Positions 1-64,000 of a stretch of DNA of 64,000 bases are shown here, one piece after another; the first letter of the stretch is position 1; every line of letters starts with the position of its first letter. The notes below the pieces were generated by a model. It worked only from the letters and a program-made list of their open reading frames with translations, did no database searches and was not told where the DNA came from. The stretch is from Malacoraja senta (Eukaryota), in assembly GCA_038087875.1 (NCBI GenBank), contig CM075995.1, positions 10,418,001 to 10,482,000 on the forward strand, given 5' to 3'. The position numbers were made by a program, and so were the translations under genes.

Positions 1-643
1 GTTCAGGCTCTGGTGGTTCACTGCCCCACAGCTTAGTTGAGCGATTCCCCTGCTGATGAAGTCGTAATAAATCTAACTTACTCAAACCCCGTACGGTCTC
101 TGACAACGATCCGCTATTTGACATTGTTTGTTACATCACCAGTCTTGGATCTTCGCCTTGACCGAACATGAACCTGTCTGTAAATGAAACCCCAGTGATT
201 CTGGGTGCACACCCCGTCCTCCATTTCATCCGGAGAACTTATGTTGATAAACACTAGCCAGGCACCAACAAAATACACACTTATTGTAACACGCTTGAAG
301 CGTATCTCTCTGTTACCAGACTAATACACGACCCTCCCTTGACTTGTAGTGCAATGGCGATATCTTAACCTGCCTCATTCCGGTACTTGGGCTTATTTTC
401 TATCGATCTGTAGATATAATACTTTAACACCATATTATGCAATCTGTTGTTTTAATTCTACTTTACCCGTTGCTCTTGCGTGTGGCTCCAATGCACTGGT
501 GTACATTATGATTTGATTGTATATTACTAAGTTGAATTTTCGATGCCTCTCGCCTCACTTCACCACACGAAATCAGAACGAATCTCAATCAAATATACTG
601 CTGATCCAAACCTTGATAGAAGGCCTACATTCGTCGGAATTAA

Positions 644-813
644 ATAGAAACGTAGAAAATAGGTGCAGGAGTAGGCCATTCCGTCCTTCGAGCCAGCACC
701 ACTATTCAATGTGATTATGTCTGATCATCCAAAATGAGTACCCCTTTCCTGCTTTCTCCCTAAATCCCTTGAATCCGTTATCCCCGAGAGTTATATTTAA
801 CTCTCTCTTAAAT
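644..813 (-). mobile_element. Short CR1-type 3'-end fragment, present in the B-A intron before exons A1-A7
   Basis: atagaaacgtagaaaataggtgcaggagtaggccatt...ctctcttaaat matches the CR1 3' ends at 18833 and 41956. Confidence 0.75.
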
Positions 814-856
814 GCATCTTGCCTTTCGCCACAGTGAGACATTTCCATCCCCACAG

Positions 857-1136
857 AAAACTTGGCATTGGGAGCAAGTCCGACCCAGTCCAGCACGGAT
901 GAAGGGGCAGTTGCTGAGCGAGCTAAGGACGGGAACAGCGACAGCGACTTCAGGCATGGTTCATGCGCGCGCACCAGGAAATCCAAGAACCCTTGGTGGA
1001 GAGTCGATCTAAGGGAAAGCTACAACGTTTCAGATGTAAGAATCACCAACAGAGCAGACTGCTGCTCGGATCAGCTCCAAGGAGCCGAGATCCGCATCGG
1101 GGACTCGCTGGAAAATGATGGCAATTTCAACAGACT
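857..1136 (+). CDS. F-type lectin domain 1, exon A
   Basis: ccccacag|AAAACTTGG...AACAGACT|gtaagt; 280 bp, no stop. Confidence 0.92.
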
Positions 1137-4100
1137 GTAAGTATTCATAAGCAATCGCCGATTCTATTCACCTGCGGTGTCTTCTTCTACAAATTCCACT
1201 GTTACTGGAGCAATGATAACGCGAGAGGGTTAAAAAGAGAGATGCTGCAGGTTACAAATGGTTTCACTGCAGATACAATTAAAATTGTGCTCATATGCTC
1301 CAGATGCTGAAGACACTGATACAGGGCAGTAGTCCACCTATCCAATTGCACGAGCAGCTACCCTATCACTTTAGCGATAGAGATTAATAAAAGGAGGTGA
1401 ATAAATATGTAATTGAAGTAAATTCAAATAATGTAATATTGAACATTAGGATTGCAGTGGCAATGTTCAATTAACCAATGCCTATGAATGAGAGATCATG
1501 CAGTCTATATCCAGTCAATGCTACCTACGTGTCAGAAGGAATTGCAGATACTGTTTTAAACAGAAGATATACACCTAAATATGGAGTAACCCCGCGGGTC
1601 AGACACCATTGCTGGACAAAAGGAATAGGTGACGTTTCGGTTCGAGATCATCCTGCAGATTGTATTCAGTCTGAAGAAGGATCTTGACTTGAAACGTCAC
1701 ATATTCCTATGCCCCGTAAATGTTGTCGGAGCCTCAGGGCTCCGCTGATAGACATCTGTTCGGAACACGAGCAAGTGGATACGATGCCGGAGGTAACGGA
1801 AGCCCCACATATCCCCGGGACCTGTCACCAGTTCACCCGCACAGGACTGCGATAAGTTCTCGCACGCTTCCTGATGCGCACGATCAACAGAGTGGAGTCT
1901 AACATTTATATCCTCATAATTTCAGCTGCGGAATCGTTGATTCAGATTCTGGGACGTCATTCACCTTCTATTGTGGAGGATCTGTCGGTCGATATGTGAA
2001 CATCATCATCCCAGGCACGGATAAGATTTTGACCCTGTGCGAGGTTGAGATATTTGGTTCAGAACTCCCGTATTTACATGGAAAAGGTAGGCTGAAGTTC
2101 CCGTTCAGGCTCTGGTGGTTCACTGCCCCACAGCTTAGTTGAGCGATTCCCCTGCTGATGAAGTCGTAATAAATCTAACTTACTCAAACCCCGTACGGTC
2201 TCTGCCAACGATCCGCTATTTGACATTGTTTGTTACATCACCAGTCTTGGATCTTCGCCTTGACCGAACATGAACCTGTCTGTAAATGAAACCCCAGTGA
2301 TTCTGGATGCACACCCCGTCCTCCATTTCATCCGGAGAACTTATGTTGATAAACACTAGCCAGGCACCAACAAAATACACACTTATTGTAACACGCTTGA
2401 AGCGTATCTCTCTGTTACCAGACTAATACACGACCCTCCCTTGACTTGTAGTGCAATGGCGATATCTTAACCTGCCTCAGTCCGGTACTTGGGCTTATTT
2501 TCTATCGATCTGTAGATATAATACTTTAACACCATATTATGCAATCTGTTGTTTTAATTCTACTTTACCCGTTGCTCTTGCGTGTGGCTCCAATGCACTG
2601 GTGTACATTATGATTTGATTGTATATTACTAAGTTGAATTTTCGATGCTTCTCGCCTCACTTCACCACACGAAATCAGAACGAATCTCAATCAAATATAC
2701 TGCTGATCCAAACCTTGATAGAAGGCCTACATTCGTCGGAATTAAATAGAAACGTAGAAAATAGGTGCAGGAGTAGGCCATTCCGTTCTTCGAGCTAGCA
2801 CCACTATTCAATGTGATTATGTCTGATCATCCAAAATGAGTACCCCTTTCCTGCTTTCTCCCTAAATCCCTTGAATCCGTTATCCCCGAGAGTTATATTT
2901 AACTCTCTCTTAAATGCATCTTGCCTTTCGCCACAGTGAGACATTTCCATCCCCACAGAAAACTTGGCATTGGGAGCAAGTCCGACCCAGTCCAGCACGG
3001 ATGAAGGGGCAGTTGCTGAGCGAGCTAAGGACGGGAACAGCGACAGCGACTTCAGGCATGGTTCATGCGCGCGCACCAGGAAATCCAAGAACCCTTGGTG
3101 GAGAGTCGATCTAAGGGAAAGCTACAACGTTTCAGATGTAAGAATCACCAACAGAGCAGACTGCTGCTCGGATCAGCTCCAAGGAGCCGAGATCCGCATC
3201 GGGGACTCGCTGGAAAATGATGGCAATTTCAACAGACTGTAAGTATTCATAAGCAATCGCCGATTCTATTCACCTGCGGTGTCTTCTTCTACAAATTCCA
3301 CTGTTACTGGAGCAATGATAACGCGAGAGGGTTAAAAAGAGAGATGCTGCAGGTTACAAATGGTTTCACTGCAGATAAAATTAAAATTGTGCTCATATGC
3401 TCCAGATGCTGAAGACACTGATACAGGGCAGTACTCCACCTATCCAATTGCACGAGCAGCTACCCTATCACTTTAGCGATAGAGATTAATAAAAGGAGGT
3501 GAATAAATATGTAATTGAAGTAAATTCAAATAATGTAATATTGAACATTAGGATTGCAGTGGCAATGTTCAATTAACCAATGCCTATGAATGAGAGATCA
3601 TGCAGTCTATATCCAGTCAATGCTACCTACGTGTCAGAAGGAATTGCAGATACTGTTTTAAACAGAAGATATGCACCTAAATATGGAGTAACCCCGCGGG
3701 TCAGACACCATTGCTGGACAAAAGGAATAGGTGACGTTTCGGTTCGAGATCATCCTGCAGATTGTATTCAGTCTGAAGAAGAATCTTGACTTGAAACGTC
3801 ACATATTCCTATGCCCCGTAAATGTTGTCGGAGCCTCAGGGCTCCGCTGATAGACATCTGTTCGGAACACGAGCAAGTGGATACGATGCCGGAGGTAACG
3901 GAAGCCCCAAATATCCCCGGGACCTGTCACCAGTTCACCCGCACAGGACTGCGATAAGTTCTCGCACGCTTCCTGATGCGCACGATCAACAGAGTGGAGT
4001 CTAACATTTATATCCTCATAATTTCAGCTGCGGAATCGTTGATTCAGATTCTGGGACGTCATTCACCTTCTATTGTGGAGGATCTGTCGGTCGATATGTG

Positions 4101-7100
4101 AACATCATCATCCCAGGCACGGATAAGATTTTGACCCTGTGCGAGGTTGAGATATTTGGTTCAGAACTCCCGTATTTACATGGAAAAGGTAGGCTGAAGT
4201 TCCCGTTCAGGCTCTGGTGGTTCACTGCCCCACAGCTTAGTTGAGCGATTCCCCTGCTGATGAAGTCGTAATAAATCTAACTTACTCAAACCCCGTACGG
4301 TCTCTGCCAACGATCCGCTATTTGACATTGTTTGTTACATCACCAGTCTTGGATCTTCGCCTTGACCGAACATGAACCGGTCTGTAAATGAAACCCCAGT
4401 GATTCTGGGTGCACACCCCGTCCTCCATTTCATCCGGAGAACTTATGTTGATAAACACTAGCCAGGCACCAACAAAATACACACTTATTGTAACACGCTT
4501 GAAGCGTATCTCCCTGTTACCAGACTAATACACGACCCTCCCTTGACTTGTAGTGCAATGGCGATATTTTAACCTGCCTCAGTCCGGTACTTGGGCTTAT
4601 TTTCTATCGATCTGTAGATATAATACTTTAACACCATATTATGCAATCTGTTGTTTTAATTCTACTTTACCCGTTGCTCTTGCGTGTGGCTCCAATGCAC
4701 TGGTGTACATTATAATTTGATTGTGTATTACTAAGTAGAATTTTCGATGCCTCTCGCCTCACTTCACCACACGAAATCAGAACGAATCTCAATCAAATAT
4801 ACTGCTGATCCAAACCTTAATAGAAGGCCTACATTCGTCGGAATTAAATAGAAACGTAGAAAATAGGTGCAGGAGTAGGCCATTCCGTCCTTCGAGCTAG
4901 CACCACTATTCAATGTGATTATGTCTGATCATCCAAAATGAGTACCCCTTTCCTGCTTTCTCCCTAAATCCCTTGAATCCGTTATCCCCGAGAGTTATAT
5001 TAACTCTCTCTTAAATGCATCTTGCCTTTCGCCACAGTGAGACATTTCCATCCCCACAGAAAACTTGGCATTGGGAGCAAGTCCGACCCAGTCCAGCACG
5101 GATGAAGGGGCAGTTGCTGAGCGAGCCAAGGACGGGAACAGCGACAGCGACTTCAGGCATGGTTCATGCGCGCGCACCAGGAAATCCAAGAACCCTTGGT
5201 GGAGAGTCGATCTAAGGGAAAGCTACAACGTTTCAGATGTAAGAATCACCAACAGAGCAGACTGCTGCTCGGATCAGCTCCAAGGAGCCGAGATCCGCAT
5301 CGGGGACTCGCTGGAAAATGATGGCAATTTCAACAGACTGTAAGTATTCATAAGCAATCGCCGATTCTATTCACCTGCGGTGTCTTCTTCTACAAATTCC
5401 ACTGTTACTGGAGCAATGATAACGCGAGAGGGTTAAAAAGAGAGATGCTGCAGGTTACAAATGGTTTCACTGCAGATAAAATTAAAATTGTGCTCATATG
5501 CTCCAGATGCTGAAGACACTGATACAGGGCAGTAGTCCACCTATCCAATTGCACGAGCAGCTACCCTATCACTTTAGCGATAGAGATTAATAAAAGGAGG
5601 TGAATAAATATGTAATTGAAGTAAATTCAAATAATGTAATATTGAACAATAGGATTGCAGTGGCAATGTTCAATTAACCAATGCCTATGAATGAGAGATC
5701 ATGCCGTCTATATCCAGTCAATGGTACATACGTGTCAGAAGGAATTGCAGATACTGTTTTAAACAGAAGATATACACCTAAATATGGAGTAACCCCGCGG
5801 GTCAGACACCATTGCTGGACAAAAGGAATAGGTGACGTTTCGGTTCGAGATCATCCTGCAGATTGTATTCAGTCTGAAGAAGGATCTTGACTTGAAACGT
5901 CACATATTCCTATGCCCCGTAAATGTTGTCGGAGCCTCAAGGCTCCGCTCATAGACATCTGTTCGCAACACGAGCAAGTGGATACGATGCCGGAGGTAAC
6001 GGGAGCCCCACATATCCCCGGGACCTGTCACCAGTTCACCCGCACAGGACTGCGATAAGTTCTCGCACGCTTCCTGATGCGCACGATCAACAGAGTGGAG
6101 TCTAACATTTATATCCTCATAATTTCAGCTGCGGAATCGTTGATACAGTTTCTGGGACGTCATTCACCTTCAATTGTGGAGGATCTGTCGGTCGATATGT
6201 GAACATCATCATCCCAGGCCCGGATAAGGTTTTGAACCTGTGCGAGGTTGAGATATTTGGTTCAGAACTCCCGTATTTACATGGAAAAGGTAGGCTGAAA
6301 TTCCCGTTCAGGCTCTGGTGGTTCACTGCCCCACAGAGTTGAGCGATTCCCCTGCTGATGAAGTCGTAATAAATCTAACTTACTCAAACCTCGTAACGTC
6401 GCTGCCAATGATCTGCTATTTGACATTGTTCGTTCACTCACCAGTCTTGGACCTTCGCCTTGACCGAACATGAGCCTGTCTGTTAATGAAAACCCAGTGA
6501 TTCTGGGTGCACACCCCGTCCTCCATTTCACCCGGAGACCTTATGGTGATAAACACTAGCCAGGCACCAACAAAATACACACCTATTGTAACACACTTGA
6601 AGCGTATCTCTCTGTTACCAGACTAATGCACGACCCTCCCTTGACTTGTAGTGCAATGGCGATATTTTAACCTGCCTCAGTCCGGTACTTGGGCTTATTT
6701 TCTATCGATCTGTAGATATAATACTTTAACACCATATTATGCAATCTGTTGTTTTAATTCTACTTTATCTGTTGCTCTTGCTTGTGGCTCCATTGCACTG
6801 GTTTACGTTGTGATTTGATTGTATATTACTGTAGACTTTTCGATGCGTCTCGCCTCACTTCACCACACGAAATCGGAACGAAACTCAATCAAATATACTT
6901 CTGATCCAAACCTTGATAGAAGGCCTACTTTCGTCGGAATTAAATAGAAACATAGAAAATAGGTGCAGGAGTAGGGCCATTCCGTCCTTCGAGCTAGCAC
7001 CACTATTCAATGTGATTATGTCTGATCATCCAAAATGAGTACCCCTTTCCTGCTTTCTCCCTAAATCTCTTGAATCCGTTATCCCCGAGAGTTATATTTA

Positions 7101-10100
7101 ACTCTCTCTTAAATGCATCTTGCCTTTCGGCACAGTGAGACATTTTCATCCCCACAGAAAACTTGGCATTGGGAGCAAGTCCGACCCAGTCCAGCACGGA
7201 TGAAGGGGCAGTTGCTGAGCGAGCCAATGACGGGAACAGCGACAGCGACTTCAGGCATGGTTCATGCGCGCGCACCAGGAAATCCAAGAACCCTTGGTGG
7301 AGAATCGATCTAAGGGAAAGCTACAACGTATCAGATGTAAGAATTACCAACAGAGCAGACTGCTGCTCGGATCAGCTCCAAGGAGCCGAGATCCGCATCG
7401 GGGACTCGCTGGAAAATGATGGCAATTTCAACAGACTGTAAGTGCTCATAAGCAATCGCCGATTCTATTCACGTGCGGTGTCTTCTTCTACAACTGTTAC
7501 TGGAGCAATGATAAAGTGAGAGGGTAAAAAAAGAGAGATGCTGCAGGTTATAAATGGTTTCACTGCAGATACAATTAAAATTGTGCTCATATGCTCCAGA
7601 TGCGGAAGACAATGATACAGAGCAGTAGCCCACCTATCCAATTGCACGAGCAGCTGCCCTATCACTTTAGCGATAGACATTAATAAAAGGAGGTGAATAA
7701 ATCTGTAATTGAAGTAAATTCAAATAATGTAATATTGAACAATAGGCTTGCAGTGGCAATGTTCACGTAACCAATGCCTATGAATGAGAGATCATGCAGT
7801 CTATATCCAGTCAAAGCTACCTACGTGTCAGAAGGAATTGCAGATACTGTTTTAAACAGAAGATATACACCAAAATATGGAGTAACTCCGCGGGTCAGAC
7901 ACCATTGCTGGACAAAAGGAATAGGTGACGTTTCGGTTCGAGATCATCCTGCAGATTGTATTCAGTCTGAAGAAGGATCTTGACTTGAAACGTCACATAT
8001 TCCTATGCCCCGGAGATGTTGTCGGAGCTTCAAGGCACCGCTCATAGCCATCTGTTCGGAACACGAGCAAGTGGATACGATGCCGGAGGTAACGGGGAGC
8101 CCCGCATATCCCCGGGACCTGTCACCAGTTCACCCGCACAGGATTGCGATAAGTTCTCGCACGTTTCCTGATGCGCATGATCAACAGAGTGGAGTCTAAC
8201 ATTTATATCCTCATAACTTCAGCTGCGGATTCGTTGATACAGTTTCTGGGACGTCATTCACCTTCAATTGTGGAGGATCTGTCGGTCGATATGTGAACAT
8301 CATCATCCCAGGCCCGGATAAGATTTTGACCCTTTGCGAGGTTGAGATATTTGGATCAGAACTCCCGTATTTACATGGAAAAGGTAGGCTGAAGTTCCCG
8401 TTCAGGCTCTGGTGATTTACTGCCCCACAGCTTAGTTGAGCGATTCCCCTGCTGATGAAGTCGTAATAAATCTAACTTACTCAAACCCCGTACGGTCTCT
8501 GCCAACGATCTGTTATTTGACATTGTTCGTTCATTCACCAGTCTTGGACCTTCGCCTTGACCGAACATGAACCTGTCTGTTAATAAAAACCCAGTGATTC
8601 TGGGTGCACACCCCGTCCTCAATTTCATCCGGAGACCTTATGGTGATAAACGCTAGCCAGGCACCAACAAAATACACACCTATTGTTACACGCTTGAAGC
8701 GTATCTCTCTGTTACCAGACTAATGCACGATCCTCCCTTGACTTGTAGTGCAATGGCGATATTTTAACCTGCCTCAGTCCGGTACTTGGGCTTATTTTCT
8801 ATCGATCTGTAGATATAATACTTTAACACCATATTATGCAATCTGTTGTTTTAATTCTACTTTACCTGTTGCTCTTGCGTGTGGCTCCAATGCACTGGTT
8901 TACGTTATGATTTGATTGTATATTACTAAGTAGAATTTTCGATGCCTCTCGCCTCACTTCACCACACGAAATCAGAACGAATCTCAATCAAATATACTGC
9001 TGATCCAAACCTTGATAGAAGGCCTACATTCGTCGGTATTAAATAGAAACGAATAAAATAGGTGCAGGAGTAGGCCATTCCGTCCTTCGAGCTAGCACCA
9101 CTATTCAATGTGATTATGTCTGATCATCCAAAATGAGTACCCCTTTCCTGGTTTCTCCCTAAATCTCTTGAATCCGTTATCCCCGAGAGTTATATTTAAC
9201 TCTCTCTTAAATGCATCTTGCCTTTCGGCACAGTGAGACATTTCCATCCCCACAGAAAACTTGGCATTGGGAGCAAGTCCGACCCAGTCCAGCACGGATG
9301 AAGGGGCAGTTGCTGAGCGAGCCAATGACGGGAACAGCGACAGCGACTTCAGGCATGGTTCATGCGCGCGCACCAGGAAATCCAAGAACCCTTGGTGGAG
9401 AGTCGATCTAAGGCAAAGCTACAACGTATCAGATGTAAGAATCACCAACAGAGCAGACTGCTGCTCGGCCCAGCTCCAAGGAGCCGAGATCCGCATCGGG
9501 GACTCGCTGGAAAATGATGGCAATTTCAACAAACTGTAAGTATTCATGAGCAATCGCCGATTCTATTCACCTGCCGTGTCTTCTTCTGCAAATTCCACTG
9601 TTACAGGAGCAATGTTAAAACGAGTGAGTAAAAAAAGAGAGAAGCTGCAGGTTACGAATGGTTTCACTGCAGATACAATTATAATTGTGCTCCTTTGCTC
9701 CAGATGCGGAAGACAATGATATTCCACTTATCCAATGTCACGTGCTGCCGCATCGCTTTAGCGATAGAGGTTAATAAAAGGCGATGCATAAATCTGTAAT
9801 TGAAGTAAATTCAATTATGTAATATTGAACAATCGGATTATAATGGCAATTTTCAAGTAACCAATGCCTATGAGTGAGAGATCATGCAGTCTCTGTCATG
9901 TCAATGCTACCTACGTGTCGTACGAAACTGCAGATCCTGGTTTAAACAGAAGATATGCACCTGGAGTAATTTCGCGGGTCCGACAAGATTGCTGGAGAAA
10001 AGAAATAGGTGACGTTTCGGGTGGAGACCATCATGCAGATTGTATTCAGTCTGAAGAAGGGTGTTGACCCGAAACGTCACATATTCCTTTGCTCCGGAGA

Positions 10101-13100
10101 TGTCGGCAGAGCCACAAGGCTGTATCCGTATCGTCTTCCGCTCATAGCCATCTGTTCGCAACACGAGCTAGTGGATGCGATGCCGGCGAACTGAATCTGG
10201 ATCTGGATTTCGTTCCCTGAAATGCTCAAGGTGGAGCATCACTCAGCACTCGACAATTTTACACTGACAATTTTTACATTTTTATCAAGCCAATTATTCC
10301 AGCCAACTAACTTACAACCCTGTACGTCTATGGAGTGTGGGAGGAAACCGAAGATCAGAGAAAACCAACGCAGATCACGGGGAGAACGTGCAAACTCCAT
10401 ATAGACAGCACCCGTAGTCGGGATCGAAACCGGGAATCTGGCGCTGCATTTTCCTGTCAGGCAGCAAGTCTACCGCTGCGCCACCGTGACGGCCCGTGGG
10501 AGCCCCACATAACCCCGGGACCTGTCACCAGTGCACCCGCAGACGCCTGTGATACATTCTCGCACGCTTCCTGATCCCCATGATCGACAGATTGGCGTCT
10601 CACCTTTAAATGCTCATTATTTCAGCTGTGGAATCGTTGATTCTGTTTCCGGGACGACATTCACCTTCAATTGTGGGGGATCTGTCGGTCGATATGTGAA
10701 CATCATCAACACTGGCCCGGATAAAATTTTGACCCTGTGCGAAGTTGAGATATTTGGTTCAGAACTCCCGTACTTACATGGAAAAGGTATGCTGAATTTC
10801 CCGCTGAGGCTCTGGTGGTTCACTGCCCCTAAGCTTAGATGAGCGATTCTCCTGCTGAATAAGTCGTAGTATATCTAACTTACTGAAACCCCGTACCGTC
10901 CCTGCTAACGATCTGCTATTTGCCATTGTTAGTTTACTCGCCAGTCTTGGACCTTCGCCTTGAACGGACATGAGCCTGTCTGTTATTGAAACCCCTGTGA
11001 CACTCGGTGCACACCCATCCTCCATTTCGTCCGGAGACCTTATGCTGATAAACACTAGCCAGGCAACAACAAAATACACACCTATTGAAACACGCTTGAA
11101 GCGTATCAACCCGCTACCACACAGATGCACGATCCTCGCTTGACTTGTTGAGCAATCGTGATATTTTAATCTGCCTCAGCGCGGTACTTGGACTTATTTT
11201 CTATAGGTCTGTAGATATAATACCATAACACTATATTATGCAATCTGTTATTGTAATTCTATTTTACCCGTTGCTCGTACGTGTGGCTCCATTGCACTGG
11301 TGTACAGTATGATTTGATTGTATATTACCAAGAAGAATTGTCGATGCATCTCGCTTCACCACACCAAAGTAGTACGGATATCAATGAAATACTGATCCAA
11401 ACATTGACAGCAGGACTACATTCGTCAGTATTAAATAGAAACGTAGAAGATAGGTGCAGGAGTAGGTCATTCCGCCCTTCGATCTAGCACCGCCATTGAA
11501 TATGATTATGGCTGATCATCCAAAATGTGTACCTCGTTGCTGCTTTCTCCCCATATCCCTTGAATCCGTTATCCGTGAGAGCTATATCTAACTCTCTCTT
11601 AAATACATCTAGCCTTTCGGCTCAGTGAAACGTTTCCATCCCCACAGCAAACTTGGCGTTGGGAGCAAGTCCGTCCCAGTCCAGCACGGATGAAGGGGCG
11701 GCTGCAGAGCGAGCCAATGACGGGAACAGCGACAGCGACTTCATGCGTGGTTCATGCGCGCGCACCAGGAAATCCAAGAACCCTTGGTGGAGAGTCGATC
11801 TAAAGGAAAGCTACAACGTTTCAGATGTAAGAATCACCAACAGAGCAGATTGCTGCTCGGACCAGCTCCAAGGAGCCGAGATCCGCATCGGGGACTCGCT
11901 GGAGAACGATGGCAATTTCAACAGACTGTAAGTATTCATAAGCAATCGCCGAATCTATTCTCCTCCGGTGACTTCTACAAATTCCACTGTTACTGAAGCA
12001 ATGTTAACGTGAGTGGGAAAAAACCATAGAGATGCTTCAGGTTACAAATGATTTAACTGCAGGTAAAATTATAATTGTGCACCTCTGCTCCAGACAATGA
12101 TACAGATCAGTAGTCCACCTATCCAATGGCACGAGCTGCTGCCGTGTCGCATTAGCGATAGAGGTTAATAAAAGGAGGTGCATAAATCTGTAATTGAAGT
12201 AAATTCAAATTATGTAATATTGAACAATCGGATTGCAGTGGCAATGTTGAAGTAACGAATGCCTTTAAGTGAGAGATCATGCAGTCTCTATCCAGTCAAT
12301 GCTACCTACTTGTCGGAAGAAATTGCAGACACTGTTTTAAACAGAAGATATACACAAACATCTGGAGTAACTTCGCGGGTCAGACACCATTGCTGGAGAA
12401 AAGAAATGGAGTGGCGTTTCAGTTCGAGACGTCACATATTTCTACGCCCCGGAGATGGTTTCGGAGCCGCAAGGTGGTCCGACCAGTCAGAGGCCATGCT
12501 GCAAGATGCATTGAGCGACGTCGACTGGAATATGTTCCATGCAAGTTCCAGTGACGCCAGTGAGTTCGCGGAAGCGGTCATGGACTTCATTGCAACAATA
12601 GCCGATGACTTCGTCCCCACGGTAAGGGTTAGCATCTTTCCCAATCAAAAACCCTGGGTGGACAGGTCCATTCGTGTGCCTTGAATGCTCGCACCGCTGC
12701 TTACAACTCTGGCCGAGCATCCGGAAATGTAGTCGTCTACAAGGAAGAGTCCTACCGACTGCGAAGGGAGGTGCAGGACGCAACAAGGAGGTACAGGTAC
12801 AAGATGGAGCCAGAGATGGAGCAGCCGGACACCAGACCCCTTTGGCAGGGGCTACGGACTATAACTAACTGCCGTAGCAGCCCCCCCCCCAACCGTGAGT
12901 GCCGGCAATAGACAATAGACAATAGACAATTGTTGCAGGAGTATGGCATTTGGCCCTTCGAGCCAGCAGCGCCATTCAATATGGTCATGGCTGATTATCT
13001 CCAATCAGTACCCCGTTCCTGCCTTCACCCCATATCCCATGACTCCACTATTTTTAAGTGCCCTATCTAGGTCTTTCTTGAAAGCATCCAAGGAATCTGC

Positions 13101-14703
13101 CTCCACCGCCCTCTGAGGCAGAGAAGTCCACAGACTCACTACTCTCTGTGAGAAAAAGTGTTTCCTCGACTCCGTTCTAATTGGCTTACTCCTTATACTT
13201 AAACTGTGGTCCCTGGTTCAGGACTCTCCCAACATCGGGAACATGTTTCCTGCCTCTGGCGTGTCCAAGCCCTTAACAATCTTATATGTTTCAATGAGAT
13301 CCCCTCGCATCCTTCTAAACTCCAGAGTGGACAAGCCCAGCTGTTCCATTCTCTCAGCATATGGCAGTCCCGACATCCCTGGAATTAACCTACGCTGCAC
13401 TCCCTCAATAGCAAGAATGTCCTTCCTCAAATTAGGGGACCAAAACTGCACACAATACTCCAGGTGTGGTCACACAAGGGCTCTGCACAACTGCAGAAGG
13501 ACCTCTTTGCTCCTATATTCGATTCCTCTTGTTGTAAAGGCCAACATGCCATTCGCTTTCTTCACTGCCTCTGTACCTGCATGCTTACTTTCATAGACTG
13601 ATGTACAAGGACCCCCATATGCCGTTGTGCTTCCCCTTTTCCCAACTTGAAGCTATTTAGATAGCAATCTGCCTTCCTGTTTTTGCTACCAAAGTGGATA
13701 ACCTCACATTTATCCGCATTAAACTTCATCTGCCATGCATCTGCCCACTCCCCCAACCTGTCCACGTCACCCTGCCTTCTCATAGCATCCTCCTCACAGT
13801 TCACACTGCTACCCAGCTTTGTGTCATCTGCAAATTTGCTAATGTTACTTTGAATCCCTTCATCCAAATCATTGATGTATATTACAAATAGCTGCGGTCC
13901 CAGCACCGACCCTTGCGGTACCCCACTAGTCACTGCTGCCATTCTGAAAGTGACCCGTTAATCCATATAACCATATAACACGGTAAATGGTAGCGAATCC
14001 ATATAACCATACACGGTAAATGGTAGCGAATTGAGGAATGCAGTTGAACAGAGGGATCTAGGAATAACTGTGCATAGTTCCCTGAAGGTGGAATCTCATG
14101 TAGATAGGGTGGTAAAGAAAGCTTTTGGTGTGCTGGCCTTTATAAATCAGAGCATTGAATATAGAAGTTGGGATGTAATGTTAAAATTGTACAAGGCATT
14201 GGTGAGCCCAATTCTGGAGTATGGAGTACAATTTTGGTCGCCTAATTATAGGAAGGATGTCAACAAAATAGAGAGAGTACAGAGGAGATTTACTAGAATG
14301 TTGCCTGGGTTTCAGCAACTAAGTTACAGAGAAAGGTTGAACAAGTTAGGTCTTTATTCTTTGGAGCGCAGAAGGTTAAGAGGGGACTTGATAGAGGTCT
14401 TTAAAATTATGAGCGGGTTAGACAGAGTGGACGTGGATAAGCTTTTCCCATTGAGAGTAGGGAAGATTCAAACAAGGGGACATGACTTGAGAATTAAGGG
14501 ACAGAAGTTTAGGGGGAACATTAGGGGGAACTTCTTTGCTCAGAGAGTGGTAGCTGTGTGGAATGAGCTTCCAGTGGAAGTGGTGGAGGCAGGTTCGATG
14601 TTATCCTTTAAAAATAGATTGGATGGGTATATGGACGGGAAAGGAATGGAGGGTTATGGTCTGAGTGCAGGTAGATGGGACTCGGGGGAAGTATTTTATT
14701 TTT

Positions 14704-14739
<36 letters not shown>

Positions 14740-17700
14740 AAATGTTCGGCACGGACTTGAAGGGCCGAGATGGCCTGTTTCCGTGCTGTTATGGTTATAT
14801 GGTTATATGGTTATATGGTTATAACCATATAACCATAACAGCACGGAAACAGGCCATCTCGGCCCTTCAAGTCCGTGCCGAACATTTTGTTTAAAATTAA
14901 ATTAAAAATAAATACTTCCCCCTAGTCCCATCTACCTGCACTCAGACAATAACCCTCCATTCCTTTCCCGTCCATATACCCATCCAATCTATTTTTAAAG
15001 GATAACATCGAACCTGCCTCCACCACTTCCACTGGAAGCTCATGCCACACAGCCCTACCCTTTGTTTCCTGTCTGCCAACCAATTCTCTATCCATGTCAA
15101 CACTCTGCCCCCAATACCACGTGCTCTAATTTTGCCCACTAATCTCATATGTGGGACCTTATCAAATGCTTTCTGAATGTCCAGGTACACTACATCCACT
15201 GGCTCTCCCTTGTCCATTTTCCTAGTTACACCTTCAAAAAATTCCAGACGATTAGTCAAGCATGATTTCCCCTTCGTAAATCCATGCTGACTCGGACCGA
15301 TCCTGGTACTGCTATCCAAATGTGCGGCTATCCCATATTTTATAATTGACTCCAGCATCTTCCCCACCACCGATGTCAGGCTAACTGGTCTATAATTCCC
15401 CGTTTTCTCTCTCCCGCCTTTCTTAAAACGTGGGATAACATTAGCTACCCTCCAATCCACAGGAACTGATCCTGAGTCTATAGAACATTGGAAAATTATC
15501 ACCAATGCATCTACGATTTCTAGAGCCACTTCCCTAAGTATCCTGGGATGCAGACCATCAGGCGCTGGGGATTTATCAGCCTTCAGTCCCATCATACACC
15601 ATTTCCTGCCTAATGTCGATTTCGTTCAGTTCCTTTGTCACCCCAGATCCTCTGGACACTAGTATACCAGGAAGATTGTTTGTGTCCTCCTTAGTGAAGA
15701 CAGATCCAATGTACTAGTTCAATTCATCCGCCATTTCTTTGTTCCCCATAATAAATTCACTTTTTTCGGTCTTCAAATGTCCAACTTTGGTCTTAACTAT
15801 TTTTTTCCTCCACACCCCTAAAGAAGCTTTTAGTATCCTGCTTTATATTCTTGGCTAGCGTAACTTGGTACCTCATCTTTTCTCCCCGTATTGTCTTTAT
15901 GGTTATCTTCTGTTGTTCTTTAAACATTACCCAATCCTCTTGTTTCCCGCTCATCTTTGCTACGTTGTACATCTTCGCTTTAATTTTTATACTGTCCCTG
16001 ACGTCCCTTGTCAGCCATGGTCGTCCCTTTCTTCCATTGGAATCTTTCTTCCTCCTAGGAATGAACTGATCCTGCACCTTCTGTATTATTCCTAGAAACA
16101 CCTGCCATTTTTGTTCCACTGTCATCCCTGCTCGTGTATATTTCCAGTCAACTTTGGCCATCTCCTACCTCATGGCCCCATAGTCCCCTTTATTCAACTG
16201 CAACACTGACGTCTCCGATCTCCTCTTCTCCCTCTCCAATTGTAGATTAAACCTGACCATGTTATGGTCACTGCCTCGTAATGGCTCATTAACCTCGAGG
16301 TCCTTCATCAAATCCGGTTCATTACATAACTCTAAATCTAGAATTGCCTTCCCCCTGGTAGGCTCCAATACAAGCTGTTCAAAGGATCCATCACGAAGGC
16401 ACTTCTAGGGGTCCAGTACCAACCTGATTTTCGCAGCATTACTTTTGCTACATGCCAATTTTAACTCCTGATTCAACTTGCGCCCTCTGTCCAGGCTACT
16501 GATTGGGGGTCTGTAGATTAGTCCAATTAGGGTATTTTTACCCTTACAATTCCTTAGTTCTATCCATTCTGACTCCACATCTGTTTCAATGTCACCCCTT
16601 GCAAGGGGCTGAATTTCATTCCTCACCTACAGGACAACCCCACCCCCTCTGCCCACCTGTCTGTCTTTTCGATAGGATGTATACCCTTGAATATTCAGTT
16701 CCCAGCCCTGGCCCTCTTGCAGCCATGTCTCAGTAATTCCCAAAACATCATACTTGCCAGTTTCTAACTGAGCTTCAAGCTCGTCCACTTTATGCCGAGT
16801 ACTTCGCGCAATCATATACAGTACTGTGACCTCCGTATTTACTTCCCCCTCGCAATTGGCCCTGGCCTTTCTCTGTTGTCCATTCTCAAGCTTTCCTTCC
16901 CATTAATTCGAGAATCTTTTGTATTTTTCCTGTAGCCACTTCCCCTTCAACTCCATCTTTATACTCCCAATTTGTCAATCCCCCCACCCCCCCCCCCCCA
17001 CTATTGAGTTTAAACCCACACGTGTAGCCCTAGCAAACGTGCCTGCCAGAATGTCGGCCCCCCTCCAGTTAAGGTGTAACCCGTCCCTTTTGTACAGGTC
17101 ACCCCTACCCCAGAAGAGATCCCAGTGGTCTATAAATCTAAATCCTTGCACCCTGCACCAGCCCCTCAGCCACACATTCAGATCCCCTATCTCCCTGTTC
17201 CTGTCCTCACTAGCACGTGGTCCTGGAAGCAATCCAGAGATAACCACCCTAGAAGTTCGGCATTTCAGTCTCCTTCCCAACTCTCTGATGTCATGTTGGA
17301 TAACTTCCTTCCTCTTCTTCCCGATGTCGTTTGTGCCTACCTGCACAACTACTGCCGGATATCACCTTCTCTCTCGAGGACGTTCAGAATTCGGCTCGTG
17401 ACATCCTGAACCCTGGCACCAGGGTGGCATCAGACCATTCTCGCATCTCGTCGGCCGCCACAGATGATGACCTGAATTCGTCTGCCTCCCTAGCTGATGA
17501 CCTGAACTCTTTCTACGCACGTTTCGAGACGGGCAACATCACCCCAGGCTTGGAGGCTAACGACAACACCGCCCGCGCACTGGCTAGCGAGGTTGGAGGG
17601 AGGTCCTCCGCTGGGGATGTGCACACATTCTCGTTGTCCGAGCACGACGTGAGGAGGTCTCTGACACGTGTGAACACGAGGAAAGCTGGAGGCCCAGATG

Positions 17701-20700
17701 GCATCTCTGGGCGAGTACTTAAGTCTTGTGGTACTCAGCTAGCTCCGGTGCTCACTACAATATTCAACCTCTCCCTGGCCAAGTCCGTGGTCCCTGCCTG
17801 CTTCACAAAATCCATCATTGTACCTGTACCAGCTTGTTTGAATGACTACGAGCCGGTGGCCCTCACCTCGGTAGTCATGAAATGCTTCGAGAGGCTGGTC
17901 AAGAACCACATCTGCGCCATCCTCCCTCGCAACATGGACCCGCTACAGTTCTCATACCGTCCGAACAGATCCATGGACGAAGCTGTCTCCCAGGTACTGC
18001 ACACCGCTCTCTCTCACCTTGACAGCCAGAAAGGGGACTATGTGAGGGTGCTGTTCATTGACTTCAGTTCAGCCTTCAACACGATAGACCCCACCAGACT
18101 TGCTGAGAAGCTGCTGGAATTGGGGCTTAACACCCCCTGTGTGCCTGGGTCCTGGACTTTCTCACCGCCAGGCCCCAGGTAGTCAAGATGGCAGGAAATA
18201 CATCGAAGACCCTCACCCTGAGCACAGGATCCCCGCAGGGTTGCGCCCTCAGCCCCCTACTGTACTCCCTGTACACATATGACTGTGTGGCTAGGTTCAG
18301 CTCCAACTCTATAATCAAGTTTGCTGATGACACTGTGGTGGTGGACCTGATCACCCAAAGTAATGAGAAGGCCTACTGGGAAGAGATGGTTGATCTGGCA
18401 CTGGTGTCAGGACAACAGCCTCCTCTTGATTGTCAAAAAACTAAGGAGCTGATTGTGGACGTAAGGAAGGCATAACATCCGAGGACGTACACACCATTGA
18501 AGATAAATGGGGATACTGTGGATAGGGGGAGCTGCTTTAAATACCTGGGAGTCCAAGTCGCAGTGGATCTGACATGGACATCACACGCTGCCGCACTGGT
18601 GAGTAACGCAAGGCAGCGCCTTTACCACTTCAGGCAGCTGAAGAAATTCATGGTCTCTCTGAGAATTCTCCAGTGCTTCTACTCGGGGGCTGTAGAAAGC
18701 ATCTTGTCTGGGAACATTACAATCTGGTTTGGGAACTGCTCTTCCCAGGACCAGAAGGCACTGCAGAGAGTAGTGCGTTCCACCGAACGCACTATGGGAA
18801 CTACACTCGCCCCCCTGCAAGAACTATACATCAGAAACATAGAAACATAGAAAATAGGTGCAAGAGTAGGCCATTCGGCCCTTCGAGCCTGCACCGCCAT
18901 TCAATATGATCATGGCTGATCATCCAAATCAGTATCCTGTACCTGCCATACCCCCTGATCCCTTTAGCCACAAGGGCCACATCTAACTCCCTCATAAATG
19001 TAGCCAATGAACTGGCCTCAACTACCTTCTGTGGCAGAGACTTCCAGAGAAGGTGCAGATCCAGAGGCAGCAACATTATGGGGGACGCCTTCCACCCCAG
19101 TTACAGACTGTTCCAGTTGCTACGGTCAGGCAAACGCCTCCGCCGTCATGCTGTGAAAACAGGGGGCATAAGAAGGAGTTTATTCCCAGGGGCCATTAGG
19201 ACTGTAACTTACTGTACCAATTTACTGATGTGCTGTGTCTTTTAAAAATTGCTATTTTTTTCTCACAAATATGTAATTACTGATTCTGTTCTATCCTGTC
19301 TTCTAGTTGTTGTTTTGTTGCACAATCCGCAAGCATTGCCACTTTTCATTTCACTGCACATATCGTATGTGTATGTGACAAATAAACGACTTGACTTGAC
19401 CTTACTTGATCTGTTCGGAACACGAATAAGTGGATACGATGCCGGAGGTAACGGGGGAGCCCCACATATCCCCGGGACCTGTCACAAGTGCGCCCACAGA
19501 GGCCTGTGATAAATTCTCGCACGCAGGCACGGGTTATTGATTGGGGACGATCAGCCATGTTCACAGTGAATGGCGGTGCTGGCTCGAAGTGCTGAATGGC
19601 CTCCACCTGCACCTATTTTCTGTTTCTATGCTTACTGATCCGCATGATCGACAGAGTGACGTCTCACATATATATCCTCATAATTTCAGCTGTGGAATCG
19701 TTGATTCCGTTTCTGGGACGTCATTCACCTTCAATTGTGGAGGATCTGTCGGTCGATATGTGAACATCATCATCCCAGGCCCGGATAAAATTTTGACCCT
19801 GTGCGAGGTTGAGATATATGGTTCAGAACTCCCCTACTTGCATGGAAAAGGTAGGCAGAAGTTCCCGCTGAGGCTCTGGTGGTTCACTGCCCCACAGCTT
19901 AGTTGATCGATTCCCCTGCTGATGTAGTCGTATTACATCTACTGAAACCCCGTACCGTCTCTGCTATTTGCCATTGTTCGTTTTCTCGCTAGTCTTGGAC
20001 CTTCGCCTTGCCGAACATGAGCCTGTCTGTTAATGAAAACCTGTGAGTCTGGGTGCACATCCCTTCTTCCATTTTGTCCGGAGACCTTATGCTGATAAAC
20101 ACTAGCCAGGCACCAACAAAATACACACCTATGGAAACATGCTTGAAGCGTATCTCCCCGTTTCCAGACTAATGCATGATCTTCCCTTGAGTTGAAGAGC
20201 AATGGCGATATTTTAACCTGCCTCAGTCCGGTACTTGGGCTTATTTTCTGTAGGCATGTAGATATAATATTTTAACACCATATTTTGCAATCTGTTGTTT
20301 TAATTCTATTGTAGTCTTACAAAATTCTTAAGGGGTTGGACAGGTTAGATGCAGGAAGATTGTTCCCGGTGTTGTGGAAGTCCAGGACAAGGGGCCACAG
20401 TTTAAGGATAAAGGGGAAATCCTTTTGGACTGAGATGAGAAAAACATTTTTCACACAGAGAGTGGTGAGTCTCTGGAAATCACTGCCACAGACGGTAGTT
20501 GAGGCCAGTTTATTGGCTATATTTCAGAGGGACTTAGATGTGGCCTTTGTGGCGAAAGTGATCAGGGGGTATGGAGAGAAGGCAGGTACAGGATACTGAG
20601 TTGGATGATCAGCCATGATCGTATTGAATGGCGGTGCAGGCTCGATAATATGAAACACATACTAAACGGAGTTACTACTAACATACACTATAATTGGCTA

Positions 20701-23700
20701 GTATGAAATAGCCAATCTACACTTCTACTTTCCCTCTTGCTCTTGCGTGTGGCTCCATTGCTCTGAGGTACAGTCTGATTTGATTGTATATTACTAGAGA
20801 AGAGTTTTCGATGCATCTCCCTTCACCACACCAAAGTAGTAGGAATATCAATGAAATGCACTGCTGATCCAAACCTTGATAGAAGGCCTAAATTCGTCGG
20901 TATTAAATAGAAACATAGAAAACAGGTGCCGGAGTAGGCCATTCCGTCATTCAAGCCAGCCCGCATTCAATATGATCATAGCTGATCATTCAAAATGAGT
21001 ACCCCGTTCATCCTTTCTCCCGTACACCTTGAATGCGTTATGCCTGATCGCTATATCTAACTCTCTTTGAAATACATCTTGCCTTTTCCATCCCCACAGA
21101 AAACGTGGCGTTAGGAGCAAGGCCGACCCAGTCCACGGATGAAGGGGCACCTGCTGAGCGAGCCAATGACGGTAACAGCAACAGCGACTTCAGGCATGGT
21201 TCATGCGCGCGCACCAGGAAATCCAACAACCCTTGGTGGAGAGTCGATCTAAAGGAAAGCTACAACGTGTCGGATGTGAGAATCACCAACAGAGCAGACT
21301 GCTGCTCGGACCAGCTCCGAGGAGCTGAGATCCACATCGGGGACTCGCTGGAAAACGATGGCAATTTCAACAGACTGTAAGTATTCATAAGCAATCGCCG
21401 AATCTAATCACCTGCGATGTCTTCTTCTACAAATTCTACTGTTACTGGAGCAAATATAACATGAGTGGGTAAAAGAAGAGAGATGCTGCACGTTACGAAT
21501 GGTTTCACAGCAGATAAAAGTAAAATTGTGCTCCTCTGCTCCAGATACGGAAGACAAAGGCACAGAGCCGTTTTCCACTTATCCAATGAATGAATGAATG
21601 AATGAATGAATGAATAAGTTTATTAGCCAAGCCACATACAAAGAATTTGCCTCGGTGCTCGACTCGCAAGTAACGACACGACATTCAGTAACAATTAACA
21701 ATGACACATAAACATTAAACATTAATAATTAAACATTATAGTTTAAATAATGAATTAAATAAAATACCAGAGAAAAAGGTGGCTACATACATTTGGTTAT
21801 TGCGTAGAGCTAATACTGGTGGGGGAAAAAAGCTGATTTCGTGGCTGGCTGTGGCGGTTTTGACTGTCCGGAATCGCCTTCCAGAGGAAATAAATATCTC
21901 TGCATAAATCTGTAATTTAAGTTAATTCAAGATATGTGATAATGAACAATTGGATTGCTGTGGCAATAGACAGGTAACTAATGCCCATGAGTAAGGATCA
22001 TGCAACATCTAGCCAGGCAATGCGGCAGTGTGTAGGAAGTAAACTGGTCCTGGTTTAAACCGAAGATATGGAATACCATGTGCGGTCAGACCGCATCATT
22101 GGAGAAAAGCAATAGGCGACGTTCCGGGTCCAGACCCTGGGGATCAGTGTCACTCATGTTATGAGTCATGCTTTGGTAGTTACGCCCACTTGCTTTTACA
22201 GTAGTCCTCCCTGCCTATTACCTTTAGAATTAGAAAGACGTGCCAGTATAAAGTTATCTATGCTATGTCGTTAATAAAGTCTTTGGACCTTTATCATGTT
22301 GTAAAGCTTCAGTTATTACAACAGCCGAAACACAACAGACCCTTCTTCAGACTGTATTCTGTCTCGACACGAAACGTCACGTATTCATTTTCTCCAGAGA
22401 TGCTCTCTGACGCGCATGGCTACCTATGTATCCGGATCTTCTCCTGATCCTAGCCATCAGTTCGTAACTGGAGCATGTGGGCAATGGCCGGAAGTAGCGG
22501 TGGGAGCCCTCCATATCCCCGGAACGTGTCATCAGTTCACCAGCTTAGGCCTAAGATTACCTTTGATACGTGTAATCATCGCATGATCGAGGCAGTGGAG
22601 GCAGTAGAGTCTCAATTGTAAATCCAATGTACTATAGACTTGCGGACTGGTGTGCAGCCAATGTAACCCCACTTTTGAAGAAAGGAGGGAGAGAGAAAAC
22701 AGGGAATGATAGACCCGTTATTCTGACATTGGTAGTGGGGGAAATGCTTGAATCGATTATTAAAGATGTAATAGCAGCGCATTCGGAAAGTAGTGACAGG
22801 ATCGATGAAAGTCAGCATGGATTTTTGAAGGGGGAATTATGCTTGACTAATCTTCTGGAATTTTATGAACAAGTAACAAGACGACTGGACAAGGGAGAGA
22901 CAGTGGAGGTGCTTTATCTGGAGCGAGTGAGCATATGCATGACAGATACAGTACAATGTGGATAAATGTGAGGTTATCCACTTTGGTGGCAAGAACAATA
23001 ATACAGATTATTATCGGACCGGTGTCCGAAAAGGAAACGGGGATGTGCAACGAGACCTCTGAGCCCTTGTACATCAGTCAATGAAAGTAAGCATGCAGGT
23101 ACGGCAGGAAGCGAAGAGAAAGTAAATATCAGTGGGGAGGATGCCGGAGTATCCACGGGAGCCCGCCACATCCCATGCACCTCTCATCAGTTCACCAGCG
23201 TAGGCCAACAAACCAGCCCAGGAATATGATTTTTTTTTAAACGCGTTCTTATCCGTAGTGATCGAGATAGTGGAGTCTCACTTTCAAACATCTCTTTCAG
23301 CTGTGGAACCGTTGATTCCGTTGCTTTGACGACACTTACCTTCAATTGTGATGGATTTATTGGTCGATATGTGAACATCTTCATTCCGGGCAATGATAAA
23401 ATCTTGACCCTGTGCGAGGTTGAGATCTTTGGTTCAAAACTTCCTTCCATCGATATCTCGTTAAAACAGGATACGAAACCTCCTTCCGCACATGAAAGGA
23501 AAAAGCTAACCACCATCAATATCCATTCACTAAATGGAACGAAACTCCCGCCTTTATTTGGAAAGGAAACGACGCCCCAGTCCGCAAAGGAAACGGAAAT
23601 ACCGAACATACCTGGAATGAACATCCCGGCACCAACCGGAAAAGAACGACCGTTCGTACCGGGAACGAATCTACCATTGGGAACTGGAACAGGTAGGCTC

Positions 23701-26700
23701 ATCGCACCGCCAAGACGTTGAGTCATTCTCAGCCACGAAATATGTCACTGATACAATTTACGGTCAGAGAGAATCATGTTAGACCGAGATTCAGTACCCT
23801 CCGACTAAAACAAATCCTCCTCATCTCCTTCCCAATGGCATATCATCTTATTCTGAATCTGTGCCCTCTGGTCCTAGATTCCCCCACAACATTCACACTA
23901 TCCAAGCAATTCACTGTCCGATAAGTTTCAATGAGATCCCCAATAATCCATTACTACTCCAGCGAATACAGGGCCCGGAACAGTCAGAAGATCTCCATAT
24001 GTTAACGTAATCATCCCACCGATCACTCTCGTAATCCTGCCCTTGACCCTCCACAATGCCAGCACAGCTCAGATATGGGGCCTAAAACAGTTCACAATAT
24101 TCCAAATGCGCTCTGCCCACTGTCTTATAAAGCCTCCACATTTGACCCCTGCTTTAATATTCTAGCTCTCTGGATATAAATGCTAACATTGAATTTGCCT
24201 TCAATTGCGATGGAATTGGTGGTCCATATGTGAACATCTTCTTGCCGGGACAGGATAAAATCTTAACCCTGTGCGAGGTTGAGGTCTTTACTTCAAAACG
24301 TCCTTCTATCCATTTCCCATTAGAACAAGGCACGGCAGCCCCGTCCGCACTTGAAACGAAAACGCACACTCCCGTCCAAATCCCGTCCGTCAAGGGAACG
24401 AAACTCCCGCCAATATCTGGAACGAAAATCCCGTCCGTAAAGGAAACGACGCCCCAGTCCGCAGAGGGAACGGTGCCCCAATCCGTAAAGGGAACGAAAA
24501 AACCGTCCATACCTGGAGCGAATATCCCGCCAACCACCGTAACGACACTTTCGTTCGTAACTGGAACAAATCTACCATCTGGAGCTGGAACAGGTAGGCC
24601 CAGTGCCCCGCTAAGGCTGTGGTTGTAGACATTGAGAAATTCTCAGCCACGAAATATCTCACTGATACTGTTTCTGAACAGATGGACTAATGTTAGCCCG
24701 AGTTTTCCTAACATCTGGTTAAAACAAATCCTCATCATCTCCTTCCGAATAGTATGTCCTTTTATTCTGCATCTGTGCCCTCTGATCCTGGATTCTCACA
24801 CTACTGGAAACGTGCTCCCTACATTCACACTAGCCAGGCTTTCCACTGTACGATGTTTCAATGTGATACCCAATGATCCACCACTACTCCAGCGAATATA
24901 GGGTCCGGAAAAGTCAACAGATCTCCATATGGTATAGCAATCATCCTTGGGATCAGTCTGGTAATCCTCCCCTGCACCCTCTGCAATGCCAGTACATCCC
25001 TCTTCAGATATGGGGACCAAAACAGTTCACAATATCCCAACCGCGCTCTGCCCAGTGCCTTATAAAGCCTCAGCATTTGACCCCTGCTTTTATATTCTAG
25101 CTCTCTGGATATAAATCCTAACAATGAATTTGCATTCCTTAATACTGGTTAAACTTGCAAATTAACCCTTTGGGAATCCAGCACCAGCACTCCCAAGTCC
25201 ATTTGCACCTCTGATTTCTGAATCTCTCCGACATTGAAAAATACTCTGCACTTTTATTTATTTTTCCAAATTGCATGATCACTCAATTTGTCATGATGTC
25301 TTCCATCTGCGACTTATTTGCCTCTCTCCCAACCCGTCCAGGTCATTCTACAGACTCGCTGCTTCCTCTGCATGACCTGGCCCTGTAGTTATCTTTGTAT
25401 TATCCGCAACATTATGTTTGGGTAAAACTTAATATCCAAACAAAGGCATTAACTGCATCATTCAAATCATTGATATACCACGTGCAAAGTGACGGACCCA
25501 ACACAAAACCCTGTGAACACCGCCACTCACTGGCAACCAACCAGAAAAAAAACATTATTCCCACTCTTTGCCTTGAATACAGCCAACGTGCTATCCATGC
25601 TGGTATCTTCCCTCTAATTCCACGGGATCTCTCCGTTACCCGACGACAGAACGGTCCTCCCTTGAGTTGTAGTGCAATCTCGATATTTTAACCTGCCTCA
25701 GCGCGGTTCTCTAGCCCTATTGCTATGATACTATAACACCACATTATACAATTTATTGTTTTATTTTTACTTTACCTGTTGCTCTTGTGTGCGGCTTCAT
25801 TGCACTGATGCACATTACGAATTGATTGTATTGTACAAAGAAGTGTTTACACTGCATCTCGCTTCACTTGACCACACTAAAGCAGAACGAATATCAATGA
25901 AACACACTGATGACCCAAACCCTGATAGCAGGACAACATCTATTGGTATTAAATCTCCCCCTTTCGGCTCATGTGAGGTGTTTCCCACCCAACAGAAAAC
26001 GTGGCGTTGGGAAGAAATTCGACCCAGTCCAGCATGGATCCACGGGCGGGTGGTGAGCGAGCCAATGACGGGAACAGCGACAGCGACTTCAGGCATGGTT
26101 CATGCGCGCGCACCATTAAATCGAAGAACCCTTGGTGGAGAGTCGATCTAAATGAAAGCTACAACGTGTCTGATGTAAGAATCACCAACAGAGCAGACTG
26201 CTGTTCGGAGCAGCTCCAAGGAGCAGAGATCCGCATCGGGGACTCGCTGGAGAACAATGGCAATTTCAACAGACTGTAAGTATACATAAGCGATCGCCGA
26301 ATCTATTCACCTGTGGTGGCTTATTCTGCAAATGCCACTGTTACTGGAGCAATGATCACATGAGTGGGTGAAAGAGAGAGATGCTGCGGGGTACGTATGA
26401 TTTCACTGCAGATAAAATTAAATTTTTGCTCCACCGCTCAAGATGCGTAACAGAACGTTACAGAGCCGTTGTCCTCTTATCCAAATGCATAAGTTGCTGC
26501 ATTATCGCTTTTGCGATGGGGTCAATGAAATGAGGTCAATAAATCTGTAATTGAATTCAAGTACTATAATATTAAAAAATCGAATTGCAGTGGCAATGTT
26601 CAAGTCACCAATGCCTATGAGTGAGAGATCATGTAGTCTCTACCCAGTCAATGATCCCTATGTATCGGAAGGAACTGCAGATACTGGTTTAAACCGAAGA

Positions 26701-29700
26701 AACCGAACACAACAATCTGGAGTTAAAGCTCTGTCCCACGGGTTTGCGGTCGTTGGCGGTGAAGCGCGGCGTCGCCGGAAGAGGGGACCGCACGGCAACC
26801 ACGAGAGCGCCGCACGGATGCTGCGCGGGGGGGGGCAAGTACGGCTGGTTCAACGAGCTTGCTGTTTCGGCTGATGACGTCTTTCGAATCGCTGGGCAGT
26901 GGCGGCGGCCGTTCCGCACACGTACCTTACTGGCGGAGGCTGTGGCGGTGCAGGTTCGACTCACGGCGCTCGTGCCTCACTGGCGGCGGCTGTGACGGCG
27001 GCCGTGCCGCACTCGTGCCTCACTGGCGGCGGCTGTGCGGTAGGGATATATTTTTGGACAGTGTTGTTTTTTTTTTAGCACCGTGAGGTGTTGGGAACAA
27101 CGCCACACGGCCCCGGAATTGTGCGTTTGACCGAGCCCGCGGTCTCTGGCGGCCCAGGAAGGGTAGATAGTTCCTGTTTCGCCCCAAATGACCGCAGACT
27201 CGTGAGACAGGCCTTTAACTCTGCGGGGGAGGATGCCGGAGTATCCACGGGAGCCCGCCACATCCCATGCACCTCTCATCAGTTCACCAGCGTAGGCCAA
27301 CAAACCAGCCCAGGAATATGATTTTTTTTAAAACGCGTTCTTATCCGTAGTGATCGAGATAGTGGAGTCTCACTTTCAAACATCTCTTTCAGCTGTGGAA
27401 CCGTTTATTCCGTTGCTTTGACGACACTTACCTTCAATTGTGATGGATTTATTGGTCGATATGTGAACATCTTTATTCCGGGCCATGATAAAATCTTGAC
27501 CCTGTGCGAGGTTGAGATCTTTGGTTCAAAACTTCCTTCCATCGATATCTCGTTAAAACAGGATACGAAACCTCCTTCCGCACATGAAAGGAAAAAGCTA
27601 ACCACCATCAATATCCATTCACTAAATGGAACGAAACTCCCGCCTTTATTTGGAAAGGAAACGACGCCCCAGTCCGTAAAGGGAACGATGCCCCAGTCCG
27701 CAAAGGAAACGGAAATACCGTACATACCTGGAATGAACATCCCGCCAAAAACCGGAAAAGAACGTGCGTTCGTACCGGGACCGAATCTACCATTGGGAAC
27801 TGGAACAGGTAGGCTCATCGCACCGCCAAGACGTCGAGGCATTCTCAGCCACGAAATATGTCACTGATACAATTTACGGTCAGAGAGAATCATGTTAGAC
27901 CGAGATTCAGTACCCTCTGACTAAAACAAATCCTCCTCATCTCCTTCCCAATGGCATGTCATCCTATTCTGAATCTGTGCGCTCTGGTCCTAGATTCCCC
28001 CACAACATTCACACTATCCAAGCCTTTCACTGTCCGATAAGTTTCAATGAGATCCCCAATAATCCATTATTACTCCAGCGAATACAGGGCCCAGAACAGT
28101 CAGAAGATCTCCATATGTTAACGTAATCATCCCACCGATCACTCTCGTAATCCTGCCCTTGACCCTCCACAATGCCAGCACAGCTCAGATATGGGGCCTA
28201 AAACTGTTCACAATATTCCAAATGCGCTCTGCCCACTGTCTTATAAAGCCTCCACATTTGACCCCTGCTTTAATATTCTAGCTCTCTGGATATAAATGCT
28301 AACATTGAATTTGCCTTCAATTGCGATGGAATTGTTGGTCCATATGTGAACATCTTCTTGCCGGGACAGGATACAATCTTAACCCTGTGCGAGGTTGAGG
28401 TCTTTACTTCAAAACGTCCTTCTATCCATTTCCCATTAGAACAAGGCACGGCAGCCCCGTCCGCACTTGAAACGAAAACGCACACTCCCGTCCAAATCCC
28501 GTCCGTAAAGGGAACGAAACTCCCGCCAATATCTGGAACGAAAATCCCGTCCGTAAAGGAAACGACGCCCCAGTCCGCAGAGGGAACGGTGCCCCAATCC
28601 ATAAAGGGAACGAAAAAACCGTCCATACCTGGAGCGAATATCCCGCCAAACACCGTAACGACACTTTCGCTCGTAACTGGAACAAATCTACCATCTGGAG
28701 CTGGAACAGGTAGGCCCAATGCCCCTCTAAGGCTGTGGTTGTAAACATTGGGAAATTCTCAGCCATGAAATATCTCACTAATACTGTTTCTGGACAGATG
28801 GACTCATGTTAGCCCGAGTTTTCCTAACATCTGGTTAAAACAAATCCTCATCATCTCCTTCCGAATAGTATGTCCTTTTATTCTGCATCTGTGCCCTCTG
28901 ATCCTGGATTCTCACACTACTGGAAACGTGCTCCCTACATTCACACTATCCAAGCCTTTCACTGTCCGATAAGTTTCAATGAGATCCCCAATAATCCATT
29001 ACTACTCCAGCGAATACAGGGCCCGGAACAGTCAGAAGATCTCCATATGTTAACGTAATCATCCCACCGATCACTCTCGTAATCCTGCCCATGACCCTCC
29101 ACAATGCCAGCACAGCTCAGATATGGGGCCTAAAACAGTTCACAATATTCCAAATGCGCTCTGCCCACTGTCTTATAAAGCCTCCACATTTGACCCCTGC
29201 TTTAATATTCTAGCTCTCTGGATATAAATGCTAACATTGAATTTGCCTTCAATTGCGATGGAATTGGTGGTCCATATGTGAACATCTTCTTGCCGGGACA
29301 GGATACAATCTTAACCCTGTGCGAGGTTGAGGTCTTTACTTCAAAACGTCCTTCTATCCATTTCCCATTAGAACAAGGCACGGCAGCCCCGTCCGCACTT
29401 GAAACGAAAACGCACACTCCCGTCCAAATCCCGTCCGTAAAGGGAACGAAACTCCCGCCAATATCTGGAACGAAAATCCCGTCCGTAAAGGAAACGACGC
29501 CCCAGTCCGCAGAGGGAACGGTGCCCCAATCCGTAAAGGGAACGAAAAAACCGTCCATACCTGGAGCGAATATCCCGCCAAACACCGTAACGACACTTTC
29601 GCTCGTAACTGGAACAAATCTACCATCTGGAGCTGGAACAGGTAGGCCCAATGCCCCTCTAAGGCTGTGGTTGTAAACATTGGGAAATACTCAGCCATGA

Positions 29701-32700
29701 AATATCACACTAATACTGTTTCCGGACAGATGGACTCATGTTAGCCCGAGTTTTCCTAACATCTGGTTAAAACAAATCCTCATCATCTCCTTCCGAATAG
29801 TATGTCCTTTTATTCTGCATCTGTGCCCTCTGATCCTGGATTCTCACACTACTGGAAACGTGCTCCCTACATTCACACTATCCAAGCCTTTCACTGTCCG
29901 ATAAGTTTCAATGAGATCCCCAATAATCCATTACTACTCCAGCGAATACAGGGCCCGGAACAGTCAGAAGATCTCCATATGTTAACGTAATCATCCCACC
30001 GATCACCCTCGTAATCCTGCCCTTGACCCTCCACAATGCCAGCACAGCTCAGATATGGGGCCTAAAACAATTCACAATATTCCAAATGCGCTCTGCCCAC
30101 TGTCTTATAAAGCCTCCACATTTGACCGCTGCTTTAATATTCTAGCTCTCTGGATATAAATGCTAACATTGAATTTGCCTTCAATTGCGATGGAATTGGT
30201 GGTCCATATGTGAACATCTTCTTGCCGGGACAGGATAAAATCTTAACCCTGTGCGAGGTTGAGGTCTTTACTTCAAAACGTCCTTCTATCCATTTCCCAT
30301 TAGAACAAGGCACGGCAGCCCCGTCCGCACTTGAAACGAAAACGCACACTCCCGTCCAAATCCCGTCCGTAAAGGGAACGAAACGCCCGCCAATATCTGG
30401 AACGAAAATCCCGTCCGTAAAGGAAACGGCGCCCCAGTCCGCAGAGGGAACGGTGCCCCAATCCGTAAAGGGGACGAAAAAACCGTCCATTCCTGGAGCG
30501 AATATCCCGCCAACCACCGTAACGACACTTTCGTTCGTAACTGGAACAAATCTACCATCTGGAGCTGGAACAGGTAGGCCCAATGCCCAGCTAAGGCTGT
30601 GGTTGTAGACATTGACAAATTCTTAGCCACGAAATATCTCACTGATACTGTTTCTGGACAGATGGACTCATGTTAGCCCGCGTTTTCCTAACACCTGGTT
30701 AAAACAAATCCTCATCATCTCCTTCCGAATAGTATGTCCTTTTATTCTGCATCTGTGCCCTCTGATCCTGGATTCTCGCACTACTGGAAACGTGCTCCCT
30801 ACATTCACACTATCCAAGCCTTTCACTGTCCGATAAGTTTCAATGAGATCCCCAATAATCCATTACTACACCAGCGAATACAGGGCCCGGAACAGTCAGA
30901 AGATCTCCATATGTTAACGTAATCATCCCACCGATCACTCTCGTAATCCTGCCCATGACCCTCCACAATGCCAGCACAGCTCAGATAAGGGGCCTAAAAC
31001 AGTTCACAATATTCCAAATGCGCTCTGCCCACTGTCTTATAAAGCCTCCACATTTGACCCCTGCTTTAATATTCTAGCTCTCTGGATATAAATGCTAACA
31101 TTGAATTTGCCTTCAATTGCGATGGAATTGTTGGTCCATATGTGAACATCTTCTTGCCGGGACAGGATAAAATCTTAACCCTGTGCGAGGTTGAGGTCTT
31201 TACTTCAAAACGTCCTTCTATCCATTTCCTATTAGAACAAGGCACGGCAGCCCCGTCCGCACTTGAAACGAAAACGCACACTGCCGTCCAAATCCCGTCC
31301 GTAATGGGAACGAAACTCCCGCCAATATCTGGAACGAAAATGCCGTCCGTAAAGGAAACGACGCCCGAGTCCGCAGAGGGAACGGTGCCCCAATCCGTAA
31401 AGGGAACGAAAAAAACGTCCATACCTGGAGCGAATATCCCGCCAACCACCGTAACGACACTTTCTTTCGTAACTGGAACAAATCTACCATCTGGAGCTGG
31501 AACAGGTAGGCCCAATGCCCAGCTAAGGCTGTGGTTGTAGACATTGACAAATTCTCAGCCACGAAATATCTCACTGATACTGTTTCTGGACAGATGGACT
31601 CATGTTAGCCCGCGTTTTCCTAACATCTGGTTAAAACAAATCCTCATCATCTCCTTCCGAATAGTATGTCCTTTTATTCTGCATCTGTGCCCTCTGATCC
31701 TGGATTCTCACACTACTGGAAACGTGCTCCCTACATTCACACTATCCAAGCCTTTCACTGTCCGATAGGTTTCAACGAGATCCCCAATAATCCATTACTA
31801 CTCCAGCGAATACAGGGCCCGGAACAGTCAGAAGATCTCCATATGTTAACGTAATCATCCCACCGATCACTCTCGTAATCCTGCCCTTGACCCTCCACAA
31901 TGCCAGCACAGCTCAGATATGGGGCCTAACACTGTTCACAATATTCCAAATGCGCTCTGCCCACTGTCTTATAAAGCCTCCACATTTGACCCCTGCTTTA
32001 ATATTCTAGCTCTCTGGATATAAATGCTAACATTGAATTTGCCTTCAATTGCGATGGAATTGGTGGTCCATATGTGAACATCTTCTTGCCGGGACAGGAT
32101 AAAATCTTAACCCTGTGCGAGGTTGAGGTCTTTACTTCAAAACGTCCTTCTATCCATTTCCCATTAGAACAAGGCTCGGCAGCCCCGTCCGCACTTGAAA
32201 CGAAAACGCACACTCCCGTCCAAATCCCGTCCGTAAAGGGAACGAAACTCCCGCCAATATCTGGAACGAAAATCCCGTCCGTAAAGGAAACGACGCCCCA
32301 GTCCGCAGAGGGAATGGTGCCCCAATCCGTAAAGGGAACGAAAAAACCGTCCATACCTGGAGCGAATATCCCGCCAACCACCGTAACGACACTTTCGTTC
32401 ATAACTGGAACAAATCTACCATCTGGAGCTGGAACAGGTAGGCCCAATGCCCTGCTAAGGCTGTGGTTGTAGACATTGAGACATTCTCAGCCACGAAATA
32501 TCTCACTGATAATGTTTCTGGACTGATGGACTCATGTTAGCCCGAGTTTTCCTAACATCTGGTTAAAACAAATCCTCATCATCTCCTACCGAATAGTATG
32601 TCCTTTTATTCTGCATCTGTGCCCTCTGATCCTGGATTCTCACACTACTGGAAACGTGCTCCCTACATTCACATTAACCAGGCCTTCCACTGTACGATGT

Positions 32701-35700
32701 TTCAATGTGATACCCAATGATCCACCACTACTCCAGCGAATATAGGGTCCGGAGAAGTCAACAGATCTCCATATGGTATACCAATCATCCATGGGATCAG
32801 TCTGGTAATCCTCCCCTGGACCCTCTACAATGCCAGTACATCCCTCCTCAGATATGGGGACCAAAACAGTTCACAATATCCCAACCGCGCTCTGCCCAGT
32901 GCCTTATAAAGCCTCAGCATTTGACCCCTGCTTTTATATTCTAGCTCTCTGGATATAAATCCTAACAATGAATTTGCATTCCATAATACTGGTTCAACTT
33001 GCAAATTAACCCTTTGGGAATCCAGCACCAGCACTCCCAAATCCATTTGCACCTCTGATTTCTGAATCTCTCCCACATTGAAAAACACTCTGCACTTTTA
33101 TTTATTTTTCCAAATTGCATGATCACTCAATTTGTTATGATGTCTTCCATCTGCGACTTATCTGCCTCTCTCCCAACATGTCCAGGTCATTCTACAGACT
33201 CGCTGCTTCCTCTGCATGACCTGGCCCTCCAGTTATCTTTGTATTATCCGCAACATTAAGTTTGGGTAAAACTTAATATCCAAACAAAGGCATTAATTCC
33301 ATCATTCAAATCATTGATATACCACGTGCAAAGTGACGGACCCAACACAAAACCCTGTGAACACCGCCACTCACTGGCAACCAACCAGAAAAAAAACATT
33401 ATTCCCACTCTTTGCCTTCAATACAGCCAACGTGCTATCCATGCTGGTATCTTCCCTCTAATTCCACGGGATCTCGCCGTTACCCGACGACAGAACGGTC
33501 CTCCCTTGAGTTGTAGTGCAATCTCGATATTTTAACCTGCCTCAGCGCGGTTCTCAGACTAATGTTCTCTAGCCCTATTGCTATGATACTATAACACCAC
33601 ATTATACAATTTATTGTTTTATTTCTACTTTACCTGTTGCTCTTCTGTGCGCCTTCATTGCACTGATGCACATTACGAATTGATTGTATTGTACAAAGAA
33701 GTGTTTACACTGCATCTCGCTTCACTTGACCACACTAAAGCAGAACGAATATCAATGAAACACACTGATGACCCAAACCCTGATAGCAGGACAACATCCA
33801 TTGGTATTAAATCTCCCCCTTTCGGCTCATGTGAGGTGTTTCCCACCCAACAGAAAACGTGGCGTTGGAAAGAAGTTCGACCCAGTCCAGCATGGATCCA
33901 CGGGCGGGTGCTGAGCGAGCCAATGACGGGAACAGCGACAGCGACTTCAGGCATGGTTCATGCGCGCGCACCATTAAATCGAAGAACCCTTGGTGGAGAG
34001 TCGATCTAAAGGAAAGCTACAACGTGTCTGATGTAAGAATCACCAACAGAGCAGACTGCTGTTCGGAGCAGCTCCAAGGAGCAGAGATCCGCATCGGGGA
34101 CTCGCTGGAGAACAATGGCAATTTCAACAGACTGTAAGTATACATAAGCGATCGCCGAATCTATTCACCTGTGGTGGCTTATTCTGCAAATGCCACTGTT
34201 ACTGGAGCAATGATCACATGAGTGGGTGAAAGAGAGAGATGCTGCGGGGTACGTATGATTTCACTGCAGATAAAATTAAATATTTGCTCCACCGCTCAAG
34301 ATGCGTAACAGAACGTTACAGAGCCGTTGTCCTCTTATCCAAATGCATGAGTTGCTGCATTATCGCTTTTGCGATGGGGTCAATGAAAGGAGGTCAATAA
34401 ATCTGTAATTGAATTCAAGTGCTATAATATTAAAAAATCGAATTGCAGTGGCAATGTTCAAGTCACCAATGCCTATGAGTGAGAGATCATGTAGTCTCTA
34501 TCCAGTCAATGATCCCTATGTATCGGAAGGAACTGCAGATACTGGTTTAAACCGAAGAAACCGAACACAACAATCTGGAGTTAAAGCTCTGTCCCATGGG
34601 TTTGCGGTCGTTGGCGGTGAAGCGCGGCGTCGCCGGAAGAGGGGACTGCACGGCAACCACGAGAGCGCCGCACGGATGCTGCGCGGGGGGGGCAAGTACG
34701 GCCGGTTCAACGAGCTTGCGGTTTCGGTTGATGACGTCTTTCGAATCGAGGGGCTGTGGCGGCGGCCGTGCCGCACACGTACCTCACTGGCGGAGGCTGT
34801 GGCGGTGCAGGTTCGACTCACGGCGCTCGTGCCTCACTGGCGGCGGCTGTGATGGCGGCCGTGCCGCACTCGTGCCTCACTGGCGGCGGCTGTGCGGTAG
34901 GAACATATTTTTTGGTGTGGACAGTGTTGGGTTTTTTTTAGCACCGTGAGGTGTTGGGAACAACGCCGCACGGCCCCGGAATTGTACGTTTGACCGAGCC
35001 CGCGGTCTCTGGCGGCTCAGGAGGGGTAGGTAGTTCCTGTTTCGCCGCCAATGACCGCAGACTCGTGAGACAGGCCTTTAACTCTGCGGGTCAGACACCA
35101 CTGCTGGAGAAAATAAATAGGTGACGTTTCGTGTCAAGACCTTCCTTCAGATTGAACTGAGTCTGAAAAATGGTCTCGATACGAAACGTCACATACTATT
35201 TTTCGCCAAAGATGTTGTCAGAGCCGCAAGGCAACCTATGTATCCGGATCTGCTTCTGCTCCGAGCCATTTGTTCGGAACACGAGCAAGTGGATACGATG
35301 CCGGAGGTTACGTGGGAGCCCCACATTTCCCCGGGACCTGTCACCAGTTCGCTCTCACAGGCCTGGAATAACCTTTAGCACGCTGCCTTGCAGCATTATT
35401 GTGAGATTGACGTCTCACCTTTAAATCCTCATAATTTCAGCTGTGGAATCTTTGAATCAGTTTCGGGGACTTCAATTGTGGAGGATCTGTCGGTCGATAT
35501 GTGAACGTCATCATCACAGGCCCGGATAAAATTTTGACCCGGTGCGAGGTTGAGAATTCCACAAGTTCACAACTCTCTGGGTGAAAAAGTGTTTCCTCAT
35601 CTCTAAATGGCCTAATTCTTATACGGTAGCCCCTGGTTCTGGACTCCCCCAACATCGAGAACATGTTTCCTGCATCTAGCGTGACCAATCCCTTAAAAAT

Positions 35701-38700
35701 GTAATATGTTTCGATGACATAACCTCTCATCCTTCTAAATTTCAGTGAGTACAAGCCCAGTCGCTCCATTCTTTCAGCATATGACTGTCCCGCCATCCCG
35801 GGAATTAACCTCGTGAATCTATGCTACACTGAATCAATGGCAAGGATGTCGTTCCTCAAATTAGGAGACCAAAACTGCACACAATACTCAGATGTGGTCT
35901 CTCCAGGGCCCTGTACAACTGCAAAAGGACCGCTTTGCTCCTGTGCTCAACTCTCTTTATGAAGGCAAACATGCCATGAGATTTCTTCACTGCCTGTTGT
36001 ATACCTCCTTGCTTACTTTCAGTGACTCATGTACAAGGACACCCAGGTCTCGTTGTACTTTCCATTTTCCCAACTGGACACCATTCAGATAATAATCTCC
36101 TTCCCTTCTCTAACTTCACATTTATCCACATCATACTGCATCTGCCACGCATCTGCCCACTCACCCAACCTCCTCACAGCATCCCCCACACAGTTCACAC
36201 TGCCATCCAGCTTTGTCACATCTGCAAATTTGCTAATGTTACTTTTAATTCCTTCATCTTAATGATTAATATATGTTGTAAAAAGCTGCGGTCCTAGCAC
36301 CGAGCCTTGCGGTACACCACTAGTCACTGCCTGTCATTCTGAAAGGAACCCGTTAATCCCTACTCTTTGTTATCTGTCTGCCAACCAGTTTTTCTATCCG
36401 TCAATACTCTACCCCTGATACCATATGCTCTAATTTTGCCCACTAATCTCCTGTGCTGGACCTTACCAAACGCGTTTTGAAAGTCCAGGTACACTACATC
36501 CACTGGCTCTCCCTTGTCCATTTTACTTGTTACATCCTCATAAAATTCCAGAAGCTTTGTCAAGCATAATTTCCCCTTCGTAAATCCATGCTGACTTGGG
36601 CCGATCCTGTTACTGCTATCCAAATGTGCCGCTATTTCATCTTTGCTAATCGACTCCAGCGTTTTCCCCACCACCGGTCAGGCTAACTGATCTATAATTC
36701 CCTGCGTTCTCACTCCCACCTTCCTCCAAACGTGGGATAACATCAGCTACCCTCCAATCCCCAGGAACTGATCCTGAACAAATGGAACATAGGAAACTGA
36801 TCACCAATGCTTCCACGATTTCGAGAGCCACTTCCTTGAATACCCTGTGATGCAGACAATCGGGCCCTGTGGGTTTATCAGCTTTCAGTCCCTTCAGTCT
36901 ACCCAACACAATTTCCTGACTAATATGAATTTCTTTCAGTTCCTCCATCAGCCAATATCATCTGTCGCCAAGTACATCTGGGAGATTGTCTGTGTCTTCC
37001 TTCGTGAAGACAGAACCAAAGTACCCGTTCAACTCGTTTGCCATTTCCTTGTTCCTTGTTCACCTGTTTCTGTCTTCAAGGGACCTACATATGTCTTAAT
37101 TATTTTTATCCTCTTCACATACCAAAATAAGATTATACTATCCTTCTTTATATTGTTGGCTAGCTTACCTTCGTACTTTATCTTTTCTCCACGTATTGCC
37201 TTTTTAGTTATATTCTGTTGTTCTTTAAACGTTTCCCAATCCTCTGGCTCCCGCTCATCTTTGCTATGTTATACTTCTCTTTAATGTTTATACTGTACTT
37301 GACTTTCCTTGTCAGCCACAGTTGCCTCTTACTTCAGTTAAAATCTTTCTTCCTCTTTGGAATGTAATGATCCTGCATCTTCTGTACTATTCCCAGAAAT
37401 ACCTACCATTATTGTTCCACCGTCATCCCTGCTAGGGTTCTTTTACAGAAGTTGGCCAGCTCCTCCCGCATGGCTCCATAGTCCCATTTGTTCAACTGCA
37501 ATACTGACACTTCCGATTTTACCTTCTCCCTTTCAAATTGCAGATTAAAACGTAGCATATTATGGTCACATCCTCAGTCACAACCTCCTAATGGTTCCTA
37601 CACCTTGAGTTCCCTAGTCAAATCCGGTGCATTACATAAAACTACATCCAAAATAGCTTGCTCTCTGGTTGGCTGCTCCAAGAATCCATCTCGGTGGTAC
37701 TCCACAAACTCCGTTTGTTGGGGTCCAGTACCATCCTGATTTACCTAGTCGACCTGCATGTTGAAATCTCCCATAATCGCCGTTATATGACCTTTGCGAC
37801 ATGATCATTTTAACTCCTGATGCAATTTGCCACATATCTGCAGGCTACTGTTTGGGGGCCTGTACATAACTCCCATTCTGGTATTTTTACCCTTACAATT
37901 TCTCAGATCTATCCTCAATGACCCTACATCTTCTGATTCTATGCCACCCCTCGCAAGGGATTGAATTTCATTCCTGACCAACGGAGCCACCCCACGCCCT
38001 CTGCCCACCTGTCTGTCTTTTCGATAGAACGTATACCCCTGAATATTCAGTTCCCAGCTCTGATCTCCTTGCAGCCATGACTGTAATACCCACAACATCA
38101 TACTCACCAATTTCTAGCTGAACCTTAAGTTCTTCCACTTTATTTCTTGTACTTCGTGCATTTATATATAACACGTTTAATTCGGTATTCACCTCTCCTC
38201 TCCCACCGAATACTTTTTCACCTAACCTTACACTCTTATCCCTTCCTGAACTTTCCGTCCCATTAATTAGGGAGTCTTTCGTAACTTTTCCTGGATTCTC
38301 TTCCCCTTTAACCCCATCCTCATTCTTCAATTTGCAACCCCCCTTCCCCGCTGTTTAGTTTAGTGTAATCAGTCTGATGAAGAGGCTCGACCCGAAACGT
38401 CACATATACCTTTTCCCCAGGGACGCTATCTGATCAGTTTCTTCTTATCGAGTCCACACACAAGATTAGAAGTTGTTCAGCCAGTTGAACACACGTCTCG
38501 GCATCTGCATACAATGTGTCTGTCTTGTGTTTCTTGTGCTTCTTGTGCGTGATGGTGGAAAGATTGGTGAAACAGGGCCGTGACGTGAACGCTCTTTCCT
38601 TGACACTGTCTGCCCAGCAAGTCTACCCATGTATCAGGGACCTCTACTGTTCCTAGCCATCTGTTAGGAACACGAGCAAGTGGATACGATGCCGGCTATT

Positions 38701-41700
38701 GCCGTGGTAACCCCACTATCCACGCAACGTGTCACCAGTACATCGGCACATGCCTGTGATAACATTTTACGCATGATGGAGACAGTGGAATCTCACGTTT
38801 AAATCCTCATCTTTTTCAGCTGTGGAATCGTTGATTCCGTTTCTGGGACGACGTTGACCTTCAATTGCGGTGGAATTGTTGGTCAATATGTGAACATCGT
38901 CATCCCAGGCCCGGATAGAATTTTAACCCTGTGCGAGGTTGAGATATTTGGTTCAGAACTCCCGCACTTACATGGAAAAGGTAGGCTGAACTTCCCACTG
39001 GTGCTCCGGTGGTTCACTGCCCCATAGCTTAGTTGAGCAATTCTCCTGCTGATGAAGTCTGTGTATAACTACCTAACTGAAACCCCGTACCGTCTCTGAC
39101 AACGATCTGCTATTTCCCATTGTTGGTTTACTCGCCAGTCGTGGACCATCGCCTTGTCCGAACCTGAGCCTGTCCTTTAATGAAAAATCAGAGAGTCGGT
39201 GCACACGCGGTCATCCATTTCGTCCGGAGACATTAGGCTGACACCAACAAAGTCAGACACCAACAAAATCACGCCAATTGAAACACGCTTGAAGCGCATC
39301 TCTCCGTTAACAGATTACTGCACGGTCCTCCCTAGAGTTGTAGAGCAATCACGATATTTTAACGTGCCTCAGCGCAGTTCTTGGACTTATTTTCTATAGC
39401 TTTCTAGATATAATACTATAACACCATGTGGTGCAATCTGTTGTTTCAATTCTACTTCACCATTACTGCATTCTCCCCATATCCCTTCAATCCGTCATCC
39501 CTGAGATTTATATGTAACTCTCTCTTAAATACATCTTGCCTTTCGGCTCAGTAGGACGTTTTCATCCCCACAGAAAACTTGGCGTTGGGAGCAAGTCCGA
39601 CCCAGTCCAGCACGGATGAAAGTGCAGCTGCTGAACGAGCCATTGACGGGAACAGCGATAGCGACTTCAGGCATGGTTCATGCGCGCGCACCAGGAAATC
39701 CAAGAACCCTTGGTGGAGAGTCGATCTAAATGATACCTACCTCATATCAGATGTGAGAATCACCAACAGAGCAGACTGCTGCTCGGACCAGCTCCAAGGA
39801 GCCGAGATTCGCATCGGGGACTCGCTGACGCACGATGGCAATTTCAACAGACTGTAAGTATTCATAAGCATTCGCCGTATCTATTCACCTGCGGTGTCTT
39901 CTACGAATTCCACTGCTACTGGAGCAATAATAACATGAGTGGGTAAAAAAGAGAGATGCTGCAGGTGGCGAATGGTTTCGCTGCGGGTTAAATAAAAAAA
40001 TGTCCTCCTCTGCTTCGGATGCGTGAGACAATGATACAGAGCCGTAGTCCACTAATCCAATGGCACGAGGTGCTGCATTATCGCTTTAGCGACGCGGGTT
40101 CATAAAAGGAGGTGCATAAATCTGTAATTGAAGTTAATTCAAGTTATGTAATTCTGAACCATCAGATTGCAGTGTCAATGTTCAATTAACCAATGCCAAT
40201 GAGTGTGGTTCATGTGGGCTCGATCCACTCAGCGCTATCTGTGTGTCCGAACGAACTGCAGATGCAGGTTTAAACCGAAGATATACACATAAACTGGAGA
40301 AACTAAGCGGGTTGGACAGGAACTATGGAGAAAAGGAATAGCTGACGTTTCGGGTCGAGACCGTCCTTCAGTGTGAAGAAGGGTCCCATCCCGAAACGTC
40401 ACCCATCCCTTTTTCTCCAGAAATGTTGCCTGACCCGCAAGGCCTCCTGTGTATCCGGAACCTTTCCTGTTCCTAGCCAACGGTTCGGAACACGAGCATA
40501 TGGATACGATTCCTGCTATTGCCGCGAGAGCCCCACATATCCGCAGAACGTGTCATCAGTACACCAGCACAGGCCTATGATAACATTTGACATGCTTCTT
40601 CATATGCGCGATCGAGACAGTGGAGTCTCTCCTTAAATCCCTCTTATTTTGTAGCTGTGGAACCGTTGATCCAGTTTCTTGGACGACATTGACCTTCTAT
40701 TGCGGTGGCATCGTCGGTCGATATGTGAACATCATCATCCCAGGCCCGGATAAAACTTTAACCCTGTGCGAGGTCGAGATATTTGGTTCAGAAGTCCCGT
40801 ACTTACATGGAAAAGGTAGGCTGAACTTCCCGAAGAGGCGCTGGTTTAACACAGCCGCACAACTTAGTGGAGCGATTCTCCCGCTGATAAAGTTTGAGGA
40901 TAACTTCCTTATTGAAGCCCAGTACCGTCTCTCCAAACGCTCTGTTCTTTGCTATTCGTAGTTTTGTCGCCGGTATTGGACCCGCGTTGTGTCCGAACAT
41001 GAGCCACAGTGCGTGTTCATGAAATCCCTGAGACACGCAGTGCACACGCTGTCATCCATTTCGTCCGGGGAACTTATGCTTATAAACACCAGCCACGCAC
41101 CAACAAAATACACACCTAATGAAGAGTATCACCCTCCTATTAGAGTCCAAACTTTAGTTGTACAATCCCAATATTTTAACGCCTCAGTGGGGTGCTTGGT
41201 CATATTTTCTGTAATCGTAAATCCATAACACTGCAACAACATACCATGAAATCTATTGATTTGTCTACTTTACCTGTTGCTCTAGTGTGCGGATTCATTG
41301 CCCTGATGTACAGTATGACTAGATTTGATAGTAGAGACGACAGAGTTCACTACATCTCACTTCACTTCGCCATATAAAGCAATGCAAATATCAATGAAAT
41401 ACACTGCTAATACAAACCTTGATAGGCCAACATCCATCGTTAATAAACCTCCCCCTTTCGCGTCAATGAAGCTTTTCAACCCAACAGAAAACGTGGCGTT
41501 GGGAGCAACGCCGAGCCAATCCAGCACGGATGAACAGGCAGTTTGTGAGCGAGCCAATGACGGTAATAGCGACAACGACTTCAGGCATGGTTCATGTGCG
41601 CGTACCAGTAAATCCAAGAACCCTTGGTGGAGAGTTGATCTAACGGAAAGCTACAACGTGTCAGACGTAAGGATCACCAACAGAGCAGACTGCTGCTCCG

Positions 41701-44700
41701 ACCAGCTCCAAGGAGCCGAGATCCGCATCGGGGACTCGCTGGAGAATTATGGCAATTCCAACAGACTGTAAGTATTCAGAAGCAATCACCGACTGCGGTG
41801 TCTTCTTGTGCAAATTCCATTGTTACAGGCGCAATGATAAAAATGAATGTGGAAAACAGATGCTGCAGGTTAAGAATGGTCTCACTGCAGTTGAAATAAA
41901 AATTGTGCTGCGCTGATCCAGATGCGAAAAATAAAAGCAAAACTATTTTCCAGTTAACATAGAAACATAAAAATAGGTGCAGGAGTAGGCCATTCGACCC
42001 TTCGAGCCTGCACCGCCATTCGATATGATCATGGCCGATCATCCAACTCAGTATCCCATCCCTGCCTTCTCTCCATACCCCCTGATCCCTTTAGCCACAA
42101 GGGCCACATCTAACTCCCTCTTAAATATAGCCAATGAACTGGCCTCAACTACCTTCTGTGGCAGAGGATTCCACAGATTCACCACTCTCTGTGTAAAAAA
42201 ATGATTTTCTCATCTCGGTCCTAAAAGACTTCCCTCTTATCCTTAAACTGTGACCTTTAGTTCTGGACTTCCCCAACATCGGGAATAATCTTCCTGCATC
42301 TAGCCTGTCCAACCCCTTAAGAATTTTGTAAGTTTGTATAAGATCCCCCCTCAATCTTCCAAATTCCAGCGTGTACAAGCCGAGTCTTAATTAGTGGCTG
42401 CTGCCGTACCACTATCGCGATTGGTTCATTAAAAAGGAGGTGCTTAAATCAGAAATTGATGTTAATTGAAGTCATGTAATACTGAATAATCGGATTGCAC
42501 TGGCAATGTTCACGTAACCAATGACTATGAGTGAGAATAATTGCAGGCTCGAACTATTCAGGGCTACCTATGTGAAGGAACGACCTGCAGATGCAGGTTT
42601 AAACCGAAGATAGACACAATAAGCTCAAGCAACTCAGCAGGTCGGACATCAAAAATGGAGAAAATGAATAGCAGACGTTTCGGGATGAGACCCTCCTCCA
42701 GTGTATTCAGTCTAAAGAAGGATTGTCGACCCAATACGTCACCTATTCCTTTTCTCCAGAGATGGTGTCTGACCCGCAAGGTCTTCTATGTACCCGGAAC
42801 CACTCCTGTTGCTCGCCATCTGTTCGGAACACGAGCAAGTTTATACGAAGCCGGCAATTGCCGTGGGAGCACCACACATTCGCGGAACGCGTCATCAGTA
42901 CACCAGCAGCGCCCTGCGATAGCCTTCCTCATTCGCATGATCGAGACAGTGGAGTCTCACCTTTAAAATCATCATCTTTTTCAGCTGTGGAATCGTTGAT
43001 GCGGATTTCGGGCCGAAATTGATCTTCAATTGCGGTGGATTTATCGGTCGATATGTGAACATCATCATCCCAGGCCCGGATAAAATCTTAACCCTGTGCG
43101 AGGTTGAGATATTTGGTTCAGAACTCCCGTACTTACATGGAAAAGGTAGGATGAACTTCCCGCTGAGGCTCTAGTTGTACACAGCCCCACAACTTAGCTA
43201 AGCGATTCTCCCGCTGATAAAGTCTGAGTATAAGTTCCCGATTGAAGCCCAGAACAGTCACTCGCAACGCTCTGGTCTTTGCCATTCGTAGTTTACTCGC
43301 TAGTCTTGGACTCTCGCTGTGTCCGAACACGAGCCTGTCTGTTCATAACATCCCTGAGACGGTCGGTACATTCGCCGTCAACCATTTCGTCGCAGACATT
43401 ATGCAGACAAACACCAGCCACGCTCCAAAAAATACACTTCTATCGAAGCACGCTTATAGAGTATCTTCCCGTTACCCGACTACATAGCGGTCCTCCCTTG
43501 AGTTGTAGTGCAATCCCGATTTTTATCCTACCTCATCGCGGTTCGCAGACTAATGTTGCCCAGCCCTATTGCTATAATACTATGACACCATGTTATGCAA
43601 TCTATTGTTTTCTTTCTACTTTACCTGTTGCTCTTGTGTGCGGCTTAATTGTACTGATGTGCAGTATGATTTGTTTGTATAGCACAAAGAAGTGTTTGCG
43701 TTGCATTGCACTTCACTTGACCACACTCAATGAGAACGAATATCAATGCAATACACTGTTGACCCTAACCCTGATAGCAGGCCGACATCCATTGGTATTA
43801 AATACCCCCGTTTCAGTCCAGTGGGATGTTTCTCGCCCAACAGAAAACGCGGCGTTGGGATATTTGTTTAGGAACTCCCGTCCTTACATGGAAAACTTAG
43901 ACTGAAGTATCCGCTGAGGCTCTGGTTGTTCACAGACCCACAGCTTAATTGAGAGAATCTCCCGTTGATAATGTTTGAGGATAATAACCTTACTGAAGCC
44001 AAGTACCCAACGCTCTGCGTTTTACCATTCTTAGTTTAATCGCCAGTCTTGGACCATCCCTTTGTCCAAGCATGAACCTGTCTACAAATGCATTGCCTGA
44101 GAGATACGGTGCACATGTGGACATCCATTCAGCCCGGAGACCTCATGCTGATAGGCACCCACCACGCACCAACGAAATGCACACCTAATGAAACTCGATT
44201 GAAGAGTATCACTCTGCTATCATACTATTGAACTGTGCTATCTTTGAACTGTACTATTGAACTGTGCTACCAATTGGTGTATGTGACAATACATGTCCTT
44301 TGTCCTTTGTCCTTTTGTCCTTTTGTCCTATGTTGAGTAGTAGCGCAAACTCAATCTTTTAACGCGTCAGTGCGGTGTATAAACGTAAATCCAAAACATT
44401 GTAACAACATACCATGAAATCTATTGATTCTTCAACTTTACCTGGTGCTCTTGTCTGCGGCTTCATGGCACTGATGTACAGTATGATTTGATTCGATAGT
44501 AGAGACGATGGAATTCACTACATATCGCTTCACTTGATCATCGTATTCAATACGAATATCAATGAGATATCCTGCTATTCCATACCGGGTTATTACCGAA
44601 GGACTACATCCGTCGGTAATAAATCTCACCCCTTCGGCTCAGTGAGGTGTTTCCTACCCTACAGAAAACGTGGCGCTGGAATCAAGGCCGACTCAGTCCA

Positions 44701-47700
44701 GCACGTATCCAGGGGCAGGTGCTGAGAACGCCAACGACGGTAACAGCGACAGCGACTTCAGGCATGGTTCATGTGCGCGCACAAATAAATCCAAGAACCC
44801 TTGGTGGAGAGTCGATCTAAAGGAAAGGTACAACATGTCAGATGTAAGAATCACCAACAGAGCAGACTGCTGCTCGGACCACCTCGAAGGTGCCGAGATC
44901 CGCATCGGGGATTCGCTGGAGAACGATGGCAATTTCAACAGACTGTAAGTATTCAGAAACAATCGCCGACTCTACTTACCTGTGGTGTCTTCTTCTGCAA
45001 ATTCCACTGTCATTGCATTGATAAAATGATCTCACTGCAGAAAAAACTAAAATTGCCCTGCGCTCATCCTGATGCGAGGGATAATTATACAGAGCCGTTG
45101 TCCACTTATCCAGTGGCATGACTTGCTGACGTACATCTATAGCAATGGCTTCAACAAAACGATATGTATGAGGCAACAATTAATTTATTTCGAATTGAGG
45201 GTCTGTCCCACTTGGCCATCATTTACGCGACAGTCCGATAGTAAGTGACGCGCGACAGTCGCGCGATGGTCGCGCGACGGTCTCGCGCATCATCACGCGC
45301 CTTCAAATATTGTATCTGCTCTGCAGAATATAAAGCAGGATAGTAAAAGCTTCTTTAGGTATGTGAAGAGGAAAAAATTAGTTAAGACCAAAGTTGGACC
45401 CTTGAGGGTGAATTTATTATGGGGAAGTAGGAAATGGCAGATGAGTTGAACAGGTACTTTGGATCTGTCGTCACTAAGGAGGACACAAACAATCTTCCTG
45501 ATATAGTAGTGGCCAGATGATCTGGAGTGACGAAGGAAATGAATGAAATCCACATTAGGCAGGAAATGGTGTTGTATAGACTGATGACCCAGAAGGCTGA
45601 TCCACAGGAGCTGATGGTCTACATCCCAGGGTACTTAAGAAAGTGGCTCTAGAAATCGTGGATGCATTGGTGATAACTTTTCAATGTTCTATAGACTCAG
45701 GATCAGTTCCTGTGGATTGGAGTGTAGCTAATGTTATCCCACTTTTCAAGAAAGGCGGGAGAGAGAAAACAGGGAATTATAGACCAGTTAGCCTGACATC
45801 GGTGGTGGGGAAGATGCTGGAGTCAATTATAAAAGTTGAGATAGCCGAACATTTGGATAGCAGTAACAGGATCGGTCCGAGCCAGCATGGATTTATGAAG
45901 GGGAAATCATGCTTGACTAATCTTCTGGAATTTTTTGAAGTTGTAACTAGGAAAAGAGAGAAAGAAGTGCAAGTGGATGTACTGTACCTGGCCTTTCAGA
46001 AAACATTTGATAAGGTCCCACATAGGAGATTAGTGGGCAAAATTAGGGCACATGGTATTGGGGGTAGAGTGCTGACATGGATAGAGAAGTGGTTGGCAGA
46101 CAGGAAACAAAGAATAGGGATTAACGGTTCCATATTCAGGTAACCAATGCCTATTATTAAGCATCATGCAGGCTCGATCCACTCAGGGCTCCCTGTGAAC
46201 GAACTGCAGATGAAGGTTTCAACCGAAGATAGACACAAAAAGGTGGCGTAACTCAGCCGATCGGAGAGTAACACTGTAGAAAAGGAATGGTTCATATAGA
46301 GCTATAGCATTGTTAAACACAGATCAAAAAATATTAGCGAAAACATTGGCTAGAAGATTAAGTAAATACATTAGTAAATTAATAAACCCAGATCAGACAG
46401 GGTTTATCCCTAAGAGATACTCTTCTAATAATATGAGACGTCTACTCAACATAATGCACTCACACAAATCTGAAGATCAAGAATTATCAATTATTTCGCT
46501 GGATGCTGAAAAAGCATTTGATCAAGTAGAATGGAATTATATGGACAAAGTATTACAAAAATTTCAACTGGGAGAGAATTTTATTTTATGGATTAAGTTA
46601 CTATATAACAAACCTACAGCTAGAATACTAACTAATAACATATTATCCTCGAAATTTCAACTATCAAGGGGAAATAGACAAGGATGCTCATTATCACCAC
46701 AGCTGTTTGCTCTCATTATTGAACCGCTAGCAGAAAAAATTAGAATACACCCTGATATTCATGGATATAATACTAAAGACTCATATAATAAAATATCTTT
46801 ATACGCGGATGATATATTACTGTATATTACAAAACCTCAAATCACTATACCAAATATATTAAATTTAATTGAAGACTTTGGATCTTTTTCTGGATATAGA
46901 ATAAATTGGAATAAAAGTGAAATTATGTCAATAAAACCGAAAGATTCAACACATCTTTTAAAATTCCCTTTTAAAATAGCTACAGAAAAATTTAAATATT
47001 TGGGAATCGAAATTACCAGAACATATCAAGGTATGTTCAGGGCAAATTTTGACCCCCTACTTAATAAATTAAATACACTAATTAAATTCTGGAAAACGCT
47101 CCCGATGTCTTTAATAGGCCGAATAAACGCAATAAAAATGATCTTTTTACCACAAATTTTATACCATTTCAATCAATTCCTATATACTTACCTAAGAAGT
47201 TTTTTAAAAAACTCGACTCAGATATCACTAATTTTATATGGGACTATAAATCACATAGAATACAAAAAACTCATCTGAATAAACCTAAAGTATTGGGGGG
47301 TTTAGCACTACCTAATTTTATGTATTATTATTGGTCAGTAAATATTAAAAACATGATTCAACTGATGGATAACTCCGCCCAGCAAGTAGACTGGATTGTA
47401 ATGGAGAAAGAGGATTGCTCCTCTAGAAACATTGGAGCGATCCTCCTCTCTCCAATGAAACTGAATAACATAAATTATAATAAGAACCCAATTATTCATA
47501 GTATAATCCGTATTTGGAAACAAATAAAACAAAATTTAAAATTAAGAAATTTATCACTTTTATTACCTATAGTCAATAACCCTTCGTTTAGTCCTGCTAT
47601 TATAGATAAAGCTTATACACAATGGGTAGACTAGGAATTAAAACGCTTGGTGACTTGTATGAAACTGGAAAATTACTTTCATTTCAACAATTACAAATAA

Positions 47701-50700
47701 AATATAAACGCGGAAATAATCAATATTTTAAATATTTTCAAATATGCGACTATTTGAAAAAATATACAAAAGATCATTATAATAACCCAGTAGATGTATT
47801 GGACGAGGCAATGCAGATAAAAGCGGAATCAGCAAACTTAATATCATATTTGTATAATATTATTTTAAATGTACAAATACCACCTACGGAGGGTATCAGA
47901 AGAGACTGGGAACAAGAGTTAGCTATTAAAATTTCAAAGGAAAGTTGGAATGAATACTTATTAAACGTGCATAAATGCTCGATTAATGTAAGACACACTT
48001 TAATACAATTTAAAATTTTACATAGATTATATTATTCGAAAACTAAAATTCATAAAATTTTCCCAAATGTATCATCTATTTGTGATAAATGTCAATCCCA
48101 AGAAGCTGCTATAGCGCACTCATTCGTCTTCTGTACAAAAATTCAAAAATTTTGGAATGAAAGTTTTGAAATCTTTACAAAGTTATTTAAAACAAGACTG
48201 ATACCCAAAGCAGAATGGATTATCTTCGGAATAACGGAAGATGATCCAGAACTAAATGTGTTTCAAAAGAAATTAATGGACTATGGGTTAATAACTGGAA
48301 AAAAGCTAATTCTAAAATTTTGGAAGAAGGCTCCAATACCAACTATAAATATGTGGATTTCAAATATGTTTGAAACATTACACCTAGAAGAGATACGACT
48401 CCTCCTAGCAGGTAAACCAGATCACTTCCACCTGACGTGGTCTGCATTTATAGAATTATTACAAACATAGGGTGCAAAAGTACTTTAAAAAAAATAAAAA
48501 ATTGAGGTCAGGTAAGGGGGGATGATAGTTGAAGGGTTGGTATGTCCTATTTACGTAATGCTCAAAAAAATATATTTTTTTCTTTTTTTTTCCCTCTCTC
48601 TCTTTCTCTTTTTTTTCCTAGGGCCTATTTCTTAACTCTTTTTCTTTTGTTTTTAATTTCGCTCTTATAGGGTCTTCGTCCTTTTTTGTTGTTACATTTT
48701 CTACACTTTTCTACACTTTCACTTTTTCCTTCACTTTCTTCTTTCTTTCAATCTTTTCCTTTTCTAGTGTAAAAAAATAAATAAAGGGAGTACATTAATT
48801 GTAAGAAGATATAAATGACGAGTATTAATGTATGTGGTTGTAATGTAATGTACTTCTAATAAATAAAAATTAAAAAAAATTAAAATAAAAAAAAAGAAAA
48901 GGAATAGCAGACGTTTCGGGTCGAGACCCTCCTTCAGCGTATCAGTCTCCAGGGACGATGTCTGACCCGCAAGGCTACTTATCTATCCGCAACCTCCGCT
49001 GTTCTGAACAGGAGCAAGAGGATACGATGCCGTCAATTGCCGCGGGAGCACCACATATCCCTGGAATGTTTCATCAGTGCACCACCACCGGCCTACTATA
49101 ACTTTTGATACGCTTCCTCTTACGCACGATCGAGACAATGGCATCTTACCTTTACATACTCATCTTTTTTAGCTGTGGGGTCGTTGATTCTGTTTCTGGG
49201 AAGACATTGACTTTCAATTGCGGTGGATTTGTCGGTCGATATGTGAACATCATCATCCCAGGCCCGGATCAAATCTTAACCCTGTGCGAGGTTGAGATAT
49301 TTGGTTCAAAACTTCCTGCTACTCATATCCCGTTAGAACAGGACACGACACCCCCGTCCGCACCTGAAACGGAAGAGCAAACTCCCGTCCATATCCCGTC
49401 CGTAAAGGGAACGGAACACCCGCCAATATCTGGAAACAAACTCCCGTTCATACCTGGAACGAAAATCCCGCCAACAACCGGAAAGAAGGTTTCGTCTGTA
49501 TCTGGAGCTATTCTCCGGCCCGTACCTGGAACAAATCTACCATCTGCAACTGAAACAGGTAGGCTCAACGCCCCGCTAAGGCTGTGATTGTAGACACTGA
49601 GGCATTCTCAGACATGCAATCTCTCACTGATACTATTTCTGATGGAGGGAATCACGTTAGCCCGAGATTCACTACCCTCTGGCTAAAACAAATCCTCCTC
49701 ATCTCCTTCCTAATGGTATGTCCTTTTATTCTAAATATGTGCCCTTTGGTCCTAGACTCTCCCACTACTGCCAACTTGCTCCCTACATTCACACTATCCA
49801 GGTATTCACACTATCTCCATATGTTAACGTAATCATCCCACCGATCACTCTCGTAATCCTGCCCTTGACCCTCCACAATGCCAGCACAGCTCAGATATGG
49901 GGCCTAAAACAGTTCACAATATTCCAAATGCGCTCTGCACACTGTCTTATAAAGCCTCCACATTTGACCCCTGCTTTAATATTCTAGCTCTCTGGATATA
50001 AATGCTAACATTGAATTTGCCTTCAATTGCGATGGAATTGGTGGTCCATATGTGAACATCTTCTTGCCGGGACAGGATAAAATCTTAACCCTGTGCGAGG
50101 TTGAGGTCTTTACTTCAAAACGTCCTTCTATCCATTTCCCATTAGAACAAGGCACGGCAGCCCCGTCCGCACTTGAAACGAAAACGCACACTCCCGTCCA
50201 AATCCCGTCCGTAAAGGGAACGAAACTCCCGCCAATATCTGGAACGAAAATCCCGTCCGTAAAGGAAACGACGCCCCAGTCCGCAGAGGGAACGGTGCCC
50301 CAATCCGTAAAGGGAACGAAAAAACCGTCCATACCTGGAGCGAATATCCCGCCAACCACCGTAACGACACTTTCGTTCGTAACTGGAACAAATCTACCAT
50401 CTGGAGCTGGAACAGGTAGGCCCAATGCCCCGCTAAGGCTGTGGTTGTAGACATTGAGAAATTCTCAGCCACGAAATATCTCACTGATACTGTTTCTGGA
50501 CTGATGGACTCATGTTAGCCCGAGTTTTCCTAACATCTGGTTAAAACAAATCCTCATCATCTCCTTCCGAATAGTATGTCCTTTTATTCTGTGCCCTCTG
50601 ATCCTGGATTCTCACACTACTGGAAACGTGCTCCCCACATTCACACTATCCAGGCCTTCCACTGTACGATGTTTCAATGTGATACCCAATGATCCACCAC

Positions 50701-53700
50701 TACTCCAGCGAATATAGGGTACGGAAAAGTCAACAGATCTCCATATGGTATACCAATCATCCCTGGGATCAGTCTGGTAATCCTCCCCTGGACCCTCTAC
50801 AATGCCAGTACATCCCTCCTCAGATATGGGGACCAAAACAGTTCACAATATCCCAACCGCGCTCTGCCCAGTGCCTTATAAAGCCTCAGCATTTGACCCC
50901 TGCTTTTATATTCTAGCTCTCTGGATATAAATCCTAACAATGAATTTGCATTCCTTAATACTGGTTCAACTTGCAAATTAACCCTTTGGGAATCCAGCAC
51001 CAGCACTCCCAAATCCATTTGCACCTCTGATTTCTGAATCTCTCCCACATTGAAAAACACTCTGCCCTTTTATTTATTTTTCCAAATTGCATGATCACTC
51101 AATTTGTTATGATGTCTTCCATCTGCGACTTATCTGCCTCTCTCCCAACCCGTCCAGGTCATTCTACAGACTCGCTGCTTCCTCTGCATGACCTGGCCCT
51201 CTAGTTATCTTTGTATTATCCGCAACATTAAGTTTGGGTAAAACTTAATATCCAAACAAAGGCATTAATTCCATCATTCAAATCATTGATATACCACGTG
51301 CAAAGTGACGGACCCAACACAAAACCCTGTGAACACCGCCACTCACTGGCAACCAACCAGAAAAAAAACATTATTCCCACTCTTTGCCTTCAATACAGCC
51401 AACGTGCTATCCATGCTGGTATCTTCCCTCTAATTCAAAGGGATCTCTCCGTTACCCGACGACAGAACGGTCCTCCCTTGAGTTGTAGTGCAATCTCGAT
51501 ATTTTAACCTGCCTCAGCGCGGTTCTCAGACTAATGTTCTCTAGCCCTATTGCTATGATACTATAACACCACATTATACAATTTATTGTTTTATTTCTAC
51601 TTTACCTGTTGCTCTTGTGTGCGCCTTCATTGCACTGATGCACATTACGAATTGATTGTATTGTACAAAGAAGTGTTTACACTGCATCTCGTTTCACTTG
51701 ACCACACTAAAGCAGAACGAATATCAATGAAACACACTGATGACCCAAACCCTGAAGGCAGGACAACATCCATTGGTATTAAATCTCCCCCTTTCGGCTC
51801 ATGTGAGGTGTTTCCCACCCAACAGAAAACGTGGCGTTGGGAAGAAGTTCGACCCAGTCCAGCATGGATCCACGGGCGGGTGCTGAGCGAGCCAATGACG
51901 GGAACAGCGACAGCGACTTCAGGCATGGTTCATGCGCGCGCACCATTAAATCGAAGAACCCTTGGTGGAGAGTCGATCTAAAGGAAAGCTACAACGTGTC
52001 TGATGTAAGAATCACCAACAGAGCAGACTGCTGTTCGGAGCAGCTCCAAGGAGCAGAGATCCGCATCGGGGACTCGCTGGAGAACAATGGCAATATCAAC
52101 AGACTGTAAGTATACATAAGCGATCGCCGAATCTATTCACCTGTGGTGGCTTATTCTGCAAATGCCACTGTTACTGGAGCAATGATCACATGAGTGGGTG
52201 AAAGAGAGAGATGCTGCGGGGTACGTATGATTTCATTGCAGATAAAATTAAATTTTTGCTCCACCGCTCAAGATGCGTAACAGAACGTTACAGAGCCGTT
52301 GTCCTCTTATCCAAATGCATGAGTTGCTGCATTATCGCTTTTGCGATGGGGTCAATAAAAGGAGGTCAATAAATCTGTAATTGAATTCAAGTACTATAAT
52401 ATTTAAAAATCGAATTACAGTGGCAATGTTCAAGTCACCAATGCCTATGAGTGAGAGATCATCGAGTCTCTATCCAGTCAATGATCCCTATGTATCGGAA
52501 GGAATTGGAGATACTGGTTTAAACCGAAGAAACCGAACACAACAATCTGGAGTTAAAGCTCTGTCCCACGGGTTTGCGGTCGTTGGCGGTGAAGCGCGGC
52601 GTCGCCGGAAGAGGGGATCGCACGGCAACCACGAGAGCGCCGCGATTTCGGTTGATGACGTCTTTCGAATCGAGGGGCTGTGGCGGCGGCCGGGCCGCAC
52701 ACGTACCTCATTGGCGGAGGCTGTGGCGGTGCAGGTTCGACTCACGGCGCTCGTGCCTCACTGGCGGCGGCTGTGGCGGCGGCCGTGCCGCACTCGTGCC
52801 TCACTGGCGGCGGCTGTGCGGCAGGAACATATTTTTGGACAGTGTTGTTTTTTTTTAGCACCGTGAGGTGTTGGGAACAACGCCGCACGGCCCCGGAATT
52901 GTACGTTTGACCGAGCCCGCGGTCTATGGCGGCCCAGGAGGGGTAGATAGTTCCTGTTTCGCCGCCAATGACCGCAGACTCGTGAGACAGGCCTTTAAAC
53001 TCAACGGGTCAGACACCAATGCTGGAGAAAATAAATAGGTGACGTTTCGTGTCAAGACCTTCCTTCTGATTGAACTGAGTCTGAAAAATGGTCTCGATAC
53101 GAAACGTCACATACTATTTTTCGCCAAAGATGTTGTCAGAGCCGCAAGGCAACCTATGTATCCGGATCTGCTTCTGCTCCGAGCCATTTGTTCGGAACAC
53201 GAGCAAGTGGATACGATGCCGGAGGTTACGTGGGAGCCCCACATTTCCCCGGGACCTGCCACCAGTTCGCTCTCACAGGCCTGGAATAAACTTTAGCACG
53301 CTGCCTTGCCGCATTATTGTGAGATTGACGTCTCACCTTTAAATCCTCATAATTTCAGCTGTGGAATCTTTGATTCAGTTTCGGGGTCTTCAATTGTGGA
53401 GGATCTGTCGGTCGATATGTGAACGTCATCATCACAGGCCCGGATAAAATTTTGACCCGGTGCGAGGTTGAGAATTCCACAAGTTCACAACTCTCTGGGT
53501 GAAAAAGTGTTTCCTCATCTCTAAATGGCCTAATTCTTATACTGTAGCCCCTGGTTCTGGACTCCCCCAACATCGAGAACATGTTTCCTGCATCTAACGT
53601 GACCAATCCCTTAAAAATGTAATATGTTTCGATGAGATAACCTCTCATCCTTCTAAATTTCAGTGAGTACAAGCCCAGTCGCTCCATTCTTTCAGCATAT

Positions 53701-56700
53701 CACTGTCCCGCCATCCCGGGAATTAACCTCGTGAATCTATGCTGCACTGCATCAATGGCAAGGATGTCGTTCCTCAAATTAGGAGACCAAAACTGCACAC
53801 AATACTCAGATGTGGTCTCTCCAGGGCCCTGTACAACTGCAGAAGGACCGCTTTGCTCCTGTGCTCAACTCTCTTTATGAAGGCAAACATGCCATGAGAT
53901 TTCTTCACTGCCTGTTGTATACCTCCTTGCTTACTCTCAGTGACTCATGTACAAGGACACCCAGGTCTCGTTGTACTTTCCATTTTCCCAACTGGACACC
54001 ATTCAGATAATAATCTCCTTCCCTTCTCTAACTTCACATTTATCCACATTATACTGCATCTGCCACACATCTGCCCACTCACCCAACCTGTCCAAATCAC
54101 CCAGCATCCTCACAGCATCCCCCACACAGTTCACACTGCCATCCAGCTTTGTCACATCTGCAAATTTGCTAATGTTACTTTTAATTCCTTCATCTTAATG
54201 ATTAATATATGTTGTAAAAAGCTGCGGTCCTAGCACCGAGCCTTGCGGTACACCACTAGTCACTGCCTGTCATTCTGAAAGGGACCCGTTAATCCCTACT
54301 CTTTGTTATCTGTCTGCCAACCAGTTTTTCTATCCGTCAATACTCTACCCCTGATACCATATGCTCTAATTTTGCCCACTAATCTCCTGTGCGGGCCCTT
54401 ACCAAACGCTTTTTGAAAGTCCAGGTACACTACATCCACTGGCTCTCCCTTGTCCATTTTACTTGTTACATCCTCATAAAATTCCAGAAGCTTTGTCAAG
54501 CATAATTTCCCCTTCGTAAATCCATGCTGACTTGGGCCGATCTTGTTACTGCTATCCAAATGTGCCGCTATTTCATCTTTGCTAATCGACTCCAGCGTTT
54601 TCCCCACCACCGATGTCAGGCTAACTGATCTATAATTCCCTGCGTTCTCACTCCCACCTTCCTCCAAACGTGGGATAACATCAGCTACCCTCCAATCCAC
54701 AGGAACTTATCCTGAACAAATGGAACATAGGAAACTGATCACCAATGCTTCCACGATTTCGAGAGCCACTTCCTTGAATACCCTGTGATGCAGACAATCG
54801 GGCCCTGGGGATTTATCAGCTTTCAGTCCCTTCAGTCTACCCAACACAATTTCCTGACTAATATGAATTTCTTTCAGTTCCTCCATCAGCCAATATCATC
54901 TGTCGCCAAGTACATCTGGGAGATTGTCTGTGTCTTCCTTCGTGAAGACAGAACCAAAGTACCCGTTCAACTCGTTTGCCATTTCCTTGTTCCTTGTTCA
55001 CCTGTTTCTGTCTTCAAGGGACCTACATATGTCTTAACTATTTTTATCCTCTTCACATACCAAAATAAGATTATATTATCCTCCTTTATATTGTTGGCTA
55101 GCTTACCTTCGTACTTTATCTTTTCTCCACGTATTGCCTTTTTAGTTATATTCTGTTGTTCTTTAAACGTTTCCCAATCCTCTGGCTCCCGCTCATCTTT
55201 GCTATGTTATACTTCTCTTTAATGTTTATACTGTACTTGACTTTCCTTGTCAGCTACGGTTGCCTCTTACTTCCGTTAGAATCTTTCTTCCTCTTTGGAA
55301 TGTAATGATCCTGCATCTTCTGTATTATTCCCAGAAATACCTACCATTATTGTTCCACCGTCATCCCTGCTAGGGTTCTTTTACAGAAGTTGGCCAGCTC
55401 CTCCCGCATGGCTCCATAGTCCCATTTGTTCAACTGCAATACTGACACTTCCGATTTTACCTTCTCCCTTTCAAATTGCAGATTAAAACGTAGCATATTA
55501 TGGTCACATCCTCAGTCACAACCTCCTAATGGTTCCTACACCTTGAGTTCCCTAGTCAAATCCGGTGCATTACATAAAACTACATCCAAAATAGCTTGCT
55601 CTCTGGTTGGCTGCTCCAAGAATCCATCTCAGTGGCACTCCACAAACTCCGTTTGTTGGGGTCCAGTACCAACCTGATTTACCTAGTCGACCTGCATGTT
55701 GAAATCTCCCATAATCACCGTTATATTACCTTTGCGACATGATCATTTTAACTCCTGATGCAATTTGCCACATATCTCCAGGCTACTGTTTGGGGGGTTG
55801 TACCTAACTCCCATTCTGGTATTTTTACCCTTACAATTTCTCAGATCTATCCTCAATGACCCTACATCTTCTGATTCTATGTCACCCCTCGCAAGGGATT
55901 GAATTTCATTCCTGACCAACGGAGCCACCCCACGCCCTCTGCCCACCTGTCTGCCTTTTCGATAGAACGTATACCCCTGAATATTCAGTTCCCAGCTCTG
56001 ATCTCCTTGCAGCCATGACTGTAATACCCACAACATCATACTCACCAATTTCTAGCTGAACCTTAAGTTCTTCCACTTTATTTTTTGTACATCGTGCATT
56101 TATATATAACACGTTTAATTCGGTATTCACCTCTCCTCTCCCACCGAATACTTTTTCACCTAACCTTACACTCTTATCCCTTCTTGAACTTTCCGTCCCA
56201 TTAATTGGGGAGTCTTTCGTAACTTTTCCTGGATTCTCTTCCCCTTTAACCCTCATTCTTCAATTTGCAACCCCTCTTCCCCGCTATTTAGTTTAGTGTA
56301 ATCAGTCTGATGAAGAGGCTCGACCCGAAACGTCACATATTCCTTTTCCCCAGGGACGCTATCTGATCAACTTCTTCTTATCGAGTCCACACACAAGATT
56401 AGAAGTTGTTCAGCCAGTTGTTGAACACACGTCTCGGCATCTGCATACAATGGTGTCTGTCTTGTGTTTCTTGTGCTTCTTGTGCGTGATGGTGGAAAGA
56501 TTGGTGAAACAGGGCCGCGACGTGAACGCTCTTTCCTTGACACTGTCTGCCCAGCAAGACTACCCATGTATCAGGGACCTCTACTGTTCCTAGCCATCTG
56601 TTAGGAACACGAGCAAGTGGATACGATGCCGGCTATTGCCGTGGTAACCCCACTATCCACGCAACGTGTCACCAGTACATCGGCACATGCCTGTGATAAC

Positions 56701-59700
56701 ATTTTACGCATGATGGAGACAGTGGAATCTCACGTTTAAATCCTCATCTTTTTCAGCTGTGGAATCGTTGATTCCGTTTCTGGGACGACGTTGACCTTCA
56801 ATTGCGGTGGAATTGTTGGTCAATATGTGAACATCGTCATCCCAGGCCCGGATAGAATTTTAACCCTGTGCGAGGTTGAGATATTTGGTACAGAACTCCC
56901 GCACTTACATGGAAAAGGTAGGCTGAACTTCCCACTGGTGCTCCGGTGGTTCACTGCCCCATAGCTTAGTTGAGCAATTCTCCTGCTGATGAAGTCTGTC
57001 TATAACTACCTAACTGAAACCCCGTACCGTCTCTGGCAACGATCTGCTAAATCCCATTGTTGGTTTACTCGCCAGTCGTGGACCATCGCCTGTCCGAACC
57101 TGAGCCTGTCCTTTAATGAAAAATCAGAGAGTCGGTGCACACGCGGTCATCCATTTCGTCCGGAGACTTTAGGCTGACACCAACAAAGTCAGACACCAAC
57201 AAAATCACGCCTATTGAAACACGCTTGAAGCGCATCTCTCCGTTAACAGATTACTGCACGGTCCTCCCTAGAGTTGTAGTGCAATCACGATATTTTAACG
57301 TGCCTCAGCGCAGTTCTTGGATTTATTTTCTATAGGTTTCTAGATATAATACTATAACACAATGTGGTGCAATCTGTTGTTTCAATTCTACTTCACCATT
57401 ACTGCTTTCTCCCCATATCCCTTCAATCCGTCATCCCTGAGATTTATATGTAACTCTCTCTTAAATACATCTTGCCTTTCGGCTCAGTAGGACGTTTTCA
57501 TCCCCACAGAAAACTTGGCGTTGGGAGCAAGTCCGACCCAGTCCAGCACGGATGAAAGGGCAGCTGCTGAACGAGCCATTGACGGGAACAGCGATAGCGA
57601 CTTCAGGCATGGTTCATGCGCGCGCACCAGGAAATCCAAGAACCCTTGGTGGAGAGTCGATCTAAAAGATACCTACCTCATATCAGATGTGAGAATCACC
57701 AACAGAGCAGACTGCTGCTCGGACCAGCTCGAAGGAGCCGAGATTCGCATCGGGGACTCGCTGACGCACGATGGCAATTTCAACAGACTGTAAGTATTCA
57801 TAAGCATTCGCCGAATCTATTCACCTGCGGTGTCTTCTACGAATTCCACTGCTACTGGAGCAATAATAACATGAGTGGGTAAAAAAGAGAGATGCTGCAG
57901 GTGGCGAATGGTTTCGCTGCGGGTTAAATAAAAAAATGTCCTCCTCTGCTTCGGATGCGTGAGACAATGATACAGAGCCGTAGTCCACTAATCCAATGGC
58001 ACGAGGTGCTGCATTATCGCTTTAGCGACGCGGGTTCATAAAAGGAGGTGCATAAATCTGTAATTGAAGTTAATTCAAGTTATGTAATTCTGAACCATCA
58101 GATTGCAGTGTCAATGTTCAATTAACCAATGCCAATGAGTGTGGTTCATGTAGGCTCGATCCACTCAGCGCTATCTGTGTGTCCGAACGAACTGCAGATG
58201 CAGGTTTAAACCGAAGATATACACATAAACTGGAGAAACTAAGCGGGTTGGACAGGAACTATGGAGAAAAGGAATAGCTGACGTTTCGGGTCGAGACCGT
58301 CCTTCAGTGTGAAGAAGGGTCTCATCCCGAAACGTCACCTATCCCTTTTTCTCCAGAAATGTTGCCTGACCCGCAAGGCCTCCTGTGTATCCGGAACCTT
58401 TCCTGTTCCTAGCCAACGGTTCGGAACACGAGCATATGGATACGATTCCTGCTATTGCCGCGAGAGCCCCACATATCCGCAGAACGTGTCATCAGTACAC
58501 CAGCACAGGCCTATGATAACATTTGACATGCTTCTTCATATGCGCGATCGAGACAGTGGAGTCTCTCCTTAAATCCCTCTTATTTTGTAGCTGTGGAACC
58601 GTTGATCCAGTTTCTTGGACGACATTGACCTTCTATTGCGGTGGCATCGTCGGTCGATATGTGAACATCATCATCCCAGGCCCGGATAAAACTTTAACCC
58701 TGTGCGAGGTCGAGATATTTGGTTCAGAAGTCCCGTACTTACATGGAAAAGGTAGTGTGAACTTCCCGAAGAGGCGCTGGTTTAACACAGCCGCACAACT
58801 TAGTGGAGCGATTCTCCCGCTGATAAAGTTTGAGGATAACTTCCTTATTGAAGCCCAGTACCGTCTCTCCAAACGCTCTGTTCTTTGCTATTCGTAGTTT
58901 TGTCGCCGGTATTGGACCCGCGTTGTGTCCGAACATGAGCCACAGTGCGTGTTCATGAAATCCCTGAGACACGCAGTGCACACGCTGTCATCCATTTCGT
59001 CCGGGGAACTTATGCTTATAAACACCAGCCACGCACCAACAAAATACACACCTAATGAAGAGTATCACCCTCCTATTAGAGTCCAAACTTTAGTTGTACA
59101 ATCCCAATATTTTAACGCCTCAGTGGGGTGCTTGGTCATATTTTCTGTAATCGTAAATCCATAACACTGCAACAACATACCATGAAATCTATTGATTTGT
59201 CTACTTTACCTGTTGCTCTAGTGTGCGGATTCATTGCACTGATGTACAGTATGACTAGATTTGATAGTAGAGACGACAGAGTTCACTACATCTCACTTCA
59301 CTTCGCCATATAAAGCAATGCAAATATCAATGAAATACACTGCTAATACAAACCTTGATAGGCCAACATCCATCGTTAATAAACCTCCCCCTTTCGCGTC
59401 AGTGAAGCTTTTCAACCCAACAGAAAACGTGGCGTTGGGAGCAAGGCCGAGCCAATCCAGCACGGATGAACAGGCAGTTTGTGAGCGAGCCAATGACGGT
59501 AATAGCGACAACGACTTCAGGCATGGTTCATGTGCGCGTACCAGTAAATCCAAGAACCCTTGGTGGAGAGTTGATCTAACGGAAAGCTACAACGTGTCAG
59601 ACGTAAGGATCACCAACAGAGCAGACTGCTGCTCCGACCAGCTCCAAGGAGCCGAGATCCGCATCGGGGACTCGCTGGAGAATTATGGCAATTCCAACAG

Positions 59701-62700
59701 ACTGTAAGTATTCAGAAGCAATCACCGACTGCGGTGTCTTCTTGTGCAAATTCCATTGTTACAGGCGCAATGATAAAATGAATGTGGAAAACAGATGCTG
59801 CGGGTTAAGAATGGTCTCACTGCAGTTGAAATAAAAATTGTGCTGCGCTGATCCAGATGCGAAAAATAAAAGCAAAACTATTTTCCAGTTAACATAGAAA
59901 CATAAAAATAGGTGCAGGAGTAGGCCATTCGACCCTTCGAGCCTGCACCGCCATTCGATATGATCATGGCCGATCATCCAACTCAGTATCCCATCCCTGC
60001 CTTCTCTCCATACCCCCTGATCCCTTTAGCCACAAGGGCCACATCTAACTCCCTCTTAAATATAGCCAATGAACTGGCCTCAACTACCTTCTGTGGCAGA
60101 GGATTCCACAGATTCACCACTCTCTGTGTAAAAAAATGATTTTCTCATCTCGGTCCTAAAAGACTTCCCTCTTATCCTTAAACTGTGACCTTTAGTTCTG
60201 GACTTCCCCAACATCGGGAATAATCTTCCTGCATCTAGCCTGTCCAACCCCTTAAGAATTTTGTAAGTTTGTATAAGATCCCCCCTCAATCTTCCAAATT
60301 CCAGCGTGTACAAGCCGAGTCTTAATTAGTGGCTGCTGCCGTACCACTATCGCGATTGGTTCATTAAAAAGGAGGTGCTTAAATCAGAAATTGATGTTAA
60401 TTGCAGTCATGTAATACTGAATAATCTGATTGCACTGGCAATGTTCACGTAACCAATGACTATGAGTGAGAATAATTGCAGGCTCGAACTATTCAGGGCT
60501 ACCTATGTGAATGAACGACCTGCAGATGCAGGTTTAAACCGAAGATAGACACAATAAGCTCAAGCAACTCAGCAGGTCGGACATCAAAAATCGAGAAAAT
60601 GAATAGCAGACGTTTCGGGATGAGACCCTCCTCCAGTGTATTCAGTCTAAAGAAGGATTCTCGACCCAATACGCCACCTATTCCTTTTCTCCAGAGATGG
60701 TGTCTGACCCGCAAGGTCTTCTATGTACCCGGAACCACTCCTGTTGCTCGCCATCTGTTCGGAACACGAGCAAGTTTATACGAAGTCGGCAATTGCCGTG
60801 GGAGCACCACACATTCGCGGAACGCGTCATCAGTACACCAGCAGCGCCCTGCGATAGCCTTCCTCATTCGCATGATCGAGACAGTGGGGTCTCACCTTTA
60901 AAATCATCATCTTTTTCAGCTGTGGAATCGTTGATGCGGATTTCGGGCCGAAATTGATCTTCAATTGCGGTGGATTTATCGGTCGATATGTGAACATCAT
61001 CATCCCAGGCCCGGATAAAATCTTAACCCTGTGCGAGGTTGAGATATTTGGTTCAGAACTCCCGTACTTACATGGAAAAGGTAGGATGAACTTCCCGCTG
61101 AGGCTCTAGTTGTACACAGCCCCACAACTTAACTAAGCGATTCTCCCGCTGATAAAGTCTGAGTATAAGTTCCCGATTGAAGCCCAGAACAGTCACTCCC
61201 AACGCTCTGGTCTTTGCCATTCGTAGTTTACTCGCCAGTCTTGGACTCTCGCTGTGTCCGAACACGAGCCTGTCTGTTCATAAAATCCCTGAGACGGTGG
61301 GTACATTCGCCGTCAACCATTTCGTCGCAGACATTATGCAGACAAACACCAGCCACGCTCCAAAAAATACACTTCTATCGAAGCACGCTTATAGAGTATC
61401 TTCCCGTTACCCGACTACATAACGGTCCACCCTTGAGTTGTAGTGCAATCCCGATTTTTATCCTACCTCATCGCGGTTCGCAGACTAATGTTGCCCAGCC
61501 CTATTGCTATAATACTATGACACCATGTTATGCAATCTATTGTTTTCTTTCTACTTTACCTGTTGCTCTTGTGTGCGGCTTAATTGTACTGATGTGCAGT
61601 ATGATTTGTTTGTATAGCACAAAGAAGTGTTTGCGTTGCATCGCACTTCACTTGACCACACTAAATGAGAACGAATATCAATGCAATACACTGTTGACCC
61701 TAACCCTGATAGCAGGCCGACATCCATTGGTATTAAATACCCCCGTTTCAGTCCAGTGGGATGTTTCTCGCCCAACAGAAAACGCGGCGTTGGGATATTT
61801 GTTTAGGAACTCCCGTCCTTACATGGAAAACTTAGACTGAAGTATCCGCTGAGGCTCTGGTTGTTCACAGACCCACAGCTTAATTGAGAGAATCTCCCGT
61901 TGATAATGTTTGAGGATAATAACCTTACTGAAGCCAAGTACCCAACGCTCTGCGTTTTACCATTCTTAGTTTAATCGCCAGTCTTGGACCATCCATTTGT
62001 CCAAGCATGAACCTGTCTACAAATGCATTGCCTGAGAGATACGGTGCACATGTGGACATCCATTCAGCCCGGAGACCTCATGCTGATAGGCACCCACCAC
62101 GCACCAACGAAATGCACACCTAATGAAACTCGATTGAAGAGTATCACTCTGCTATCATACTATTGAACTGTGCTATCTTTGAACTGTACTATTGAACTGT
62201 GCTACCAATTGGTGTATGTGACAATACATGTCCTTTGTCCTTTGACCTTTTGTCCTTTTGTCCTATGTTGAGTAGTAGCGCAAACTCAATCTTTTAACGC
62301 GTCAGTGCGGTGTATAAACGTAAATCCATAACATTGTAACAACATACCATGAAATCTATTGATTCTTCAACTTTACCTGGTGCTCTTGTCTGCGGCTTCA
62401 TGGCACTGATGTACAGTATGATTTGATTCGATAGTAGAGACGATGGAATTCACTACATATCGCTTCACTTGATCATCGTATTCAATACGAATATCAATGA
62501 GATACCCTGCTATTCCAAACCGGGTTATTACCGAAGGACTACATCCGTCGGTAATAAATCTCACCCTTTCGGCTCAGTGAGGTGTTTCCTACCCTACAGA
62601 AAACGTGGCGTTGAAATCAAGGCCGACCCAGTCCAGCACGTATCCAGGGGCAGGTGCTGAGAACGCCAACGACGGTAACAGCGACAGCGACTTCAGGCAT

Positions 62701-62879
62701 GGTTCATGTGCGCGCACAAATAAATCCAAGAACCCTTGGTGGAGAGTCGATCTAAAGGAAAGGTACAACATGTCAGATGTAAGAATCACCAACAGAGCAG
62801 ACTGCTGCTCGGACCACCTCGAAGGTGCCGAGATCCGCATCGGGGATTCGCTGGAGAACGATGGCAATTTCAACAGACT
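857..62879 (+). CDS. Multi-exon gene (open at both window ends) encoding at least 15.5 tandem F-type lectin (fucolectin/FTP) domains with occasional Pro/Thr-rich linkers
   Basis: Repeated exon pairs translate to [63 protein letters not shown], the FTP-domain signature. Intron phases (A: 1 to 2, B: 2 to 1) chain all exons in one frame, 7603 nt in total. Confidence 0.88.
1926..2086 (+). CDS. F-type lectin domain 1, exon B
   Basis: tttcag|CTGCGGAATC...CATGGAAAAG|gtaggc; [25 protein letters not shown]; 161 bp. Confidence 0.92.
2959..3238 (+). CDS. F-type lectin domain 2, exon A
   Basis: Same AG/GT sites and translation as exon A1. Confidence 0.92.
4028..4188 (+). CDS. F-type lectin domain 2, exon B
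   Basis: tttcag|CTGC...AAAG|gtaggc, 161 bp. Confidence 0.92.
5060..5339 (+). CDS. F-type lectin domain 3, exon A
   Basis: AG/GT sites intact, 280 bp. Confidence 0.92.
6129..6289 (+). CDS. F-type lectin domain 3, exon B
   Basis: AG/GT sites intact, 161 bp, open frame. Confidence 0.92.
7158..7437 (+). CDS. F-type lectin domain 4, exon A
   Basis: AG/GT sites intact, 280 bp. Confidence 0.92.
8223..8383 (+). CDS. F-type lectin domain 4, exon B
   Basis: cttcag|CTGC...AAAG|gtaggc. Confidence 0.92.
9256..9535 (+). CDS. F-type lectin domain 5, exon A
   Basis: AG/GT sites intact, 280 bp. Confidence 0.92.
10192..10495 (-). mobile_element. tRNA-derived V-SINE (HE1-like)
   Basis: Minus strand has A-box TGGCGCAGCGG, B-box-like GTTTCGATCC and V-core GGAGTTTGCACGTTCTCCCCGTG...GGTTTCCTCCCACA; absent from sister units. 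Confidence 0.75.
10626..10786 (+). CDS. F-type lectin domain 5, exon B
   Basis: tttcag|CTGT...AAAG|gtatgc. Confidence 0.9.
11648..11927 (+). CDS. F-type lectin domain 6, exon A
   Basis: cccacag|CAAACTTGG...AGACT|gtaagt; DFMRGSC variant. Confidence 0.9.
12908..17455 (-). mobile_element. CR1-clade LINE with ORF1 SGNH-esterase remnant and ORF2 APE/RT, degenerate
   Basis: [21 protein letters not shown] (16975-17346), [41 protein letters not shown]; (CAATAGA)n tail at 12908. Confidence 0.92.
13965..15053 (+). mobile_element. Young CR1 3' portion (+) followed by an inverted copy of its own 3' end, nested in the minus-strand CR1
   Basis: Open 224-aa ORF2 C-terminus 14031-14705; (ATATGGTT)n tail; mirror arm 14822-15053. 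Confidence 0.85.
18833..19047 (-). mobile_element. CR1 3'-end fragment inserted in the Rex1-like LINE
   Basis: (AGAAACAT)n tail; host frame ELYI|RRCRSR resumes afterwards. Confidence 0.8.
19690..19850 (+). CDS. F-type lectin domain 6, exon B (after a 7.8-kb TE-expanded intron)
   Basis: tttcag|CTGT...AAAG|gtaggc, open frame. Confidence 0.88.
20314..20645 (+). mobile_element. CR1 3' fragment
   Basis: [30 protein letters not shown]. Confidence 0.85.
21100..21376 (+). CDS. F-type lectin domain 7, exon A (one-codon deletion)
   Basis: 277 bp, QST instead of QSST, frame preserved, AG/GT intact. Confidence 0.9.
21586..21888 (-). mobile_element. LINE 3' remnant with (TGAA)n microsatellite tail
   Basis: (TGAA)7 then TTTATT (AATAAA on the minus strand); absent from sister introns; family not determined. 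Confidence 0.5.
22138..22337 (+). mobile_element. Probable solo LTR
   Basis: TG...CA, flanked by a GACCC direct repeat, internal TATAAA and AATAAA, absent from sister introns. Confidence 0.55.
22630..23125 (+). mobile_element. CR1 RT fragment with internal deletions
   Basis: [29 protein letters not shown]. Confidence 0.85.
23301..23692 (+). CDS. F-type lectin domain 7, exon B plus Pro/Thr-rich linker
   Basis: tttcag|CTGT...GGAACAG|gtaggc; 392 bp, phase 2 to 1. Confidence 0.85.
24166..24593 (+). other. Extra exon-B/linker copy (B-prime) with CR1-derived 5' end and candidate in-frame acceptor
   Basis: tattctag|C TCT CTG GAT ATA AAT GCT AAC ATT GAA TTT GCC TTC AAT TGC...ACAG|gtaggc; open frame; splicing unproven. 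Confidence 0.6.
24700..25625 (-). mobile_element. Old degenerate CR1 fragment (copies at ~32560-33475 and ~50540-51445; shorter pieces in each 932-bp unit)
   Basis: [39 protein letters not shown] on the minus strand. Confidence 0.8.
25996..26275 (+). CDS. F-type lectin domain 8, exon A
   Basis: ccaacag|AAAACGTGG...AGACT|gtaagt. Confidence 0.9.
26727..27214. mobile_element. GC-rich non-autonomous DNA transposon (MITE), TTAA-flanked
   Basis: Imperfect TIR agctctgtcccacgggtttgcggtc / gaccgcagactcgtgagacaggcct (20/25), TTAA on both sides, internal ~43-bp repeats. Confidence 0.75.
27393..27808 (+). CDS. F-type lectin domain 8, exon B plus Pro/Thr-rich linker
   Basis: 416 bp, 24 bp longer than B7, AG/GT intact. 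Confidence 0.85.
28282..32437 (+). repeat. Five tandem 932-bp units, each carrying a B-prime exon (28282-28709, 29214-29641, 30146-30573, 31078-31505, 32010-32437)
   Basis: ORF starts at 28346/29278/30210/31142/32074 are exactly 932 bp apart; all copies are stop-free and keep the ag and gtaggc sites. Confidence 0.92.
33854..34133 (+). CDS. F-type lectin domain 9, exon A
   Basis: AG/GT intact, 280 bp. Confidence 0.9.
34585..35077. mobile_element. Same MITE, duplicated copy
   Basis: Same TIRs (extending to ~35 bp) and TTAA flanks. Confidence 0.75.
35441..35554 (+). pseudogene. Dead exon B (10-bp frameshifting deletion, 3' end truncated by CR1)
   Basis: GGGAC^TTCAAT lacks GTCATTCACC and the shifted frame reaches TGA; antisense CR1 follows GAGGTTGAG. 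Confidence 0.85.
35555..38362 (-). mobile_element. Degenerate CR1 LINE (ORF2 APE to 3' end)
   Basis: [38 protein letters not shown]. Confidence 0.9.
38820..38980 (+). CDS. F-type lectin domain 9, intact exon B
   Basis: ttttcag|CTGT...AAAG|gtaggc; GQYVNI variant. Confidence 0.85.
39574..39853 (+). CDS. F-type lectin domain 10, exon A
   Basis: AG/GT intact; AIDGN and DTYLISD variants. Confidence 0.9.
40307..40438. repeat. Palindromic (Penelope-LTR-like) element; a copy lies in A-B introns throughout the array
   Basis: gcggg..ggagaaaaggaatag.tgacgtttcggg..ttcag mirrored by tgaagaaggg..cccgaaacgtcac..ttttctcca..cccgc. Confidence 0.7.
40655..40815 (+). CDS. F-type lectin domain 10, exon B
   Basis: ttttgtag|CTGT...AAAG|gtaggc. 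Confidence 0.9.
41488..41767 (+). CDS. F-type lectin domain 11, exon A
   Basis: ccaacag|AAAACGTGG...AGACT|gtaagt; extra Cys (QAVCER). Confidence 0.9.
41956..42386 (-). mobile_element. CR1 3' fragment (copy at 59891-60321)
   Basis: [39 protein letters not shown] tail. Confidence 0.88.
42985..43145 (+). CDS. F-type lectin domain 11, exon B
   Basis: ttttcag|CTGT...AAAG|gtagga; [16 protein letters not shown]. Confidence 0.9.
43844..43895 (+). pseudogene. Collapsed unit: start of exon A fused to end of exon B, donor destroyed
   Basis: ccaacag|AAAACGCGGCGTTGGGA joined to TATTTG...CTTACATGGAAAActtagactgaag. Confidence 0.8.
44665..44944 (+). CDS. F-type lectin domain 12, exon A
   Basis: cctacag|AAAACGTGG...AGACT|gtaagt; DCCSDH variant. 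Confidence 0.9.
45300..46135 (+). mobile_element. CR1 ORF2 RT fragment, preceded by a MITE-like end (45198-45300)
   Basis: [36 protein letters not shown]; upstream ctgtcccac terminus with cgcga repeats. Confidence 0.88.
46289..48894 (+). mobile_element. 5'-truncated L1-clade LINE with poly(A) and TSD
   Basis: [40 protein letters not shown]...C zinc knuckle; AATAAA plus A-tail; AGAAAAGGAAT at 46278 and 48895. Confidence 0.92.
49173..49558 (+). CDS. F-type lectin domain 12, exon B plus Pro/Thr-rich linker
   Basis: ttttttag|CTGT...GAAACAG|gtaggc; 386 bp, phase 2 to 1. Confidence 0.85.
49988..50415 (+). other. Extra B-prime exon copy with CR1-derived 5' end
   Basis: Same structure as 24166-24593. 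Confidence 0.6.
51826..52105 (+). CDS. F-type lectin domain 13, exon A
   Basis: Paralog of A9, AG/GT intact. Confidence 0.9.
52557..52994. mobile_element. Same MITE, with internal deletion
   Basis: Same TIRs and TTAA flanks. Confidence 0.75.
53359..53472 (+). pseudogene. Dead exon B (duplicate of 35441-35554)
   Basis: Same deletion and same CR1 truncation. Confidence 0.85.
53473..56295 (-). mobile_element. Degenerate CR1 LINE (duplicate of 35555-38362)
   Basis: Matching ORF fragments 54296-54700 and 55743-56256. Confidence 0.9.
56757..56917 (+). CDS. F-type lectin domain 13, intact exon B
   Basis: AG/GT intact, 161 bp. Confidence 0.85.
57510..57789 (+). CDS. F-type lectin domain 14, exon A
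   Basis: Paralog of A10. Confidence 0.9.
58591..58751 (+). CDS. F-type lectin domain 14, exon B
   Basis: tgtag|CTGT...AAAG|gtagtg (altered donor context). Confidence 0.85.
59424..59703 (+). CDS. F-type lectin domain 15, exon A
   Basis: Paralog of A11. Confidence 0.9.
60920..61080 (+). CDS. F-type lectin domain 15, exon B
   Basis: Paralog of B11, AG/GT intact. Confidence 0.9.
61779..61830 (+). pseudogene. Collapsed A/B unit (duplicate of 43844-43895)
   Basis: Same fusion junction. Confidence 0.8.
62600..62879 (+). CDS. F-type lectin domain 16, exon A (partner exon B beyond the window)
   Basis: Paralog of A12, AG/GT intact. Confidence 0.9.
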
Positions 62880-63236
62880 GTAAGTATTCGGAAACAATCG
62901 CCGACTCTACTTACCTGTGGTGTCTTCTTCTGCAAATTCCACTGTCATTGCATTGATAAAATGATCTCACTGCAGAAAAAACTAAAATTGCGCCGCGCTC
63001 ATCCTGATGCGAGGGAAAATTATACAGAGCCGTTGTCCACTTATCCAGTGGCATGACTTGCTGACGTACATCTATAGCAATGGGTTCAACAAAACGATAT
63101 GCATAAGGCAACAATTAATTTATTTCGAATTGAGGGCCTGTCCCACTTGGCCATCATTTACGCGACAGTCCGATAGTAAGTGACGCGCGACAGTCGCACG
63201 ATGGTCGCGCGACGGTCTCGCGCATCATCACGCGCC

Positions 63237-64000
63237 TTCAAATATTGTATCTGCTCTGCAGAATATAAAGCAGGATAGTAAAAGCTTCTTTAGGTATGTG
63301 AAGAGGAAAAAATTAGTTCAGACCAAAGTTGGACCCTTGAGGGTGAATTTATTATGGGGAAGTAGGAAATGGCAGATGAGTTGAACAGGTACTTTGGATC
63401 TGTCTTCACTAAGGAGGACACAAACAATCTTCCTGATATAGTAGTGGCCAGATGATCTGGAGTGACGAAGGAAATGAATGAAATCCACATTAGGCAGGAA
63501 ATGGTGTTGTATAGACTGATGACCCAGAAGGCTGATCCACAGGAGCTGATGGTCTACATCCCAGGGTACTTAAGAAAGTGGCTCTAGAAATCGTGGATGC
63601 ATTGGTGATAACTTTTCAATGTTCTATAGACTCAGGATCAGTTCCTGTGGATTGGAGGGTAGCTAATGTTATCCCACTTTTCAAGAAAGGCGGGAGAGAG
63701 AAAACAGGGAATTATAGACCAGTTAGCCTGACATCGGTGGTGGGGAAGATGCTGGAGTCAATTATAAAAGTTGAGATAGCCGAACATTTGGATAGCAGTA
63801 ACAGGATCGGTCCGAGCCAACATGGATTTATGAAGGGGAAATCATGCTTGACTAATCTTCTGGAATTGTTTGAAGTTGTAACTAGGAAAAGAGAGAAAGA
63901 AGAGCCAGTGGATGTAGTGTACCTGGCCTTTCAGAAATCATTTGATAAGGTCCCACATAGGAGATTAGTGGGCAAAATTAGGGCACATGGTATTGGGGGT
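63237..64000 (+). mobile_element. CR1 RT fragment (duplicate of 45300-46065), runs off the window
   Basis: Near-identical to 45300-46065. Confidence 0.88.

Follow-up and report, generated by a model that had tools for sequence, protein, structure and literature searches.

A tandem array of about 55 F-type lectin domains in the skate Malacoraja senta, predicted to encode a single very long protein

Introduction

Characterised F-type lectins carry one to five domains (section 16 of PMC5712786), and their fucose-binding motif is H...RXDX4(R/K) (PMC5712786; section 8 of PMC12221842), which corresponds to His52-Arg79-Arg86 in the eel agglutinin AAA. An earlier, sequence-only reading of the locus described here gave about one to five domains for characterised vertebrate F-type lectins; this is correct for characterised proteins, but database models reach 11–14 domains. 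These multi-domain models include Xenopus tropicalis LOC100491211 (11–14 domains by isoform), an uncharacterized protein of the sawshark Pristiophorus japonicus (10–11 domains) and Latimeria LOC102347739 (1,597 aa). In the sawshark, another cartilaginous fish, one model opens with a signal-like stretch and runs on into 11 F-type domains, an example of the architecture proposed here. Because models with 11–14 tandem domains exist, the kind of gene is known, and what is new is its scale and a remodelled binding site. Our literature search found no paper on an F-type gene of this size, and subscription papers or supplements might report larger arrays.

Like our array, AAA (1k12) and striped bass FBP32 (3cqo) have the F-type fold, the Cys82-Cys83 pair, Arg79-x-Asp, the Asp-Gly of the cation motif and the equivalents of Phe45 and Ser49; unlike it, they have one and two domains, respectively, and keep His52 and Arg86, where the array has mostly Arg and Gln. 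The Xenopus, Pristiophorus and Latimeria models resemble the array in their tandem F-type domains, behind a signal-like N-terminus, but are a quarter of its size and show no long Pro/Thr/Ser spacers in the sequences read. According to PMC5712786, oyster bindin also has tandem F-type repeats with an intron within each domain, and some of its repeats lack the triad; however, it has one to five repeats, is positively selected and is alternatively spliced, whereas the array has about 55 domains that are purified and homogenised.

The nearest relatives are RefSeq models from the skates Amblyraja radiata, Leucoraja erinacea and Rhinoraja longicauda (LOC116984049, LOC116984036, LOC116984017, LOC116983989 and LOC144607515 among them). 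Their orthologous domains are 77–90% identical to exon A and share the domain order and the remodelled site, but they are annotated as several separate uncharacterised genes of 197–1,478 aa (the largest, 1,478 aa, being the largest among those retrieved). We read these loci as pieces of one gene.

Results

We analysed a window of 64,000 nt from M. senta (contig CM075995.1 of GCA_038087875.1), all features being on the forward strand. The window contains 16 A exons, each coding for the N-terminal two thirds of an F-type domain, with AG...GT borders and running from phase 1 to phase 2. They are 280 nt long, with one exception, and lie at 857..1136 (domain 35 of the array), 2959..3238 (36), 5060..5339 (37), 7158..7437 (38), 9256..9535 (39), 11648..11927 (40), 21100..21376 (41, 277 nt, one codon shorter), 25996..26275 (42), 33854..34133 (43), 39574..39853 (44), 41488..41767 (45), 44665..44944 (46), 51826..52105 (47), 57510..57789 (48), 59424..59703 (49) and 62600..62879 (50). 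Alternating with them are 15 intact B exons, phase 2 to 1. Twelve are of 161 nt (1926..2086, 4028..4188, 6129..6289, 8223..8383, 10626..10786, 19690..19850, 38820..38980, 40655..40815, 42985..43145, 56757..56917, 58591..58751 and 60920..61080), and three are longer and carry Pro/Thr/Ser-rich spacers, at 23301..23692 (392 nt, 84-aa spacer), 27393..27808 (416 nt, 92 aa) and 49173..49558 (386 nt, 82 aa). The join of these 31 exons, 7,603 nt or 2,533 codons without a stop, reproduced the earlier reading to the base.

That reading did not mention several further pieces in the window: seven orphan exons that resemble B (B'), a pair of broken B exons and two fragments of B. The B' pieces are 428 nt long, phase 2 to 1, with a replaced 5' end and the first Cys missing, and are in frame only as a substitute for B. 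They lie singly at 24166..24593 and 49988..50415 and as five tandem copies with a period of 932 bp at 28282..32437 (starting at 28282, 29214, 30146, 31078 and 32010). Their acceptors (n = 7) have 13–14 pyrimidines in 20 positions, matching real B exons, and their donors are strong. In the one case, splicing B' after a B exon gave a stop four codons on, so the long frame requires all B' pieces to be skipped. It also requires the skipping of two A fragments and of the two broken B exons, at 35441..35555 (which has lost 10 nt internally, together with its 3' end and donor) and its copy at 53359..53473. A recent segmental duplication at 31835..64000 (31835-46288 against 49813-64223, 98.3–98.5% identical), with a period of about 18 kb, copied four domains.

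The window is the middle of a much larger array. Base 1 lies just inside a B–A intron, the preceding B exon ends 16 nt upstream, and the first B exon after the window is at 64491, so the proposal that the array continues both ways was correct. The whole array comprises 55 A exons and 56 B exons in approximately 269–270 kb; when the window's numbering is extended on both sides, it begins at -167942 and ends at 101441 (G000:C19:10250058-10519441). An assembly gap (-169660..-169461) lies shortly ahead of its first B exon. The terminal B exon (101267-101441), the only terminal exon of the array, carries a stop, with AATAAA about 150 nt further on. Near the 5' end, two adjacent exons, B7 at -144293 and A8 at -139155, have damaged donors. 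With these two skipped, 109 exons (26,224 nt) form one frame of 8,740 aa (approximately 950 kDa) whose sole stop is at the 3' end. The idea of one very large gene with at least 16 domains and more than 2,500 aa was supported, but its size had been underestimated. Splicing of the giant frame is inferred from DNA alone; the run search listed no RNA run carrying the sequence, and both sequencing runs that we used span introns and were treated as DNA. The array is more than a chance pattern: an AG acceptor is present in all 111 of its exons, and 110 of the 111 have a GT donor or are terminal (B7 being scored by a weak alternative GT). Neutral evolution should also have put about 75 changes to a stop codon on the tree of the domains, and none is observed (our arithmetic: 4.33 third-position changes per site × 414 sites × 4.2%, with 45 distinct domains). 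One gene making very long products is the probable reading.

We considered whether the gene might instead be a splicing repertoire, in which subsets of phase-compatible units, with B or B' as alternatives, would yield many shorter proteins. Every A–B unit runs from phase 1 to phase 1, any A joins any later B in frame and an A–B'–A join stays open; the sawshark and Xenopus relatives have several isoforms listed, and oyster bindin provides a precedent (PMC5712786 and PMC12221842). However, the splice sites are uniformly strong: GTAAGT is the donor of 50 of the 55 A exons. The domains are also homogenised and purified rather than diversified, unlike a diversity generator, and we regard such a repertoire as unlikely. 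No hidden exon appeared as an identity peak in the array introns in 40-nt bins, where identity was mostly 0.70–0.80 (range 0.68–0.89), compared with mostly 0.85–0.93 (0.79–0.93) in exons. A conserved intronic poly(A) switch was rejected, as AATAAA after B donors was limited to a few copies; A[AT]TAAA occurred within 150 nt of only 8/55 B donors and was unconserved.

Exon A matched Pfam F5_F8_type_C and F5_F8_type_C_2 above cut-off, and a sequence search of the PDB returned FBP32 of striped bass and AAA of eel. The predicted model of an Amblyraja orthologue, P0005 (pLDDT 86), has the F-type fold; its best matches were FBP32 (3cqo) and AAA (1k12), with an rmsd of 2.0 Å between this orthologue and AAA. 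The array domains keep the core of the fold, the Asp-Gly of the cation motif and six cysteines. Among the 51 full-length A exons, Cys-Cys (the Cys82-Cys83 pair), Arg-x-Asp, and the Asp-Gly of the cation motif h2DGx with the Ser49 equivalent are each present in all, but the second small hydrophobic residue of that motif is Asn in 42; 6 or 7 Cys were found in 45/45 distinct domains. The complete His-Arg-Arg/Lys fucose triad, however, was present in 0/55 A exons, a point that had been overlooked. Arg replaces the His in 43/51 full-length exons (position read from printed segments, column 38), and the final position is Gln in 39/51. This mostly Arg-Arg-Gln site, beside a basic loop, also occurs in three other skates, where 0/38 parsed domains had the full triad, compared with 10/11 in the sawshark protein; the coelacanth protein retained His-Arg-Arg in 9/10 parsed domains. 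From the motif, the array domains probably do not bind fucose. The description of a highly multivalent lectin has to be qualified accordingly. Whole domains are acidic (mean net charge -3.5), so the basic character is confined to the local loop. Across the array, nine B exons bear Pro/Thr/Ser-rich spacers of 82–98 aa (34–44% Pro/Thr/Ser), likewise missed before.

The array domains are under purifying selection, with a dN/dS of approximately 0.4: pairwise values were 0.39–0.43 in four of five divergence bins (47 domains) and 0.93 in the lowest bin. Three of five sets of recent copies were below 1 (0.20, 0.41 and 0.46; p<0.02), and the two youngest sets were near 1 (1.14 and 0.82, on few changes and without significance). 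Within the 18-kb duplication, indels affected 0/1,323 exon sites and 10/10,234 intron sites (few events). In a quick tree that included 27 of the 55 domains, domains 2–13, and also 44, 46 and 51, each fell beside a counterpart from Amblyraja, Leucoraja or Rhinoraja, with the order preserved (SH-aLRT 88–100).

These values bear on the possibility that a formerly functional giant gene is decaying in this lineage, its open frame recently inherited. Such decay would account for the damage to two donors close to the 5' end (the Amblyraja and Leucoraja models have B7 and A8 intact), for the orphan and broken exons, for the 3' domains, where three A exons are degenerate in their N-terminal part and without the cation motif, and for the dN/dS near 1 of the youngest copies. 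Against it, 109 exons have no internal stop or frameshift, and the lesions are frame-neutral if skipped, their placement leaving the alternation of intact exons whole (B7 with A8; A43 to the next intact B); moreover, copy sets only 2–7% diverged at silent sites nevertheless have dN/dS of 0.2–0.46. We therefore consider decay improbable.

The 5' end of the array abuts the assembly gap and the gene start is absent from the assembly, so the case for secretion rests on paralogues. Our scan, which also covered split signal exons (no ATG demanded), found no signal exon in the 271-kb array or across the 130 kb upstream of the gap. It recovered the four known paralogous signal exons and one new one, ahead of a separate downstream F-type gene. 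With only one terminal exon besides, the claim that no unit has its own signal or stop exon held. Several candidates for the missing start were rejected. A stretch of the B–A intron (e.g. 2464-2496) had a weak tblastn likeness to the paralogues' signal peptide, but was dismissed because indels shift its frame, neither an ATG nor a donor is conserved, and its identity is at intron level. A candidate at -202589 was GC-rich simple sequence near FAM83-like exons, without acceptor-type form. In a genome-wide search for other F-type sites (77/77 candidates scored), those on C4015, C4537, C4391 and C854 and two further sites on C19 resembled separate small F-type genes or relics. Domain 53 clustered weakly, on long branches, with the domain that opens a Narcine protein, but we rejected the idea that a separate gene begins there, as no signal exon lies ahead of it and the preceding B retains its donor.

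The locus could also be read as several small fucolectin genes side by side: the models of Amblyraja, Leucoraja and Rhinoraja divide it into separate loci, and reading through a B donor soon meets a stop. This is very improbable given a single terminal exon and an array without signal exons in a scan that found five elsewhere; the skate models also start and stop within domains or introns and, by our reading, lack signal peptides. When the first B exon and a 3' A exon were used as protein queries (proteins up to 2,000 aa), no skate model spanned either array end.

Depth in the public run X1, possibly the assembly's own sample, fits the assembled copy number: single-copy contigs had depths of 25–37 and the duplicated block 41–59, contig depth being a rough measure, and one contig reached 372 where its word was common to 12 assembled copies. 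In the duplicated block, 27/28 differences matched copy 2, and both 18-kb versions were present. Over-expansion by the assembler from a few domains, named beforehand as an outcome that would overturn the giant gene, has a very small probability although some adjacent units are 99.2–99.9% identical, as 45 of the 47 domains scored differ from one another at the DNA level, run X1 agrees with the assembly in depth and in copy-specific letters, and the domain order is orthologous in other skates. One or two near-identical copies could be wrong in the assembly.

Discussion

On balance, we favour the view that the window is the middle of one gene of about 55 tandem F-type domains, whose product would be a secreted chain cross-linking non-fucose glycans. 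Given one gene with very long products, the chances of the cross-linking role are about even. A signal exon would be hidden within the assembly gap, and constitutive splicing that leaves out the orphan pieces would give a chain of up to about 8,800 residues. The spacers may be O-glycosylated, turning the chain into a long flexible string of beads, on which many weak, near-identical sites could together hold anionic glycans, sulfated or sialylated, with avidity in mucus or jelly. Gel-forming mucins combine von Willebrand D domains with long PTS regions; the assembled chain, its 5' end unseen, does not have this make-up and consists only of F-type domains and nine spacers.

A broader proposition is more tentative: that skates make a near-megadalton, secreted F-type polymer of about 55 domains, concertedly re-tooled from fucose to an anionic ligand and fitted with mucin-like spacers, a structural gel or coat protein hidden as fragmented genes in several public skate genomes. 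If expressed as read, the protein would exceed the largest tandem F-type protein of the 378 retrieved (14 domains) about fourfold and the characterised ones tenfold. A lectin fold would have been turned into a giant, repetitive polymer outside the cell, its binding site changed throughout the lineage, the fragmented skate models would merge into one gene, and elasmobranch mucus or jelly would gain a candidate component. The natural Arg-Arg-Gln variant would be a tool for studying changes of F-type specificity. The A–B unit is in phase 1 at both of its borders, so the gain or loss of an entire unit leaves the frame intact. The array, which may have grown by unequal crossing-over, illustrates cleanly how a phase-symmetric two-exon module expands and contracts with its frame preserved.

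Extent and coding frame of the array

Probing the window with its first exon A (the N-terminal two thirds of an F-type domain) and first exon B (the remainder), and checking each splice site, we found that 16 A and 15 intact B exons alternate strictly and, as the sequence-only reading had it, join into 7,603 nt (2,533 codons) with no stops. Exon A matched Pfam F5_F8_type_C and, by sequence search, the solved F-type lectin structures FBP32 (striped bass) and AAA (eel agglutinin). The predicted continuation in both directions was confirmed: across 664 kb scanned, the whole array has 55 A and 56 B exons, from -167942 to 101441 (extended window coordinates). Of the array's B exons, only the final one (101267) lacks a donor; it ends in TGA with AATAAA ~150 nt further. 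The array opens with a B exon 1.5 kb past an assembly gap (-169660 to -169461), and no F-type exon lies in the 130 kb preceding that gap. Two neighbouring exons, B7 (-144293) and A8 (-139155), have damaged donors; when both are omitted, A7 joins B8 in frame. The remaining 109 exons form one frame of 26,224 nt with its sole stop at the end, comprising 54 whole domains and an orphan first half-domain. With splicing deduced from DNA, the product would have 8,740 aa (~950 kDa), well beyond the 2,500 aa proposed as a minimum. Its closest proteins in a protein search were from Rhinoraja, Amblyraja and Leucoraja.

A G-rich minisatellite block directly precedes the gap (flank piece L003; -171500 to -170100) and is a likely cause of the assembly break. 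Some 22–30 kb upstream of the array's gap, exons of FAM83 type (SACK1 domain) sit on either side of another gap, one on each strand (flank piece L001:603-1091, + and L001:8495-8779, -); an inversion or duplication in the scaffolding may have occurred there.

A single gene or several

Elsewhere in the genome, F-type paralogues carry a 65-nt signal-peptide exon. A scan for such exons recovered four paralogous ones and a fifth, preceding a separate F-type gene ~175 kb downstream, and none inside the array or before the gap; the array introns showed neither a conserved hidden exon nor a conserved poly(A) signal. As claimed, no unit has its own start or stop, the only stop being at the array's end. 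For the array, the flanks supplied a terminal exon and no signal-peptide exon. The array DNA has one end and no internal starts; the beginning of the gene most probably fell into the assembly gap.

Splicing and expression of the array gene are predicted from its sequence, and alternative splicing instead of one full-length product is a real rival. The window also holds two broken B exons, two B fragments and seven orphan 428-nt B-like pieces (B'; window 24166-24593, 28282-32437 and 49988-50415). The splice sites of B' are plausible, and splicing it in after a B exon would break off the reading frame around domain 41, the main weakness of reading the array as one long chain. The B' pieces appear to draw their acceptor from reversed LINE sequence, and the acceptor word is also present at three other places in plain intron; exonisation of a retroelement is possible. 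Long intronic ORFs (window 14007-18182, 36793-37284, 45601-48470 and 54731-55222) resemble LINE pieces.

Decay of the gene is also a real rival. The dN/dS ratio was ~0.4 in four of five bins; in sets of recent copies it was 0.20–0.46 in three of five and near 1 in the two youngest, which hold few changes. By an arithmetic estimate, neutral evolution would have produced ~75 changes that create a stop, and none was seen. In a tree built by a quick method from 95 domains, among them 27 of the array's 55, domains 2-13, 44, 46 and 51 paired with those of other skates, in conserved order; RefSeq breaks the corresponding skate loci into fragments.

Over-expansion in assembly was not borne out by read depth in X1, a public run used as DNA reads and possibly the assembly's own sample, in which contig depth, a rough measure, fits the assembled copies: 25–37 for single-copy contigs (one carrying the A8 lesion), 41–59 for an 18-kb duplicated block (27 of 28 differences matching its second copy) and 372 for a contig corresponding to a word common to 12 assembled copies. 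In DNA, 45 of 47 scored domains are distinct. We conclude that the array is a genuine gene of F-type domains, very large and under selection.

Reviews give 1–5 tandem domains for vertebrate F-type proteins (PMC5712786; PMC12221842). That figure, quoted in the sequence-only reading, is exceeded by database models, which reach 11 domains in another chondrichthyan, the sawshark Pristiophorus japonicus, and 14 in Xenopus tropicalis, the maximum among 378 proteins retrieved; a Nucella model contains 37 repeats of a half-domain. As all but one of the protein searches were capped at 2,000 aa, and the other covered the best 150 cluster representatives, there may be a larger annotated model. No description of the giant array gene was found in literature searched mostly by titles and opening abstract lines.

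The sugar site

The AAA fucose site is His52-Arg79-Arg86 (PMC5712786; PMC12221842). Aligned with AAA, exon A has Arg at the His52 position in 16/16 window domains (43/51 full-length A exons) and Gln at the Arg86 position in 14/16 (39/51), while Arg79-x-Asp is invariant across the 51. The complete motif occurs in 0/55 array domains and in none of 38 domains parsed from three other skates, unlike the sawshark relative, in which 10 of 11 domains have it. Judged by these residues, the array protein is not a canonical F-type lectin; of the proposed 'highly multivalent lectin-like' protein, a multivalent lectin scaffold remains likely.

Cysteines, Asp-Gly and core are retained, and the predicted structure of the Amblyraja orthologue has an F-type fold, with overall confidence so tentative that domain packing is undefined. 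The site loop has 4–5 basic residues in 41/45 domains, the domains being net acidic; an N-glycosylation sequon occupies one column in 40/45, and nine B exons carry Pro/Thr/Ser-rich spacers.

The two-exon A-B module is phase-1-to-1, is repeated with periods of 2.1, 5.3 and 18 kb, and may have multiplied by unequal crossing-over. The product would be a secreted chain of domains linked by glycosylated hinges, whose many weak sites could give avidity for a glycan other than fucose, probably an anionic one, perhaps cross-linking mucus or jelly. An FTP-domain fragment has been detected in catshark skin mucus (PMC10707392).

Other F-type genes

The separate downstream gene (GCA_038087875.1, CM075995.1 about 10692972-10760000; extended window 274972-341990, flank pieces L062-L068), on the same strand as the array, encodes six domains between a 65-nt signal exon and a stop of its own, and matches Rhinoraja LOC144607535; an intron or insertion divides one of its A exons, and the gene contains an assembly gap. 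Contigs C4015, C4537, C4391 and C854 and the interval CM075995.1:9507149-9598779 carry additional small F-type genes and relics, of which some contain stops. C4537 duplicates part of C4015 at 99–99.7% identity and may be its second haplotype. Some domains of these small genes and relics retain His-Arg-Arg.

Follow-up and report, generated by a model that had tools for sequence, protein, structure and literature searches.

Seven copies of a bipartite exon, here termed B′, lie within a tandem F-type lectin gene of Malacoraja senta, and comparison of sequences lends good support to their origin by deletion, which would have fused exon-B sequence to a LINE fragment, and by unequal crossing-over. 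These copies may be unselected exon-B remnants that are mostly skipped as passengers, a plausible reading that falls a little short of probable. Coordinates are counted from the first letter of the window, the whole stretch of 64,000 nt that was analysed.

The host gene

The host gene spans ~270 kb and is built of exons A and B in tandem alternation, presumably within a single transcript. Counting was based on 55 A exons and 65 matches to a B pattern over the ~270 kb; removal of one duplicate from overlapping loci and addition of one intact B exon missed by the pattern (67371) give a corrected total of 56 intact B exons, seven B′ copies, and two decayed B exons. Once the B′ copies and the two decayed exons are set aside, the A/B order is strictly alternating, and only the last B exon of the gene reads into a stop codon. 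The 32 kb that precede the first B exon yielded neither an A exon nor a gene start.

Exon A is 280 nt long, runs from phase 1 to phase 2, and matches Pfam PF00754/PF22633, while exon B is either 161 nt or, including a Pro/Thr/Ser linker, 386-434 nt and ends in phase 1. The gene is identified as an F-type lectin through a skate homologue that matches 1K12 (E=5e-29), with an alignment also to 3CQO, and its closest named homologues are skate proteins. Exon phases give a plan of two exons per domain with phase-1 flanks, and the published plan for F-type lectin genes, in the available text of PMC12221842, is likewise two exons per domain with phase-1 introns on either side. Positions of the sugar-binding triad fall within exon A. 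The fucose motif of the family is HX24RXDX4(R/K) in the portion of PMC5712786 available, and exon A8 departs from it, with Arg in place of the His and Gln where the final basic residue is expected.

25996..26275, plus strand: exon A8, coding for the N-terminal portion of an F-type lectin domain; 280 nt, phase 1 to 2
27393..27808, plus strand: exon B8, intact long B including its linker
33854..34133, plus strand: exon A9
35441..35555, plus strand: decayed B exon with a frameshifting deletion, its donor taken by a repeat insertion and its acceptor intact; a copy lies near 53359
38820..38980, plus strand: intact B exon, restoring the A/B alternation after the decayed B

Anatomy of the B′ copies

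The sequence-only reading had described seven B′ copies, and all are real, each 428 nt long and five of them at 932-bp spacing. Every copy starts at AG|C in phase 2, ends at a GTAGGC donor, and has an open frame, and all seven lack the first exon-B Cys and carry GPYV, as had been stated. The copies differ from one another at 1-12 positions in 428 nt and vary almost exclusively within the linker, and their splice sites are almost invariant across all seven.

28282..28709, plus strand: B′ array copy 1, 428 nt from the LINE-derived AG, phase 2 to 1
29214..29641, plus strand: B′ array copy 2
30146..30573, plus strand: B′ array copy 3
31078..31505, plus strand: B′ array copy 4
32010..32437, plus strand: B′ array copy 5
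24166..24593, plus strand: single B′, after the long B at 23301
49988..50415, plus strand: single B′, after the long B at 49173; segmental duplicate
27809..28281, plus strand: intron from B8 to B′, 473 nt, ending in a truncated antisense LINE
28710..29213, plus strand: chimeric spacer, 504 nt, whose first ~240 nt resembles the intron after the last B′ and whose remainder resembles the B8-B′ intron
28282..28318, minus strand: 5′ end of B′ contributed by the LINE (32 nt), with the 5-bp microhomology to exon B at 28314-28318; likely deletion breakpoint
32945..33450 (end approximate), minus strand: uninterrupted LINE continuation with the same AG; also at 25101 and 50917

The first 32 nt of B′ are indeed antisense LINE sequence, as had been proposed, and its clade is taken to be CR1. 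The repeat is dispersed through the 1.94-Gb genome at ~80% identity, and its minus strand is reverse-transcriptase-like (ESM Atlas 0.95), with a match to Pfam RVT_1 that falls below the cut-off (E=0.11). A 22-nt motif had been placed in a single repeat copy near 25093. It is present there, but it occurs 10 times in the window, in the seven B′ copies and in three uninterrupted repeat copies (25095, 32939, and 50911). Because the uninterrupted LINE copies already carry the acceptor-like AG, the AG of B′ was inherited and not built or selected for B′. A search of 700 nt in these three copies found no strong donor pattern.

Probable origin by deletion and unequal crossing-over

The switch from LINE to exon B in B′ falls at five base pairs that exon B has in common with a paralogous, intact copy of the LINE, and a predicted protein of Leucoraja erinacea (P0003) reads through the matching intron, where the LINE is unbroken and is followed by an A exon. 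Taken together, these observations point to the likely loss, by deletion, of an A exon together with the authentic acceptor of exon B. Two hallmarks of a deletion-born bipartite exon are present, namely a breakpoint inside an exon, with 5-bp microhomology and the uninterrupted state in a skate homologue, and an acceptor supplied by a dispersed, reverse-transcriptase-like retrotransposon. A genome-wide search for an intact parent of B′ gave a best match of only 80%, so the parent survives solely as B′.

The spacers between array copies are chimeric, with mismatches that change parent near nt 230-240, as expected from unequal crossing-over between related introns, and the LINE parts of these introns are 84% identical. 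The differences of 2-12 nt in 428 between copies and the chimeric spacers also speak against an array created by misassembly, an explanation that is disfavoured. The copies at 24166 and 49988 lie within segmental duplicates that are 94-98% identical.

In the proposed course of events, a deletion would have run from the LINE in the intron of one unit into exon B of the next, with loss of the A exon and the true acceptor. Crossing-over in a shared ancestral intron would have produced the five-copy array, and segmental duplications the other two copies. The mature mRNA would be A8-B8-A9, occasional use of the LINE AG would lead to loss of the transcript by nonsense-mediated decay, and occasional use of an AG inside B′ would be harmless, being in frame. 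Reads of two sequencing runs cover introns, and none of 15 joints viewed, out of 164, linked exon to exon, a result that carries no information on splicing.

The proposed mutually exclusive cassette

The sequence-only reading had put forward a candidate mutually exclusive cassette, in which A8 joins one of B8 or the five B′ copies and the domain is varied accordingly. This now appears very improbable, given domain-breaking changes, no steric, spliceosomal, or docker/selector means of exclusion found, and neutral-looking substitutions. The arrangement does fit formally, as the A8|B′ junction through the LINE AG is in frame, as had been claimed, the phases also agree at B′|A9, and frames are open. 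With the LINE AG, the B′ copies are tandem homologous exons of equal start and end phase, and mutually exclusive exons usually arise by tandem duplication, according to the accessible part of PMC6071210.

The domain that A and B′ would form is the principal obstacle. Alignment of a skate domain to eel agglutinin 1K12 places the first Cys of exon B at Cys108 and the Arg of GRYV at Arg131, and the 108-124 disulfide, the Asp64-Arg131 salt bridge, and the strand 126-136 are described as structurally important (PMC5712786, available portion). The B′ copies lack the equivalent of Cys108 and have Pro at the equivalent of Arg131. Intact B exons keep the Cys in 56/56 cases and have Arg (53) or Gln (3) at the second position, with Pro in 0/56; among homologous halves identified by pattern in retrieved proteins, Pro occurs in 0/483 and loss of the first Cys alone in 9/483. 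Judged by this alignment, a B′ exon would probably not complete an intact domain.

Known means of enforcing exclusion include short introns, mixed spliceosomes, decay, and competing RNA structures (PMC6071210, accessible part). The introns here, of 473 and 504 nt, are all GT-AG, with none too short and no mixed U2/U12 sites. Docker/selector pairing was sought in 200-nt flanks with 12 shuffles each, and the duplexes on both sides were within the shuffled ranges (-33.1 against -27.8 to -39.5; -22.0 and -23.8 also within shuffles). A cassette is also hard to reconcile with variation almost confined to the linker when the sugar-binding triad is encoded by exon A.

Splice sites and possible in-frame spacer exons

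Acceptors were compared by simple features, namely the pyrimidine count of 17 positions, the AG-free zone, and a branch-point motif. B′ contains 15 AGs, the last being the exon's own end, and the best tract precedes position 28440. This internal AG has 14/17 pyrimidines, a 38-nt AG-free zone, and a possible branch point at -34, features matched by 0.9% of 2689 intronic AGs. For the LINE AG the values are 13/17 pyrimidines and a 31-nt AG-free zone, with a motif resembling a branch point at -21; the mean pyrimidine count in true B acceptors is 12.2 of 17 (n=44).

28440..28709, plus strand: candidate internal exon, 270 nt, phase 1-1, coding only for Pro/Thr/Ser-rich linker (43% P/T/S)
24324, 29372, 30304, 31236, 32168, and 50146, plus strand: starts of the candidate internal exon in the other six copies

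An exon starting at the internal phase-1 AG, overlooked in the sequence-only reading, is in frame after B or B′. The earlier statement that B′ copies can serve only as alternatives to exon B or as poison exons is therefore wrong, since splicing of B to this AG would add 270 nt without loss of frame. Double inclusion would have two outcomes, a stop when the LINE AG is used after B and none when the internal AG is used. The stop predicted for B8|B′ through the LINE AG does occur, but after four codons (A-L-W-I, including the junction codon) and not three.

One possible, though rather unlikely, role is that of in-frame spacer exons. Each B′ would add a 270-nt phase 1-1 exon through the internal AG, and up to five 90-aa Pro/Thr/Ser segments, in any number, would extend the stalk that follows domain 8, which is likely O-glycosylated; the copies would not have to exclude one another. 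This reading draws on the strength of the internal AG, rare among intronic AGs, and on the stop-free frame of B8, two internal exons, and A9. It would also explain why lectin residues upstream of the AG decay while linkers stay open: in the lectin-coding part of B′, Arg to Pro is fixed and Val to Gly and Lys to Thr occur as variants, at Val and Lys positions conserved in ~30/31 B exons. However, the same AG is present in intact long B exons (49173, a B near +74 kb, and five upstream), where its use after A would shift the frame, so it is normally ignored there. Of the B′-specific tract changes at the internal AG, one improves it and one worsens it, and the branch-point position is more typical at the LINE AG further upstream (-21). 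Protein searches, which were weak and limited by length, found no protein joining B to a B′ linker.

A phase switch of this kind would turn a deletion scar into a new exon class through loss of the phase-2 acceptor and adoption of the internal phase-1 AG, which seems doubtful though conceivable. The corresponding product, a variable-number mucin-like spacer array with stalk length set by copy number and splicing, is likewise on the unlikely side.

Possible poison exons and the downstream gene

Use of the LINE AG after B7 (for the 24166 copy) or B8 would bring in the stop after four codons, and either the transcript would be degraded or the protein would end after ~41 domains. Such a poison or terminating function is quite unlikely, although the branch-point-like motif at -21 and the 31 nt free of AG speak for the LINE acceptor, and a COL4A5 exon offers a precedent (PMC5441408, available part). 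The first B′ is followed by both decayed B exons, and recent duplicates downstream of it show 2 S : 12 N changes, compatible with neutrality and unlike the upstream 19 : 25. This contrast reaches only p=0.06 (Fisher), and the A and intact B exons downstream still have open frames and GT-AG sites and alternate strictly. The downstream amino-acid changes also spare the core, with 5/12 at 90%-conserved positions against ~69% expected, three of those five at one N-terminal position, and 0/12 at the core Cys, Trp, Arg, and Asp. Gene conversion could be another source of this pattern.

Selection and the passenger reading

The seven B′ copies show 4 S : 17 N changes on six spanning-tree edges, a ratio of 1.48 that does not depart from neutrality (p=0.62). 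The 18 S : 22 N of recent A exons gives 0.34, a value from which B′ differs at p=0.003. The B′ changes look neutral, but the ratio does not discriminate, as the constitutive linkers of five intact long B exons have 2 S : 9 N (1.53), and among recent short B exons the count is 4 S : 14 N (1.11). Nor are the open frames evidence of use, as the chance that all seven stay open is ~0.22 (21 changes; 8 non-triplet indels per 214 substitutions).

The caveat in the sequence-only reading that B′ copies may be inert passengers of recent duplication is supported by these results. The passenger reading is favoured by the LINE-B junction, the inherited AG, the chimeric spacers, the neutral ratio, frames that may be open by chance, further decayed fragments in the same gene, and the recruitment of splicing repressors by LINE sequence, reported for mammals in the available part of PMC6108849. 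Against it stand the genuine donor and two acceptors like real ones (13 and 14 pyrimidines), the non-discriminating ratio, the downstream 2 S : 12 N, and the near-invariant splice sites. Human data also count against skipping: in disease, cryptic-site activation tends to prevail over skipping when exons are larger and contain decoy sites (PMC2095810, accessible text), and inclusion was complete for the deletion-made COL4A5 exon, whose acceptor comes from a LINE (PMC5441408, available part). By analogy, human data may cut both ways for inclusion of B′.

Comparison with known systems

The kind of event behind B′ is already known. The COL4A5 exon made by an intragenic deletion (PMC5441408, available part) similarly has a breakpoint inside an exon and a stop upon inclusion, and a LINE supplied its acceptor, tract, and branch site. 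The present case differs in that the 3′ portion derives from a genuine exon and retains that exon's donor, seven copies stand in a reference assembly, and there is an in-frame internal acceptor. Activation of cryptic 3′ splice sites (PMC2095810, accessible text) is comparable in that an acceptor is lost while the donor and decoy AGs are kept. Dscam-type clusters and tandem duplicated pairs share tandem homologous exons of equal phase, but B′ copies show no docker pairing, short intron, mixed spliceosomes, or intact alternative domain, and their changes look neutral.

Searches with B′ gave two matches among 503 longer protein candidates, both intact long-B skate sequences, and 0/29 among candidates of similar length; the matches inspected from among the best 150 of 200 included no B′-type protein. 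The literature searched, which takes in few subscription papers, yielded nothing on this locus or on any skate F-type lectin gene of comparable size.

If the passenger reading holds, B′ represents ordinary turnover in a repeat gene, and a warning that open frames and fitting phases in young duplicates are not proof of a splicing cassette. Use of the internal acceptor, on the other hand, would make B′ a clean natural case in which a phase switch gives birth to exons that serve as symmetric spacer modules.

The host gene, with ~56 F-type lectin domains, may merit more attention than the B′ copies. Tandem F-type lectins are also found in striped bass FBP32, the multi-domain fucolectin of Xenopus tropicalis, and oyster bindin, in which domain number varies by recombination and splicing and a retroposon lies beside a repeat (PMC5712786, available portion). 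FBP32 has two domains and bindin 1-5, and the best Xenopus match, among the matches listed, has 12 matched stretches. Unlike in these known proteins, two residues of the fucose motif, the His and the final Arg, are missing from A8, and the B′ units are half-domains. An F-type domain protein has been detected in catshark skin mucus (PMC10707392, available part), which suggests, by analogy, where transcripts might be sought.

Extent of the lectin gene

About 56 F-type lectin domains, each encoded by an A and a B exon, lie in one apparent reading chain of 55 A and 56 intact B exons that extends well beyond the window on the contig that holds it (G000:C19):

about 10,250,000-10,519,400 of G000:C19 (window -168 kb to +101 kb), F-type lectin reading chain

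If transcribed as a single unit, the chain would encode roughly 8,000 or more amino acids, whereas the best database match has only 12 matched stretches against the about 56 domains in the skate. The start of the gene was not found in the 32 kb upstream of the first B exon.

Decayed B exons and their surroundings

In addition to the seven B' exons, the truncated B copies fused to an antisense LINE piece, two B exons have decayed, each retaining its acceptor and lacking its donor:

35441-35555, decayed B exon
near 53359, second decayed B exon

Downstream of each comes an intact B exon without an intervening A, so that, as with the B' exons, two B acceptors stand behind a single A. Both blocks containing B' and a decayed B are enclosed by inverted repeats with arms that are 70-81% complementary:

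22641-23117 with 35984-36763, arm pair 1
45327-46139 with 54275-55092, arm pair 2

Pairing of these arms could loop out both blocks, and the joins across them would be in frame (A 21100 to B 38820 and A 44665 to B 56757, by window start position), although the flanking arms may be due to chance because further inverted pairs are common within the window. Another B exon (49173-49558) is chimeric, with a 5′ part resembling the short B at 64491 and a linker resembling that of a long B near +74 kb (locus position L029:992).

Fucose motif and related loci

The fucose motif is altered in A8 (25996-26275) and most other A exons, where Arg replaces His52 and the residue equivalent to Arg86 is mostly Gln, which suggests that fucose binding is changed or lost in most domains. 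Additional F-type lectin A exons, some containing stops, occur on the same contig (G000:C19:10,706,093-10,758,929 and C19:9,590,695) and on small contigs C4015, C4391, C4537, and C854. The NCBI model of the Leucoraja erinacea homologue (XP_055506251.1; P0003) is probably mis-spliced, as it translates through introns and includes LINE-derived peptide, and F-type lectin arrays in skates may be badly annotated.

Duplications and mobile elements

Positions 34718-46065 and 52642-64000 are segmental duplicates with an 18-kb period and 98.5% identity. Other repeats include a tandem array at the window start and two MITE-like elements of ∼500 bp, both bearing 44-nt terminal inverted repeats:

1-10186, tandem array of 2.1-kb units
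26720-27221, MITE-like element in the A8-B8 intron
34578-35084, MITE-like element in the A9-B9 intron
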